DNA of 35,211 bases from an uncultured Candidatus Saccharibacteria bacterium (GTDB taxonomy: Bacteria > Patescibacteriota > Minisyncoccia > Phycocordibacterales > UBA918). The position numbers and the translations under genes are program-made. Positions within the stretch are counted from its first letter, which is position 1, and every line of letters starts with the position of its first letter. The stretch is from positions 1 through 35,211 of the forward strand of contig CAYRER010000004.1 in assembly GCA_964423385.1 (NCBI GenBank), in the 5' to 3' direction. Positions 1 to 35,211 of the stretch are shown one piece after another. The notes beneath the pieces are model-generated. The model was not told where the DNA came from. It did not search any database and worked only from the letters and a program-made list of their open reading frames with translations.

Positions 1-54
<54 letters not shown>

Positions 55-89
55 TATAGAACACACAAGAATAAGACAGTATTTGTATC

Positions 90-926
90 ATGAGGATTGG
101 ATGCATTGGTCAGGGGTGGGTGGGGAAGAACATCGCGGACAACTTCGAGGCCCGCGGGTACTCGGTTGTGCGCTACGCGCTCGAACCGGAGTACGCACTC
201 AATCGCCGGCACATCCGGGACTGTGACGTCGTTTTCATCGCAGTGCCGACGCCGACGACGCCGGAAGGCTTTGACTACAGCATTGTCGAGGAGGTAATCG
301 GGCTCGTCGGTGACGGAAAGATTGCCGTGGTGAAGTCGACGCTCCTCCCCGGCACGACTCGCAAGATTCAGGACAAGTACCCCGGGAAGGTCATCCTCTT
401 CTCGCCCGAGTTCCTCTGCGAGGCGACCGCCGCATACGACGTCGCGAACCCGATGCTCAACATCATGGGACTCTCGTACGATTCAGCGGGACACCGGAAG
501 GCGGCGGGCGAGGTCATGCGCATTCTCCCCCGGAGTGATCACAACTTCATTGTCCGCGCCGAGGCTGCCGAACTCTTCAAGTACGCGCACAACATCAACG
601 GTTACATGCGCGTCGTCTTCTCGAATCTCCTCTTCGAGGTAGCCGAGCGGACCGGCATCAACTGGGCAGACGTGAAACTCATCATGGACAGCGATCCGAT
701 GATGTCGCCGTACTACAACTCGCCGATTCATAAGAGCGGACGCGGGGCCGGCGGCCACTGCTTCATCAAGGATATGGCGGCGTTCCGCATGCTCTACGAG
801 GTCAAGAACTCCGAAGATACGAAGGGCATTGCCGTATTCAAAGCCCTCGAAGAGAAGAATCTCGAGCTCCTCAAGAAGACGAACAAGGATGCCGAGCTCG
901 TGAAGGGCGTGTACGGTACAATCTAG
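90..926 (+). CDS. UDP-glucose/GDP-mannose 6-dehydrogenase family protein, short form lacking the C-terminal UDP-binding domain
   Basis: ATG start. N-terminal Rossmann loop IGCIGQGWVG. Family motifs FIAVPTP, KSTLLPGTT, SPEFLCEATA and the catalytic-Cys motif GGHCFIKD are present. The protein is only 278 aa. Confidence 0.7.
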   Translation: MRIGCIGQGWVGKNIADNFEARGYSVVRYALEPEYALNRRHIRDCDVVFIAVPTPTTPEGFDYSIVEEVIGLVGDGKIAVVKSTLLPGTTRKIQDKYPGKVILFSPEFLCEATAAYDVANPMLNIMGLSYDSAGHRKAAGEVMRILPRSDHNFIVRAEAAELFKYAHNINGYMRVVFSNLLFEVAERTGINWADVKLIMDSDPMMSPYYNSPIHKSGRGAGGHCFIKDMAAFRMLYEVKNSEDTKGIAVFKALEEKNLELLKKTNKDAELVKGVYGTI

Positions 927-931
927 GTACC

Positions 932-2068
932 ATGAAGATTTGCTACGTCGCAAACAGCCGCTTTCCGAGCGAGCGTGCGCACATGACGCAGATTGTGCAG
1001 ATGTGCAATGCGTTTGCAGCGGGCGGAGATGACGTGACGCTCCTCGTGACGGACCGGAAGACGCAGGTGGCAGATTCTCCGGAGGTGTTCTTCGGTGTCC
1101 CGATTAATTTTGAAATAGTACGGATTCCCGTGCCGGATATTGCCGGAATCTCCCCGCGGATTCCCATCCTCCTCCGGCCCTTTTTCTTTTCTCTCCAGCG
1201 GATTGTCTTTGCTCTCCGCACAGCGGCGTACGTGCGGAGAACGTGCCCCGATGCCTACGTGTACGGGCGAGATGAGTGGATTCTCTGGTTGCTCTCAAAG
1301 CTCGTCGGCGCGCCGATTGTGTGGGAATCACACGAGGCGCGGTTTTCGTTTGCGGCGCGACGGCTTCTTTCCCGCATACAGCAGTTCGTCGTCATCTCCG
1401 AGGGCATCCACGACTTTTATATACGACAGGGCATTCTATCCGAACGCATGCTCGTGGCTCACGATGCGGTTGATTCCCGCTTCTTCGGCGAGCGCATTTC
1501 GACCGAACATGCCCGGGAGCTTCTCGGTATAGAAACGAAGAAACCCGTCGCTCTCTACATCGGAGGACTCGAGGAGTGGAAAGGCGCGCGGACATTCTTT
1601 GAGGCGGCGCGCCGGCAGGACTTCTTCGACACGTACGTTGTCGGCGGAAAAGAGACGGAGCTTGAGCATTTCCGTGGGGAGTACCCCTCTGTCAATTTCC
1701 TGGGCCCCCGTCCGTACCGGGATCTCCCGAAAGTGCAGCAGGCGGCAGATGTACTCGTCGTCCCGAATACAGCAATGACGCCGCTCTCGGCAGAGTACAC
1801 ATCGCCCCTGAAGCTCTTCGCGCACATGACGTCAGGAAAGCCGATTGCCGCATCGCGCATTCCGAGCATTACGAATGTTCTCGGTGAAGATGAGGCATTT
1901 CTTTTCACCCCCGATAATCCGGAGGACCTCATCCGTGCCATCAGAGAAGCTCTTGAAGAAAACACGCTCGCACACGAGCGGGCAGAACGTGCGTACAAAA
2001 AAAGCTCCCGCTACACGTGGGAGAAGCGGGCGGGGGAGATACGCAGGTTTATGGACGCCTCCCGTTAA
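932..2068 (+). CDS. Glycosyltransferase, GT4-like (GT-B fold)
   Basis: Typical GT4 N-terminus MKICYVANSRFPSERAHMTQIV. The C-terminal donor-binding region SPLKLFAHMTSGKPIAAS is present. The gene starts 5 nt after the upstream stop. Confidence 0.8.
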   Translation: MKICYVANSRFPSERAHMTQIVQMCNAFAAGGDDVTLLVTDRKTQVADSPEVFFGVPINFEIVRIPVPDIAGISPRIPILLRPFFFSLQRIVFALRTAAYVRRTCPDAYVYGRDEWILWLLSKLVGAPIVWESHEARFSFAARRLLSRIQQFVVISEGIHDFYIRQGILSERMLVAHDAVDSRFFGERISTEHARELLGIETKKPVALYIGGLEEWKGARTFFEAARRQDFFDTYVVGGKETELEHFRGEYPSVNFLGPRPYRDLPKVQQAADVLVVPNTAMTPLSAEYTSPLKLFAHMTSGKPIAASRIPSITNVLGEDEAFLFTPDNPEDLIRAIREALEENTLAHERAERAYKKSSRYTWEKRAGEIRRFMDASR

Positions 2069-2069
2069 C

Positions 2070-3065
2070 TCACGCGCGAATTCCGCGCCCTTCGATGCCG
2101 CCGTACCCGAAGTTCGTCTCAACATCCCGGAGTCCGGCTTCCTCGAGCCACGCGTGGAAGGTTTCAATGAACTGCGGCTGGTCGTATGTCGGATTGAGCC
2201 AATCAAAGAGGTGGAGGAGCGCCCACTGCTTGTGAAGGTCATTTGAGAAATTTTTGTACTTCTTCGAGGTCATGAGCTCGGGCACGAGGAGCTTCTGGTT
2301 TATGGAGCGCCCGTACGGGAGCTTCGTGATGACGCACGCGAGCGGCCACATGAGGTTGATGTACGCCTCACAGAGCCGGTAGAGCCTCTCTGGCTCCAGG
2401 TGCCGCACGAACGGCCGGACCCAGTACCGGGTGTTCCACACCTGCCGGTACCACCGGTGCTTCCGGTAGATGTCCATGACGCACGAGCCGCCGGAGCGGA
2501 CTTTCGCGACGATTGAGGAAATGGTCCGCTTCGGGTCGGGGGTGTGCTGGAGAACGCCGATGCACACGGCGCGGTTGAAGTACCCGTCGCGGAACGGGAG
2601 GTTGTACACGTCCGCCTGTACGATGAGGACGGATGGGTTTCCGCCGTGCGACGCGTAGTTCGCCTCGACAGCGACGCTCGCATCGAACGAAGCGATGAAC
2701 GCACCCTTCTTCACGAGCTCTGCTGTGAACCGGCCGGAACCCGAACCGACTTCGAGGATTTTCTCGCCAGGAAGGCTTTCCGGCCACTTCGTCTCAATGC
2801 GAATCCTATTTTCGGAGACGGGCATGCCGGTGAAGCTGTCGTACTGCGTCTTCGCGTGCGTGAGCCACTGGTACCCGAATGCTCCCGTGTAGTGGTCCTC
2901 GGAGGTGAACCGGGGGATGCCGCGGAGAATGGGGAAGGTCTTCCCGCACGCGGAGCAGACAAGGCTCCCGGCCTCGACGCGCTCGCCGGAGCCGGACGCG
3001 TCGCCAAACGAGAGCGATTTTTTGCACGCGGTACAGACGAGGTGCTCGATGTGGCTCCTGAACAT
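2070..3065 (-). CDS. Class I SAM-dependent methyltransferase with an N-terminal Trm112-like Cys4 zinc ribbon
   Basis: Zinc ribbon LVCTACKK...LVCSACGKTFPILRGIPRF. SAM motif I ILEVGSGSGRF and post-motif IGVLQHTPDP are present. The ORF extends to 3176, but the internal ATG at 3065 (MFRSHIEHLVC) places the zinc ribbon at the N-terminus and leaves a 109-nt divergent promoter region. Confidence 0.8.
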   Translation of the reverse strand: MFRSHIEHLVCTACKKSLSFGDASGSGERVEAGSLVCSACGKTFPILRGIPRFTSEDHYTGAFGYQWLTHAKTQYDSFTGMPVSENRIRIETKWPESLPGEKILEVGSGSGRFTAELVKKGAFIASFDASVAVEANYASHGGNPSVLIVQADVYNLPFRDGYFNRAVCIGVLQHTPDPKRTISSIVAKVRSGGSCVMDIYRKHRWYRQVWNTRYWVRPFVRHLEPERLYRLCEAYINLMWPLACVITKLPYGRSINQKLLVPELMTSKKYKNFSNDLHKQWALLHLFDWLNPTYDQPQFIETFHAWLEEAGLRDVETNFGYGGIEGRGIRA

Positions 3066-3174
3066 GTCCGCAAGTATACTGTCCCGAAGACCCCGAGACA
3101 AATAGAACCGCGGGAAGCCGGCACACAACCTTTCTTTCCGCTTGCCGGTAATAATACTTATAACTCGAATCACC

Positions 3175-4158
3175 ATGGATGCACGGGAACACCTCTACCG
3201 CACCATCGACGCCATGCCGGACGCACGCGTCCTCGTCGTCGGCGACGTCATGCTCGACGTGTACGAACGGTGCGCGGTCAGACGCATCTCCCCGGAAGCA
3301 CCGGTTCCGGTCGCTACGGTTCTCGAGGATTCCTCGTTCCTCGGCGGCGCAGGCAATGTCGCAAGCAATGTGCGTGCTCTCGGAGCGTCTGTTTCGATTG
3401 CGGGTGTTATCGGCAGTGACCGTGAGGGCGAGACGGTGCGGAAGCTCCTTCAAGAACAGGGAATCAATGACACAGGTCTCGTCGTCGAGGAGGGCAGGGT
3501 AACCACGGTAAAGCGGCGGATTGTCTCAGGGACACAGCAGCTCATTAGGATTGACCGGGAAATGACGGAGGACATAGATGCCGGTACCGAGCTTGCAATC
3601 TGTGATGCAATTGCCAGGCTCATTCCGGAGCATGATGTCGTCGTCGTTTCAGATTACTGCAAGGGTCTCCTTACCGAGAGTGTCATCAGTTTTGTAAAAG
3701 AGATAGCGACACAGTCAGGGAAGAAAATCTTTGTCGATTCAAAAAGCCGTCACCTTTCCCGCTACAGCGGGGTACACCTCATTAAGCCCAACAAGGCAGA
3801 GGCAGAGGCATTCGCCGGCGAGGCGTTTGCTCACGACTATGCTAATCTGGAGACCGTCGGAAGGCGGCTTTCCGCGATGCTCTCATCAAACCTCGTCGTG
3901 ACGCTCGGCGGCGACGGGATGGCGCTGTTTGAAGTGGAGAGGTTTGCACACAAACGAACCCTTGCACAAGATGTGTTCGATGTCTCGGGAGCGGGCGATA
4001 CGGTACTCTCGGTCGTTGCAACCGCGGTCGCGGTCGGCGCCGACCTCGAGAGTGCCGTTGACCTTTCAAATCACGCAGCCGGATACGTGGTGAGTAAACT
4101 CGGGACTGTTGCGTGCAACCAGGAAGTCCTCCGGGCAGCGCTTCAAGCTGCTCTGTAA
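3175..4158 (+). CDS. hldA: D-glycero-beta-D-manno-heptose-7-phosphate kinase (RfaE domain I / HldA-type PfkB kinase), stand-alone
   Basis: VLVVGDVMLDVY, ISPEAPVPV, GGAGNVASNVRALG and DVSGAGDTV match the kinase half of E. coli HldE almost motif for motif. ATG at 3175; the track ORF begins at a TTG at 3142. Confidence 0.85.
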   Translation: MDAREHLYRTIDAMPDARVLVVGDVMLDVYERCAVRRISPEAPVPVATVLEDSSFLGGAGNVASNVRALGASVSIAGVIGSDREGETVRKLLQEQGINDTGLVVEEGRVTTVKRRIVSGTQQLIRIDREMTEDIDAGTELAICDAIARLIPEHDVVVVSDYCKGLLTESVISFVKEIATQSGKKIFVDSKSRHLSRYSGVHLIKPNKAEAEAFAGEAFAHDYANLETVGRRLSAMLSSNLVVTLGGDGMALFEVERFAHKRTLAQDVFDVSGAGDTVLSVVATAVAVGADLESAVDLSNHAAGYVVSKLGTVACNQEVLRAALQAAL

Positions 4159-4178
4159 CCAAGGCACCACAATACACA

Positions 4179-4745
4179 ATGCGCACATTTTTTCTCCAAG
4201 ACATTCCGCTTGCGGACATACGACACAACGACCTCCCTGCGTATCTCGCTGAGGGGTTCGGCGGGAAACCGATTGAGGAGTGGCCGGTGTACCGGTTCTT
4301 CACAATGTACTGGGAGGGTAACCGGGAAGAGGCCACCAGAGAGTTTGTCGAGTGGTACAGGGACCAGCTTGGGAAGTACGCGATGGTGCCGAAGCGGGAC
4401 GGAGGGATGCGCCGAGGTTCTCTCTACAACCTCATTGAGAAGCGGTGCGGCGTGCCGTTTGAGAAGACGGAAACCTCCTGCCGCGAGGCGACAATCCGGG
4501 AGCGCGTCTCACAGCGGCTCGGACTCCTCGACACCATACAGAGCCGCGGGTACCAGGCGGGGGAGGCAGAGCGCATCGACGGATTTCGGGAAAAGGGATT
4601 TGTGTACCTCACCGGAGGGCACCACCGCGCGGCAATCCTCAAGGTGCTCGGGGAGGAGAAGCTCCCCGGCGTGTTAGTATTCCCGAACCGGCTCGTTTAT
4701 AATTTCTTCACCTTACTCCGAAACATTCGACATGGCAGTATTTAA
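4179..4745 (+). CDS. Hypothetical protein with a ParB/sulfiredoxin-like GGHHR motif
   Basis: ATG at 4179, 20 nt after the upstream stop; the track ORF starts at a GTG at 4113 inside the upstream gene. The C-terminal segment GFVYLTGGHHRAAILKVLG resembles the GxxHR nucleotide-binding signature of the ParB/Srx fold. No other family was recognised. Confidence 0.6.
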   Translation: MRTFFLQDIPLADIRHNDLPAYLAEGFGGKPIEEWPVYRFFTMYWEGNREEATREFVEWYRDQLGKYAMVPKRDGGMRRGSLYNLIEKRCGVPFEKTETSCREATIRERVSQRLGLLDTIQSRGYQAGEAERIDGFREKGFVYLTGGHHRAAILKVLGEEKLPGVLVFPNRLVYNFFTLLRNIRHGSI

Positions 4746-5415
4746 CGACAAGAAAGCATACAAGGAGTGGATTGACGGTCAGGACTGGTACCAGACCATT
4801 GACCTGCCGAGCGGGCTTCGGACTCCCGGGAAAGTTCCCACCGAGCTTCGGATGCCGCTCTTTGACAGCATTGACTTTGCAGGGAAGTCCGTCCTCGATG
4901 TGGGCTGCAATTCCGGCCAGTACTCTTTTGCGGCAAAGGACCGGGGAGCACGTGAGGTTGTCGGCATCGACCTCGATGCGAAGCGCATCGCCCAGGCGCG
5001 CACCCTCGCCGAGAATGAAGGGTACGACGTCTCCTTTGAGGAGCGGAATATCTTTGATGCACCGTTTGACCGCCGATTCGATATCGTTCTCTGCATCGCG
5101 GTGCTCACCGAGATTCAGGACACATTCAGTGCCATTGAGCGTCTCAAGAACGTCATCGGCTCGTACGCGCTCATTGAACTCTCGCTCGCCCGGCCGATTG
5201 TCTATGCTTCGTACTCAAAGCGCTGGCTCCGGGGGTACGACGGACTTTCGCGCCGGAGCGCCGTCGCCGAGGTGCGGAAGATACGCGGAGACAAGTGGGT
5301 CGTCGATCCGTCGTTCGATGTTCTCAAGGCTATCTTCGGACCGGAGTTCAAGCTTACCCGTAAGGGGCGCGGTGTCCGGTACGACCTCGTTGAGGTTGTC
5401 CGCATCGCCGGCTGA
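4732..5415 (+). CDS. Class I SAM-dependent methyltransferase (DUF1698/CmoB-like N-terminus)
   Basis: WYQTIDLPSGLRTPGK is followed by SAM motif I VLDVGCNSGQYS and then VVGIDLD. The gene overlaps the upstream gene by 14 nt. Confidence 0.8.
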   Translation: MAVFNDKKAYKEWIDGQDWYQTIDLPSGLRTPGKVPTELRMPLFDSIDFAGKSVLDVGCNSGQYSFAAKDRGAREVVGIDLDAKRIAQARTLAENEGYDVSFEERNIFDAPFDRRFDIVLCIAVLTEIQDTFSAIERLKNVIGSYALIELSLARPIVYASYSKRWLRGYDGLSRRSAVAEVRKIRGDKWVVDPSFDVLKAIFGPEFKLTRKGRGVRYDLVEVVRIAG

Positions 5416-6575
5416 TGCCTATGAAGAAGATTATCCTCCACGTACGCAACTTCATTCTCTTTCTCCGTGCGCTCCTCTCGATTGTCCGCTACGGGACGCG
5501 GAGGGACGTTCCTGCACACCCGCCAAAGAAGGTGCTCGTCGTCCAGCTCGCGAAGCTCGGAGATATGGTGTGCATCACTCCGGTGCTCCGCGCACTGAAG
5601 CAACATCTGCCCGAGACGAAAGTATACGTGCTCGGAGATGCGCTCAATAAGAAAGTTCTTGAGCACAATCAGGATGTCGACGAGTACATTATCTTTGACC
5701 GTCGTGAGCTCCCCGGCGTCATTCGCCGTCTTAAGGAAGAGCAGATTAATGTTGCATGCATTCGCGGGATTGGGTTCATAGGACTCGCCCTCGTTCTCCT
5801 TGCAGGCATACAGGTGGTTGTCACCTCCCGCGTCGCCGAGGGTAAAGGATTTGAGACACGGACGTATCGGTGGCTCCTCCCGTACGTACGGACAATCGAT
5901 TTGCGGTTCGGAGAATATATGCCTCGTCAGTTTCTTCGGCTCCTTGAACCTCTCGGAATTCATGCTGACGATACGACGAAGCACCTCGGCTTTTCGGAAG
6001 CAGCAGATAGAAAAATAAATGCATTCATTGCGGAAAAGGGTGTCGACATCCAGAGAGACTTCGTCGTCGCAGTGTCACCGTCTGCAGGACATAAGATAAA
6101 AGAGTGGCCCGGAGACCGTTTTGCTGAAGTCATCGATTACCTGATTACAGTGCATGGAGCGAAGATTCTTCTTATTGGGGGACCAATGGATGAGGAAAAG
6201 GTCAGTACCGTTCTCAAACATAGCCAGAATGCCGAAGAGGTCATCAATACACAAGGTCAACTCAGCATAGATGAACTGAAGGCACTTTTGTCCAAGGTGC
6301 ACCTATTTATAAGCGTCGATACGGGGCCGATTTATATTGCAGAGGCATTCGGTACGCCGACCATAGACATTACTGGTCCAATTGATGAAAGAGAACAGCC
6401 GCCAATAAGCGACATCCATAAGGTAGTCACTCCTCCACATCGGACAGGGCCGGAACTCTTCGTCATGAATGCAAAAGGATATGATAAGGCAGAAGCACGC
6501 CGACAGACGGAGTCGATTACAGCCAGCATGGTCATTAATACGTTTGAGGAGCTATATCTGCGCATAAAGAAATAA
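5415..6575 (+). CDS. Glycosyltransferase family 9 (heptosyltransferase-like) with an N-terminal hydrophobic extension
   Basis: VLVVQLAKLGDMVCITPVLRALK, PSAGHKIKEWPGDRFAEV and ISVDTGPIYIAEAFGTPTI are the characteristic GT9 blocks. The start codon overlaps the upstream TGA by 1 nt (TGATG). Confidence 0.8.
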   Translation: MPMKKIILHVRNFILFLRALLSIVRYGTRRDVPAHPPKKVLVVQLAKLGDMVCITPVLRALKQHLPETKVYVLGDALNKKVLEHNQDVDEYIIFDRRELPGVIRRLKEEQINVACIRGIGFIGLALVLLAGIQVVVTSRVAEGKGFETRTYRWLLPYVRTIDLRFGEYMPRQFLRLLEPLGIHADDTTKHLGFSEAADRKINAFIAEKGVDIQRDFVVAVSPSAGHKIKEWPGDRFAEVIDYLITVHGAKILLIGGPMDEEKVSTVLKHSQNAEEVINTQGQLSIDELKALLSKVHLFISVDTGPIYIAEAFGTPTIDITGPIDEREQPPISDIHKVVTPPHRTGPELFVMNAKGYDKAEARRQTESITASMVINTFEELYLRIKK

Positions 6576-6576
6576 T

Positions 6577-7473
6577 ATGGAAGCATGTATTGTCTGCAGG
6601 AGCAATGAAACAAGGGAGACCGTCCGGAACGGACTCCCCATGTTTCAGTGTGCAGTATGCGGTCTCGTATGGCGGCGGGATTTTGATGTCGACATCTCTC
6701 ACTATGAGGACGTGCCGGTGAAGCTTGCTGAAAAAAACCTGACGCGTCGGACGAGGAACGTTCAGGATAGAATCAGGCTCATTGAACGCCATCTCACGCC
6801 GAACGACGTATGTGACATCGGTCCGGGTGAAGGCCTCTTTCTCCGGGAACTTGCACGGAAGGGGTATCGGAACCTCATCGGCATCGAACCGAACAAAGAT
6901 GCCGCCGCATTTGGACGGGCACAAGGTCTCGATATCATCCCGGGAACCTTATCAGATGCCCCGAAGATAATCAGGGAACATGGAGTGCATACGGTGACCT
7001 TATTCCATGTCATTGAGCACCTCACTGATCCGCGCGAGGCGCTCACGAGCATCTACGAGAGTCTCGGGAAAGGAGACCACCTCATCATTGAGACACCAAA
7101 TGCTGACGGGTACTCCTTTGTGCGGACGAACCACCAGCATCCGCTTGTCTATCCCCAGCACCTCTTCTATTTCAATATGGATAATCTCGCGAGACTCCTC
7201 ACAGATGTCGGCTTTACTGTGGCTGCGCGGGGGAAGCGCGGCTTCGACCAGTACAATATGAGCATTCGGCACGCACTCTTCTGCCTCGGCTTCGGCAAGC
7301 CCACGTTTGTCCCGGCTTCTGAAGGATCAAAATCGGCAGGGGCCGTGACCGGAGAAAGCGTACACCCGGAGGGTGTCAGTTCCTATGCACGAGCATGTAT
7401 CCGGAAGATGCTCAATATGGCAGTGATTCTCCTCGGTCGAGTTGATTATCAGTGGGTGATTGCGAGGAAGTAA
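6577..7473 (+). CDS. Class I SAM-dependent methyltransferase with an N-terminal Cys4 zinc ribbon
   Basis: Zinc ribbon CIVCRSNE...FQCAVCGLVW. SAM motif I VCDIGPGEGLF is present, followed by TLFHVIEHLTDP. Confidence 0.8.
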   Translation: MEACIVCRSNETRETVRNGLPMFQCAVCGLVWRRDFDVDISHYEDVPVKLAEKNLTRRTRNVQDRIRLIERHLTPNDVCDIGPGEGLFLRELARKGYRNLIGIEPNKDAAAFGRAQGLDIIPGTLSDAPKIIREHGVHTVTLFHVIEHLTDPREALTSIYESLGKGDHLIIETPNADGYSFVRTNHQHPLVYPQHLFYFNMDNLARLLTDVGFTVAARGKRGFDQYNMSIRHALFCLGFGKPTFVPASEGSKSAGAVTGESVHPEGVSSYARACIRKMLNMAVILLGRVDYQWVIARK

Positions 7474-7480
7474 CAATACA

Positions 7481-7747
7481 ATGGAAACAGAGACAAATGA
7501 GAACAAAAAGACTCTGCCGGGGCGCTTCAAGTCTTGGCTCTTCGCTTCACCCATCGGGCGGCTCTTCATCGACCGGCGGTTCTTCAACTACACACTCATC
7601 GGCGTTTTCATATCGCTCCTCAACATATTCCTCCTCTGGCTTCTCATCGATATCTTCGAGATTTCCACGGTCATTGCGAGTACGCTCGTCATCGGTTCGA
7701 CATTTATTTTCCGCTACGTACTCTTCCGCCTCTTTGACGTGATGTAA
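7481..7747 (+). CDS. GtrA-like small membrane protein, about half the usual size
   Basis: FFNYTLIGVFISLLNIFLLWLLIDIF...TLVIGSTFIFRYVLFRLF resembles the GtrA family, but I see only about two hydrophobic helices. ATG at 7481 follows the upstream stop; the track ORF starts at a TTG at 7460. Confidence 0.55.
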   Translation: METETNENKKTLPGRFKSWLFASPIGRLFIDRRFFNYTLIGVFISLLNIFLLWLLIDIFEISTVIASTLVIGSTFIFRYVLFRLFDVM

Positions 7748-7751
7748 GAGA

Positions 7752-8720
7752 CTAGTGTTTCAGGTACACGCGTACGGTGTAGAGTCCGCGCTGGTCTGAT
7801 GCGTAGTACACGCGCGAGATGAGCTCGGCGATGAAGCCGAAGACAAGCAGCTGAATGCTCACGATAACGCCGACGGCGCTCACCACGAGAAGCCCGGTGT
7901 TTTGGTATGAAGGGAAGCCGAGCACGTACTTCTGGTAGGTGACAAAGGCGATGCCGAGGATTCCCAGGGTGAGTCCCACAATGCTCAGCGCCCCGAAGGC
8001 GCGGAACGGTGCCTTTGCGTACTTCGTGAGGAACTTGATGAGGAGAAGGTCGAGTGTGACCCGGAAGATTTTGCCGACGCCGATGCCGTACGAAGAAACT
8101 CCCCGCACGCGCTTGCGTATCTTGATGGGGATTTCCTTTATACGGATTCCCTTGTAGTAGACGAGAACTCCCGCAAAGCGGTGGAGGTCGCCGGTTAGGT
8201 CGAGGCTTCGGAGCAGCTCACGGCGGTACGCCTTCATGGTTGAACCGAAGTACTTCATCTTCACGCCTGTCGACATGCTCACGAGCGCATGGAACGTGCG
8301 GGAAAGAAACGCAACGAGGCTGCTCCCGCGGTCATCGGTGAGTTTCCAGCTCGAGGCGAGGTCGTTACCCTCTTCGATGGCGCTGATGAACTCGGGGAGG
8401 TACGCAGGGTCATGCTGTCCGTCTCCATCCATCGCGATGATGACATCACCGCCCGCGTGCTTGAAGCCGGCGGAGAGTGCCACCGTCTGGCCCTGGTTGC
8501 CGAGGAGCGAGACGACCTGAACACAGGGGTCCTTCTCATAGAGGTCCCGGAGCACCTCGAGAGAATTGTCGCTGCTGCAGTCGTCGACGTAGATGATTTC
8601 GTACTCTTTGTGCGAGGCGCGGAGAACGTCGGTGAGTTCCCGGTAGAGCGGGAGAATGTTTTCAGCCTCATTATAGACAGGGAGGACGATGCTGATTTTC
8701 TTGATGAGGTAGGGGTTCAT
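7752..8720 (-). CDS. GT2 polyprenyl-phosphate glycosyltransferase (GtrB/ArnC/DPM1-like) with two C-terminal TM helices
   Basis: ISIVLPVYNEAENI, YVDDCSSDNS and AMDGDGQHDP are present. The hydrophobic C-terminal segments are ALSIVGLTLGILGIAFV and LLVVSAVGVIVSIQLLVFGFIAEL. Confidence 0.85.
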   Translation of the reverse strand: MNPYLIKKISIVLPVYNEAENILPLYRELTDVLRASHKEYEIIYVDDCSSDNSLEVLRDLYEKDPCVQVVSLLGNQGQTVALSAGFKHAGGDVIIAMDGDGQHDPAYLPEFISAIEEGNDLASSWKLTDDRGSSLVAFLSRTFHALVSMSTGVKMKYFGSTMKAYRRELLRSLDLTGDLHRFAGVLVYYKGIRIKEIPIKIRKRVRGVSSYGIGVGKIFRVTLDLLLIKFLTKYAKAPFRAFGALSIVGLTLGILGIAFVTYQKYVLGFPSYQNTGLLVVSAVGVIVSIQLLVFGFIAELISRVYYASDQRGLYTVRVYLKH

Positions 8721-8736
8721 AGTTGCGTAGTACCGG

Positions 8737-9588
8737 CTATCTTATATCGGAAAAAGTCGAAAGTACAATGCCACTTTCAGTGACAAGTCTTCGGAGTCCC
8801 GGGTCGGTAAGTGTCTCAAGCTCCTCCTCACGGTGCGCGTCAATATAATTTTCAAATGTTTCCGGGGCAAAGCCGGGATGGCATGAGAGTTCGGTAGTCC
8901 CCGACGGGAGATTCTTGAAGACTGCTGTGAGCCGCTCCACAGTGAACTGCCTGCTCAAGGACACGCCGATGAGCCGGTCGGGTGATTTGATACCGCTCTT
9001 TTGTAGAAGATGCCGGTTGTATGGAGCAAAGAGCGTCATGATAAGGAGCTTCGTGAACTGTCCGGGGTTCGTGAGCGTCCGTACTGTCGGCAGCTCGTAG
9101 GGGAGGCGGATTGCCGGTATCTGATGCTTCGCCGCAAGAGCGAGGACGATACTAAGTACAAGCGGAAGCGTGTGGAGGTGTTTTTCCGTGTCGAGGTGTG
9201 AGATACGTACTCCCGCCCTGTGCACCTTCTCAATCTGTGCCTCAAACTCGCGGGTGATTTCCTCCCGTGCCTGTCGGGGATGGAGAAGACACCGGAGCAT
9301 AAACCGCGATGGGCTGTGGAGGAACATTCCGCCCGGGGCAAGGTAGGGAGCCGTGGTGAGTGCAGGACCGCGGTGCATATTGAGGTGTACGCCCACATCG
9401 AGTCCCGGTGCCTGTATGAGGGTCGCCACAGCATGCTCAAATCCCGCCATATTCGACATGAGCGAGACGCTCGTCACGATGCCTTCCCGGTGAGCCTTCA
9501 GGATTCCTTCGGTAACCTCGGTGCTTTCTCCGAAATCATCGGCATTTACAATGAGGTGTTTCCCTGGCGCAGTCTTCTCCTGATACAT
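8737..9588 (-). CDS. YdjC/ChbG/HpnK-family carbohydrate deacetylase
   Basis: HLIVNADDFGES...GIVTSVSLMSNM...DVGVHLNM matches the YdjC family. I prefer the ATG at 9588 (MYQEKTAPG); the ORF is open up to 9660. The gene lies 16 nt upstream of the GT2 gene on the same strand. Confidence 0.8.
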   Translation of the reverse strand: MYQEKTAPGKHLIVNADDFGESTEVTEGILKAHREGIVTSVSLMSNMAGFEHAVATLIQAPGLDVGVHLNMHRGPALTTAPYLAPGGMFLHSPSRFMLRCLLHPRQAREEITREFEAQIEKVHRAGVRISHLDTEKHLHTLPLVLSIVLALAAKHQIPAIRLPYELPTVRTLTNPGQFTKLLIMTLFAPYNRHLLQKSGIKSPDRLIGVSLSRQFTVERLTAVFKNLPSGTTELSCHPGFAPETFENYIDAHREEELETLTDPGLRRLVTESGIVLSTFSDIR

Positions 9589-9677
9589 GACCCAAGTATA
9601 CACGTTTCGGGGGCGGGGCGTGCATTGCCGGGCAATAGTCATTTTCAGGGAGATGTGCAATTATAGAGACACTCAAA

Positions 9678-10409
9678 ATGGCAAATCCGGGAGACAATCT
9701 GGTCGAGCACTACAGCACCATTGACGACGTGTCATCCGACTTCAGAAATGCCAATCTCATCAGCCTCGTCACCTCGCTCGTTTCCGGGGAGACGGTCGTC
9801 GATATCGGTTCGGGGAGCGGTTTCCTTGCCGGTATGCTCCAGAGAAGCGGGAAGAAGGTCACCGGCATTGAACCGGAGCCGGGCCTGTGTGACCTCTCCC
9901 GTCGCCTCAATCCTGATGTTGCGGTCATTGCCGGCAAGGCAGAGGAGATTGACGCACTCGTGACCGAGCCGGTCGATACGGTCGTCATGGCTGACGTCCT
10001 CGAGCACATCGAACACGACGGCGAGCAGGTGCAGAAGATTCACGGCGTTCTCCGTGAGAACGGAGAGTTTGTTCTCGTCGTGCCTGCCCACCCGTTTCTT
10101 TTCGGGGAACGAGACCGGCAGATGGGGCACTACCGGAGGTACACGAAGGCGACGCTCACCCGGGTGCTCACGGCGGGCGGTTTCCGTCTCGAGCGTGTAC
10201 GTTACTGGAATGCGCTCGGGGTGCTTCCGTATCTCATTGCGGAGAAGGTGCTCCGCCGTCCGCTCCGGGCAGAGTTCCGTGACGGCAAGAAGAAGGGATT
10301 TTTCTCACGGGCAGTGCGGCGGATGCTTCACCTCTGGTTTCGGCATATCGAGAACCGGTGTAACTTTGGGTTCGGGTTGAGTATTATAGCTGTTGCCAGA
10401 AAAGTATAA
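9678..10409 (+). CDS. Class I SAM-dependent methyltransferase
   Basis: SAM motif I VVDIGSGSGFLAG, then VTGIEPE and VVMADVLEHIEHD. Confidence 0.8.
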   Translation: MANPGDNLVEHYSTIDDVSSDFRNANLISLVTSLVSGETVVDIGSGSGFLAGMLQRSGKKVTGIEPEPGLCDLSRRLNPDVAVIAGKAEEIDALVTEPVDTVVMADVLEHIEHDGEQVQKIHGVLRENGEFVLVVPAHPFLFGERDRQMGHYRRYTKATLTRVLTAGGFRLERVRYWNALGVLPYLIAEKVLRRPLRAEFRDGKKKGFFSRAVRRMLHLWFRHIENRCNFGFGLSIIAVARKV

Positions 10410-10413
10410 GCGT

Positions 10414-12177
10414 ATGATGCATACCGTAAAAAAACTGTTCAAGAACCACGCCGCCGCTGTTCTCCTCGCCCTCTTCTTTTCCGTCGTCGTCGCGGCGCCG
10501 CAGGTGTACTTCCGCATCGACAACCGGGAGATGCTCAAAGACGGAGTACAGAGCATCGAGCTCATTCCTGACTCTCCATGGTCTGCCCGCGCGCGGGAAG
10601 TGATGGACGGCCACCCATGGTTTGGCAACATCTACAATAAGGACGGCAAGGATAATCCATACCTCTTCCAGCCCCTCGGCTCCATGGTCGTCGCATATTC
10701 GGGAATGGCGTTCGGTCTCGACATCAACGACACCATTCTTCTCTCACGTCTCGTCTACTCGTTCGTCGTGTTCATGCTCTTCTACGGGTTTGTCTACCTT
10801 CTCTCCCGGGACAAGTTCGCTGCGCTCTCTGCATCCGCCGTACTCCTCTTTGCCGATTCGGTGCTGAGCGCCTTCGGTATCTCCCAGGTGCTCCACGGCT
10901 TAAGTCCGGATTACTTTGTCCGCATGGCCCGCCCGGTCAACCCGGCGATGATTTATGTTTTCTTCATCGGGTTCCTCATTCCGTTCTGGCTTTTCTACCG
11001 CACGCGGCGGTGGCAGTGGGGCGCGGTGAGCGCAGTGGTGCTCGGTCTCAATTTCTACAACTACTTCTACACGTGGACGTACCTCTACGCTTTCGGCGGC
11101 ATTCTCGCTCTTTCCTTTCTCATCCAAAAGAACTGGAGGGAAGCAGTCCGGCTCGGATCGGTGTTTGTCGGCGCACTTCCCATTGCGCTCCTCTACATCG
11201 TGAACCTCCACGAGGTCACCCTTCACCCGGCATACGAGGAGGTCGGTGCACGGTTCGGCATGGTGTACACGCACGGCCCCCTCTTCATCGGGGTTACGGC
11301 GCTTGCGGGAATCATCATCTTCCTCATCGGGTTTCCGCGTGAAGACCGGAGCAGGTACCTCTTTGCGCTCGCGCTCGCGCTCGCACCGATTGTGACTATG
11401 AACCAGCAGATTATCACCGGCAAGGTCCTCCAGCCGGCGCACTACCACTGGTTCTTCCACAAGCCCATCGCCGTCATCCTTGTCACCATTGTTCTCTTCC
11501 ACCTCGTCGGGCGCTTTGCCGGCGACTTCTACAAGAAGATGCTCGCCATTCTCATCGTGTCAGTGAGCATCATCGTCGGCGTATTCACGCAGGTTGAGTC
11601 GTACCAGCACGACCGGCGCGACGGCATCGACATCACCATGGAGCGGCAGAAGTACGGCCCGGTCATGGATTGGTTGAACGAGAACGTAGCAAAGGAGACG
11701 ATGGTGTTCGGCAACAATGAATCGTCGCACCTCGTTGTCATCTACACGCCGCTCAACGTCTACTACCACCGCGCCGCGCCGTTTGCCTCACTCTCCGCTA
11801 CCAAGGCGCGCCAGTACGAGACACTCTTCGCGTTCTACCGGCTTGAGGGTCTCGGGAGCGCAGACGTCCGCGAGCGGTTCTTCGCGGACCGTGTGCGAAT
11901 TTCGGGAGAGATATACGGCATATACTACCGGGAGCTCTTCGGCTCGTACGAGGCAATACCAGACGACAAGATTGAGGAGGCAATTGCCGAGTACCTGAAG
12001 GCACTCGAGACACCCGCCGACATCTGGCTCGAAAACTCTTTCAGGAAGTACGAAGTTGAATACATTGTGTGGGACACGAGGGTTGATCCCCTCTGGCAGC
12101 TCAACAAGTACCCATTCCTTGAAGAGGTGGCAACACTGGGAACAATGAAGATTTACCACGTCGTTCCGAAGCAGTAG
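10414..12177 (+). CDS. Large polytopic membrane protein with a C-terminal soluble domain; putative GT-C-type extracytoplasmic glycosyltransferase
   Basis: About ten or more hydrophobic segments are followed by a roughly 190-aa hydrophilic tail. ATG at 10414 follows the upstream stop; the track ORF starts at a TTG at 10393. The functional call rests only on architecture and neighbourhood. Confidence 0.6.
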   Translation: MMHTVKKLFKNHAAAVLLALFFSVVVAAPQVYFRIDNREMLKDGVQSIELIPDSPWSARAREVMDGHPWFGNIYNKDGKDNPYLFQPLGSMVVAYSGMAFGLDINDTILLSRLVYSFVVFMLFYGFVYLLSRDKFAALSASAVLLFADSVLSAFGISQVLHGLSPDYFVRMARPVNPAMIYVFFIGFLIPFWLFYRTRRWQWGAVSAVVLGLNFYNYFYTWTYLYAFGGILALSFLIQKNWREAVRLGSVFVGALPIALLYIVNLHEVTLHPAYEEVGARFGMVYTHGPLFIGVTALAGIIIFLIGFPREDRSRYLFALALALAPIVTMNQQIITGKVLQPAHYHWFFHKPIAVILVTIVLFHLVGRFAGDFYKKMLAILIVSVSIIVGVFTQVESYQHDRRDGIDITMERQKYGPVMDWLNENVAKETMVFGNNESSHLVVIYTPLNVYYHRAAPFASLSATKARQYETLFAFYRLEGLGSADVRERFFADRVRISGEIYGIYYRELFGSYEAIPDDKIEEAIAEYLKALETPADIWLENSFRKYEVEYIVWDTRVDPLWQLNKYPFLEEVATLGTMKIYHVVPKQ

Positions 12178-12205
12178 AGTCCCTGGAGCAGGCGACTAAC
12201 GGTTC

Positions 12206-13333
12206 ATGAAAGTCATCTACGTAACCTCGTACACGTTCCCATCGACGCGCGCGGAGCCGTACTACCTCAAGTCTATGGCAGAAGCGTTCACGTCGCTTCT
12301 CGGTGACAGCTTCTCTCTCATGGTGCGCGGGCAGGTGCCGGAGGAACTCGCCCACGCACGTGCGACAGCTGTGCCGGCACCCGCACGGTTCAAGGTCCTG
12401 TACTACTTCTTCTGGTTCCCGCGCTTTGTATGGAAGGAGAAATTGAGCAGCCGGGAGGTTCTCTTCATGTCGAACGACCCGTACCTCCTCGCCGTCTTCA
12501 TTTTCTGGCGAAAGGCACTCCGCCTCAAATACCGCGTCTGCTCCGATTGGCACCAGCTCTTTGAAGACTGGAAGGACGGGTTTGTTGCGCGTAGCAGTGA
12601 CTACCTCATCGCGACGACCGGCCGGCTCAAGGGGTTCATTTCGTCGATTCCGGGGGTGAAGCCGGAGCGGATTCTCGTCGCGTACGGCGGCATCGATACC
12701 CGTGCATTCTCCGGCAGACAGAGCCGTACCCGGAAAGAGCGGAGAACCGCGCTCGGACTTCCTCCCGATGCATTCCTCGTGGGCTACGTCGGCGGGTTTA
12801 AGGCAGCGGGGGAGGAGAAAGGTCTTGCTACAATGATTCGATCGCTCCCGTACCTCGATGAGCGGGTCTTTATGGTATTTGTCGGCGGCTCGAAGGACTA
12901 CCACGGCGAGTACCCGATTCTCGCGCGGTCACTCGGCGTCGAAGACCGGTGCATCTTCGTCGGGAAACAGCCCTTTGCGGGAGTTGTCGAGTACGAGCTT
13001 GCGCTTGATGTGCTTGCCATACCGTACCCCGACAAACCCCACTTCAGGAACTACGGTTTTCCTCTCAAGGTCTGGGAGTACCTGGCATCAGGACGCCCCA
13101 TCGTGTACTCAAACCTTGATATCATTGGAGAGGTGCTCGCGGGAAAGGCGACACCGTTTGTTCCTGATGACCCGAAGGATTTTGCGCGGGTGATTGCGCA
13201 CATACAGAACGACCCGCAGGATGCGGAAGAAGCAGCGGAGAAAAATACTGAAGCGGTGCTCGCGTACACGTGGGATGCGCGCGTTTCAAAGATTCTCGAT
13301 TTTATACGTACGCACGAGGTAAGCCAGAACTAA
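12206..13333 (+). CDS. Glycosyltransferase, GT4-like
   Basis: MKVIYVTSYTFPSTRAEPYY N-terminus. Donor-site region GFPLKVWEYLASGRPIVYS. Confidence 0.8.
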   Translation: MKVIYVTSYTFPSTRAEPYYLKSMAEAFTSLLGDSFSLMVRGQVPEELAHARATAVPAPARFKVLYYFFWFPRFVWKEKLSSREVLFMSNDPYLLAVFIFWRKALRLKYRVCSDWHQLFEDWKDGFVARSSDYLIATTGRLKGFISSIPGVKPERILVAYGGIDTRAFSGRQSRTRKERRTALGLPPDAFLVGYVGGFKAAGEEKGLATMIRSLPYLDERVFMVFVGGSKDYHGEYPILARSLGVEDRCIFVGKQPFAGVVEYELALDVLAIPYPDKPHFRNYGFPLKVWEYLASGRPIVYSNLDIIGEVLAGKATPFVPDDPKDFARVIAHIQNDPQDAEEAAEKNTEAVLAYTWDARVSKILDFIRTHEVSQN

Positions 13334-13334
13334 G

Positions 13335-13520
13335 ATGACACTCCAAGGCAAAACACTAGAGGAATCTTTCGGAGAGAAGGTGCGGGCATACAAGGAGTCG
13401 CTCCGCTACTCAAAGAGAGAGCGAAACGCGCTCGTGCAGTCTCCCGTGGCCGACCCGGTGGGGAGCATTGAAGATACCACCCCAGGTGCACGTGATAATT
13501 TTGTATTCGTTGTCGAATAG
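13335..13520 (+). CDS. Small hypothetical protein (61 aa)
   Basis: The ATG lies 1 nt after the GT4 stop codon, a spacing compatible with translational coupling. The protein is hydrophilic and I recognise no motif. Confidence 0.3.
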   Translation: MTLQGKTLEESFGEKVRAYKESLRYSKRERNALVQSPVADPVGSIEDTTPGARDNFVFVVE

Positions 13521-13536
13521 AGGATAATTCAGCAGT

Positions 13537-14187
13537 ATGGCCTATATTTACAACATCTCGAGAGTACTGATGCAGGAGCAGATTAAGAAGATGGGCCCCT
13601 ATATCAAGGGGAAGGTTCTGGATGCGGGGAGCGGAAGTTACAGCCGGTACAGCCATCTCTTTTCAGCAGAATCAGTCGTTCGGCTTGATATGGTTGAGGG
13701 AAAGAACGTCGATGTCGTCGGGAATGTTGAACAGATGCCCTTTTCTGATGGAGAGTTCGACTCAATACTGTCGACTCAGGTTCTTGAGCACGTTGAGTAT
13801 CCAGAGAAGGCAGTTGCAGAGATGTTCAGAGTCTTAAAGACGGGGGGTCATGTGCTCATAACGGTTCCGCAATGGAATGAGCTCCATGAGGAGCCGCATG
13901 ATTTTTGGCGATATACTCGTTTCGGCCTCGAGTCACTTTTTGGAAGGAACGGATTTGACGTGGTCGAGTATGCTCAGGTAGGCGGCTTCTTTTCCACTCG
14001 TATGAAGATGACATCACGGTATCTGATAGACAGATTCAATCTTTACAATAGATTCTATACGCGTGTGGCGTCGGTACTGTTCCATCTCTGGGGAGCTCTT
14101 GCAATCTTGCTGGACAAGCACGACACCAGCGTTGCAAACAGGAGGCACACGATTAACTGGGTCTTCGTGTTCAGGAAGAGGGGTTAG
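13537..14187 (+). CDS. Class I SAM-dependent methyltransferase (Methyltransf_11-like)
   Basis: SAM motif I VLDAGSGSYSRY, then ILSTQVLEHVEYPEKAVAEMFRVLKTGGHVLITVP. Confidence 0.8.
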   Translation: MAYIYNISRVLMQEQIKKMGPYIKGKVLDAGSGSYSRYSHLFSAESVVRLDMVEGKNVDVVGNVEQMPFSDGEFDSILSTQVLEHVEYPEKAVAEMFRVLKTGGHVLITVPQWNELHEEPHDFWRYTRFGLESLFGRNGFDVVEYAQVGGFFSTRMKMTSRYLIDRFNLYNRFYTRVASVLFHLWGALAILLDKHDTSVANRRHTINWVFVFRKRG

Positions 14188-14207
14188 TCCATCGCAACAC
14201 AGTAACA

Positions 14208-15455
14208 ATGAAGATAGTATTCCTTTCCGACGACTTTCCGCCCCAAAGCTTCGGGGGTGCAGGTATTTCTACGTATGAGCTCGCGCGTGGCATGCAAAGG
14301 GCCGGACATAAGGTCTTTGTTATTACTACATGCAGAGACGCAGCGGACGCAAAAACTCTCGTATATGACGGACTGACGATACATAGGATTGCGAGCAACT
14401 ACCATCCCCGGTGGCGTTTCTATCGGAACCTCTGGAATGTACCGGCCGTTCGAAAGGTTGCAGTCTTGCTCAAGGAAATACGGCCGGACGTCGTGCATGC
14501 GAATAATATTCACTACTACCTCTCGTACCGCTGCCTTAAGGTTGCGAAACGATATGCCCCTGCCGTTGTGTTTACGGCCCGGGACCATATGCTGTTTAAC
14601 TTCGGGAAACTAGAGACACGGCAGTATCTAGAAACATTTAATCCTCGTACAACCTGGCGTGATCATCTTCGTCAGGCAGGGAAGCGGTACAATCCGCTCT
14701 ACACCTTCTTTGTGCGCAGATACTTACGGTATGTGGACCGAATCTTTGCCATCAGCAATGCACTCCGTGATGCGATGGAACAGAATGGTATTAAGCCTGT
14801 CAGCGTAATCCATAACGGCATCGAGGCGGATGAATGGAAGATTGAGCAGACTGCCGTACAGCATTTTAGGGAGAAACATAACCTGGTAAATAAGAGGATA
14901 CTTCTCTTCAGTGGACGGTTGAGTTCCTCAAAGGGCGGAGCAAAGGTAATTGAAGCGCTCCGGAGTATCGTGCGGGAGGTTCCCGACGCAGTGCTGCTTG
15001 TCGTCGGCACTATCGATGAATACGCGCGCTCGATGCAGCGCTATGCGGATGCATCTGGCGTCGGTGCACACCTTATATTCTCCGGCTGGATTAACCGGAA
15101 CGAAATCAAATATGCATATGGAGTCGCTGATGTGGTGCTTATGCCGTCAATCTACCTCGAGCCGTTTGGAAGAATAAGCATTGAGGCGATGGCGGCAGGG
15201 AAGCCGGTTGTGGGAACATGCTTCGGCGGTACGCCGGAGGTCGTTGAAGACGGGGTGACCGGGTACATCGTCAATCCGCTCCACCCGGAGGAAATTGCGG
15301 TGAAAACAATCGACCTCCTCAAGAATTCTGAGAAAGCAGTCCAATTTGGAAAGGCGGGACACGCACGGCTCCTTGAACGCTTTTCGTTGGAGGAGAAAGT
15401 CAGGGAGTATATAATGGCGTACGAATCTGTCATTGAGGAGGAGGGGCGTTTATAG
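14208..15455 (+). CDS. Glycosyltransferase, GT4 (canonical)
   Basis: MKIVFLSDDFPPQSFGGAGISTYELARGMQRAGHKV N-terminus. Canonical E-x7-E region PSIYLEPFGRISIEAMAAGKPVVGT. Confidence 0.85.
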   Translation: MKIVFLSDDFPPQSFGGAGISTYELARGMQRAGHKVFVITTCRDAADAKTLVYDGLTIHRIASNYHPRWRFYRNLWNVPAVRKVAVLLKEIRPDVVHANNIHYYLSYRCLKVAKRYAPAVVFTARDHMLFNFGKLETRQYLETFNPRTTWRDHLRQAGKRYNPLYTFFVRRYLRYVDRIFAISNALRDAMEQNGIKPVSVIHNGIEADEWKIEQTAVQHFREKHNLVNKRILLFSGRLSSSKGGAKVIEALRSIVREVPDAVLLVVGTIDEYARSMQRYADASGVGAHLIFSGWINRNEIKYAYGVADVVLMPSIYLEPFGRISIEAMAAGKPVVGTCFGGTPEVVEDGVTGYIVNPLHPEEIAVKTIDLLKNSEKAVQFGKAGHARLLERFSLEEKVREYIMAYESVIEEEGRL

Positions 15456-15475
15456 GCTCACCAGAGAGAATTCAT

Positions 15476-16264
15476 ATGAATACAAAGAAAGTTATCGGAA
15501 TTGTTCCAGCACGAATGGGGTCAAGCCGGCTTCCCGGGAAGGCACTGAAGCCGATTCTCGGCATGCCCATGGTCGGACACTGCTACCTTCGGACGAAGAT
15601 GTGCCAGCTCCTCGACGAGGTGTACATCGCGACGTGCGATGAGGAAATCAAGACCTACGGAGAGAGCATCGGCGCAAAGGTCATCATGACCGCGAACACT
15701 CACGAGCGCGCGATGGACAGAACCGCCGAAGCAATCGAGAAGATTGAAAAGGAGACGGGCGAAGAGGTCGGCATCGTCGTACAGATGCAGGGAGACGAGC
15801 CGATGATTACCCCGGAGATGCTCACCGAGGCGACACAGAAGATGATTGATGATGAATCAATCAACATTATGAACCTTGTGACCCCCATCATCGATAAACG
15901 CGACCTCGAGATTCCCGATACGCTCAAGGTGGTGACCGACCTCAAGGGGAACATGCTCTACTACTCACGCGCAACGATTCCTTTTGATACCGGAAAATAT
16001 GACGGTGAGGTGCCGTACCTGAAGACCCTCGGCATCCACCTCTTCAGGAAGGACTTCCTCTACGAATTCCAGCAGATGGAACCGACCCCGCTTGAAATCA
16101 TCGAGTCGACGGACATGCTCCGCATCCTCCAGCACGGCAAGCCGATTGCGACCTACACGACGAAGACGCACATCTGCGCCGTCGATACGCAGGCAGACCT
16201 CGACCTCGTTGCGTCCCTCATGAAGGGCGACCCGCTCGTACAGACGTACCTTCCTGAGGCCTAA
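15476..16264 (+). CDS. kdsB: 3-deoxy-manno-octulosonate cytidylyltransferase-like (CMP-Kdo synthetase family)
   Basis: IVPARMGSSRLPGKAL, MQGDEPMITP, YYSRATIPFD, LGIHLFRKDF and VDTQADLDLV align block by block with E. coli KdsB (IIPARYASTRLPGKPL, VQGDEPMIP, YFSRATIPWD, VDTPEDLERV). Confidence 0.8.
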   Translation: MNTKKVIGIVPARMGSSRLPGKALKPILGMPMVGHCYLRTKMCQLLDEVYIATCDEEIKTYGESIGAKVIMTANTHERAMDRTAEAIEKIEKETGEEVGIVVQMQGDEPMITPEMLTEATQKMIDDESINIMNLVTPIIDKRDLEIPDTLKVVTDLKGNMLYYSRATIPFDTGKYDGEVPYLKTLGIHLFRKDFLYEFQQMEPTPLEIIESTDMLRILQHGKPIATYTTKTHICAVDTQADLDLVASLMKGDPLVQTYLPEA

Positions 16265-16383
16265 TTTCGCGCAACAATAGGGGTGCTCCCAGAGTTGTAT
16301 ATCTCCGTAGAATCCGGGTTTTTCCCGGTGGTGAAATAGGCCGGATTCGTGTACCATCGGGGAGCATAGGGGGAATACACACA

Positions 16384-18570
16384 ATGGCAGAGAAGAAGAG
16401 AATACCAATCATAGTCGTCGGAACGGGGCACCATTTCCAGAGGAATCTCGCCCCGGCGCTCACGAAGCTCATCGAGCTCGGACTCATCGAGGTCATCACG
16501 ACCGTGGATATTCTCGTGCGCGGCGAGCAGCGTGACTTGGGTCACGTCGCACACGTGAAGCGGAACAACCGTCCGCTCCACGAGCAGCTTAAGGAGTACA
16601 AGAAGCTCGACCCCATTGTCATCCTCGGACACACGAATGGGCTTCATGCGAAGGATGCACACGACCTCCTCTCGCACGGCTTCCGGGTCATCGTCGAGAA
16701 GCCGTACGCTATCACGGCACAGTCGCTTGCAAAACTGGTGGGCGCTATAGATTCGGAGCGCACCGGTTTTCTCGAATACTATCTCGCAATGAAATCGGTC
16801 CCGCTCCTTCTCGGGTACGGGGAGGTGAGCCCGAAGAGCTTCTACCTCACCGAAAAGCTGATGAATCCAACCCGGCACTTCGCGAAGTATGCGAAGTCCG
16901 TCGCCGCGTTCAGAAGAATGCTCCCGAACATCATCGGTACCGTGACAAAGGTTGAGGTTGAGGTGCTGGAAGGGGAAGGTGAGACTGGAACACTGGAGCG
17001 CCGGGGTATCGACACCATTGACGTCCGCTTCGGCGGGGGCTCGATACAGGATATGGCCATCCACGCCATCGCGCCGGTTCTCGCTCTTGAGCGCACCATC
17101 GGGTCTCTCCCCGAGGATGTCTCGTACTCGGCACGTTCCGCACGGTGCGTTGAGTACGTGCGTATGGCCCGCAAACGCTTTGCGATTCCGCTTGAGCACA
17201 TCGGGGAGACATACGCCGAATTTTCATACGTGACAACAAAAGGAATTCCGGTGACTGCCCGTGTCGGAAAGTACGTTTTCGAGGATTACAACCGTCGGGG
17301 TCTCCGCATTACGGGGACAAAGGGTGAGGTCTATATGGACTGGAACTCCTGCACGCTCTATGTAAACGGCACGCCGATTCTCGAAATGGAGAAGAGCTAC
17401 TATCCGGTCGTCCGCGCCGCGATTGAAGGGCTCTCGAAGATGCCGCTCTTTGGGTTTGACGCCCTCGATGTCGCAGCCCGAGCACAGCAGGCGGTGTTTG
17501 ATGTTCAGAAGGCAGCGTACGCATTCAGCAGAGATGCGTACTATAACCGACACACGAATCCGGCTGACATCTTCTCTGAAGCGACCGCAGACTGCGGAGC
17601 AGAGATTCATGATGAAGTGCTCCGTCCGGAAGACGACCACAACGAGTGGCTCAAGATTATCGGAAAGGAGCTCCCCGAGTTTTTCCCGAAACGTGCACGG
17701 GAGCACGTCCGCTGTCCGGGGTGCGGCTCAGAGGAGGTTGAATCGGAGTTTCTCAAGCTCGGATTCATCTACAAGTGGTGCAAGGACTGCTTCTCTCTCT
17801 ACGCGTCACCGCGCCCGAGCGAGCGGGAGGTGGATGCTTTCTACCGGGATTCCGAAGCAATGCGCTTCTACGCCGAGAACATATTCAAGGCAACACTCGA
17901 TGCCCGGCGCGAGCACCAGATTGCACCGCTTGCACAGTGGGTGAAGAAGACGATGCCCGCACGCATGCCGAAGGGGGTCTCTGTCCTCGACTTCATGCCG
18001 AAGTTCTATTCCGTGTGGCCGGAAGTGCTCTCCCCGAAGCATCAGGCAAACGTGCTCCTCGTTGACCCGGTGCACCTCCACAAAGCGCCGGAGCCTGCGA
18101 CGGTCGGAAGTCTCACGGCAGCGAAGCGCCGAACGTACGATTTCATCACAGCGTTTGACGTCCTCGAACACCGGGCTGATCCCGACACAACCATCAAGAT
18201 GCTCTCCAAGCTCTGCAACAGCGGGGGTACGCTCTTTCTCACACTCAATGCCGGAGGCTTCGAGTACCAGGTTCTCGGACAGGACTCGCACCGGCTCGTG
18301 CCGCCAAGCAGGCTCAATCTCCTCACGGTAGAGGCGCTCGAACACCTCCTCACGAAGCACGGCTTTGAGCCCATCGACGTGACCTCGACCGGCAAGCTCG
18401 ATGTCGACATCGTACTCAAGGCGCTCGCAGAGGACCGTTCAACCTCGGTTGCCCGGTTCTTCTCGTACCTCCTCAAGAAGCGGGGCGCGGAGGTGAGCGA
18501 GTCGCTCCAGCAGTTTCTCCAGGAACACAAGCTGAGTTCATTCGTCCGCGTTGCGGCGAGGAAAAAGTAA
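16384..18570 (+). CDS. Fusion protein: N-terminal Gfo/Idh/MocA-type NAD(P) oxidoreductase, Cys4 zinc ribbon, and C-terminal class I methyltransferase-fold domain
   Basis: N-terminal region: IPIIVVGTGHHFQRNLAPAL and HGFRVIVEKPYAIT (EKP motif). Middle: CPGCGSEEV...WCKDCFSLYASPRP. C-terminal region: FITAFDVLEHRADPDTTIKMLSKLCNSGGTLFLTLN. The expected glycine-rich SAM motif I reads VLDFMPKFYS, so it is degenerate. Confidence 0.75.
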   Translation: MAEKKRIPIIVVGTGHHFQRNLAPALTKLIELGLIEVITTVDILVRGEQRDLGHVAHVKRNNRPLHEQLKEYKKLDPIVILGHTNGLHAKDAHDLLSHGFRVIVEKPYAITAQSLAKLVGAIDSERTGFLEYYLAMKSVPLLLGYGEVSPKSFYLTEKLMNPTRHFAKYAKSVAAFRRMLPNIIGTVTKVEVEVLEGEGETGTLERRGIDTIDVRFGGGSIQDMAIHAIAPVLALERTIGSLPEDVSYSARSARCVEYVRMARKRFAIPLEHIGETYAEFSYVTTKGIPVTARVGKYVFEDYNRRGLRITGTKGEVYMDWNSCTLYVNGTPILEMEKSYYPVVRAAIEGLSKMPLFGFDALDVAARAQQAVFDVQKAAYAFSRDAYYNRHTNPADIFSEATADCGAEIHDEVLRPEDDHNEWLKIIGKELPEFFPKRAREHVRCPGCGSEEVESEFLKLGFIYKWCKDCFSLYASPRPSEREVDAFYRDSEAMRFYAENIFKATLDARREHQIAPLAQWVKKTMPARMPKGVSVLDFMPKFYSVWPEVLSPKHQANVLLVDPVHLHKAPEPATVGSLTAAKRRTYDFITAFDVLEHRADPDTTIKMLSKLCNSGGTLFLTLNAGGFEYQVLGQDSHRLVPPSRLNLLTVEALEHLLTKHGFEPIDVTSTGKLDVDIVLKALAEDRSTSVARFFSYLLKKRGAEVSESLQQFLQEHKLSSFVRVAARKK

Positions 18571-18581
18571 GTATCCAAGGT

Positions 18582-19679
18582 ATGACACACCGGTTTACAG
18601 GGGAGAGCGAAGGCTACGTGCGGGTCTCGGAGGCATCGCTCCGGACGGTTACGGAATCCATCTTTATGCAGATGGGGGTACCCGAAGCGGACGCGCGCCT
18701 CGCAACCGACGTACTCGTCTCCTCTGACCTCCGGGGCATCGAGAGCCACGGTGTCTCCAACATGCTCCGCAAGTACGTGCGTGACTACCGGAACGGAAAG
18801 CTCAATCCGACGCCCGCGTGGCGCATCATCCGTGAGACCCCGTCAACGGCGAGCATTGATGCGGACGCTGGCCTCGGCCTCATCATCGCGCCTCGGGCGA
18901 TGGAGATTGCGATTCGGAAAGCACAGGAAGTCGGCATCGGCATGGTCACCATGAAGAATGTCGGGCACATGGGCATGGTTTCGTACTATCCGATGATGGC
19001 GCTCTCCCACGACATGATTGGCCTCGGCATGACCTCCTCGCCGCCCGAGGTTGTTCCGACCGGCGGGGCAGAGCCCCGACTCGGCACAAACCCGATTGCC
19101 CTCGCTGCTCCGGCAAACCGTCAGATTCCCTTTGTCTTTGATGCAGCTACGTCGGTTGTCTCAAACAACAAACTCGGCATCGCCCGCCGCCTCGGCGTGA
19201 AGCTGCCGCCGGGCTGGATTGCTGACGCCGAGGGTACTCCGCTCATGCGGGAAGCCGACCCGCCGCCGGAAGGCCGCGGCCGCGCGAACATGCTCCCGCT
19301 CGGGTCTGCACCGGAACTCAGCTCCCACAAGGGGTACGGTCTCGGGTGCGTCGTTGAGATTCTGAGTGGCATTCTCGCCGGCGGTGGATTCGGTGCAGCA
19401 GAACGGAAGACAGGATACTCACACATGGTCGCGGCATACCGCATCGATGCTTTCATGGATACCGGGGAGTTTAAGAACACAATGGACGAATGGCTCAAAG
19501 TCCTCAAGGAAACGAAACCTGCGAAGGGTGAGACGCGGGTACTCTATCCGGGCATTCTCGAGCAGGAATCCGAGGAGGAAAACAGAAAGAGGGGAATTCC
19601 GCTCCATCGAGAGACCGTGAAGTGGTTTTCAGATACCTGCAGTGAACTTGGCATTGAGGCGTCCGTCGAGGAAATATGA
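18582..19679 (+). CDS. Ldh_2 family (malate/L-lactate/sulfolactate/diketogulonate-type) NAD(P)H-dependent oxidoreductase
   Basis: DVLVSSDLRGIESHGV, GTNPIALAAP and SSHKGYGLG are typical Ldh_2 blocks. Confidence 0.8.
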   Translation: MTHRFTGESEGYVRVSEASLRTVTESIFMQMGVPEADARLATDVLVSSDLRGIESHGVSNMLRKYVRDYRNGKLNPTPAWRIIRETPSTASIDADAGLGLIIAPRAMEIAIRKAQEVGIGMVTMKNVGHMGMVSYYPMMALSHDMIGLGMTSSPPEVVPTGGAEPRLGTNPIALAAPANRQIPFVFDAATSVVSNNKLGIARRLGVKLPPGWIADAEGTPLMREADPPPEGRGRANMLPLGSAPELSSHKGYGLGCVVEILSGILAGGGFGAAERKTGYSHMVAAYRIDAFMDTGEFKNTMDEWLKVLKETKPAKGETRVLYPGILEQESEEENRKRGIPLHRETVKWFSDTCSELGIEASVEEI

Positions 19680-20413
19680 ATGATATAAGACAGTTTGCTG
19701 AAATTGCCGAGCACGCGGCGCGTGCCGCAGGAGCATTTCTTCGCGGACACCGGGCAACGCTCGTCGCAAGCTTCGGCAAAGATACAAAGATTGATGCCGA
19801 TATGCGGGCACATACGCTCATCGTCGAGCACCTTGCCCCCACTGGCATACCGGTGCTTTCCGAGGAGGGCGCTGAACACACGTTCACCGATGCGCGCATG
19901 TGGGTAGTAGATCCACTCGACGGGAGCATCAACTTCCTCCGCGGAATTCCAAATGCGGCGGTCTCGATAGCGCTCGTTGAGCGGGGAGAGCCGGTGTTCG
20001 GAGTCATCTACGATTTTATGCGGGATGAGCTCTACAGTGGTGTCGTCGGCGGCGGCGCACAGCTCAATGGGAAAGACATTTCTGTTTCCGATACCAGAGA
20101 CAAGCGGGAGGGCATCATCATGACCGGGTTCCCGTCGTACACCGACTACGCGCGCGAAGCTCTCGAGCAGTACATTGCGCTCGTACAGGGTTTTAAAAAG
20201 GTCCGCCTCATCGGCTCTGCCGCACTCTCGCTCGCGTACGTCGCTTCGGGAAAGGCGGATGCGTACTACGAGAAGGACATAAAGATCTGGGATGTCGCGG
20301 CGGGACTCGCGCTCGTCCGCGCCGCAGGCGGGAGCGTCACGGCGAGCGCCGTCGGTGAAGCGGGGAAGTGCACGGTCTTTGCCGGGAACGGAGCGATTGT
20401 TCTCGAGGGCTGA
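19676..20413 (+). CDS. Inositol monophosphatase family phosphatase (SuhB/CysQ-like; substrate unknown)
   Basis: VLSEEG, WVVDPLDGSINF and WDVAAG motifs are present. ATGA start/stop overlap with the upstream gene. Confidence 0.8.
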   Translation: MNDIRQFAEIAEHAARAAGAFLRGHRATLVASFGKDTKIDADMRAHTLIVEHLAPTGIPVLSEEGAEHTFTDARMWVVDPLDGSINFLRGIPNAAVSIALVERGEPVFGVIYDFMRDELYSGVVGGGAQLNGKDISVSDTRDKREGIIMTGFPSYTDYAREALEQYIALVQGFKKVRLIGSAALSLAYVASGKADAYYEKDIKIWDVAAGLALVRAAGGSVTASAVGEAGKCTVFAGNGAIVLEG

Positions 20414-20430
20414 GGGTACACACAAAGAAA

Positions 20431-20461
20431 GGCGCCCGTCCCAGAGACTGGGACGGGCGCC
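20431..20461. terminator. Perfect 14-bp GC-rich hairpin between convergent genes; the T-tract lies on the minus strand
   Basis: ggcgcccgtcccag / aga / ctgggacgggcgcc. The flanking cacaaagaaa reads as tttctttgtg on the minus strand. Confidence 0.6.
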
Positions 20462-20477
20462 GGTGTCAGAAGGAACA

Positions 20478-21503
20478 TCAGCTGGTGAGCGCGCTCACGA
20501 TGGCGTCCGCCGCCCCCGCAAACTTCTCGGGAGTGAGCACCGCTTCCTGCTGCGCTTTCATCGCCTGTGCGCCACCGTTCAGCAGCCCGTGCATTCCGAG
20601 CGAGAGGCCGTCGACATCACGGGTCTCCCTCGAGATGGAGATCCGGGCGGGTGGCCAGAAGGACAGTCCGCTCAGTTCTTCCCACCAGAGCACGTCGAGG
20701 GGGAGGATGTGGTCGATGACCGGCACCCGCTGACACCCCGCCATGAGCGTGATGGTCGATCCACTGCCCGTGACGGCGAGGTCGGCTGCGGCGAAGAGTT
20801 CCTGCGTGCTCAGCGAGATGCCGCTTTCGAGGAATCCCGCCGTGTGCGTCGACCAGCGAAGGACGCTCCGGTAGAGCTCTCGCGGGTGGTCGGCCCCGGG
20901 GTGTGCCGTGAAGAGGAGTCGGAGCGGCCTCTCGACACGTCGCGCTGCGAGCACTACGTCGGTGAACAACCCGACGTTCCTCTCGAGCTCCTTGGAGCCG
21001 GAGATGAGCACGAGCTTTTCTTCCGAGAGGCCGAGCCGACCGCGCACTACGTCGCGGTTTGCGGTCGCGAAGAACGTCGCCCAGTACGGGTTGCCCGAGG
21101 CCACGATGGTGGCTTCGGGACGTACGTACGTGCGGGCGACATCCCGCTCGGATTCGTCGGTGATGAAGAGCAGGTTCGCTCCCCGCACGACCTCCGCAGA
21201 CCAGGGGCGATGGTATGCCCCGTAGATGTCCGAAAAGACCGCGGTGTGTACGCCGAGGAGCTTCGCCTGGAGCGCCGCGTGGCGCTCCTCGACGACCCGG
21301 TCGGCCGACGACGAGATGCCGGTGAGGAGCCAGTCGGCTCCTTGGAGCGCCTCGTCGATTTTCTCGAGGCTCCCTTCGGGGAGGGGCTTGCCGTCTCCAA
21401 GGAAGCAGGATACGGTGCACCCAGGCTCCCGGAGGAGAGCATCCGCAACGATACGGAACGTGTTGCTCGGACCCGCATCGCGAGTTACGATGACGATTTT
21501 CAA
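20478..21503 (-). CDS. Hypothetical protein, GT-B-like two-Rossmann architecture (family not recognised)
   Basis: On the minus strand, AGGAGG (21509-21514) lies 5 nt upstream of a TTG start at 21503, giving MKIVIVTRDAGPSN. The ORF is open up to the ATG at 21563. The C-terminal LAVTGSGSTITLMAG resembles GT-B donor-site loops. Confidence 0.6.
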   Translation of the reverse strand: MKIVIVTRDAGPSNTFRIVADALLREPGCTVSCFLGDGKPLPEGSLEKIDEALQGADWLLTGISSSADRVVEERHAALQAKLLGVHTAVFSDIYGAYHRPWSAEVVRGANLLFITDESERDVARTYVRPEATIVASGNPYWATFFATANRDVVRGRLGLSEEKLVLISGSKELERNVGLFTDVVLAARRVERPLRLLFTAHPGADHPRELYRSVLRWSTHTAGFLESGISLSTQELFAAADLAVTGSGSTITLMAGCQRVPVIDHILPLDVLWWEELSGLSFWPPARISISRETRDVDGLSLGMHGLLNGGAQAMKAQQEAVLTPEKFAGAADAIVSALTS

Positions 21504-21670
21504 GAGAACCTCCTGGTAGGAACGAAAACCCCCCGTTTTTACGGATGGGGGAACTCGCAACATTCTATAACATTTGCACTATTCTGTCAACTGCCGGACA
21601 TCTCACAAAAGCTAGTGAATACGCTGTCTTTTGAGTGCCGCTTCTGGTACCATGGGGGCTCAATACCCGC

Positions 21671-23437
21671 ATGAGCATGAGAGAGAAACAAGCACTTGTC
21701 ATCTTTGGAGATGTCATCTCCAAAGACGGGAGACGCCTCATCCCGGTGCACGGGACAGTTATTGCGCCGCGCTCGCTCGAGGGTGAGGTTGCTGCGCTCG
21801 GCGGGGAGCACCGTCCCCTCGAGCCGTTCATTGAGCCGGGGAGCATCTACGAGGCGAGCGCGCTTGCTGGCGAACTCTCCCAACTCACGCTCCCAGACGG
21901 TACACCCGTCAGAAAGGCGTTCACCTTCAAGGGCTTCGACCTCTGGTGGCTCAACTACCAGAACCTGTTCACCCGCTTCTGTCTCCCATACACGCAGTAC
22001 CGGAAGCTCCTCGAGCATCTCAAGGATTTTGAGAGTGTCACTTTCGTAAACCCCCCGTTTGCGAGTCTCTTCTCGTGTTACCTGCGCGCACATGCCACAG
22101 GTGTGTCCGTTGTTCGCTCAAATCGGTCTGAAGCCCGGCAGAGACTGCCGCTTGGCATCATCGTACAGATGTTCCTCACGCTCCTCGCTGTACCGCTCGC
22201 GGCGGTACAGCGGAAGCCCATCATGGTTTCTACCGGTGACAAGTTTGAGACGGGGAGAGACTACGATTTCCGGATGCGGTTTGCGTACGAAGAACTCCGG
22301 CGCCGAGAGCTCCCCTTTGTCGAGTTTGTGCGTAGTCTCGAATCATCAAAAATGATACTTCAGCATGCGTGGAAGCGAAGACGGCCGGTCATCTACACAG
22401 AAGCAGTCACCTTCCTCGCCCGGTTTGTGAGCGTTGCCTTCGGCGGACACCGTCGCGCCCGGGCACGGTTCGGTGATCAGGTGTTTGCGGCAATTCAGAC
22501 TCCGAAGGATCGGTTTAAGTCGATTATTGGCGTGCAGTACCTACTCACCGCGTACGACGATATCATCGCAATACGCATCATGGAGTGGATTGTGCGGATT
22601 ATCGGTGTGAAGGCGGCGTTTGTTCCGGCGACAACAGAGCGTAACTTCCACACGGTTCTTGGGTGCAAGCTCGCGGGAGTACCTACGGTCGGCATACTCC
22701 ACGGCGCCGCATCCCGCAACTACAATCTCTACGAATTTACGCCAGGATTTGACGGAGAGAGGCGCCTTTCGGTCGACCGATACGGCGTGTGGAGTCAGTG
22801 GTGGAAGGAATATTTTGAGAAGTACGGGAATGCATATGCTCCGGAGCAGATATTTGTCTCTGGCCCTATGCGTCCGATTCAGAAGACGGGAACCATCCCC
22901 ACTGCATCACCAACTAATGATGGAAGAGTGAAGGTGCTCCTTGTCTCCGAAGTCGTTGCAATTCCAACCGAGGTGGTGCCGTATCTTGACACGCTCCTCG
23001 CAACTTCAGACTTTTCCGTACACATAAAATTCCGTGCAACGCACGATAGTTTCGAACAGTGGCTCATCGACAACCGACCGGATATTCTCGCAGCAGTCGG
23101 TTCGGCTCGCATCCTTAAGGGAACGATGCAGGAAGCGATTACGGTATGCGACGTCGTTGTCGGCTGTCAGAGCACCGGGGTTATTGAGGCGACGCTTCAA
23201 AACAAGCCGTTCGTCTTTTTCAGAACAAATAAATGGGGAGACTATTTTGATATGAAATCCTACGACCCGAGACATCACTTCTTTGCAGAGAACTCGGAAG
23301 AGCTTATACGCTTCATCCGTGAAGGGAAGGCAATTCCTCATTCAGTTCTTGAAACGCTCCGGGAGCGTTTCTTCGGTGACCCGTACAAGAACGGGAGTGC
23401 ATGGGTCATTGATGAGCTGGTGTCCATTCTTCATTAA
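21671..23437 (+). CDS. Hypothetical large protein (about 590 aa); its C-terminal half resembles GT-B capsule-type glycosyl- or phosphotransferases
   Basis: Long uninterrupted ORF with ordinary amino-acid composition. Segments VPTVGILHGAASRNYNLYEF, VKVLLVSE and DVVVGCQSTGVIEATLQNKPFVFF look like Rossmann beta-alpha units. The start is uncertain: ATG 21671, ATG 21677 or GTG 21635. Confidence 0.6.
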   Translation: MSMREKQALVIFGDVISKDGRRLIPVHGTVIAPRSLEGEVAALGGEHRPLEPFIEPGSIYEASALAGELSQLTLPDGTPVRKAFTFKGFDLWWLNYQNLFTRFCLPYTQYRKLLEHLKDFESVTFVNPPFASLFSCYLRAHATGVSVVRSNRSEARQRLPLGIIVQMFLTLLAVPLAAVQRKPIMVSTGDKFETGRDYDFRMRFAYEELRRRELPFVEFVRSLESSKMILQHAWKRRRPVIYTEAVTFLARFVSVAFGGHRRARARFGDQVFAAIQTPKDRFKSIIGVQYLLTAYDDIIAIRIMEWIVRIIGVKAAFVPATTERNFHTVLGCKLAGVPTVGILHGAASRNYNLYEFTPGFDGERRLSVDRYGVWSQWWKEYFEKYGNAYAPEQIFVSGPMRPIQKTGTIPTASPTNDGRVKVLLVSEVVAIPTEVVPYLDTLLATSDFSVHIKFRATHDSFEQWLIDNRPDILAAVGSARILKGTMQEAITVCDVVVGCQSTGVIEATLQNKPFVFFRTNKWGDYFDMKSYDPRHHFFAENSEELIRFIREGKAIPHSVLETLRERFFGDPYKNGSAWVIDELVSILH

Positions 23438-23501
23438 GGCTAACGTGATAAAGTACAACACTGCCTTCCAGGCAGCAATCTCGTAGTGGTATCATTTCCT
23501 T

Positions 23502-24245
23502 ATGAAAAGATTTATAAAGCAGATTGCGGAGATGACTGGCTATACTATAAGCCGCGTAAAAGAAAAGAATATCCAGTACGAGAATCAAATAACGAAGGAT
23601 AACTTCTTTGATCTTTATTTTGCACACGTTAACCCGGAGGAGTTCTTCTTTCTACAGGTAGGGGCAAATGACGGTAAGACAAATGACCCCATCTATCCGT
23701 ACGTAACACGTTATGGTCTCAAAGGCGTCGCGGTAGAGGTTCAACCGGAGGTCTTCCTGTCTCTTGAACAGACGTATCACGACTACCCCAAGGTAACATG
23801 CGTAAATGTCGCTATTGCTCGCCAGACCGGCAGTCTCCCGTTCTTTACCGTGAAGGATTCCGCAAAGACGAAGGAGAACTACTCTCGGATGACAGGAATC
23901 GCGTCTTTTAATAGGGACGTCATCAGACACACTATCAAGAACAAGTTGCCAAAAGGAGTCAATGTTGATGACTATATCCAAGAGTCAGCTGTTCAGACAC
24001 TCACACTCAATGACCTTGTACGCGAGTATGGTGTTACCAGAATTGATATGGTTCAGCTTGATTGCGAGGGGTATGATTATGAGATTATCAAGATGATTGA
24101 CTTTGAGAGATTCTCACCGAGTATAATAAATTTTGAAAGTAATCATCTGAGTGACCACGATCGTGAAGAATGCCAGGCAATGCTTGAAAGGCTAGGGTAT
24201 CGATGGTTTAGACACGGTATTGACACCTGTGCGTACAGAATCTGA
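23502..24245 (+). CDS. FkbM-family methyltransferase
   Basis: FFLQVGANDGKTNDPIYPY and MVQLDCEGYDYEIIK are the FkbM signature blocks. The gene is distinctly AT-richer than its neighbours. Confidence 0.8.
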   Translation: MKRFIKQIAEMTGYTISRVKEKNIQYENQITKDNFFDLYFAHVNPEEFFFLQVGANDGKTNDPIYPYVTRYGLKGVAVEVQPEVFLSLEQTYHDYPKVTCVNVAIARQTGSLPFFTVKDSAKTKENYSRMTGIASFNRDVIRHTIKNKLPKGVNVDDYIQESAVQTLTLNDLVREYGVTRIDMVQLDCEGYDYEIIKMIDFERFSPSIINFESNHLSDHDREECQAMLERLGYRWFRHGIDTCAYRI

Positions 24246-24246
24246 C

Positions 24247-25509
24247 TTAACCCCGGCTTACGCGTAACCACAGGCCAATATTGATAATAGTACCAATCAA
24301 GGTATTGAGTAGATTTGCATACACTAGGCCAATTACTCCCCCCCAGATACCACCAACAACATAGAGTACGACTGCAATACCACTTTGCATGAATGTCCGA
24401 CTAAAAAGAGTCCTCGAGAGGCCCTGAGAAGTGAACAGGAGACTCATATATCGATTGGGGAGAGCAAAAATGAAGTTCATGGCAAGCAGCTGGGAGTAGC
24501 GGATGCTCTCAAGGTACTGGGGCAGGAGGTACGTAAATACATACGGCGAGACAATAATGTATCCCGCTGTCGCGGTAAGGCCGATGAGCATTCCCTGGAC
24601 AATCCGCCGGTAGAACACCTGGTTGATTTCAGCAAACGTCTTTTCGGCAAACTTCGGGAATCCGACCGCCACCCAGCTCTTGATGAAGAGCGTTGCACGC
24701 GCAGGGATGGCACTCGCGAGTGCATAGACCGCAAGGGGTCCGGCACCCCAGAAACTTCCGAGGATGAGCTTGTCGACCTGAGAGACAACAGGATCAATGA
24801 AGCGCAGGTAGGTGAGCTCTCTGCCGTACTGCTCCGTCTCCCGTATGTCAGGTGCAGCGCCAAGCCCGAATCTCCGGACAACATACACGTAAAAGACGTA
24901 TGCGGGGATGAAGGTAGCTGCCGTGTACGCAACGATGAGCCAGACAACTTCATCGGTCAGAAGAAGCGCAACAAGCATACCGAGGGAATACGTGAGCGTT
25001 GAGAGGACGCTGAGGACGTTCGCAAGTCCGAACCGTTTCATTCCCTCGAGGTACGAGCTGTACGTATTGAAGGCGAGCGTGAAGGGAACGAACGAACCGA
25101 GGATGAGGAGAGCTGTACCAAGTACCTGGTCTCCCTGAGAGAGGTAGTACCCGCCGAGGACGTATGACGCAGCGAGCATGAGAAGATTCCACTTGAACTG
25201 GTAGCCGACCGCCGGACGGAGTACATCTTCGCCACCGCGCGCAACGGCCCGCGCAACGGCATTGTTCATGCCGGTGAGCGTGAAGATGTTGAGAATGCCG
25301 GCGATGGAGAGTATGTAGCGGTAGAGACCGTACGTTTCCTTCGGGAGCAGGTTGGCAAACGCAATGACGAGAAGGAGCGAGAGAACGCTGTTCATTGTCT
25401 GACCGAGCACTACCCAGGAGCCGCTCTTTGCAATATAGAGCATGTCCGCACGGGTATATTTCTGACTCCAGAGGAGGATGTTTCTGGCGTGTGTTCGAAT
25501 ATTTCTCAC
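24247..25509 (-). CDS. wzx: Wzx-type oligosaccharide flippase (MOP superfamily polysaccharide biosynthesis protein)
   Basis: A 420-aa polytopic membrane protein. The N-terminus (KYTRADMLYIAKSGSWVVLGQTMNSVLSLLLVIAFANLL...YGLYRYILS) is typical of flippases in polysaccharide clusters. GTG start with AGGAG immediately upstream. Confidence 0.75.
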   Translation of the reverse strand: MRNIRTHARNILLWSQKYTRADMLYIAKSGSWVVLGQTMNSVLSLLLVIAFANLLPKETYGLYRYILSIAGILNIFTLTGMNNAVARAVARGGEDVLRPAVGYQFKWNLLMLAASYVLGGYYLSQGDQVLGTALLILGSFVPFTLAFNTYSSYLEGMKRFGLANVLSVLSTLTYSLGMLVALLLTDEVVWLIVAYTAATFIPAYVFYVYVVRRFGLGAAPDIRETEQYGRELTYLRFIDPVVSQVDKLILGSFWGAGPLAVYALASAIPARATLFIKSWVAVGFPKFAEKTFAEINQVFYRRIVQGMLIGLTATAGYIIVSPYVFTYLLPQYLESIRYSQLLAMNFIFALPNRYMSLLFTSQGLSRTLFSRTFMQSGIAVVLYVVGGIWGGVIGLVYANLLNTLIGTIINIGLWLRVSRG

Positions 25510-25631
25510 AACTCCTATTCTATATTATTCTGCAGGGCTTATAACGGCGCCAGCGGTGGTAACGTGACAGACCGGCGAGGAACGAAAGGGTGGCGGTAGT
25601 TGTTACAAAAAGGTAAGCTACGGCATACCAT

Positions 25632-26225
25632 ATGAAGGAGCATATCAGGGAGTCGATTGCGGTGAAGGAGCGTCTGCTCAAGGACGATGCATTTCTCCGG
25701 ACACTCGGGGAGGTTGTTGAAGAGCTCAGGGGGGTGTACGAACGGGGAGGAAAAATCCTCATTGTTGGGAATGGGGGAAGCGCTGCGGACGCACAGCATT
25801 TTGCAGCGGAGATTACGTGCCAGTTTAAAGAGACGAGGAGGGGGTACCCTGCCCTCGCACTCCACACAGACACTTCCGCGATGACCGCGTGGGGGAACGA
25901 CAAGAGCTTCGATACGGTCTTCGCACGACAGGTCGAAGCTCATGGGCGGGCAGGTGACGCTCTCGTCGTTATTTCGACGAGTGGAAACTCAAAGAATCTC
26001 ATTGCTGCTGCGAAAGAGGCACGAGTGAAAGGTCTTCGCATTGTGGGACTCCTCGGCAGAGACGGTGGGGAGCTTGTGAGTGGAGGATACTGTGATCACG
26101 TACTCATTGTGCCGTCAGAAGAGACTCCTCGCATTCAGGAGTCGCACATCCTTCTCATCCACATCATTTGCGACGCTCTCGATGGGTTTTTTGTGACGCT
26201 CGCCAAGCAGGATTCTGAACGATAG
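25632..26225 (+). CDS. gmhA: D-sedoheptulose-7-phosphate isomerase (phosphoheptose isomerase, SIS domain)
   Basis: GNGGSAADAQHFAAE, VISTSGNSKN and IQESHILLIHIICD are present. The 197-aa size fits GmhA. Confidence 0.9.
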   Translation: MKEHIRESIAVKERLLKDDAFLRTLGEVVEELRGVYERGGKILIVGNGGSAADAQHFAAEITCQFKETRRGYPALALHTDTSAMTAWGNDKSFDTVFARQVEAHGRAGDALVVISTSGNSKNLIAAAKEARVKGLRIVGLLGRDGGELVSGGYCDHVLIVPSEETPRIQESHILLIHIICDALDGFFVTLAKQDSER

Positions 26226-26250
26226 TCCATTACTTTTCTCTTTCATTTGG

Positions 26251-26259
26251 TGTTATAGT
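26251..26259 (+). promoter_or_regulatory. Candidate extended -10 element (TGTTATAGT) upstream of the sulfate-activation gene
   Basis: tgttatagt matches TGnTATAAT at 8 of 9 positions. It sits in an AT-rich 64-nt spacer, 31 nt upstream of the ATG at 26290. Confidence 0.3.
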
Positions 26260-26289
26260 GTGCGTTGCTTTTAGGGTAATGTTTGATAC

Positions 26290-27939
26290 ATGAGTTCAGA
26301 GAATGCCGATATACTCCACTTGCCGCGATTAAACCTCAAGGGAAGGACTCTCCACGACCTCGAGGTGATGCTCGTCGGCGGCTTCTTGCCGGTCAGGGGC
26401 TTTATGGACGAGGAGGATTACACCTCTGTCGTCGAGACGATGCGCCTCAAGGACGGCAGTCTTTTTCCGATTCCTATTGTACTCGATATTCCGCATGATA
26501 GTACGTATCAGGCCGGAGACCGGATCCTCCTCTGCGACCCATTTGGGAACCCCGTGGCTACCATGGACATCACCTCGCGCTTTACTCCCGATAAGGAGAA
26601 GGAATCGCTCGGTGTGTACGGCACGCTCGACAAGACACACCCCGGGGTGGAGTACCTCATGGACGAAATGCACGATACGTACGTGGGTGGTCCCGTCACG
26701 AAGATTGCGCTCCCCATGCGGCACGACTTCAAGCAGTTTCGGCAGACGCCCGAGGACCTGAAGAAGCTCTTCAAAGAGCGCGGGTGGGACAAGGTTGTCG
26801 GTTTCCAGACCAGGAACCCCATGCACCGCGCGCACTTCGAGCTCGTGAAGCGTGCCTACGAAAAGACGGGTGCTCCAGTCCTCGTGCACCCGGTCGTCGG
26901 CATGACGAAGCCGGGTGATATTGATTACGTGACGCGCGTCCGCACGTACAACGTTGTCTGCAACACGTACGGAAAGGATTTTACGCACCTTGCTCTTCTT
27001 CCCTTGGCAATGCGCATGGCGGGTCCCCGCGAAGCTCTCTGGCATGCCATCATCCGGAAGAACTACGGCTGTACACACTTCATCTCGGGACGCGACCACG
27101 CGGGGCCGGGGAAGGACAGCAAGGGGAACCCGTTCTACGAGCCGTATGAGGCGCGCGACCTGCTCCTCAAGCATGCGGACGAAATCGGCATTACGGTCGT
27201 TCCATCGGACGAACTTGCGTACTCGAAGACCCGGGGGACGTATGTTGCCGCGGACGAGGTGACGCCGGAAGATGAGATTGAGAATATCTCCGGCACCGAG
27301 TTCCGTCGGCGTCTCCGTGAAGGGGAGGATATTCCCGAGTGGTTTTCGTTCAAGGAGTCAATCGACATCCTCCGCGAGAGCGTGAAGAAAGACACCCGTC
27401 CGGGCGTCATGATTTTCTTCACGGGTCTCTCGTGCTCAGGAAAGTCGACCCTGGCTCAGCTCCTCCTCGCACGGCTCCAGGAGCTCCAGGACCGCGACAT
27501 CACGTTCCTCGACGGCGACATCATCCGTACGCACCTCTCGAAGGGTCTCGGTTTTTCGAAGGAGGATCGTGACGAGAACGTGAAGCGCGTCGGCTTCGTC
27601 GCCGCGGAAGTTGTCCGCCACGGCGGCATCGTCATCTCGGCGCTCATCGCGCCGTATCGCGACGCGCGTCGGTACGTCCGGAACATGATTGAGCACTACG
27701 GCGAATTCATTGAGATTTTTGTCGACACCTCGCTCGAAGAGTGTGCACGGCGTGATACGAAGGGGCTCTACGAAAAGGCACGGCAGGGGCTCATCAAGAA
27801 CTTCACTGGCGTCGATGATCCGTACGAGCGCCCGGAGCACCCCGAGCTTATCGCAAAGACTGAAGAAGCAACGCCCGAGGTACTGGTAGAAAACATACTC
27901 GAGTACCTCTACGAGAGAGGGGTTTTGACACAGAAGTAA
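26290..27939 (+). CDS. sat: Bifunctional sulfate adenylyltransferase (ATP sulfurylase) / adenylylsulfate kinase; PAPS synthase
   Basis: Sat motifs FQTRNPMHRAHFEL and GRDHAGPG. C-terminal APS-kinase P-loop FFTGLSCSGKSTLA, then LDGDIIRTHL and ISALIAPY. Confidence 0.9.
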   Translation: MSSENADILHLPRLNLKGRTLHDLEVMLVGGFLPVRGFMDEEDYTSVVETMRLKDGSLFPIPIVLDIPHDSTYQAGDRILLCDPFGNPVATMDITSRFTPDKEKESLGVYGTLDKTHPGVEYLMDEMHDTYVGGPVTKIALPMRHDFKQFRQTPEDLKKLFKERGWDKVVGFQTRNPMHRAHFELVKRAYEKTGAPVLVHPVVGMTKPGDIDYVTRVRTYNVVCNTYGKDFTHLALLPLAMRMAGPREALWHAIIRKNYGCTHFISGRDHAGPGKDSKGNPFYEPYEARDLLLKHADEIGITVVPSDELAYSKTRGTYVAADEVTPEDEIENISGTEFRRRLREGEDIPEWFSFKESIDILRESVKKDTRPGVMIFFTGLSCSGKSTLAQLLLARLQELQDRDITFLDGDIIRTHLSKGLGFSKEDRDENVKRVGFVAAEVVRHGGIVISALIAPYRDARRYVRNMIEHYGEFIEIFVDTSLEECARRDTKGLYEKARQGLIKNFTGVDDPYERPEHPELIAKTEEATPEVLVENILEYLYERGVLTQK

Positions 27940-27940
27940 A

Positions 27941-27973
27941 ACAAACCCGCCCGCCTCCGGCGGGCGGGTTTGT
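27941..27973 (+). terminator. Perfect 15-bp stem hairpin immediately after the sat/cysC stop codon
   Basis: acaaacccgcccgcc / tcc / ggcgggcgggtttgt. Confidence 0.6.
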
Positions 27974-28055
27974 ACCTTGACGCACGAGCGAACCCGTAAT
28001 GAAGTGAGCCGTGGTTTCATGGGGGAAGGGGAGGTATGGTATAGTTTTTGACACT

Positions 28056-30239
28056 ATGAAAGACATCGCAAAGGCAGTCGTGTACGCCGGTATCTTCGCT
28101 GTTCCGGCAATCGTGCTCATTATCTCGAACAACCTCTTTTTCCCGTTCATTACCGGAAAGAACTTCACGTTCCGCATCATCGTCGAAATCGTCTTCGCGG
28201 CGTGGATTATCCTCGCGCTCTATGATGCACAGTACCGGCCGAAGTTTTCCTGGATTCTCGGGGCATTCCTCGCCTTCCTCGTCGCCATCTTCTTCTCGGA
28301 CCTTTTCGGCGCGTACTCGCTCCAGAGTTTCTGGAGCAATTTTGAGCGCATGGAGGGGTATGTAACCCTCGTCCACACGTTCCTCTACTTTGTCGTCGCC
28401 GGAAGCATCCTCAGGACCGAAAAACACTGGGATAGGTTTTTCCTCACGACCATCGGCGTCGCCCTCGTCGTCTCCCTCTACGCGTTCGCACAGCTCTCGG
28501 GGAACATCGTCATCAACCAGGGCGGGTGGCGTCTCGACGGGACCCTCGGCAACTCGTCGTACATGGCGATTTACATGCTCTTCCACACGTTCATCGCACT
28601 CTTCATGCTTCTCAGGACCCCGAACGTGCCGATGCGGTGGGTCTACGGTGCACTCACCGTCCTCTTCATCTACCTCCTCGTCCAGACCGCGACGCGCGGA
28701 ACCATCCTCGGTCTCGTCGGCGGGTCGCTCGTCATGGTGACCTACATGGCGCTCTTCGCGAAGAACTATCCGAACGTCCGGAAGGCTGCGGCAGGCGGGC
28801 TCGTCGCCCTCGTCGCTATAGTCGCGCTCTTCATCACGTTCAAAGAGTCTGCGTTTGTGCAGGGGAACCCGTACCTCCAGCGTGTCGCCACCATCTCGCT
28901 TGCCGAAGCGCAGAACCGCTTCAACATCTGGAGCATGGCTTTCGAGGGCGTAAAGGAGCGTCCGATTTTCGGGTGGGGCCAGAGCAACTATGGCTATGTC
29001 TTCAACAAGTACTACAAGCCGGAGCTTCACGGTCAGGAAGCGTGGTTTGACCGCGTCCACAACATCGTCATGGACTGGCTCATCGCGGGCGGATTCGTCG
29101 GGGTCACCCTCTACTTCTCGATTGTCGCCGCGGCGCTCTACTACCTCTTCCTCCGACCCCTCACGAGAGACGATGAAACGTTTTCGGTTGTCGAGCGGGG
29201 CGTGCTCATCGGGCTCATTGTCGGATACTTCATCCACAACTTCGTCGTCTTCGACAACATCGTGAGCTACATCTTCTATGGCACCATTCTTGCGTACATC
29301 CACGCGCGGGTTGCCACACCCGTCCCCTCCATCGAGCGGTTCAAGATTGACGGCCGGATTGTCGAGCAGGTGGTCTCGCCCATTGTCGCTGTCGTACTCC
29401 TCATCACGGTCTACTACGTGAACGTTCCGGGCATCCAGGCGGCAGGCGACATCATCGACGGATTCCGCGCGACGAACGGGGAAGAAATACTCGCGTCGTT
29501 CGAACGTGCGCTCGCGCGCGGGTCGTTCGGGACGCAGGAAATCCGCGAGCAGATGATGCAGCGCATCCAGCCCCTCTTCCAGGACCCGAACCTTTCTGAG
29601 GAATTCAAGCAGCGCGCGTTCAAACGCGTCGAGGAAGAGCTCCTCGCGCAGCTTGAAGAAAAGCCAGGCGACGCACGTGCACACGTCTTCATGGCCTCGT
29701 TCTACCGCATGACGAACAACCTGGAGCCCGCAATAGAGCAGCTCGCAAAGGCGCGTGAACTTTCACCCCGGAAACAGCTCATCATTTTCGAGCAGGGTAT
29801 GGCGGAGATTCAGCGGCAGAACTACGAGGCAGGACTCCAGTTCTTCAAGGAGGCGTACGAGCTGGGGACCCAGTTCACCGAATCACGCGTTCTCTACGCG
29901 ATGGCTGCCGTTTACGCCGGGAAGCTTGGACTCGTCGATGAGCTTCTCCCGACACCGGAAGACAAGCGCGCGTTTGCACTCAACGATATGGCGGTTCAGG
30001 CAGTCTACACGGCGAAGATGTACCCGCTCCTTGTCGATATGTTTAACACCCGCATCGAGGCAAATCCCGCCGAACCGCAGATTCGCACGAGTCTCGCATT
30101 TATCCTCAACGAGTCGGGTGACACGAAGGGTGCCATTGAGGTGCTCCGAAGGGCCGCTGAAGACATCCCTTCATTCAAAGCGCAGGCAGAGAATTTTATC
30201 GTGAACCTCGAGAACCCCGGACCAACACCGGCCCAGTAG
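28056..30239 (+). CDS. Wzy_C / O-antigen-ligase-family membrane protein with a C-terminal TPR-like repeat domain
   Basis: TATRGTILGLVGG and HNIVMDWLIAGGFVGVTLY are Wzy_C-type blocks. The C-terminal roughly 230 aa form helical repeats (AIEQLAKARELSP..., GAIEVLRRAAEDIP). ATG at 28056; an alternative GTG lies at 28011. Confidence 0.8.
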   Translation: MKDIAKAVVYAGIFAVPAIVLIISNNLFFPFITGKNFTFRIIVEIVFAAWIILALYDAQYRPKFSWILGAFLAFLVAIFFSDLFGAYSLQSFWSNFERMEGYVTLVHTFLYFVVAGSILRTEKHWDRFFLTTIGVALVVSLYAFAQLSGNIVINQGGWRLDGTLGNSSYMAIYMLFHTFIALFMLLRTPNVPMRWVYGALTVLFIYLLVQTATRGTILGLVGGSLVMVTYMALFAKNYPNVRKAAAGGLVALVAIVALFITFKESAFVQGNPYLQRVATISLAEAQNRFNIWSMAFEGVKERPIFGWGQSNYGYVFNKYYKPELHGQEAWFDRVHNIVMDWLIAGGFVGVTLYFSIVAAALYYLFLRPLTRDDETFSVVERGVLIGLIVGYFIHNFVVFDNIVSYIFYGTILAYIHARVATPVPSIERFKIDGRIVEQVVSPIVAVVLLITVYYVNVPGIQAAGDIIDGFRATNGEEILASFERALARGSFGTQEIREQMMQRIQPLFQDPNLSEEFKQRAFKRVEEELLAQLEEKPGDARAHVFMASFYRMTNNLEPAIEQLAKARELSPRKQLIIFEQGMAEIQRQNYEAGLQFFKEAYELGTQFTESRVLYAMAAVYAGKLGLVDELLPTPEDKRAFALNDMAVQAVYTAKMYPLLVDMFNTRIEANPAEPQIRTSLAFILNESGDTKGAIEVLRRAAEDIPSFKAQAENFIVNLENPGPTPAQ

Positions 30240-30275
30240 GCGGTTAGAAACGGCGTGCCCGCACGCCACGCGGGT

Positions 30276-31361
30276 ATGCCACCATCAGTCGTACAAAATG
30301 TTCCGCTCGCGTCCCGCACGACCCTCGGGGTCGGCGGCTCTGCAGAGTACTTCGCCGAAGTCAGGGAGTCCTCCGAGCTCCGCGCGGTGCTCGTGTGGGC
30401 AAGGGAGAAAGGACTTCCGGTGACTGTTCTCGGCGGGGGTTCAAACGTGCTCATTGCTGATGCGGGCATTCCCGGCCTCGTCGTCTGTCCGAAGCTCCTC
30501 GGCATTTCCTACGCCGCTCAATCGCCCGAGTCGGTTATCGTCACCGCGGGCGCCGGCGAGGACTGGGATGAGCTCGTGCACTCCGTCACCGGACGCGGAC
30601 TCTGGGGCATTGAGAATCTCTCGGGCATTCCCGGCACGGTCGGCGCCGCACCGGTTCAGAACATAAACGCATACGGTGCATCGGTCGCCGACGTCACCAT
30701 GCGCGTCTCAGGACTCACACTCAGCGGCGAGCCATTCTCGTTCACACAGAGCGAGTGCAGGTTCGGGTACCGCGACAGCATCTTCAAAGTAGAGGAGGGG
30801 AGAGACCACATCATCACTGAGGTTGTGTTCCGACTCACGAGAACCCGTCACGCAGAGACATCATACCGGAGCTCATCCCAGAGCATCGCGCGCTACCTCA
30901 CCGAACGTGGCATCGAAGCTCCCGTACCAGGGGACGTTCGGGAGGCGGTTCTCCGCGCGCGGAAAAACATCGGCATGCTCTCCGGCATGTTCCGCTCGGC
31001 CGGCTCGTTCTTCAAGAATACGGTCGTCTCGGCAGGAGAGTTTCAGCGCGTTCTTCGTACCGTTTCAGAGCGGCATGCTGAGAAGGGAGAGAAACTCGCA
31101 CCGTGGCACTGGGACCTTCCGGACGGAACCGTAAAAATCTCGACGGCGTTCCTCATGGAGTGCACGCCGTACAACAAGACTGACTTCAGGGACAGAACGT
31201 GGAATGGCGCTGTTGGTATCTCCCCGCTCCACACGCTCTCTCTTGTAAATGCGGGCGGTGCAACCGCGAAAGACATCGCCGATTTCTCAGATGAGATTGT
31301 GCGTGCGGTCAGAGAAGAGTTCTCGGTACGCATCGAGCCGGAGGTGTGCAGACTCCCGTAA
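30276..31361 (+). CDS. murB: UDP-N-acetylenolpyruvoylglucosamine reductase
   Basis: PLASRTTLGVGGSAEYF, VLGGGSNVL, GIENLSGIPGTVGAAPVQNINAYG, RFGYRDSIFK and AGSFFKN are present. ATG at 30276; the ORF is open from a GTG at 30255. Confidence 0.85.
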   Translation: MPPSVVQNVPLASRTTLGVGGSAEYFAEVRESSELRAVLVWAREKGLPVTVLGGGSNVLIADAGIPGLVVCPKLLGISYAAQSPESVIVTAGAGEDWDELVHSVTGRGLWGIENLSGIPGTVGAAPVQNINAYGASVADVTMRVSGLTLSGEPFSFTQSECRFGYRDSIFKVEEGRDHIITEVVFRLTRTRHAETSYRSSSQSIARYLTERGIEAPVPGDVREAVLRARKNIGMLSGMFRSAGSFFKNTVVSAGEFQRVLRTVSERHAEKGEKLAPWHWDLPDGTVKISTAFLMECTPYNKTDFRDRTWNGAVGISPLHTLSLVNAGGATAKDIADFSDEIVRAVREEFSVRIEPEVCRLP

Positions 31362-31387
31362 AAAAATTTTCAGAAAAATTTTCATAC

Positions 31388-31422
31388 GTGGATAAATTTT
31401 TTTCAGAAAAAAGTTTATCCAC
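31388..31422 (+). promoter_or_regulatory. AT-rich 16-bp inverted repeat whose arms carry DnaA-box consensus sequences; it could also act as the murB terminator hairpin
   Basis: gtggataaattttttt / cag / aaaaaagtttatccac. The right arm contains TTATCCACA (31415-31423), an exact DnaA-box consensus. The left arm is its complement with one mismatch (cgtggataa, 31387-31395). Confidence 0.4.
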
Positions 31423-31441
31423 ACATTTTTCTGTTTGTTCA

Positions 31442-31470
31442 TTGTAGAAATATTTTTTGTGAACGATAAT
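31442..31470 (+). promoter_or_regulatory. Candidate sigma-70-type promoter (TTGTAG - 17 nt - GATAAT)
   Basis: ttgtag (31442-31447), a 17-nt spacer, then gataat (31465-31470), within the AT-rich island upstream of the small basic ORF. Confidence 0.3.
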
Positions 31471-31562
31471 TGGTAATAAGCAGATGTTCTCTTTGCACAA
31501 TGCTCTTTGAAAAGGGAACAATGCGGTCGAGTTGTTAATGAGTAAAATTTTCAATTTCACAC

Positions 31563-31673
31563 ATGCCAGCAAAGAAAAAGGCAGCAAAGAAGACAGCAAA
31601 GCGCAAGGCGCCTGCTAAGAGGAAGGCTGCTAAGAAGACCGCAAAGCGCAAGACCGCAAAGCGCAAGAAGTAA
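31563..31673 (+). CDS. Small Lys/Ala/Arg-rich basic protein (36 aa), histone H1-like / nucleoid-associated type
   Basis: Not in the supplied ORF track. ATG at 31563 and TAA at 31671. Translation: MPAKKKAAKKTAKRKAPAKRKAAKKTAKRKTAKRKK. A strong intrinsic terminator follows. The antisense 94-aa track ORF (FAVLRFAV...) looks like its shadow. Confidence 0.55.
   Translation: MPAKKKAAKKTAKRKAPAKRKAAKKTAKRKTAKRKK
31636..31665 (+). repeat. Perfect tandem duplication of a 15-nt unit (agaccgcaaagcgca) inside the small basic ORF
   Basis: 31636-31650 equals 31651-31665. A third copy with one mismatch lies at 31591-31605 (agacagcaaagcgca). The unit encodes the repeated TAKRK segment. Confidence 0.9.
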
Positions 31674-31708
31674 ATCTTCGAAAGCGCCGTGTCTTCTGAC
31701 ACAGCACG

Positions 31709-31734
31709 AAAAACTCCCCGAAAGGGGAGTTTTT
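31709..31734 (+). terminator. Rho-independent terminator
   Basis: aaaaactcccc / gaaa / ggggagttttt. A GC stem with a GAAA tetraloop is followed by five T. Confidence 0.8.
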
Positions 31735-31826
31735 CGTATGACTCTCTGCTGTGCCCGTTTCGTGGTATGCTAGTCAGACTGCGGCTCGGGGAAGCGAAAA
31801 AACGGCCCAGAATCAACATCTAATCC

Positions 31827-34355
31827 ATGTCATTTCTCGACAGATTTTTTGGTCCAACATACGAGCGCGAGCTCAAGGAAATTCGGCCGATTGTTGACGT
31901 TATAAACGGCCTCGAGGAGAGCGTTGCGAGCATCTCGAACGACGAACTCCGCGCGAAGTCAGACGCCCTCCGCGCGCGCGTCGAGCAGGGTGAGTCTCTC
32001 GATGCCGTCCTCCCCGAAGCGTTTGCGCTCGTCCGTGAATCGGCGAAGCGTACCCTCGGCCAGCGCCACTACGACGTCCAGCTCATCGGCGGTATCATCC
32101 TCCACCGCGGAAAGATTACCGAGATGCGCACCGGTGAAGGTAAGACTCTCGTCGGAACGTTGCCCGCGTACCTCAATGCGCTCACCGGAAAAGGCGTGCA
32201 CGTCGTTACCGTGAACGACTACCTCGCACGCCGCGACGCCGTGTGGATGGGGCAGGTGTACGCGCTCCTCGGTCTCTCTGTCGGCGTCATAAACCAGAGC
32301 GGCTCATACCGGTACGATCCGGCCCACACCGAAGCGGATACCGCCCGCGACGCGGAAGGTTCCTTCAAGGTTGTGTACGAGTTTCTCCGTCCGTGCGCGC
32401 GCAAGGAGGCCTACGATGCCGACATCACGTACGGTACAAACAACGAGTTCGGCTTTGACTACCTCCGCGACAACATCGAGTTTGAGCGCGCAAACATCCG
32501 CCAGCGCGAACACGCGTACGCCATCATCGACGAGGTCGACTCGATTCTCATTGACGAGGCACGCACCCCCTTAATCATCTCCGCGCCTGCGCAGGACTCG
32601 GAGAATCTGTACGAGCTCTTTGCAGGTATTGCCGAGAAGCTCTCGCCGGAGACCGACTACACCATTGACGAGAAGCTCCGGAGCGCAACGCTGACCGACC
32701 ACGGCATCGAGACCGCAGAGAAGCTTCTCGGCATCGAAAACATCTACACCGACCGCGGCATCAAGTACGTCCACCACCTCGAGACTGCTGTTCGCGCAAA
32801 GGCGCTCTACAAGCGCGACAAGGAGTACGTCGTCCGCGACAGCGAGGTGGTCATCGTCGACGAGTTCACCGGCCGGCTTCAGCCGGGCAGGCGGTGGTCG
32901 GATGGTCTCCACCAGGCCATCGAGGCGAAGGAGGGGGTCACTATTCAGCGCGAGTCGCGCACGTACGCGTCTATTACGTTCCAGAACTACTTCCGTATGT
33001 ACGAGAAGCTCTCCGGTATGACGGGTACTGCGCTCACCTCGCAGGAAGAGTTCTACTCGGTGTATAAGCTCGACGTCATTCCGGTTCCGACACACCGACC
33101 GATTGCACGCATTGACCACGACGATTTCATATTCCAGAACGAACGCGGGAAGACAGCCGCCATCCTCCGCAAGGTCAAGGAAGTGCACGCGAAGGGTCAG
33201 CCCCTCCTTATCGGAACGGCATCAATCGACAAGAACGAGCTCCTCTCCGCCGCACTCACGACGGCGGGCATTCCCCACGAGATGCTCAATGCCAAAAACC
33301 ATGAGCGTGAGGGAGAAATCATCGCCGAGGCGGGGAAGAAGGGGAAGGTGACCCTCGCGACCAACATGGCGGGACGCGGCGTCGACATCAAGCTCGGCGG
33401 GACCCACGCAACGCCGGAGGAAGCTGACGAGATACGCGCGCTCGGCGGACTCTTCGTCCTTGGCACTGAGCGGCACGAGGCGCGGCGTATCGACAACCAG
33501 CTCCGCGGCCGCTCCGGCCGCCAGGGCGACCCGGGTGAGACCCAGTTCTACGTCTCAATGGACGACTCTCTCATGCGCATCTTCGCGAGCGACACGGTGA
33601 AGAACATGATGGGACGGTTCGGTATTCCCGAGGACGAACCCATTCAGAACGGCATGATTACCCGCTCCCTGGAGTCTGCACAGAAGAAGATTGAGGGGTT
33701 CCACTTCGACTCCCGAAAGCACGTTCTCGCGTACGACGATGTCTTAAACCAGCAGCGCCAGATTATCTACGCGAAGCGCCGGAAGCTCCTCCTCGGGAAC
33801 GTCGATGACGTTCGGGAGCTCGCCGCAGAGATTGTGGCGTTCCTTCCCGATACCGGGGTAGTCATGGAGGCCCGACTCCGCGAGTTTGGCGACGAGGCGT
33901 GGTACGAGGTTCTCCGGAAGCTCATGCTCCAGGTGAACGATACGCTCTGGGTGGAGCACCTCGAGGTGATGCAACATACGCGCTCGGTCGTGTCGCTCCG
34001 CGCGTACGGCCAGCAGGATCCGCTCATCGAGTACCGGAAGGAGGCAATCCGGCTCTTCCGGGAAATGCAGGAGGCCGCGCTTCACCGCATCGCGGAGCTC
34101 ATCCCGAACGTCCGACCCGAGGCAGTCATCCGCGAGGAAGAGGAGCAGAAGAAACTCCAGGAAAAGCTCATGCGTGCGGGCGGGGCAACCGACACCGAGA
34201 AGGCGCCGGCAGGGAAGCAGGAACCAATGCGGCGAGAGGAAAAACACGGCAGAAACGAGCTCGTCACCATCACCGACGGCATGGTGACTGAAACGGTAAA
34301 GTATAAGAAGGCAGAAGCACGTCTCGCCTCCGGCGTCTGGAAAATTGTCCCGTAA
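31827..34355 (+). CDS. secA: Preprotein translocase ATPase SecA
   Basis: MSFLDRFFGPTYERELK..., GKITEMRTGEGKTLV (Walker A), AIIDEVDSILIDEARTPLIIS (DEAD-like box), TNMAGRGVDIKLGG and RIDNQLRGRSGRQGDPG are present. The protein is 842 aa. Confidence 0.97.
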   Translation: MSFLDRFFGPTYERELKEIRPIVDVINGLEESVASISNDELRAKSDALRARVEQGESLDAVLPEAFALVRESAKRTLGQRHYDVQLIGGIILHRGKITEMRTGEGKTLVGTLPAYLNALTGKGVHVVTVNDYLARRDAVWMGQVYALLGLSVGVINQSGSYRYDPAHTEADTARDAEGSFKVVYEFLRPCARKEAYDADITYGTNNEFGFDYLRDNIEFERANIRQREHAYAIIDEVDSILIDEARTPLIISAPAQDSENLYELFAGIAEKLSPETDYTIDEKLRSATLTDHGIETAEKLLGIENIYTDRGIKYVHHLETAVRAKALYKRDKEYVVRDSEVVIVDEFTGRLQPGRRWSDGLHQAIEAKEGVTIQRESRTYASITFQNYFRMYEKLSGMTGTALTSQEEFYSVYKLDVIPVPTHRPIARIDHDDFIFQNERGKTAAILRKVKEVHAKGQPLLIGTASIDKNELLSAALTTAGIPHEMLNAKNHEREGEIIAEAGKKGKVTLATNMAGRGVDIKLGGTHATPEEADEIRALGGLFVLGTERHEARRIDNQLRGRSGRQGDPGETQFYVSMDDSLMRIFASDTVKNMMGRFGIPEDEPIQNGMITRSLESAQKKIEGFHFDSRKHVLAYDDVLNQQRQIIYAKRRKLLLGNVDDVRELAAEIVAFLPDTGVVMEARLREFGDEAWYEVLRKLMLQVNDTLWVEHLEVMQHTRSVVSLRAYGQQDPLIEYRKEAIRLFREMQEAALHRIAELIPNVRPEAVIREEEEQKKLQEKLMRAGGATDTEKAPAGKQEPMRREEKHGRNELVTITDGMVTETVKYKKAEARLASGVWKIVP

Positions 34356-34372
34356 ATCCACGCGTCTATTCT

Positions 34373-34422
34373 GAACCCCGGTCACGTATATTCGATACAG
34401 CCAATACACGTGACCGGGGTTT
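34373..34422 (+). terminator. 14-bp perfect stem with a 20-nt loop and a short T-run after secA
   Basis: aaccccggtcacgt (34373-34386) pairs with acgtgaccggggtt (34407-34420), followed by tt. Confidence 0.45.
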
Positions 34423-34458
34423 TGCGTGCGTGTCACACACGCTCTGATACACCCAGGG

Positions 34459-34486
34459 AAATCCTTTCGATATATCGAAAGGATTT
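34459..34486. promoter_or_regulatory. Perfect 28-bp palindrome; candidate operator or structured element upstream of the holin-family gene
   Basis: aaatcctttcgata|tatcgaaaggattt is fully self-complementary. Its 3' end lies 56 nt upstream of the ATG at 34543. Confidence 0.4.
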
Positions 34487-34542
34487 TCCAGAGGGGTGAC
34501 ATGTATGTTCAAAATCTCGGAGGGGTATATACTGGAGTGACC

Positions 34543-34878
34543 ATGAAACTGCTCGTCCGGCTCCTCATTACGTCATTCGCGCTCGTCCTTGCGACCTACA
34601 TCGTGCCCGGCATCGCGGTTGATGGTCCGTACACAGCACTCATTGCCGCCCTCGTTCTCGGTATCCTAAACGCTGTTATACGTCCGGTGCTCGTCCTCCT
34701 GACACTTCCAGTCACTATTCTCACGCTCGGACTCTTCATCTTTGTCATCAACGCCAGTCTCTTCCTCTTCGTCGCTTCATTCGTGGACGGCTTCTCCGTG
34801 GACGGATTTCTTCCGGCGCTCCTCGGCTCCATTCTCGTGAGCATCATAAGCGGTATTGCGAACAAGTTTATTGACTAA
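34543..34878 (+). CDS. Phage-holin superfamily IV / DUF360-type small membrane protein (4 TM)
   Basis: MKLLVRLLITSFALVLATYIVPGI...ALVLGILNAVIRPVLVLLTLPVTILTLGLFIFVINA matches this family's characteristic pattern. GGAG lies 5 nt upstream of the ATG at 34543. Confidence 0.75.
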   Translation: MKLLVRLLITSFALVLATYIVPGIAVDGPYTALIAALVLGILNAVIRPVLVLLTLPVTILTLGLFIFVINASLFLFVASFVDGFSVDGFLPALLGSILVSIISGIANKFID

Positions 34879-34880
34879 CT

Positions 34881-35211
34881 ATGGTGCAAAAAGTCACCGC
34901 GTTTGACGTACTCGTGTTTGCGCTCGCGATCTTCCTCGGGTACATGCTCATCTCTCAGCTACCGGCAGAGAAGGTGACTGAGGTTGTCCGGGAGCACCGG
35001 CTCGCCGGGGCGGCCCTCTTTGTGTTTGTCATGTTCGGTACGACCGTCATCGCCCCGCTCGCATCCCTCCCTCTCGTTCCTGTTCTTGCGCCAATCCTCG
35101 GACCATTCACGACCGGCCTCAGCGCCTTCCTCGGGTGGACCGTGGGCGCATTCGTCGCATTCTGGATTGGCAGGCGGTACGGCCGGCCGGTCGCGGGCCG
35201 TTTCGTCAACC
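34881..35211 (+). CDS. TVP38/TMEM64 (DedA-related) family membrane protein, 3'-truncated by the window end
   Basis: Not in the ORF track because no stop lies within the window. My translation from the ATG at 34881 is MVQKVTAFDVLVFALAIFLGYML...PLVPVLAPILGPFTTGLSAFLGWTVGAFVAFWIGRRYGRPVAGRFVN. The G-x-x-x-GA...F-x-I/G-R-x-x-GR segment is typical of this family. Confidence 0.7.
   Translation, partial: MVQKVTAFDVLVFALAIFLGYMLISQLPAEKVTEVVREHRLAGAALFVFVMFGTTVIAPLASLPLVPVLAPILGPFTTGLSAFLGWTVGAFVAFWIGRRYGRPVAGRFVN

Follow-up and report, generated by a model that had tools for sequence, protein, structure and literature searches.

A conserved cell-surface glycan locus beside secA in a Paceibacteria bacterium pairs heptose-type genes with a KdsB-family cytidylyltransferase cassette

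What might a bacterium that we take to be a monoderm without LPS build with GmhA-, HldA-, GT9- and KdsB-like enzymes? The window that raises this question (the whole 35,211-nucleotide stretch analyzed; Table 1) carries a conserved locus for a cell-surface glycan, located beside secA, from a CPR bacterium of the ultra-small Paceibacteria (Kaiserbacteria-like). An earlier note, made from the sequence alone, described a Wzx/Wzy-type glycan island without lipid A context. That description held: the locus is not an LPS locus, and every gene named in the note was found where it had been placed, and the flanking murB, Lys-rich micro-ORF, secA and DUF360 genes are present. From gene identities, folds, synteny and co-occurrence, we favor, with somewhat better than even confidence, an explanation in which the locus makes a non-LPS glycan fed by two sugar branches, and in which the acidic sugar of one branch is not KdsA-made Kdo.

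SecA is 70% identical to homologs from Ca. Kaiserbacteria and Paceibacterota MAGs, and the closest relatives of SecA, MurB, the Wzy_C/TPR protein and DUF360 lie on Paceibacteria contigs that share this synteny. By SecA and its fellow flanking genes, the contig falls in the Patescibacteria, near Kaiserbacteria/Paceibacteria. The CPR/Patescibacteria origin suggested earlier is borne out both by SecA and by the names (Kaiserbacteria or Patescibacteria) of the close KdsB-like relatives, which are 75-78% identical. None of the ORFs scanned in the window showed a domain of lpx, waaA, kdsA or lpt genes, confirming the absence already claimed. A published survey of CPR MAGs (PMC9166423, supplementary file 3) scored the KEGG modules for Kdo2-lipid A and CMP-Kdo as absent from every CPR class.

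Table 1. Features of the window, in order of position.
Feature	Coordinates	Strand	Evidence or remark
Short protein resembling UDP-glucose/GDP-mannose dehydrogenases, limited to the N-terminal and central domains	90..926	+	PF03721, PF00984
GT4 (GT4_a)	932..2068	+	Pfam; paired with GT9 in related loci
SAM methyltransferase with Trm112p-like zinc ribbon	2070..3176	-	Pfam
HldA-like D-glycero-beta-D-manno-heptose-7-phosphate kinase, stand-alone RfaE domain I	3175..4158	+	TIGR02198
ParB/Srx-fold protein, invariant GHHR motif	4179..4745	+	Family profile
SAM methyltransferase	4732..5415	+	Pfam
GT9-family glycosyltransferase (heptosyltransferase family)	5415..6575	+	PF01075
SAM methyltransferase (Methyltransf_23)	6577..7473	+	Pfam
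GT2, PgfS/ArnC-like	7752..8720	-	PF00535
YdjC-family carbohydrate deacetylase	8737..9660	-	PF04794, 203 bits
SAM methyltransferase	9678..10409	+	Profile search
Polytopic membrane protein, ~11 hydrophobic segments	10393..12177	+	Hydropathy
GT4	12206..13333	+	Pfam
SAM methyltransferase	13537..14187	+	Profile search
GT4 (GT4_c)	14208..15455	+	Pfam, synteny
KdsB-family cytidylyltransferase, CPR clade (motifs KTLGIHLFR, ESTDMLR)	15476..16264	+	TIGR00466, NF003952
Gfo/Idh/MocA-fold sugar dehydrogenase (residues ~1-390) fused to SAM methyltransferase (residues ~520-670)	16384..18570	+	Pfam, AlphaFold2, Foldseek
Ldh_2-family alpha-hydroxyacid/alpha-ketoacid oxidoreductase	18582..19679	+	PF02615, 354 bits
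IMPase-family sugar-phosphate phosphatase	19676..20413	+	PF00459, 191 bits
Uncharacterized 341-aa protein, GT-B-like C-terminal motif	20478..21503	-	Gene calls, motif
Uncharacterized GT-B-fold protein, 588 aa	21671..23437	+	AlphaFold2, Foldseek
FkbM-family methyltransferase	23502..24245	+	PF05050
Wzx-type flippase (Polysacc_synt)	24247..25509	-	Pfam; position conserved
GmhA-like sedoheptulose-7-P isomerase, SIS_2	25632..26225	+	TIGR00441
Bifunctional ATP sulfurylase/APS kinase (PAPS synthase)	26290..27939	+	NF004040, 779 bits (cut-off 669)
Wzy_C (O-antigen ligase/polymerase-like) membrane protein, C-terminal TPR repeats	28011..30239	+	Profile search
MurB	30255..31361	+	Flank, housekeeping
Lys-rich ORF, 36 aa	31563-31673		Flank
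SecA	31827..34355	+	Flank; served for taxonomic placement

About a dozen Paceibacteria contigs have their genes in the same sequence ahead of Wzy_C/TPR-(murB)-secA (loci L089/L095, L091, L092, L098-L100, L102, L105, L107 and L109), and the same locus occurs on Patescibacteria-type contigs of 443 kb and 510 kb. The order runs [GT4]-GT9-[MTs]-GT2-membrane protein-...-GT4_c-cytidylyltransferase-(2-Hacid_dh or Ldh_2)-(Gfo or Zn-ADH), and continues with [SIS-phosphatase]-GT-B-[FkbM]-Wzx-Wzy_C/TPR-[MurB]-SecA. In the related loci, GT4_c stands upstream of the cytidylyltransferase gene either directly or with one short gene between. The Wzy_C/TPR gene is next to murB and secA in L009-L016. It immediately precedes murB/secA in L091, L100 and L109; in L099, L102 and L107, whose contigs stop before secA, it follows wzx.

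Profile HMMs recovered the three GT4s, the GT2, Wzx and the Wzy_C/ligase-like protein that had been listed for this DNA. The GT2 is a probable polyprenyl-phosphate sugar synthase, judging from scores under the cut-offs of NF047588 (137 bits) and NF007986 (135 bits), and the short dehydrogenase-like protein also scored under cut-off with TIGR03026 (110 bits). The membrane protein previously called GT-C-like is indeed polytopic; it matched no family in profile searches and stays a candidate GT-C-like transferase, with homologs (51-59% identical) adjoining GT2 in L089, L098, L099 and L102. No initiating phosphoglycosyltransferase was recognized in the window, nor was a sulfotransferase. The window encodes seven SAM-methyltransferase domains, which the earlier note did not list, along with a PAPS synthase, an IMPase-family phosphatase, Ldh_2, the Gfo/Idh/MocA-methyltransferase fusion and a YdjC deacetylase, likewise absent from it.

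Profile searches supported the GmhA, RfaE domain I, GT9 and KdsB assignments. The heptose-7-P kinase scored 329 bits with TIGR02198 (rfaE_dom_I; cut-off 345), covering profile positions 4-314 of 315, and its gene opens with an ATG at 3175; the isomerase scored 184 bits with TIGR00441 (cut-off 209; E 2e-54, full length); and the GT9 protein scored 84.7 bits with PF01075 (cut-off 22), its best PDB relative, 3TOV, being itself a GT9 (E 5e-22). GT9 is present in six related loci, and a GmhA-like homolog (66% identical) lies within the cassette of L098; among the loci compared, the HldA-like kinase is present in this window only. Neither GmhB nor HldC is encoded in the window, where the heptose nucleotide pathway is incomplete. 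This heptose aspect is already partly known: among CPR classes, ADP-heptose biosynthesis was reported for Paceibacteria only (PMC9166423). The ParB/Srx-fold protein encoded between the kinase and the next methyltransferase is not HldC; its family profile matches the free serine kinase 5X0B (E 4e-4) and sulfiredoxin. It has no Pfam match and belongs to a family of 126 representative clusters, whose members include fusions with SAM-MT, GT2 or Wzx; it is probably a small-molecule kinase or a nucleotide-binding partner of that methyltransferase.

The KdsB-family cytidylyltransferase scored above the cut-offs of TIGR00466, the NCBI KdsB equivalog model (174.5 versus 155.2), and NF003952 (242 versus 193). 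It shares ~40% identity with E. coli K-CKS (1GQ9), its closest matches in the PDB are without exception KdsB or K-CKS enzymes, and its catalytic motifs PAR..SSR.PGK, QGDEP and VDT are kept. The equivalog score and the identity to solved KdsB enzymes make Kdo or a close analogue a possible substrate. These features speak for a true CMP-Kdo synthetase, in which case the glycan would be a non-LPS polymer that reuses two LPS-inner-core sugars, genuine Kdo and heptose. The Kdo would then come from a KdsA encoded elsewhere, or be salvaged from the diderm hosts or neighbors of this epibiont, with the neighboring dehydrogenases and methyltransferase tailoring Kdo or other sugars. E. coli imports exogenous Kdo analogues, which KdsB activates and LPS incorporates (PMC12199768), so salvage with KdsB alone is chemically feasible.

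Nevertheless, we regard genuine Kdo as unlikely. Two Kdo-contacting residues of E. coli KdsB, H181 and Y185, are replaced by T and H, respectively, in every member of the CPR clade. Y185 bonds the C5-OH of Kdo (PMC12199768), and RHIGVYAYR has been named a substrate-binding motif (PMC7717453); a His at the Y185 position could itself bond the C5-OH. Neither KdsA, KdsC, KdsD nor WaaA (GT30) was ever found beside the CPR-clade enzyme in this locus or about a dozen related ones, and the CMP-Kdo module was scored absent in CPR MAGs. The Kdo explanation also leaves the invariant coupling to dehydrogenases unexplained, and the associated transferase shows no sequence kinship and no specific fold kinship to WaaA, KpsC/S or WbbB. 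The cassette probably makes a different acidic sugar, most likely not canonical KdsA-made Kdo. Of the heptose- and Kdo-containing non-LPS glycoconjugate proposed earlier, the non-LPS part and the KdsB family membership stand; the Kdo part is doubtful, given the altered residues and non-Kdo partners, and the heptose part is left with a pathway that is incomplete in the window.

These partners are consistent across loci: a sugar dehydrogenase occurs in 14/14 informative loci, an alpha-hydroxyacid dehydrogenase in 11/12 (it was not found in the cassette of L098), and the GT-B protein in 11/11. Unrelated enzymes replace one another in role-preserving swaps: 2-Hacid_dh stands in for Ldh_2 in nine related loci, an MDR Zn-ADH for Gfo, and a HAD phosphatase (L098) for the IMPase kept in L089, L092, L099, L105 and L108. 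The cytidylyltransferase cassette often includes a SIS isomerase and a phosphatase. Foldseek searches with the Gfo-methyltransferase model (AlphaFold2 pLDDT 76) returned aldose 1-dehydrogenases as the closest structural matches of the Gfo domain, led by L-arabinose 1-dehydrogenase 7CGQ (E 5e-14, TM 0.78); the family also includes nucleotide-sugar 3-dehydrogenases such as WlbA and GnnA, which were among the matches and count against the explanation that we favor. The two halves of the fusion are separate genes in L092.

Two unclassified GT-B-like proteins had been noted. The 588-aa protein does have a GT-B fold (AlphaFold2 pLDDT 81; Foldseek matches to GT-B and 2-epimerase folds), whereas the 341-aa protein, with homologs in L092, L098 and L099, has only a GT-B-like C-terminal motif; a 460-aa plus-strand ORF overlying it is spurious by gene calls. 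Sequence searches of Pfam and the PDB gave no match to the 588-aa protein, and its 319 homologs, mostly from Patescibacteria, are all 'hypothetical'. A CTP_transf_3 gene lies within ~10 kb of it in all loci examined. In L108 it accompanies a NeuB-like synthase, an IMPase and a PseF-like cytidylyltransferase, leaving a CMP-sugar synthetase as its sole constant partner. For this reason we take it to be a candidate CMP-ulosonic-acid transferase of an undescribed family.

The NeuB-like synthase of L108 also speaks for a second alternative, in which the product is a 3-deoxy-2-ulosonic acid other than Kdo, formed by an aldol condensation that depends on pyruvate or PEP. The enzyme for this condensation would be encoded outside the locus or be among its unannotated proteins, and the dehydrogenases would serve either in preparing the aldehyde partner or in tailoring the product. 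In L093 and L094, related cassettes outside the CPR clade, a class II pyruvate aldolase (HpcH/HpaI) is encoded right beside the cytidylyltransferase and 2-Hacid_dh, and the L094 2-Hacid_dh and Gfo proteins are ~61-64% and 64-73% identical to their CPR-locus counterparts. A pyruvate-aldol route is thus suggested there, making the role of the dehydrogenases less certain. However, no DAHP_synth_1, NeuB or aldolase was found in the window, related KdsB-type CPR loci likewise showed no PEP- or pyruvate-condensing enzyme, with neither an aldolase nor a NeuB homolog within 10 kb in any of them, and in the minimal loci L100, L102 and L107 the cytidylyltransferase, 2-Hacid_dh, Gfo and GT-B genes are contiguous, with none intervening. 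For this locus we consider an aldol route improbable.

In the explanation that we favor, whose substrates, step order and acceptor we infer, a lipid-linked oligosaccharide would be built in the cytoplasm by the GT4, GT9, GT2 and unclassified GT-B enzymes, heavily O-methylated by the SAM-methyltransferase domains, and possibly sulfated by way of the PAPS synthase. Wzx would flip it, and Wzy_C/TPR would then polymerize it or ligate it to an acceptor other than lipid A, for instance a protein or wall polymer. One feed would be the heptose branch (GmhA-like isomerase, HldA-like kinase and GT9), with a phosphatase and nucleotidyltransferase that the window does not encode. The other would be a CMP-activated acidic (2-ulosonic) sugar supplied by the cassette of GT4_c, cytidylyltransferase, Gfo-methyltransferase, Ldh_2, IMPase and GT-B protein. 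By the preferred route, a sugar phosphate, here probably GmhA-derived heptose-7-P, would lose its phosphate; the Gfo domain would oxidize the resulting sugar at C1 to an aldonate, and Ldh_2 or 2-Hacid_dh would oxidize this at C2, giving a 2-keto-aldonic (2-ulosonic) acid, which the cytidylyltransferase would join to CMP for transfer by the 588-aa GT-B protein.

That the contig instead comes from a diderm mistaken for CPR, and carries its ordinary LPS core/O-antigen genes, is very improbable: GmhA, HldA, GT9, KdsB, Wzx and Wzy_C are classical families of such loci, but the flanking genes and Wzy_C/TPR are nearest to syntenic Paceibacteria contigs, the locus recurs on the two large Patescibacteria-type contigs, lipid A, Lpt and WaaA genes are absent from the 35 kb, and the lipid A module was scored absent in CPR MAGs. 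The conserved partners of the CPR-clade cytidylyltransferase are thus not KdsA, KdsC, KdsD or WaaA but dehydrogenases for sugars and alpha-hydroxyacids, together with a novel GT-B protein.

The window holds what is best described as a Wzx/Wzy_C glycan locus that carries an unusual, putative CMP-ulosonic-acid cassette and a member of an undescribed GT-B family. The coding fraction of the window is 94%, with a median intergenic gap of 20 nt. Every long ORF was scanned with Pfam profiles, and key ORFs with NCBIfam profiles. The four genes central to the earlier note (GmhA-like, heptose-7-P kinase, GT9 and KdsB-family) were confirmed by profile HMM, KdsB scoring above its curated cut-off and GT9 above the Pfam gathering score, and the GmhA-like protein and the kinase aligning over their full length but below their cut-offs. 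The ORF scans also recovered three GT4s, a GT2, Wzx, a Wzy_C/TPR protein, murB, a 36-aa Lys-rich ORF, secA and a DUF360 gene as that note had described them; also in agreement with it, Pfam scans of the window yielded no domain of the lpx, waaA, kdsA or lpt genes. Missed at that stage were the seven SAM-methyltransferase domains, a PAPS synthase, an IMPase-family phosphatase, an Ldh_2 dehydrogenase, a 728-aa dehydrogenase-methyltransferase fusion and a YdjC deacetylase.

Table. Features of the glycan locus, their positions in the window and the profile or structural matches recorded for them (bit scores against the profile's cut-off).
Feature	Position	Match
GT4_a (GT4 glycosyltransferase)	932-2068	
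SAM-methyltransferase domain	2070-3176 (-)	
Stand-alone RfaE-domain-I kinase	3175-4158	TIGR02198, 329 bits vs 345, full length
ORF with ParB/Srx fold	4179-4745 (+)	
SAM-methyltransferase domain	4732-5415	
GT9	5415-6575	PF01075, 84.7 bits vs 22; closest solved structure, GT9 entry 3TOV
SAM-methyltransferase domain	6577-7473	
SAM-methyltransferase domain	9678-10409	
SAM-methyltransferase domain	13537-14187	
GT4_c (GT4 glycosyltransferase)	14208-15455	
KdsB-family cytidylyltransferase	15476-16264	TIGR00466, 174.5 bits vs 155.2; ~40% identity to E. coli K-CKS
728-aa Gfo/Idh/MocA dehydrogenase-methyltransferase fusion	16384-18570	
SAM-methyltransferase domain	17900-18570	
Ldh_2 dehydrogenase	18582-19679	
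IMPase-family phosphatase	19676-20413	
341-aa protein	20478-21503 (-)	
588-aa GT-B protein	21671-23437	
SAM-methyltransferase domain	23502-24245	
GmhA-like SIS_2 protein	25632-26225	TIGR00441, 184 bits vs 209
Bifunctional ATP-sulfurylase/APS kinase (PAPS synthase)	26290-27939	NF004040, 779 bits vs 669
36-aa basic ORF	31563-31673 (+)	

A 460-aa, Arg/Gly/Glu-rich plus-strand ORF (20292-21674), the longest in its region, was rejected as an antisense shadow of the real 341-aa gene. The 341-aa protein has homologues in three related loci fetched from other contigs (L092, L098 and L099), and no sequence match in Pfam (E<=10) or the PDB. The 36-aa ORF between murB and secA is very basic (MPAKKKAAKKTAKRK...); related loci L109 (11077-11181) and L091 (15111-15323) likewise have a short ORF, of 34 and 70 aa respectively, immediately before murB or secA.

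SecA is 70% identical to proteins from Ca. Kaiserbacteria and Paceibacterota MAGs and ~45-50% identical to those of diderm phyla; the Wzy_C/TPR-MurB-SecA arrangement is also present in those Paceibacteria contigs, and the closest relatives of the cytidylyltransferase carry Kaiserbacteria or Patescibacteria annotation. Together, these observations support the suggestion of the earlier note that the DNA comes from the CPR. Proteins identical to those of the window were found on short contigs from several sequencing runs, indicating a real environmental population. In a survey of freshwater CPR MAGs, the Kdo2-lipid A (M00060) and CMP-Kdo (M00063) modules were absent from all eight CPR classes, and ADP-heptose biosynthesis was encoded, among CPR, only in Paceibacteria (PMC9166423). 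Neither Lpx, WaaA nor Lpt/Bam was found in the 35-kb window or in any related locus examined. The earlier note had proposed a glycoconjugate, distinct from LPS, that contains heptose and Kdo. The non-LPS part of this proposal is supported by these loci; heptose is plausible, with an incomplete pathway, and Kdo is doubtful in view of the substrate residues and partners of the cytidylyltransferase. The labels 'KdsB', 'GmhA' and 'heptosyltransferase' in CPR genomes are no evidence of LPS, and call for caution in annotation.

Related loci were fetched through homologues of the cytidylyltransferase and a metagenome scan with the clade alignment, and further ones through homologues of the 588-aa protein and two more distant cytidylyltransferase relatives; a synteny table was then computed by tblastn. 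One order recurs across Paceibacteria (L089/L095, L091, L092, L097-L100, L102, L105, L107 and L109): [GT4_a]-GT9-[methyltransferases]-GT2-polytopic membrane protein-...-GT4_c-cytidylyltransferase-(2-Hacid_dh or Ldh_2)-(Gfo/Idh/MocA or Zn-ADH)-[SIS isomerase-phosphatase]-[341-aa protein]-588-aa protein-[FkbM]-Wzx-Wzy_C/TPR-[MurB]-SecA. The glycan locus is therefore conserved and no accidental island. In the minimal loci L100, L102 and L107, the cytidylyltransferase, 2-Hacid_dh, Gfo and 588-aa protein genes are directly adjacent. Among informative loci, the cytidylyltransferase is accompanied by a sugar dehydrogenase in 14 of 14, by the 588-aa protein in 11 of 11, and by an alpha-hydroxyacid dehydrogenase in all but one (L098) of 12. 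In three positions of the cassette, unrelated enzymes replace one another from locus to locus: Ldh_2 or 2-Hacid_dh, Gfo or a GT2-fused MDR Zn-ADH, and IMPase or a HAD phosphatase. Such replacement suggests that the cassette requires the activities rather than particular genes. Identification of the Zn-ADH fusion of L091 and L109 as glucose 1-dehydrogenase was rejected on NCBIfam scores, which were best for threonine and inosose dehydrogenases. In L097, a Fic/DOC-domain gene (8853-9437) is inserted directly upstream of the cytidylyltransferase. The GC content of the window falls from ~0.58 to 0.48-0.51 at 13000-15000 (methyltransferase/GT4_c) and at 22000-25000 (GT-B/FkbM/Wzx), a pattern that fits exchange of modules between lineages.

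As judged by HMM, the cytidylyltransferase is a member of the KdsB family; besides TIGR00466 it exceeds the cut-off of NF003952 (242 versus 193) and falls just under that of NF009905 (252.7 versus 255). We aligned it with 120 homologues and two solved KdsB enzymes. The catalytic and CTP-binding motifs (PAR..SSR.PGK, QGDEP and VDT) are kept in the window protein and its clade. The canonical substrate motifs, [KR]H[VI]GIYAYR and E.LEQLR, are replaced throughout the clade (~49/49 members) by KT[LI]G[IV]H[LI]FR and ES[TC]DM[LI]R; in the window protein, KTLGIHLFR corresponds to H181 to T and Y185 to H (E. coli KdsB numbering), changes that are invariant in the ~49 clade members. In E. coli KdsB, Q98 and Y185 bond the C5-OH of Kdo, and H181 is an active-site residue (PMC12199768); RHIGVYAYR has been described as a substrate-binding motif (PMC7717453). 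The next tier of homologues (~55% identical), which takes in the Zambryskibacteria-type CPR loci L091 and L109, has KQVCxIPF[RK] and ESVDM[LM]R; KQVCxIPF marks a broader PRK13368-type 'KdsB' subfamily.

We conclude that this enzyme would activate a 2-ulosonic acid. True Kdo, made through a distant kdsA or obtained by salvage, is the less likely identity of that acid. The KdsB HMM scores above cut-off and the intact catalytic motifs are consistent with it, but H181 and Y185 are replaced, neither KdsA, KdsC, KdsD nor a Kdo transferase was found in the window or ~12 related loci, and the CPR survey scored the CMP-Kdo module absent (PMC9166423). Since both the substrate residues and the pathway context depart from those of the Kdo system, canonical Kdo is a doubtful substrate. 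A literature search on Kdo or KdsB in CPR returned nothing relevant.

The conserved partners may point instead to an oxidative route. The 728-aa fusion, modelled from 12 homologues (pLDDT 76), has a complete Gfo/Idh/MocA fold at residues ~1-390 and a C-terminal SAM methyltransferase; the two halves are separate genes in L092. The best Foldseek match of the Gfo domain was L-arabinose 1-dehydrogenase (E 5e-14, TM 0.78), with L-glucose/scyllo-inositol dehydrogenase and aldose-aldose oxidoreductase among the other best matches; the nucleotide-sugar 3-dehydrogenases WlbA and GnnA also matched. The 2-Hacid_dh family includes 2-ketogluconate reductases and Ldh_2 includes 2,3-diketo-L-gulonate reductase, both of which act on 2-keto sugar acids. 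In the scheme that we infer, the SIS protein would isomerize a sugar phosphate (in the window this protein is the GmhA-like one, which would convert sedoheptulose-7-P to heptose-7-P) and the IMPase would dephosphorylate it. The Gfo domain would then oxidize C1 to a lactone or aldonate, and Ldh_2 would oxidize C2 to give a 2-keto-aldonic (2-ulosonic) acid, which the cytidylyltransferase would couple to CMP. Lastly, the 588-aa GT-B enzyme would transfer the acid onto the sugar added by GT4_c, and the fused methyltransferase would O-methylate it. Such a scheme would use every conserved gene and require no absent one.

An HpcH/HpaI aldolase gene beside the cytidylyltransferase in L093 and L094 suggests an aldolase-based route to the ulosonic acid, but neither an HpcH or other aldolase, NeuB nor DAHP_synth_1 (KdsA) was found in the KdsB-type CPR loci by homology search and Pfam scan of unexplained ORFs. 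In those two loci, which lie outside the window clade (L093 6491-8780; L094 5148-11972), genes of the KQVCxIPF KdsB subfamily adjoin the pyruvate aldolase and a 2-Hacid_dh. L094 also has a Gfo gene, two SIS_2 proteins, an SDR and a TIGR04425 AroB-related enzyme, and L093 a 6-phosphogluconolactonase-like gene and a HAD; these gene sets may represent a pathway to an ulosonic acid, so far undescribed, in bacteria other than those of the window clade. Nothing relevant was found in the literature on an aldolase- or dehydrogenase-based ulosonic acid pathway. Returning to the oxidative route, we tentatively suggest, as a possibility of low confidence, that Paceibacteria make an undescribed CMP-2-ulosonic acid with a Gfo dehydrogenase, an alpha-hydroxyacid dehydrogenase and a diverged KdsB, independently of a KdsA/NeuB-type condensation, and that a new GT-B family, so far mostly from CPR, installs the acid on a surface glycan. 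Candidates for the product are a hept-2-ulosonic acid and other 2-keto-aldonic acids, which may be O-methylated.

The 588-aa protein has no match in Pfam (E<=10), NCBIfam or, by sequence, the PDB. At least 319 homologue clusters were found, all of them 'hypothetical'; the named ones are nearly all from Patescibacteria, and one is fused to GT4. Its AlphaFold2 model (pLDDT 81) has a two-Rossmann-domain GT-B fold. At E<=1e-3, Foldseek matched 160 PDB entries, of which the top 50 are GT-B glycosyltransferases and UDP-GlcNAc 2-epimerases (E 1e-8 to 1e-5); WaaA, KpsC, WbbB or a specific Kdo/sialyl transferase match was not among these top 50 of 160. The family has an invariant His followed by Gly, not by Pro as in the HP motif of sialyl/Kdo-type transferases. 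A CTP_transf_3 gene lies within ~10 kb of the family gene in all loci examined, including three retrieved with the GT-B protein itself as query. L108 lies on a 443-kb groundwater contig of Patescibacteria type; there (4124-8806), a family member is grouped with a divergent NeuB-like synthase, a PseF-like cytidylyltransferase and an IMPase-like phosphatase, a predicted nonulosonic-acid-type cassette in CPR. Because the CMP-sugar synthetase is the sole constant partner whereas the genes for acid synthesis vary, the pattern is that expected of a CMP-acid transferase. The 588-aa family may thus be a candidate new glycosyltransferase family that transfers a CMP-activated acid.

Of the heptose genes, GT9 belongs to the conserved set of the locus; the HldA-like kinase, among the compared loci, was seen in the window only. 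The GmhA-like protein matches full-length (E 2e-54) and scores 191 against the NF010546 cut-off of 276, compared with 136 bits for the profile of the paralogue DiaA. The kinase covers 311 of 315 positions of TIGR02198, with the next-best PfkB families below 95 bits, and the GT9 protein is below cut-off for the WaaC, WaaF and WaaQ equivalogs. Neither a CTP_transf_like domain nor a HAD domain of GmhB type was detected by Pfam scans of the window, and hence no HldC or GmhB; the IMPase might take over the phosphatase step. The GmhA-like, HldA-like and GT9 genes make heptose in the glycan plausible. The ORF at 4179-4745 was considered as the missing heptose-1-P nucleotidyltransferase and rejected: its ParB/Srx fold resembles that of free serine kinase, and fusions to methyltransferases are frequent in its family. 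Its family (126 representative clusters) has an invariant GHHR and fusions to SAM methyltransferases, GT2 or Wzx, and its profile matches free serine kinase (ParB/Srx fold) at E 4e-4, and also sulfiredoxin. The ORF overlaps the start of the next gene, a methyltransferase. Such a pairing of a putative kinase with a methyltransferase would be reminiscent of WbdD, which caps O-antigens with a phosphate-methyl group.

Seven methyltransferase domains within 25 kb imply an unusually heavily methylated glycan; related loci are likewise rich in methyltransferases, and some have B12-radical-SAM genes too. The PAPS synthase gene, flanked by the GmhA-like gene and Wzy_C, implies sulfation in an organism of minimal metabolism. 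No sulfotransferase domain was recognized anywhere in the window, and the glycan is possibly sulfated by an enzyme that such profiles do not recognize. Together, a PgfS/ArnC-like GT2, YdjC and the conserved polytopic membrane protein resemble a module for decoration via a polyprenyl-phosphate sugar. Wzx (PF01943, 70.8 bits) and Wzy_C (PF04932, 67.3 bits) are clear, and no window ORF has a Bac_transf or MraY-like domain that would mark an initiating phosphoglycosyltransferase; such an enzyme may be encoded elsewhere in the genome. The Wzy_C/TPR protein keeps its place beside murB and secA across Paceibacteria; with lipid A taken to be absent, it would have to be a polymerase, or a ligase acting on a protein or wall acceptor.

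The CPR/Patescibacteria make up a large share of bacterial diversity, are mostly thought to be host-attached, and have an essentially unknown surface chemistry; a lineage-wide locus in such a group is for that reason of interest. Its conservation across Paceibacteria beside murB and secA indicates that it probably encodes the main surface glycan, and so is likely to influence how these cells attach to hosts and are recognized by phages. The diverged KdsB is a target whose substrate can be assayed, the four-enzyme cassette may define a new route to acidic sugars, and the unannotated ~590-aa GT-B proteins may represent a new glycosyltransferase family.

Compared with the CMP-Kdo pathway of diderms (KdsD-KdsA-KdsC-KdsB, with WaaA of GT30, KpsC/KpsS or WbbB of GT99), the window has a KdsB-family enzyme with intact catalytic motifs, a phosphatase and a SIS-fold isomerase nearby, and a GT-B-fold transferase downstream. 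It differs in having no KdsA-type condensing enzyme, in the replacement of two Kdo-contacting residues, in the Gfo-type and alpha-hydroxyacid dehydrogenases that partner the cytidylyltransferase, and in an organism taken to be without lipid A; the 588-aa protein has neither sequence similarity to Kdo transferases nor a specific fold match to them among the top Foldseek matches. Of the ADP-heptose pathway (GmhA, HldE or HldA plus HldC, GmhB, and WaaC/WaaF), the window has GmhA-like, HldA-like and GT9 members, all three scoring under NCBI equivalog cut-offs, but not HldC or GmhB. Heptose-containing S-layer glycans of Gram-positives such as Aneurinibacillus are a precedent for heptose in a monoderm, non-LPS glycan.

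Like Wzx/Wzy O-antigen or capsule loci and PglL/PilO (Wzy_C) protein glycosylation systems, the locus compactly combines Wzx, Wzy_C, GT4s, a GT2 and sugar-modifying enzymes. Unlike them, it has no recognized initiating phosphoglycosyltransferase or chain-length regulator, its Wzy_C carries TPR repeats and is syntenic with murB/secA, and a lipid A-core acceptor is taken to be absent. In sequence, the large polytopic membrane protein resembles none of the known GT-C families. It adjoins a PgfS/ArnC-like GT2 as in Gtr/Arn/Pgf decoration (GT2 polyprenyl-phosphate sugar synthase plus GT-C), and the adjacent YdjC deacetylase is placed in the manner of ArnD.

Nonulosonic-acid cassettes occur in O-antigens, capsules and general protein O-glycosylation, for example in Tannerella forsythia (PMC5420450). 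Those for sialic, pseudaminic and legionaminic acids and Kdn consist of a NeuB synthase, a phosphatase, a CMP-synthetase and a sialyltransferase-like GT-B. The window has two dehydrogenases in place of the synthase, and its cytidylyltransferase is of the KdsB rather than the NeuA/PseF type. The predicted logic is nonetheless shared, in that an acidic ulosonic sugar would be activated with CMP and passed to a dedicated GT-B inside a Wzx-type locus, and L108 pairs the same GT-B family with a NeuB-like cassette.

What the first reader, a model, noticed from the sequence alone, without database searches (positions are those of the whole stretch)
15476..20413. Co-directional block kdsB / oxidoreductase-methyltransferase fusion / Ldh_2 dehydrogenase / IMPase: candidate pathway for a modified ulosonic acid
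Seen: four genes lie on one strand with gaps of 119 nt, 11 nt and a 4-nt ATGA overlap.
- A KdsB-like cytidylyltransferase.
- A 728-aa Gfo/Idh/MocA oxidoreductase fused to a methyltransferase-fold domain.
- An Ldh_2-family keto-acid/hydroxy-acid dehydrogenase.
- An IMPase-family sugar-phosphate phosphatase.

Established: KdsB-family enzymes CMP-activate 2-keto-3-deoxy sugar acids. Ldh_2 enzymes reduce keto groups of hydroxy and keto acids, including 2,3-diketogulonate. Gfo/Idh/MocA enzymes oxidise sugar hydroxyls to keto groups.

Inference: the block could make and activate an epimerised and/or methylated Kdo-like acid by oxidation, methylation or re-reduction, dephosphorylation and CMP activation. 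The canonical HAD phosphatases KdsC and GmhB are not in the window, so the IMPase-family enzyme may be a non-orthologous replacement. I do not know of a described pathway with this combination.
Basis: partly seen in the sequence, partly recalled or inferred. Interest (0 to 1): 0.65.

Follow-up and report, generated by a model that had tools for sequence, protein, structure and literature searches.

The report
Synthase-free CMP-sugar-acid cassette, Patescibacteria glycan island
The four genes are a real, conserved unit in the surface-sugar locus of ultra-small (CPR) bacteria that most likely makes and CMP-activates an unusual Kdo-like sugar acid without the usual Kdo synthase, by an undescribed route also found in DPANN archaea.

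Summary
The four ORFs, their spacing (119 nt, 11 nt, ATGA overlap) and their family assignments are exact.

The block is conserved in order in two other lineages. It is one variant of a replaceable "sugar-acid cassette". The cassette sits at a fixed place in a Patescibacteria glycan island: GT4 – cassette – 590-aa GT-B protein – Wzx – Wzy_C/TPR – MurB – SecA.

Other islands carry canonical KdsA+KdsC+KdsB, or CTP-transferase+NeuB+IMPase, at that place. The window type carries no condensing synthase. Instead it has a KdsB-clade enzyme, a Gfo/Idh/MocA oxidoreductase, a 2-hydroxyacid dehydrogenase and a phosphatase, with or without a GmhA-like isomerase. Ldh_2 is interchangeable with D-2-hydroxyacid dehydrogenase, and IMPase with HAD.

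A related module occurs in DPANN archaea. One archaeal locus fuses cytidylyltransferase to Gfo, and dehydrogenase to IMPase.

Best reading (inferred): ketose-P → aldose-P → aldonate-P → 2-keto-aldonate-P → free 2-ulosonic acid → CMP-sugar.

"Oxidise, methylate and re-reduce Kdo" is not: no KdsA was found, and the methyltransferase-like domain has lost its glycine-rich SAM motif.

No enzyme activity has been tested.

The parts
14208..15455 (+). GT4 glycosyltransferase; conserved upstream neighbour of the cassette
   Evidence: Pfam Glycos_transf_1 and Glyco_transf_4. It lies directly upstream of KdsB in L001, L004, L005, L010, L014, L027-L030 and L034-L039.
15476..16264 (+). KdsB-clade cytidylyltransferase; inferred to CMP-activate the 2-ulosonic acid
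   Evidence: PF02348; TIGR00466 above its cutoff. The best match among solved structures is E. coli capsule K-CKS 1gq9. Motifs PARMGSSRLPGK and QGDEP are present. It is 62-85% identical to the KdsB of sister cassettes but only 34% identical to the KdsB that sits with KdsA/KdsC in L028.
16384..17583 (+). N-terminal half of the 728-aa fusion: a divergent Gfo/Idh/MocA oxidoreductase ('FusN')
   Evidence: Weak Pfam hit. Motifs GTGHHF, EKPY and GGGSIQDMAIHA are present. AF2 model plus Foldseek: the top hit is L-arabinose 1-dehydrogenase 7cgq/6jnj, followed by other Gfo enzymes. The family is small: 42 clusters with E<1e-30 among 1.84 billion representatives.
17713..17790 (+). CPGC...CKDC zinc-ribbon motif at the start of the C-terminal half of the fusion
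   Evidence: Seen directly in the sequence and conserved in all homologues.
17968..18570 (+). Class-I methyltransferase-like domain of the fusion; SAM motif I is degenerate (LDFMPKFYS at 17986-18012)
   Evidence: Methyltransf_23 at 52.1 bits. The alignment shows GxGxG lost here and in L005, L007, L012_MT1 and L014. It is kept in L012_MT2 and in the methyltransferases of the HpcH-type clusters. The domain is a separate gene in L007, L012 and L014.
18582..19679 (+). Ldh_2-family L-2-hydroxyacid dehydrogenase; inferred to form the 2-keto group
   Evidence: PF02615 at 354.5 bits. It falls below every NCBIfam equivalog cutoff. The best solved structures are type-2 malate and sulfolactate dehydrogenases. 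PGDH-like 2-Hacid_dh takes its role in L005, L014, L034-L039 and the DPANN loci.
19676..20413 (+). IMPase-family phosphatase; inferred to dephosphorylate the sugar-acid phosphate (KdsC analogue)
   Evidence: PF00459 at 191 bits. Metal-binding motifs SEEG, DPLDGS and WDVAAG are present. It falls below the SuhB, CysQ and HisN cutoffs. It is swapped for HAD in L010 and fused to 2-Hacid_dh in L017. A distant IMPase-family gene follows NeuB in L089.
20431..20461 (.). 14-bp GC-rich hairpin between the convergent IMPase gene and the minus-strand gene; marks the end of the four-gene unit
   Evidence: Terminator scan and direct reading of the sequence. The T-tract lies on the - strand.
20478..21563 (-). 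361-aa protein of unknown function; the real gene between IMPase and the GT-B protein
   Evidence: The translation looks protein-like, whereas the + frame does not. A 47%-identical homologue lies at the same place in L010. A promoter-like TTGACA-17-TAGAAT sits at 21590-21562. No Pfam or NCBIfam hit.
21671..23437 (+). 588-aa GT-B-fold protein; conserved downstream partner of the cassette and putative transferase for the activated acid
   Evidence: At least 328 homologues at about 50% identity; those that carry a source name are nearly all Patescibacteria. AF2 pLDDT 89.7 with a GT-B fold. Weak NCBIfam hits to BFO_1060 glycosyltransferase and TIGR04396. It follows the cassette in L001, L005, L007, L010, L012, L014, L027-L030, L034-L036, L039 and L088-L090.
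24247..25509 (-). Wzx-type flippase of the island
   Evidence: Pfam Polysacc_synt. It holds the same position in L001, L005, L010, L027-L029 and L034-L036.
25632..26225 (+). GmhA-like sedoheptulose-7-P isomerase; candidate first step. It lies in the block in sister cassettes and 5 kb downstream here
   Evidence: SIS_2. NCBIfam gmhA at 184 bits against a cutoff of 209. It is adjacent to the module in L005, L007, L010, L012, L014, L015, L018, L021, L034 and L039.
28011..30239 (+). Wzy_C/TPR O-antigen-ligase-like membrane protein; fixed right-hand part of the island, ahead of MurB and SecA
   Evidence: Pfam. The same order is seen in L027, L028 and L088-L090.

Best explanation
The four genes are the variable "sugar-acid cassette" of a conserved Patescibacteria surface-glycan island. 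Together with a GmhA-like isomerase they make a 2-ulosonic (Kdo-like) acid without any PEP- or pyruvate-condensing synthase, and they activate it as a CMP-sugar for the neighbouring GT-B protein.

Proposed route:
1. GmhA-like isomerase: ketose phosphate (most simply sedoheptulose-7-P) to aldose phosphate.
2. Gfo/Idh/MocA domain: C1 oxidation to the aldonolactone or aldonate phosphate.
3. Ldh_2 (or 2-Hacid_dh in sister cassettes): oxidation of the C2 hydroxyl to the 2-keto acid.
4. IMPase-family phosphatase: removal of the terminal phosphate, the role KdsC plays for Kdo-8-P.
5. KdsB-clade enzyme: CMP transfer.

The product would be a non-3-deoxy 2-ulosonic acid, for example D-altro-hept-2-ulosonic acid.

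Shown: gene order, family membership, synteny, swaps and fusions. Inferred: every catalytic step, the substrate and the direction of each dehydrogenase. The methyltransferase-like domain may be catalytically inactive.
For: 1. Synteny and swaps.
- The exact block recurs in L001/L030 and L004.
- L005 and L014 carry KdsB, 2-Hacid_dh, Gfo with the methyltransferase (fused in L005, a separate gene in L014), SIS_2 and IMPase.
- L034 and L039 carry KdsB, 2-Hacid_dh, a canonical Gfo, SIS_2 and IMPase.
- L035 and L036 carry a minimal operon: GT4, KdsB, 2-Hacid_dh, Gfo and the GT-B protein.

2. DPANN archaea carry cytidylyltransferase, Gfo, 2-Hacid_dh, IMPase and GmhA next to a BFO_1060-like glycosyltransferase and a Wzx. 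L017 fuses CTP_transf_3 to GFO and 2-Hacid_dh to IMPase.

3. The dehydrogenase is the tightest partner of this KdsB clade. It is present in 16 of 17 KdsB-anchored loci of at least 10 kb. KdsA is present in 0 of 17.

4. At the same island position other genomes carry KdsA+KdsC+KdsB (L028) or CTP-transferase+NeuB+IMPase (L089), and those two carry no dehydrogenase pair. No window-type or DPANN module locus carries KdsA or NeuB.

5. KdsB identity tracks cassette type: 62-85% within the type, 41-50% to other dehydrogenase-type cassettes, and 34% to the KdsA-linked one.

6. Ldh_2 and 2-Hacid_dh both act at C2 of carboxylic acids. The 2-Hacid_dh copies score best to phosphoglycerate dehydrogenase, and PdxB is also among their matches; both use phospho-acid substrates.

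7. L004 inserts a 6-phosphogluconolactonase-like gene between KdsB and the fusion.

8. The top structural match of the Gfo domain is an aldose 1-dehydrogenase. A Poribacteria homologue sits next to a UxuA-type aldonate dehydratase.

9. Chemical precedent, from my own knowledge: Epd and PdxB convert an aldose-P to an aldonate-P and then to a 2-keto-aldonate-P; G6PD and Pgl perform the C1 oxidation and lactone hydrolysis.
Against: - No biochemistry exists for any of these proteins.
- The position oxidised by the Gfo domain is unresolved. Foldseek E-values for C1-, C2- and C3-oxidising Gfo enzymes are nearly equal. The canonical Gfo that replaces FusN scores best, below threshold, to IolG, levoglucosan dehydrogenase and UDP-GlcNAc 3-dehydrogenase.
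- L088 has the canonical Gfo next to the GT-B protein with no KdsB or dehydrogenase within 7 kb.
- L010 has KdsB, the fusion, HAD and GmhA but no 2-hydroxyacid dehydrogenase within 10 kb.
- Ldh_2 enzymes are L-specific and 2-Hacid_dh enzymes are D-specific. The swap therefore needs C2-epimeric substrates to reach one product. This partly fits the co-swap with SIS_2 subtype, but not in DPANN.
- About 20 more distant loci of the KdsB clade have an HpcH/HpaI aldolase directly upstream of KdsB, so a condensing route exists in relatives.
- Whole genomes could not be checked for a distant kdsA.
- The window's KdsB passes the kdsB equivalog cutoff, so unmodified Kdo cannot be excluded as its substrate.
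- The predicted sugar has not been reported in any glycan in the searched literature.
Confidence: 0.45

Rival explanations
1. Kdo, or Kdo-8-P, is made by unlinked kdsA/kdsD genes or is salvaged from a Gram-negative host. The cassette only tailors it, by oxidation with the Gfo domain, methylation, and reduction or epimerisation. IMPase acts as the Kdo-8-P phosphatase and KdsB activates the modified Kdo.
For: - The KdsB homologue passes the kdsB equivalog cutoff and best matches capsule K-CKS.
- The GT-B partner is about 55% identical to the one that follows a canonical KdsA/KdsC/KdsB cassette in L028.
- L088 shows the Gfo next to the GT-B protein without KdsB, which suits a tailoring role.
- The island is rich in methyltransferases.
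- CPR bacteria are episymbionts that scavenge metabolites (own knowledge).
Against: - No KdsA lies in the window or in the fetched flanks (about 8-10 kb) of any window-type locus, whereas the canonical island keeps KdsA and KdsC inside the cassette.
- Ldh_2 and 2-Hacid_dh enzymes act on alpha-keto or alpha-hydroxy acids. In Kdo that position is the anomeric carbon, so a ring-keto re-reduction by them has no precedent.
- The methyltransferase-like domain lacks the SAM glycine loop. It is absent from the DPANN and minimal cassettes.
- The GmhA-like isomerase has no role in this model unless it acts as an arabinose-5-P isomerase.
Confidence: 0.2
2. The dehydrogenase and phosphatase make a small keto acid. 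For example, 3-phosphoglycerate goes to 3-phosphohydroxypyruvate and then to hydroxypyruvate. An HpcH-type aldolase condenses that acid with an aldose supplied by GmhA, giving a 3-hydroxy (Ko-like) or 3-deoxy ulosonic acid. Alternatively the enzymes make a glycerate, malate or lactate substituent of the glycan.
For: - The 2-Hacid_dh copies score best to phosphoglycerate dehydrogenase.
- The 2-Hacid_dh::IMPase fusion in L017 fits consecutive dehydrogenase and phosphatase steps.
- An HpcH/HpaI aldolase lies in L007, L012 and L021 and directly upstream of KdsB in about 20 related loci.
- The upstream GT4 has sub-threshold similarity to BshA and MshA.
Against: - No aldolase lies in the window, in L001, L004, L005, L010, L014, L030 or L034-L039, or in the six DPANN loci that carry the cytidylyltransferase.
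- This model gives the Gfo enzyme no role.
- The module has no acyl-activating enzyme for attaching a substituent.
Confidence: 0.15
3. The genes are unrelated housekeeping genes that happen to be adjacent. The IMPase would be a plain SuhB or a CysQ serving the nearby sulfate-activation gene. The Ldh_2 would be a malate dehydrogenase. KdsB alone would serve the glycan.
For: - An ATP-sulfurylase/APS-kinase gene lies 6 kb downstream.
- The best solved-structure matches of the IMPase are SuhB-type inositol monophosphatases, and those of the Ldh_2 are type-2 malate dehydrogenases.
Against: - The order is conserved across lineages, and across the two domains of life.
- Gene fusions occur in L017.
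- IMPase stays in the block in islands that lack the sulfate-activation gene; that gene is shared only with a fragment in L017.
- All equivalog cutoffs for SuhB, CysQ, malate dehydrogenase and sulfolactate dehydrogenase are missed.
- The ATGA overlap and the 11-nt gap indicate co-translation of the last three genes.
Confidence: 0.05

Closest known systems
Canonical CMP-Kdo pathway (KdsD, KdsA, KdsC, KdsB)
   Same: - The overall logic is shared: sugar-phosphate isomerase, formation of a 2-keto sugar-acid phosphate, phosphatase, then a PF02348 CMP-transferase.
- The KdsB homologue passes TIGR00466.
- A canonical KdsA/KdsC/KdsB cassette occupies the same island slot in L028.
   Different: - There is no KdsA-type PEP condensation.
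- The isomerase is GmhA-like (SIS_2), not KdsD.
- The phosphatase belongs to the IMPase family, not HAD.
- Two dehydrogenases are present instead of a synthase.
- The predicted product keeps its 3-hydroxyl and may have 7 carbons.
Epd (GapB)/PdxB steps of PLP biosynthesis, and G6PD/Pgl of the oxidative pentose-phosphate pathway
   Same: - The proposed chemistry matches: aldose-P to aldonate-P by C1 oxidation, then a 2-Hacid_dh-family enzyme oxidises C2-OH to the 2-keto acid (own knowledge).
- The 2-Hacid_dh copies score best to phosphoglycerate dehydrogenase, with PdxB also among their matches.
- A Pgl-like gene lies in L004.
   Different: - The enzyme families for the first step differ: Gfo/Idh/MocA here, against GAPDH-like Epd or G6PD.
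- The product is CMP-activated for a glycan rather than transaminated.
- No equivalog cutoff is met.
Nonulosonic-acid (Neu/Leg/Pse/Kdn) cassettes in surface-glycan loci
   Same: - A CMP-activated acidic sugar is made by a compact cassette next to its transferase and a flippase.
- The GT-B partner has weak hits to BFO_1060 and TIGR04396 surface-carbohydrate proteins.
- L089 carries CTP-transferase+NeuB+IMPase in the same slot.
   Different: - The window carries no NeuB, no aminotransferase or acetyltransferase, and no UDP-GlcNAc-derived precursor genes in the block.
Ko (D-glycero-D-talo-oct-2-ulosonic acid) in Acinetobacter, Burkholderia and Yersinia LPS
   Same: - Ko is a natural non-3-deoxy 2-ulosonic acid in a glycan. 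It shows that such sugars exist (own knowledge; PMC4019464 names Ko).
   Different: - Ko is made by hydroxylating Kdo after its transfer (KdoO; own knowledge), not as a CMP-sugar made de novo.
- The organisms and the enzymes are different.
ADP- and GDP-heptose pathway (GmhA, HldA/HddA, GmhB, HldC/HddC)
   Same: - It starts from sedoheptulose-7-P with a GmhA-type isomerase and includes a sugar-phosphate phosphatase.
- The window also holds a PfkB kinase and a GT9 heptosyltransferase elsewhere.
   Different: - The block has no anomeric kinase.
- The nucleotidyltransferase is a CMP-transferase for keto acids.
- Two dehydrogenases are unaccounted for in heptose activation.

Membership tests
KdsB / CMP-Kdo synthetase (PF02348, TIGR00466) | The profile score reaches the curated equivalog cutoff | tested here: met
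   TIGR00466 at 174.5 bits against 155.2; NF003952 at 242.4 against 193; PF02348 at 160.9.
KdsB / CMP-Kdo synthetase (PF02348, TIGR00466) | The catalytic P-loop (PARxxSxRxPGK) and the QGDEP metal motif are present | tested here: met
   PARMGSSRLPGK at residue 11 and QGDEP at residue 105; aligned with K-CKS 1gq9.
KdsB / CMP-Kdo synthetase (PF02348, TIGR00466) | Kdo is the substrate | not testable with these tools
   This needs an enzyme assay. Indirect evidence: only 34% identity to the KdsB that is linked to KdsA/KdsC in L028, against 62-85% within the cassette type.
Canonical Kdo biosynthesis operon | A KdsA (Kdo-8-P synthase) and a KdsC (HAD phosphatase) accompany KdsB | tested here: not met
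   tblastn with L028 KdsA and KdsC finds nothing in the window or in any module locus. NeuB is also absent from the window-type and DPANN module loci. Whole genomes were not available.
Gfo/Idh/MocA oxidoreductases | Rossmann domain with the EKP motif, a C-terminal alpha/beta domain with GGG..D...H, and the family fold | tested here: met
   PF01408 at 26.3 bits against 24 (marginal). EKPY at 105-108 and GGGSIQDMAIHA at 217-228. Foldseek E values of 1e-13 to 1e-11 to many Gfo structures.
Aldose 1-dehydrogenase subgroup of Gfo/Idh/MocA | Oxidation at the anomeric carbon | tested here: inconclusive
   The top Foldseek hit is L-arabinose 1-dehydrogenase, but C2- and C3-oxidising members score almost equally. 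There is no NCBIfam hit.
Class I SAM-dependent methyltransferases | The profile match reaches the cutoff | tested here: met
   Methyltransf_23 at 52.1 bits against 27, residues 529-664.
Class I SAM-dependent methyltransferases | A glycine-rich motif I (E/DxGxGxG) that forms the SAM pocket | tested here: not met
   The window has LDFMPKFYS. Related methyltransferases (L012_MT2, L050, L051, L054, L061, L066, L067) keep D[IV]G[AG]G[FYH]G.
Ldh_2 (type-2 malate/L-lactate/sulfolactate dehydrogenases) | Pfam family membership | tested here: met
   PF02615 at 354.5 bits over the full length.
Ldh_2 (type-2 malate/L-lactate/sulfolactate dehydrogenases) | Assignment to a characterised specificity: sulfolactate, malate, ureidoglycolate or 2,3-diketogulonate | tested here: not met
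   All equivalog scores fall below their cutoffs: 218.8 against 500, 195.6 against 336, 195 against 356, 104.6 against 316.
IMPase superfamily | Family profile and metal-binding motifs | tested here: met
   PF00459 at 191.2 bits; SEEG, DPLDGS and WDVAAG are present.
SuhB / CysQ / HisN / archaeal FBPase-IMPase equivalogs | The score reaches the equivalog cutoff | tested here: not met
   131 against 264, 130.8 against 332, 114 against 228.8, 110.4 against 275.
GmhA (sedoheptulose-7-P isomerase), window 25632-26225 | The score reaches the equivalog cutoff | tested here: inconclusive
   TIGR00441 at 184 bits against 209.45; NF010546 at 191 against 276. These are the best hits but fall just below the cutoffs.

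The most novel reading that the evidence does not exclude
CPR bacteria and DPANN archaea share a horizontally exchanged pathway that needs no condensing synthase. It turns a ketose phosphate into a CMP-activated, non-3-deoxy 2-ulosonic acid by isomerisation, two successive dehydrogenations at C1 and C2, and dephosphorylation by an IMPase-family enzyme. The product, for example D-altro-hept-2-ulosonic acid from sedoheptulose-7-P, would be a sugar not yet reported in any glycan. It would be a second, independent biochemical solution to making Kdo-like surface sugars.
Probability: 0.3. Interest if true: 0.8.

Novelty: new variant of a known kind. Interest (0 to 1): 0.62.

Why it matters
Every described route to a CMP-activated keto-sugar acid (Kdo, Kdn, sialic, legionaminic and pseudaminic acids) depends on a KdsA/NeuB-type condensation with PEP. 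A cassette that reaches a KdsB substrate with two dehydrogenases instead would add a new pathway type and probably a new monosaccharide.

It would also give the first functional handle on the surface glycans of Patescibacteria and DPANN. These episymbionts attach to their hosts through cell surfaces that are essentially uncharacterised.

The fixed island with exchangeable cassettes resembles an O-antigen or capsule serotype locus. That suggests diversifying selection on the surface glycans of these organisms.

The work also predicts new activities for four large, poorly resolved enzyme families.

Tried and rejected
- The + strand ORF 20292-21674 (460 aa), which I first scanned as a candidate gene downstream of the block, was rejected. 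Its translation is arginine-rich and not protein-like. The - strand ORF 20478-21563 has a homologue in L010, a promoter-like site and a terminator hairpin.
- I considered that the third cassette type (KdsB + GT2::Zn-ADH + 2-Hacid_dh) uses a glucose-1-dehydrogenase-like MDR enzyme and so repeats the same C1+C2 logic. This is not supported: the domain best matches sorbitol, iditol and threonine dehydrogenases.
- I hoped Foldseek would show which position the Gfo domain oxidises. It does not discriminate. A sequence search of solved structures was nearly empty.
- I hoped the fold of the 590-aa partner would identify a Kdo- or sialyl-transferase. It is a generic GT-B fold, with top hits to NeuC/UDP-GlcNAc 2-epimerases and GT4 enzymes.
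- The 594-aa conserved unknown 10393-12177 is not a paralogue of the GT-B protein.
- An inositol pathway (IMPase + IolG-like Gfo) was considered and dropped. There is no inositol-phosphate synthase, and it leaves KdsB, the 2-hydroxyacid dehydrogenase and GmhA unexplained.
- IMPase as a CysQ for the nearby sulfate-activation gene was considered and dropped. IMPase stays in the block in islands without that gene.
- Literature searches for heptulosonic or hexulosonic acids, for KdsB in Patescibacteria or DPANN, for HpcH with a cytidylyltransferase, and for heptulosaric acid biosynthesis found nothing that describes this cassette.
- A strict rule of 'synthase or dehydrogenase pair, never both' does not hold in distant relatives: L041 has a NeuB-like gene together with a dehydrogenase.

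Full report
**1. Observation**

- 15476-16264 (262 aa)
- 16384-18570 (728 aa)
- 18582-19679 (365 aa)
- 19676-20413 (245 aa)

The spacing is also as stated: 119 nt, 11 nt and an ATGA start/stop overlap.

Profile searches confirm the family calls.
- The first protein is a PF02348 cytidylyltransferase. It passes the TIGR00466 kdsB equivalog cutoff (174.5 against 155.2 bits).
- The 728-aa protein has a marginal GFO_IDH_MocA hit at the N-terminus and a Methyltransf_23 hit at residues 529-664.
- The third protein is a full-length Ldh_2 (354.5 bits).
- The fourth is an IMPase-family protein (191 bits).

In the fusion, the Gfo signature motifs EKPY and GGGSIQDMAIHA are present, as is a CPGC...CKDC zinc ribbon. 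An AF2 model (pLDDT 73) places the N-terminal half firmly in the Gfo fold.

The block ends at a 14-bp GC-rich hairpin (20431-20461). The hairpin is shared with a convergent minus-strand gene, 20478-21563. The + strand ORF 20292-21674 that overlaps that gene is an antisense artefact.

**2. Surroundings**

The window is one long glycan-biosynthesis locus. It holds GT4, GT2 and GT9 transferases, a YdjC-like protein, at least eight methyltransferase genes, a PfkB kinase, a Wzx flippase, a GmhA-like SIS_2 isomerase, an ATP-sulfurylase/APS-kinase and a Wzy_C/TPR protein. MurB and SecA follow.

The 588-aa protein after the block (21671-23437) has no Pfam family. It has at least 328 homologues at about 50% identity. 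The hits that carry a source name are nearly all from Patescibacteria. It folds confidently (pLDDT 89.7) as a GT-B protein.

In every context I looked up, this protein lies in the same island: GT4 – variable genes – GT-B protein – Wzx – Wzy_C/TPR – (MurB) – SecA. I infer that the window comes from a Patescibacteria genome. This is not shown directly.

**3. Conservation of the block**

The fusion protein is rare. There are nine full-length homologues among 5.8 billion proteins. Its Gfo half has only 42 clusters with E<1e-30 among 1.84 billion representatives.

Contexts of the homologues:
- The same four genes lie in the same order in L001/L002/L003/L030, which are probably one lineage, and in L004.
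- L004 has one extra gene between KdsB and the fusion, a 6-phosphogluconolactonase-like gene.
- In L005 and L014 the Ldh_2 is replaced by a PGDH-like D-2-hydroxyacid dehydrogenase, and a GmhA-like SIS_2 gene joins the block.
- In L010 the IMPase is replaced by a HAD_2 phosphatase next to GmhA.
- In L034 and L039 the fusion is replaced by an ordinary 350-aa Gfo/Idh/MocA enzyme.
- L035 and L036 hold a minimal, tightly packed operon: GT4 – KdsB – 2-Hacid_dh – Gfo – GT-B protein.

**4. Across domains of life**

A genome scan found homologues of the Gfo half only in three groups: Patescibacteria, DPANN archaea (Pace-, Woese- and Nanoarchaeota) and Poribacteria.

Six DPANN loci carry a Wzx, a PF02348 cytidylyltransferase, the Gfo and a 2-Hacid_dh next to a BFO_1060-like glycosyltransferase, usually with an IMPase and a GmhA-like gene as well. 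One of them, L017, encodes two fusion proteins: CTP_transf_3::GFO (612 aa) and 2-Hacid_dh::IMPase (547 aa).

These swaps and fusions show that the four activities work together. They rule out chance adjacency and a plain SuhB or CysQ role for the IMPase.

**5. What replaces what**

Other genomes carry different cassettes at the same island slot:
- KdsA + KdsC (HAD) + KdsB in L028
- CTP_transf_3 + NeuB + an IMPase-family gene in L089
- KdsB + GT2::Zn-ADH + 2-Hacid_dh in L027, L029 and L090

The two synthase-containing cassettes have no dehydrogenase pair. No window-type or DPANN module locus has a KdsA or NeuB within the fetched flanks.

I anchored a metagenome scan on the window-type KdsB. Among the 17 resulting loci of at least 10 kb, 16 have a 2-hydroxyacid dehydrogenase near KdsB, 10 have a Gfo and none has KdsA.

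KdsB identity follows cassette type:
- 62-85% within the window type
- 41-50% to other dehydrogenase-type cassettes
- 34% to the KdsA-linked KdsB

**6. Mechanism (inferred)**

KdsB-type enzymes need a 2-keto sugar acid. Ldh_2 and 2-Hacid_dh enzymes both interconvert 2-hydroxy and 2-keto acids. The simplest way to give every conserved member a role is this route:
1. The GmhA-like isomerase converts a ketose-P to an aldose-P.
2. The Gfo enzyme oxidises C1 to the lactone or aldonate-P. The Pgl-like gene in L004 fits here.
3. The 2-hydroxyacid dehydrogenase oxidises C2.
4. The IMPase removes the terminal phosphate.
5. KdsB adds CMP.

The net effect is that a ketose phosphate becomes its own 2-ulosonic acid without any C-C bond formation. 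From sedoheptulose-7-P the product would be D-altro-hept-2-ulosonic acid.

The chemistry has precedents in Epd/PdxB and in G6PD/Pgl (own knowledge). The 2-Hacid_dh copies score best to phosphoglycerate dehydrogenase, with PdxB also among their matches; both act on phospho-acids.

Two pieces of weak support exist for C1 oxidation. The top Foldseek hit is L-arabinose 1-dehydrogenase. A Poribacteria homologue sits beside a UxuA-type aldonate dehydratase.

**7. Caveats**

- Nothing has been assayed.
- The site of Gfo oxidation is unresolved.
- L088 has the Gfo next to the GT-B protein without KdsB or a dehydrogenase.
- L010 lacks the dehydrogenase.
- Ldh_2 is L-specific and 2-Hacid_dh is D-specific, so the swap requires C2-epimeric precursors. 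This fits the co-swap of SIS_2 subtype in the bacterial cassettes but not clearly in DPANN.
- About 20 more distant loci of the KdsB clade carry an HpcH/HpaI aldolase directly upstream of KdsB, together with the methyltransferase, Gfo, 2-Hacid_dh and SIS_2. A condensing route therefore exists in relatives, and the dehydrogenases may have another role there.
- Whole genomes could not be searched for an unlinked kdsA.

**8. The methyltransferase half**

It is a separate gene in L007, L012 and L014, and it is absent from the DPANN and minimal cassettes.

In the window, L005, L007, L012 (copy 1) and L014, the glycine-rich SAM motif I is replaced by LDFMPKFYS-type sequences. Related copies (L012 copy 2 and the HpcH-type clusters) keep D[IV]G[AG]G[FYH]G.

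The domain may therefore not be an active methyltransferase. "Methylated Kdo" is not the best reading.

**9. Comparison and novelty**

- The cassette works like the Kdo pathway: isomerase, keto-acid phosphate, phosphatase, CMP-transferase.
- It fails the test for the canonical operon because it has no KdsA or KdsC.
- It uses different families for the isomerase and the phosphatase.
- It puts two dehydrogenases in place of the synthase.

No paper in the searched library describes it. I rate it a new variant of a known kind, namely a CMP-ulosonic-acid cassette in a surface-glycan locus.

My confidence is 0.45 in the stated explanation as a whole. About 0.3 of that is for the specific synthase-free chemistry. 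I have higher confidence, about 0.7, in the broader statement that this is a dedicated cassette producing a CMP-activated acidic sugar for the island's glycan.

Noticed in passing
window 20292-21674 (+) versus 20478-21563 (-): The long + strand ORF after the IMPase gene is an arginine-rich antisense shadow. The real gene is a 361-aa protein on the - strand with no family hit. It has a near-consensus promoter-like site (21590-21562) and a strong hairpin terminator (20461-20431). Its only homologue in the fetched loci lies at the same place in L010.
   Followed up: partly
window 26290-27939: A fused ATP-sulfurylase/APS-kinase (PAPS synthesis) lies inside the glycan island, between GmhA and the Wzy_C/TPR gene. 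This hints at a sulfated glycan. No sulfotransferase was looked for. The gene is not present in the sister islands examined.
   Followed up: partly
window 2070-3176(-), 4732-5415, 6577-7473, 9678-10409, 13537-14187, 23502-24245, plus the fusion: The density of methyltransferase genes in one glycan locus is unusually high, including an FkbM-type and a Trm112-like-domain protein. This suggests a heavily O-methylated glycan.
   Followed up: no
window 10393-12177: A 594-aa protein with no Pfam family and a hydrophobic sequence. It is conserved at 47-59% identity in L001, L004, L010 and L014. It is a second large island-specific unknown and is not related to the GT-B protein.
   Followed up: partly
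L017 9347-11185 and 11163-12806: A Nanoarchaeota locus encodes two fusion proteins: CTP_transf_3::Gfo/Idh/MocA (612 aa) and 2-Hacid_dh::IMPase (547 aa).
   Followed up: yes
L051 12118-13212 (also L050, L054 and L057 neighbourhoods): HpcH-aldolase-type relatives of the cassette include an AroB-related sugar-phosphate cyclase (TIGR04425, above its cutoff), SDRs and a PF04199 cyclase. This suggests a more elaborate acid sugar in those organisms.
   Followed up: no
L027 6187-8043; L029 5547-7397; L090 1137-2990: A GT2 glycosyltransferase fused to a sorbitol-dehydrogenase-like Zn-ADH sits between KdsB and a 2-Hacid_dh. This forms a third cassette type in the same island slot.
   Followed up: partly
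L008/L009 10001-11878: A 625-aa protein whose N-terminal part is homologous to the Gfo half of the fusion sits inside a type I restriction-modification operon, between the HsdS and HsdM genes. This is an unexplained context.
   Followed up: no
window 3142-4158 and 4113-4745: A PfkB-family kinase is followed by a 210-aa ORF with no family hit, just upstream of a methyltransferase and a GT9 heptosyltransferase. It may be a heptose-activation pair. The 210-aa protein is not recognisable as a nucleotidyltransferase.
   Followed up: partly
window 34426-34878: A PF04020 (4-TMS holin superfamily IV) membrane protein lies directly after SecA.
   Followed up: no
window 90-926: A UDP-glucose/GDP-mannose dehydrogenase-like ORF of only 278 aa. 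It has the N-terminal and central domains but apparently no C-terminal domain.
   Followed up: no

Follow-up and report, generated by a model that had tools for sequence, protein, structure and literature searches.

The PAPS synthase gene and its setting

The window analyzed here is a 35,211-nt stretch of an uncultured Candidatus Saccharibacteria genome (contig C4), of which positions 1-54 are a poly-C assembly artefact. Within it, a gene for PAPS synthesis (Sat/CysC) lies in a polysaccharide locus, between gmhA/Wzx and a gene for a WzyC-TPR protein. The features surrounding the gene are the following:

24247..25509, minus strand: Wzx-type flippase (Polysacc_synt), from Pfam
25632..26225, plus strand: gmhA-like sedoheptulose-7-P isomerase (SIS_2), the upstream neighbor, from Pfam
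26226..26289, plus strand: AT-rich spacer of 64 nt between gmhA and sat/cysC, read from the sequence
26290..27939, plus strand: bifunctional ATP sulfurylase / APS kinase (PAPS synthase), from Pfam, NCBIfam NF004040 and motifs
27941..27973, no strand assigned: perfect 15-bp GC-rich hairpin directly 3' of the sat/cysC stop codon, from folding
28011..30239, plus strand: Wzy_C + TPR polymerase/ligase-like membrane protein, the downstream neighbor, from Pfam

The product of 26290-27939 is 549 amino acids in length and matches three Pfam domains: PUA_2 (E = 1.8e-40; PUA-like, residues 8-139), ATP-sulfurylase (PF01747, E = 5.2e-83; residues 149-363) and APS_kinase (PF01583, E = 7.3e-59; residues 372-521). 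Against the NCBIfam equivalog NF004040, it scores 778.7 bits over residues 6-547, above the cut-off of 669. The ATP sulfurylase motifs QTRNPMHRAH and GRDHAGPG are read in the translation, as are the APS kinase motifs GLSCSGKST (the P-loop), LDGD and NFTGVDDPYE. Together, these results confirm the fused ATP sulfurylase/APS kinase that an earlier note, made from the letters of the window, had recognized. The kinase match extends over positions 2-150 of the 152 in PF01583 and, judged from its sequence, the domain is intact and not a degenerate regulatory domain.

Sat/CysC shares its domain order (PUA-like, sulfurylase, APS kinase) with the Aquifex aeolicus-type bifunctional enzyme represented by NF004040. 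With an equivalog-level score and intact P-loop, DGD and sulfurylase motifs, it is predicted to be active. The P-loop is distinguished by a Cys in place of the usual Gly. The kinase domain also contains the sequence IAPYR, the E. coli CysC counterpart being ISPHR. Animal PAPSS1/2 are analogous fusions in which the domain order is reversed.

The placement of sat/cysC, between gmhA and the Wzy_C + TPR gene with an AT-rich spacer of its own and a strong hairpin downstream, is also as previously described. The GC content of the spacer is ~34% compared to ~57% for the region, and the sequence TATAGT is present at 26254-26259. A sigma-70 scan of the spacer did not find a full promoter consensus; it might act as a promoter. 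A 96-nt stretch that includes the hairpin (27925-28020) folds with an energy of -40.8 kcal/mol (z = -4.5), a value that none of 200 shuffled sequences equaled. The T-run of the hairpin is on the minus-strand side.

Outlets for PAPS and removal of PAP

The genome has been assembled to 834 kb and is 86% complete. Searches of the whole assembly for PAPS_reduct (PF01507; CysH/CysD) and NIR_SIR (PF01077) produced no match, and the controls were positive in 14 of 14 and 11 of 14 genomes. Thus, the lack of sulfate-reduction genes noticed earlier in the window holds genome-wide, at 86% completeness, for both CysH and sulfite reductase. A search of the genome for a SulP sulfate importer also produced no match. 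For comparison, 201 genomes of the same order were sampled, this genome (G000) included, and ATP sulfurylase was found in nine of them. The eight sat-bearing genomes other than G000, several of which are 95-99% complete, contain no PF01507 match.

Sat/CysC could in principle supply assimilatory sulfate reduction and cysteine synthesis if the reductive genes were in the 14% of the genome missing from the assembly. Such a pairing does occur in the phylum, since three larger Patescibacteria genomes from an independent sample combine sat with a strong PAPS_reduct match, the two being adjacent in G272. However, the negative searches in this genome and in the eight relatives argue against this explanation, as does the position of the gene, which has a spacer and hairpin of its own, within a glycan island. 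Assimilatory reduction was rejected as the role of Sat/CysC because no CysH or sulfite reductase was found in this genome and no CysH in the relatives, and is considered highly improbable. With no reductive outlet for PAPS in the genome, sulfation is the most likely use of the PAPS synthase, in keeping with the earlier proposal that the glycan of the island may be sulfated.

Sulfation with PAPS leaves PAP, and two IMPase-family genes were compared as candidates for a CysQ-type phosphatase:

19676..20413, plus strand: IMPase-family phosphatase (Pfam Inositol_P, 3.3e-56)
C12:5674-6477, minus strand: CysQ-like IMPase paralogue on another contig (TIGR01331)

The earlier note had placed the first of these in the family of CysQ and suggested testing it for PAP phosphatase activity. 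Family membership is clear from the Inositol_P match, but the CysQ role is not supported. The window protein scores higher with the FBPase/IMPase and SuhB models (131 bits) than with CysQ (TIGR01331; 114 bits, cut-off 228.8), and its start overlaps the stop codon of an Ldh_2 gene by 4 nt. A search of the 200 other genomes sampled from the order, eight of them with sat, did not detect this Ldh_2 partner, which indicates that the Ldh_2/IMPase cassette does not travel with sat. For the C12 paralogue, CysQ is clearly the best model (183.6 bits compared to 103 for HisN), although this score is also below the cut-off of 228.8. It is 37% identical to a CysQ-like gene in G050 that is located two genes after Sat/CysC. 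The window IMPase is therefore a poor candidate for the CysQ partner, and the C12 paralogue is most likely the better candidate as judged by these scores. IMPase-family genes from six relatives that lack sat are equidistant from both paralogues and have no cassette neighbors. In six sat-bearing relatives, no IMPase-family match was found at E = 1e-20 or better.

Candidate sulfotransferases

No sulfotransferase had been recognized in the window, and the earlier note reasoned that the enzyme was either encoded elsewhere or was one of three orphan proteins, possibly of a new type. The absence from the window is confirmed by three approaches. None of the 30 window ORFs has a sulfotransferase Pfam match, a six-frame motif scan for the PSB loop gave no candidate in any credible frame, and an HMM made from nine CPR sulfotransferases and run against all frames with --max found nothing on C4 better than E = 9. 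Genome-wide, there is a single canonical sulfotransferase gene, C15:15499-16344 (Sulfotransfer_1, E = 9e-25; Sulfotransfer_3, 9e-20), with a Pfam score of 88 bits compared to a cut-off of 22. It is also the only gene that the custom HMM found in the genome. Genome-wide searches with Sulfotransfer_2, Sulfotransfer_4 and Stf0 produced no match; the controls were equally silent and these results carry little weight. The suggestion that the transferase lies outside the window is thus correct.

The C15 gene is part of a glycan cluster that includes GT4 glycosyltransferases, a CE4 polysaccharide deacetylase and an AsnB-like gene. It is flanked directly by a GT4 gene and the CE4 gene, and overlaps the start of the latter by 4 nt. 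The encoded protein is 281 amino acids in length, has no signal peptide and resembles the heparan sulfate (HS) 3-OST/NDST enzymes. From its sequence, the enzyme looks active, with intact PAPS-binding and catalytic motifs: a 5'-PSB loop (GAQKSGTSW), an EIHFF stretch and a 3'-PB motif (LRNPVDRAYS). EIHFF occupies the position of EPHFF in HS 3-OST-3 and includes the conserved Glu. The best PDB matches are 3rnl (1.6e-24), HS 3-OST-3 (4.5e-20) and the NDST1 sulfotransferase domain (1e-14). After the uncharacterized bacterial protein 3rnl, the animal HS 3-O-sulfotransferases and NDST domain (PDB: 1t8t, 3uan, 1nst) are therefore the closest solved relatives, and the PSB loop, EIHFF/EPHFF stretch and 3'-PB motif all align. 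Unlike the animal enzymes, the C15 protein is bacterial, cytoplasmic, 281 amino acids long and without a Golgi anchor.

Given these neighbors, the sulfotransferase and CE4 deacetylase could form a two-protein analogue of animal NDST, producing a surface glycan with an N-sulfated amino sugar. In this scheme, removal of the acetyl group from a HexNAc residue by the deacetylase would expose an amine, which the HS-type sulfotransferase would then N-sulfate. This idea is doubtful. The CE4-type deacetylase is unrelated to the deacetylase domain of NDST. Among relatives, G050 has a clear sulfotransferase and deacetylase pair and G024 and G144 a weak one; the Sat gene of G031 is followed directly by a gene for a deacetylase.

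The three orphan proteins of the window were examined by profile and, for the first two, by structure prediction:

4179..4745, plus strand: orphan 1, conserved 188-aa protein with a predicted ParB/sulfiredoxin-like C-terminal part, from alignment, AF2 and Foldseek
20478..21503, minus strand: orphan 2, predicted GT-B fold enzyme (GT4 / UDP-GlcNAc 2-epimerase-like), from AF2, Foldseek and PDB profile search
21671..23437, plus strand: orphan 3, 588 aa with a GT-B-like C-terminal domain, from NCBIfam and hhalign

An alignment of orphan 1 shows an invariant GGHHR motif. Its AF2 model (pLDDT = 93.5) was matched by Foldseek only to Noc, ParB, Srx, SerK and SbnI. A PDB profile search had identified only sub-threshold sulfiredoxin and SerK matches, with which the later fold search agreed. 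This high-confidence model places a ParB/sulfiredoxin-like nucleotide-binding fold in the C-terminal part. Orphan 2 has 587 library relatives and was modeled with a pLDDT of 96.8; Foldseek matched it to BshA, MshA and WecB (E about 3e-10, TM 0.6-0.69), and the PDB profile search to CapG (7e-6). Orphan 3 is widespread in Patescibacteria and matches the NCBIfam BFO_1060 glycosyltransferase (2.9e-6). Its C-terminus is homologous to the GT-B family of orphan 2 (hhalign, 93.8%), and DUF6716 is detected weakly in 14 of 36 family members. Single-sequence PDB searches with the three orphans found nothing.

From this comparison, a new sulfotransferase type among the orphans, either beside the C15 enzyme or in place of it, is very unlikely. 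Some room is left for it by the N-terminal ~480 residues of orphan 3, which have no match, and by the nucleotide binding of the fold seen in orphan 1. However, hhalign assigned each of the three families a probability below 1% against the CPR sulfotransferase profile (0.7% for orphan 1), and Foldseek searches with the confident models of orphans 1 and 2 returned neither a sulfotransferase nor a P-loop kinase-like match. Orthologues of orphans 1 and 3 are also present in the homologous island of a relative, and neither Sat/CysC nor the sulfotransferase is seen in that island. All three orphans were rejected as sulfotransferases on their ParB/Srx-like fold, GT-B fold and GT-B-like C-terminus, respectively, and on their unrelated profiles. 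With a canonical enzyme on C15, there is no new sulfotransferase to postulate.

Relationship between contigs, distribution and proposed pathway

In this genome, the sulfotransferase and Sat/CysC are on different contigs. One feature of the window bears on their relationship:

55..140, plus strand: stretch matching the end of C15 (probable join to the sulfotransferase cluster), from sequence match

The last 86 nt of C15 (19156-19241) are 89.5% identical to this stretch. The genome contains no further copies; these two lie at contig ends and are arranged head-to-tail. In a groundwater relative, orthologues of GT4_15d, AsnB, GT4_a, orphan 1, MT and GT9 are contiguous; this homologous region contains neither a sulfotransferase nor Sat/CysC, and the Wzx-to-WzyC slot, in an island that retains an orthologue of orphan 3, is without Sat/CysC. 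In G158, of the same family, C15-type and window-type genes are mixed in one island and the slot adjacent to WzyC is taken by a sulfotransferase. From the terminal match and the relatives with both gene types in one island, C15 probably abuts the start of the window, its cluster being the upstream continuation of the window island. A search with the product of 90-926 for assemblies spanning the junction found no match on record, and Logan contigs with orphan 1 (1.7-3.4 kb) end short of it.

The distribution of sat in relatives supports a connection to sulfation. All nine sat-bearing genomes of the order, which represent nine different families, also have a member of the sulfotransferase family, found in 29 of the 201 genomes overall. 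In G037, G096, G031 and G136, the sat and sulfotransferase genes are direct neighbors or separated by a single gene, and in G050 and G049 they share an island; in G049, a gmhA homologue adjoins the sulfotransferase and Sat adjoins WzyC. In the independent phylum sample, six of ten sat-bearing genomes have a sulfotransferase; in three of these (G260, G301 and G391), it is no more than about 1.5 kb from sat. The link is not obligatory in the opposite direction, since 20 of the 29 sulfotransferase-bearing genomes have no sat and five near-complete ones also have no APS kinase.

The sat module occurs in about 3-5% of sampled Patescibacteria genomes. This rarity, together with its patchiness across families, points to an exchangeable accessory trait. 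A sporadic gene with the look of a self-contained unit might also have been acquired recently and have no role, or might supply APS/PAPS to a host cell. Either is scarcely probable given the intact reading frame and catalytic motifs, the co-occurrence with a sulfotransferase in nine of nine genomes, and a location beside WzyC that is seen again in other families (adjacent in G049, near-adjacent in G031).

The acceptor deserves separate consideration. The C15 enzyme may use PAPS to sulfate a lipid, a small metabolite or a peptide tyrosine (RaxST-like) instead of the island glycan, as members of Sulfotransfer_1 act on many classes of substrate and the join of C15 to C4 is putative. This is an unlikely alternative, though less so than those above. 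The gene lies between GT4 and CE4 genes and overlaps the latter, the best solved relatives of its product are carbohydrate sulfotransferases, and sulfotransferases in related genomes are found among GT4, Wzx and WzyC genes.

Thus, the favored reading, held with a probability of roughly 0.7, is that 26290-27939 encodes a working PAPS synthase with sulfation as its sole outlet, and that the PAPS would be used by the C15 sulfotransferase to modify the island glycan. The sulfurylase domain would convert ATP and sulfate to APS, which the fused kinase domain would convert to PAPS. PAPS would then be consumed in the cytoplasm by the C15 enzyme, sulfate being added to a lipid-linked repeat unit that the Wzx flippase and Wzy_C-TPR protein may export and assemble. 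PAP would most likely be cleared by the CysQ-like paralogue on C12, a gene other than the IMPase of the window. The enzymology of the module itself is standard, and the system would represent normal glycan sulfation with the island glycan as the probable acceptor and no new kind of enzyme. If true, some ultra-small CPR/Patescibacteria coat their cells with sulfated glycans at a cost of two ATP per sulfate, even though their genomes are very reduced. Host-cell attachment, cation binding or phage avoidance could be affected by such a strongly anionic surface. A literature search for sulfation in Patescibacteria/CPR found no paper describing such a module for the phylum.

Dedicated or extra PAPS supply combined with glycoconjugate modification by a PAPS-dependent sulfotransferase is known from rhizobial NodPQ with NodH and mycobacterial CysDNC with Stf0. 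These systems differ from the present one in having a CysDN GTPase-coupled sulfurylase and other sulfotransferase subfamilies, with a lipo-chitooligosaccharide or trehalose as acceptor. In a paper on Vibrio sp. KMM 8419 (PMC11641403), the combination of PAPS genes and sulfotransferases in a polysaccharide cluster is described as a hallmark of sulfated polysaccharide synthesis. As in such marine Gammaproteobacteria clusters, the PAPS gene here accompanies glycosyltransferases and a Wzx-type flippase, as the carbohydrate sulfotransferase probably does too. Unlike the Vibrio, the present organism is a roughly 0.9-Mb CPR bacterium without any assimilatory pathway. In the Vibrio cluster, PAPS synthesis relies on a second CysDN + CysC copy; the window instead encodes a homo-oligomeric-type Sat fused to CysC. 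Cobetia marina KMM 1449 appears to have a similar cluster for a sulfated capsule/O-antigen (PMC11766843).

The PAPS synthase and its glycan island

The source genome, that of an uncultured Candidatus Saccharibacteria bacterium (834 kb, 55 contigs, 86% complete), contributes the window, which spans the opening 35.2 kb of contig C4. When 30 ORFs from the window were scanned with Pfam, a large surface-glycan island emerged.

Gene content of the island from Pfam scans
Glycosyltransferases: GT4, GT2, GT9
Methyltransferases: numerous
Other enzyme genes: PfkB kinase, gmhA, KdsB-like cytidylyltransferase with GFO-methyltransferase fusion, Ldh_2, IMPase
Export and assembly genes: Wzx, Wzy_C+TPR protein
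Past Wzy_C+TPR: MurB, then SecA

The individual genes discussed below are as follows:
3142-4158, PfkB heptose-kinase
4179-4745, orphan 1
18582-19679, Ldh_2 protein
19676-20413, IMPase-family protein
20478-21503, minus strand, orphan 2
21671-23437, orphan 3
25632-26225, gmhA
26290-27939, plus strand, PAPS synthase (Sat/CysC)
C15:15499-16344, sulfotransferase on contig C15 of the same genome

The fused ATP sulfurylase/APS kinase described in the earlier note is confirmed. Its 549-aa product contains PUA_2 (E = 1.8e-40), ATP-sulfurylase (5.2e-83) and APS_kinase (7.3e-59) domains, and scores 778.7 bits on the NCBIfam bifunctional Sat/CysC equivalog, above the cut-off of 669. All of the motifs first read from the sequence (QTRNPMHRAH, GRDHAGPG and GLSCSGKST) are present in the translation. 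Since the kinase motifs DGD and FTG-x-D-x-PYE accompany them, the APS kinase domain looks catalytic rather than a degenerate regulatory copy. The AT-rich spacer and strong hairpin said to flank the gene were also recovered. The 64-nt spacer following gmhA (~34% GC) has a TATAGT 30 nt upstream of the ATG, and a simple sigma-70 scan reported no full promoter there. Directly 3' of the stop codon, a perfect 15-bp GC stem (27941-27973) lies within a 96-nt stretch that folds with -40.8 kcal/mol (z = -4.5).

Searches of the whole genome (86% complete) identified no member of the PAPS_reduct family (CysH/CysD; 14 of 14 control genomes positive) and no NIR_SIR sulfite reductase (11 of 14 positive). Thus, there is neither an assimilatory nor a dissimilatory outlet for PAPS in the assembled 86%, and the lack of sulfate-reduction genes first noted for the window extends to that part of the genome. 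Likewise, none of the eight sat-bearing relatives from the order has a PAPS_reduct gene. Within the window, the reported lack of a recognisable sulfotransferase was upheld by Pfam (30 ORFs), a six-frame motif scan and an HMM made from nine CPR sulfotransferases.

A sulfotransferase on contig C15

The earlier note had placed the transferase either outside the window or among the orphan proteins, and the first of these is what was found. Exactly one canonical sulfotransferase is present genome-wide, encoded on C15 (Sulfotransfer_1 E = 9e-25, Sulfotransfer_3 9e-20), and the custom HMM found no second one in the genome. In alignments, the protein presents GAQKSGTSW as its 5'-phosphosulfate loop, LRNPVDRAYS as its 3'-phosphate motif, and EIHFF where heparan-sulfate 3-OST-3 has EPHFF. 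The best solved relatives are 3rnl (1.6e-24), HS 3-O-sulfotransferases (4.5e-20) and the NDST1 sulfotransferase domain (1e-14). Because it has no hydrophobic N-terminus, the enzyme should act in the cytoplasm, the site of PAPS synthesis.

Judged by sequence, Sat/CysC and the C15 sulfotransferase are a predicted glycan-sulfation module of a known kind. Glycan sulfation by a PAPS synthase and a sulfotransferase is known in rhizobia, mycobacteria and cyanobacteria. For marine Gammaproteobacteria, the occurrence of PAPS synthesis and a sulfotransferase within one polysaccharide cluster has been called a hallmark of sulfated polysaccharide production (PMC11641403). While those clusters use CysDN and CysC, the CPR module has a Sat-CysC fusion in a genome without a reductive pathway, and its sulfated product is a prediction. 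Literature searches found no published description of such a module in Patescibacteria/CPR.

The sulfotransferase is surrounded by a glycan cluster of four GT4 genes (GT4_15a-d), an epimerase/dehydratase and an AsnB-type amidotransferase. Its gene overlaps by 4 nt the start of another that encodes a CE4 polysaccharide deacetylase with intact TFDDG and H-T-x-x-H motifs. NDST-like N-deacetylation and N-sulfation by this pair is an improbable reading; clear conservation of the pair was seen in one relative only (G050), with weaker cases in G024 and G144.

The C15 cluster and the window probably form one island, with C15 joining C4 at the window start (a probability of roughly 0.75). The last 86 nt of C15 (19156-19241) match window positions 55-140 with 89.5% identity, and the only two copies of this sequence in the genome each lie at a contig terminus, head-to-tail. 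The preceding positions 1-54 are a run of 54 C's, which is an assembly artefact. At eight of the nine mismatches, C15 has G or C where C4 has A or T, a pattern resembling poor-quality read ends rather than a diverged repeat. Gene order in relatives agrees with the join. A groundwater relative (Patescibacteria, 71-kb contig) has orthologues of GT4_15d (43%) and AsnB (42%) directly upstream of window-type orthologues, namely GT4_a followed by orphan 1 (56%), the methyltransferase MT_b (65%) and GT9 (57%), and its island ends as the window's does with orphan 3, Wzx, WzyC, MurB and SecA. G158 comes from the same family and is 99% complete; in it, a single island unites a C15-type epimerase and GT4_15a-d with window-type UGDH-like, Wzx, WzyC, MurB and SecA genes, and a sulfotransferase adjoins WzyC, the slot held by Sat/CysC in the window.

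Sat and sulfotransferase genes in relatives

In an even draw of 201 genomes from the order, the source genome (G000) included, nine from nine different families have an ATP-sulfurylase domain (G000, G024, G031, G037, G049, G050, G096, G135 and G136); G126 (59% complete) has an APS-kinase fragment only. All nine have a Sulfotransfer_1 gene, compared to 29/201 overall. When the source genome is left out, the figures are 8/8 against a background of 28/200, for which the hypergeometric chance of ~6e-8 is indicative only given kinship or joint gene transfer. The two genes are adjacent in G037, G096 and G136, separated by one gene in G031, and 14-15 kb apart in a common island in G050 and G049. A single contig of G050 has the same trio as C15 (GT4_15d-like gene, sulfotransferase with 47% identity, CE4 deacetylase) along with Wzx and Sat/CysC (55% identity). 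In G049, Sat/CysC adjoins WzyC-TPR as it does in the window, and the sulfotransferase adjoins a gmhA homologue.

The groundwater relative has neither gene in the fetched island stretches (~42 kb of the 71-kb contig). Its gene order is otherwise common to the window, with WzyC straight after Wzx and no room for gmhA-Sat/CysC. This joint absence matches the link between the two genes. Its homologous island also has no homologues of gmhA or the PfkB heptose-kinase, with the GT9 gene kept. The CE4 deacetylase is missing there too, along with the sulfotransferase and Sat/CysC; in G049, gmhA adjoins the sulfotransferase. Heptose and sulfation may be linked.

An independent set of 300 genomes drawn from across the phylum included ten with sat; six of these have a sulfotransferase, which in G260, G301 and G391 lies within about 1.5 kb of sat. 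A strong PAPS_reduct match came from three larger sat-bearing genomes (G272, G403 and G447); in G272 this gene adjoins sat, and thus reductive use exists elsewhere in the phylum.

Sat is absent from 20 of the 29 sulfotransferase-bearing genomes of the order. Five of the same order that are 90-100% complete (G158, G022, G035, G144 and G042) have a clear Sulfotransfer_1 and neither ATP sulfurylase nor APS kinase. One possibility is that such symbiont-like cells obtain PAPS from a host. Four Sat proteins are PK / PUA_2 / Sat fusions with an N-terminal pyruvate-kinase barrel (G037 L057:9525-12314(-), G096 L058:9428-11665(-), G031 L059:8682-10916(+) and G136 L061:9379-11457(-)); that of G037 is also fused to APS kinase (929 aa in all), and G024 has a 710-aa Sat ORF that is probably built likewise. 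Such a fusion points to PEP as the source for regenerating ATP during PAPS synthesis. At G155:C17:16597-19874, a sulfotransferase, an APS-kinase-like gene and a CysD-like PAPS_reduct-family gene lie side by side, in what appears to be a sulfation module built on a CysDN-type sulfurylase.

Orphan proteins and IMPase-family genes

The orphan proteins have homologues in genomes that are labelled as Patescibacteria, Paceibacterota and Zambryskibacteria. That one of the three might be a sulfotransferase of a new type, as had been raised, is now very unlikely: all three families scored below 1% probability against a sulfotransferase profile, the models of the first two have other folds, and a new type is not needed because a canonical enzyme is present.

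Orphan 1 (188 aa) is one of a small conserved family in which a GGHHR motif is invariant, and it is covered by no family model. The only matches to its structural model (pLDDT = 93.5) are folds of the ParB, Noc, sulfiredoxin, SerK and SbnI types, over the C-terminal 70-80 residues. In the window and the groundwater relative, its gene is always followed by the same methyltransferase and GT9 heptosyltransferase-family gene. The protein may use ATP or CTP in glycan modification, perhaps as a kinase.

Orphan 2 has 587 relatives in a representative library, and its model (pLDDT = 96.8) resembles BshA, MshA and UDP-GlcNAc 2-epimerases (E ~3e-10, TM 0.6-0.69), with a PDB profile match to CapG (7e-6). 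It is a GT-B fold enzyme as modeled. An overlapping plus-strand frame was dismissed as compositional noise. Orphan 3 is widespread in Patescibacteria (231 matches) and has weak glycosyltransferase family matches; no match was found for its first ~480 residues, and its C-terminus is homologous to the orphan 2 family (hhalign 93.8%).

Pfam agrees with the earlier assignment of 19676-20413 to the IMPase family. The FBPase/IMPase and SuhB models score 131 bits each and CysQ 114, all below their cut-offs. The start of this gene overlaps the Ldh_2 stop by 4 nt. The Ldh_2 partner is absent from all 200 other genomes of the order, the eight with sat included, and therefore the putative sugar-acid cassette of Ldh_2 and this gene does not accompany the sulfation genes. 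In the groundwater relative, the corresponding place is taken by a canonical KdsA/KdsC/KdsB set. Of the NCBIfam models, L-sulfolactate dehydrogenase comes closest to the Ldh_2 protein (218.8 bits, far under the cut-off of 500). The protein is probably a 2-oxo/2-hydroxy-acid dehydrogenase of this cassette, unrelated to PAPS.

A second IMPase-family gene, on contig C12, matches CysQ best by far (183.6 bits versus 103 for HisN; CysQ cut-off 228.8) and shares 37% identity with a CysQ-like gene of G050 that lies two genes past Sat/CysC, on its downstream side. Across the order, sat-bearing genomes account for three of the four strongest CysQ-like matches. From these comparisons, the C12 gene would be a better candidate for the PAP phosphatase than the window IMPase.
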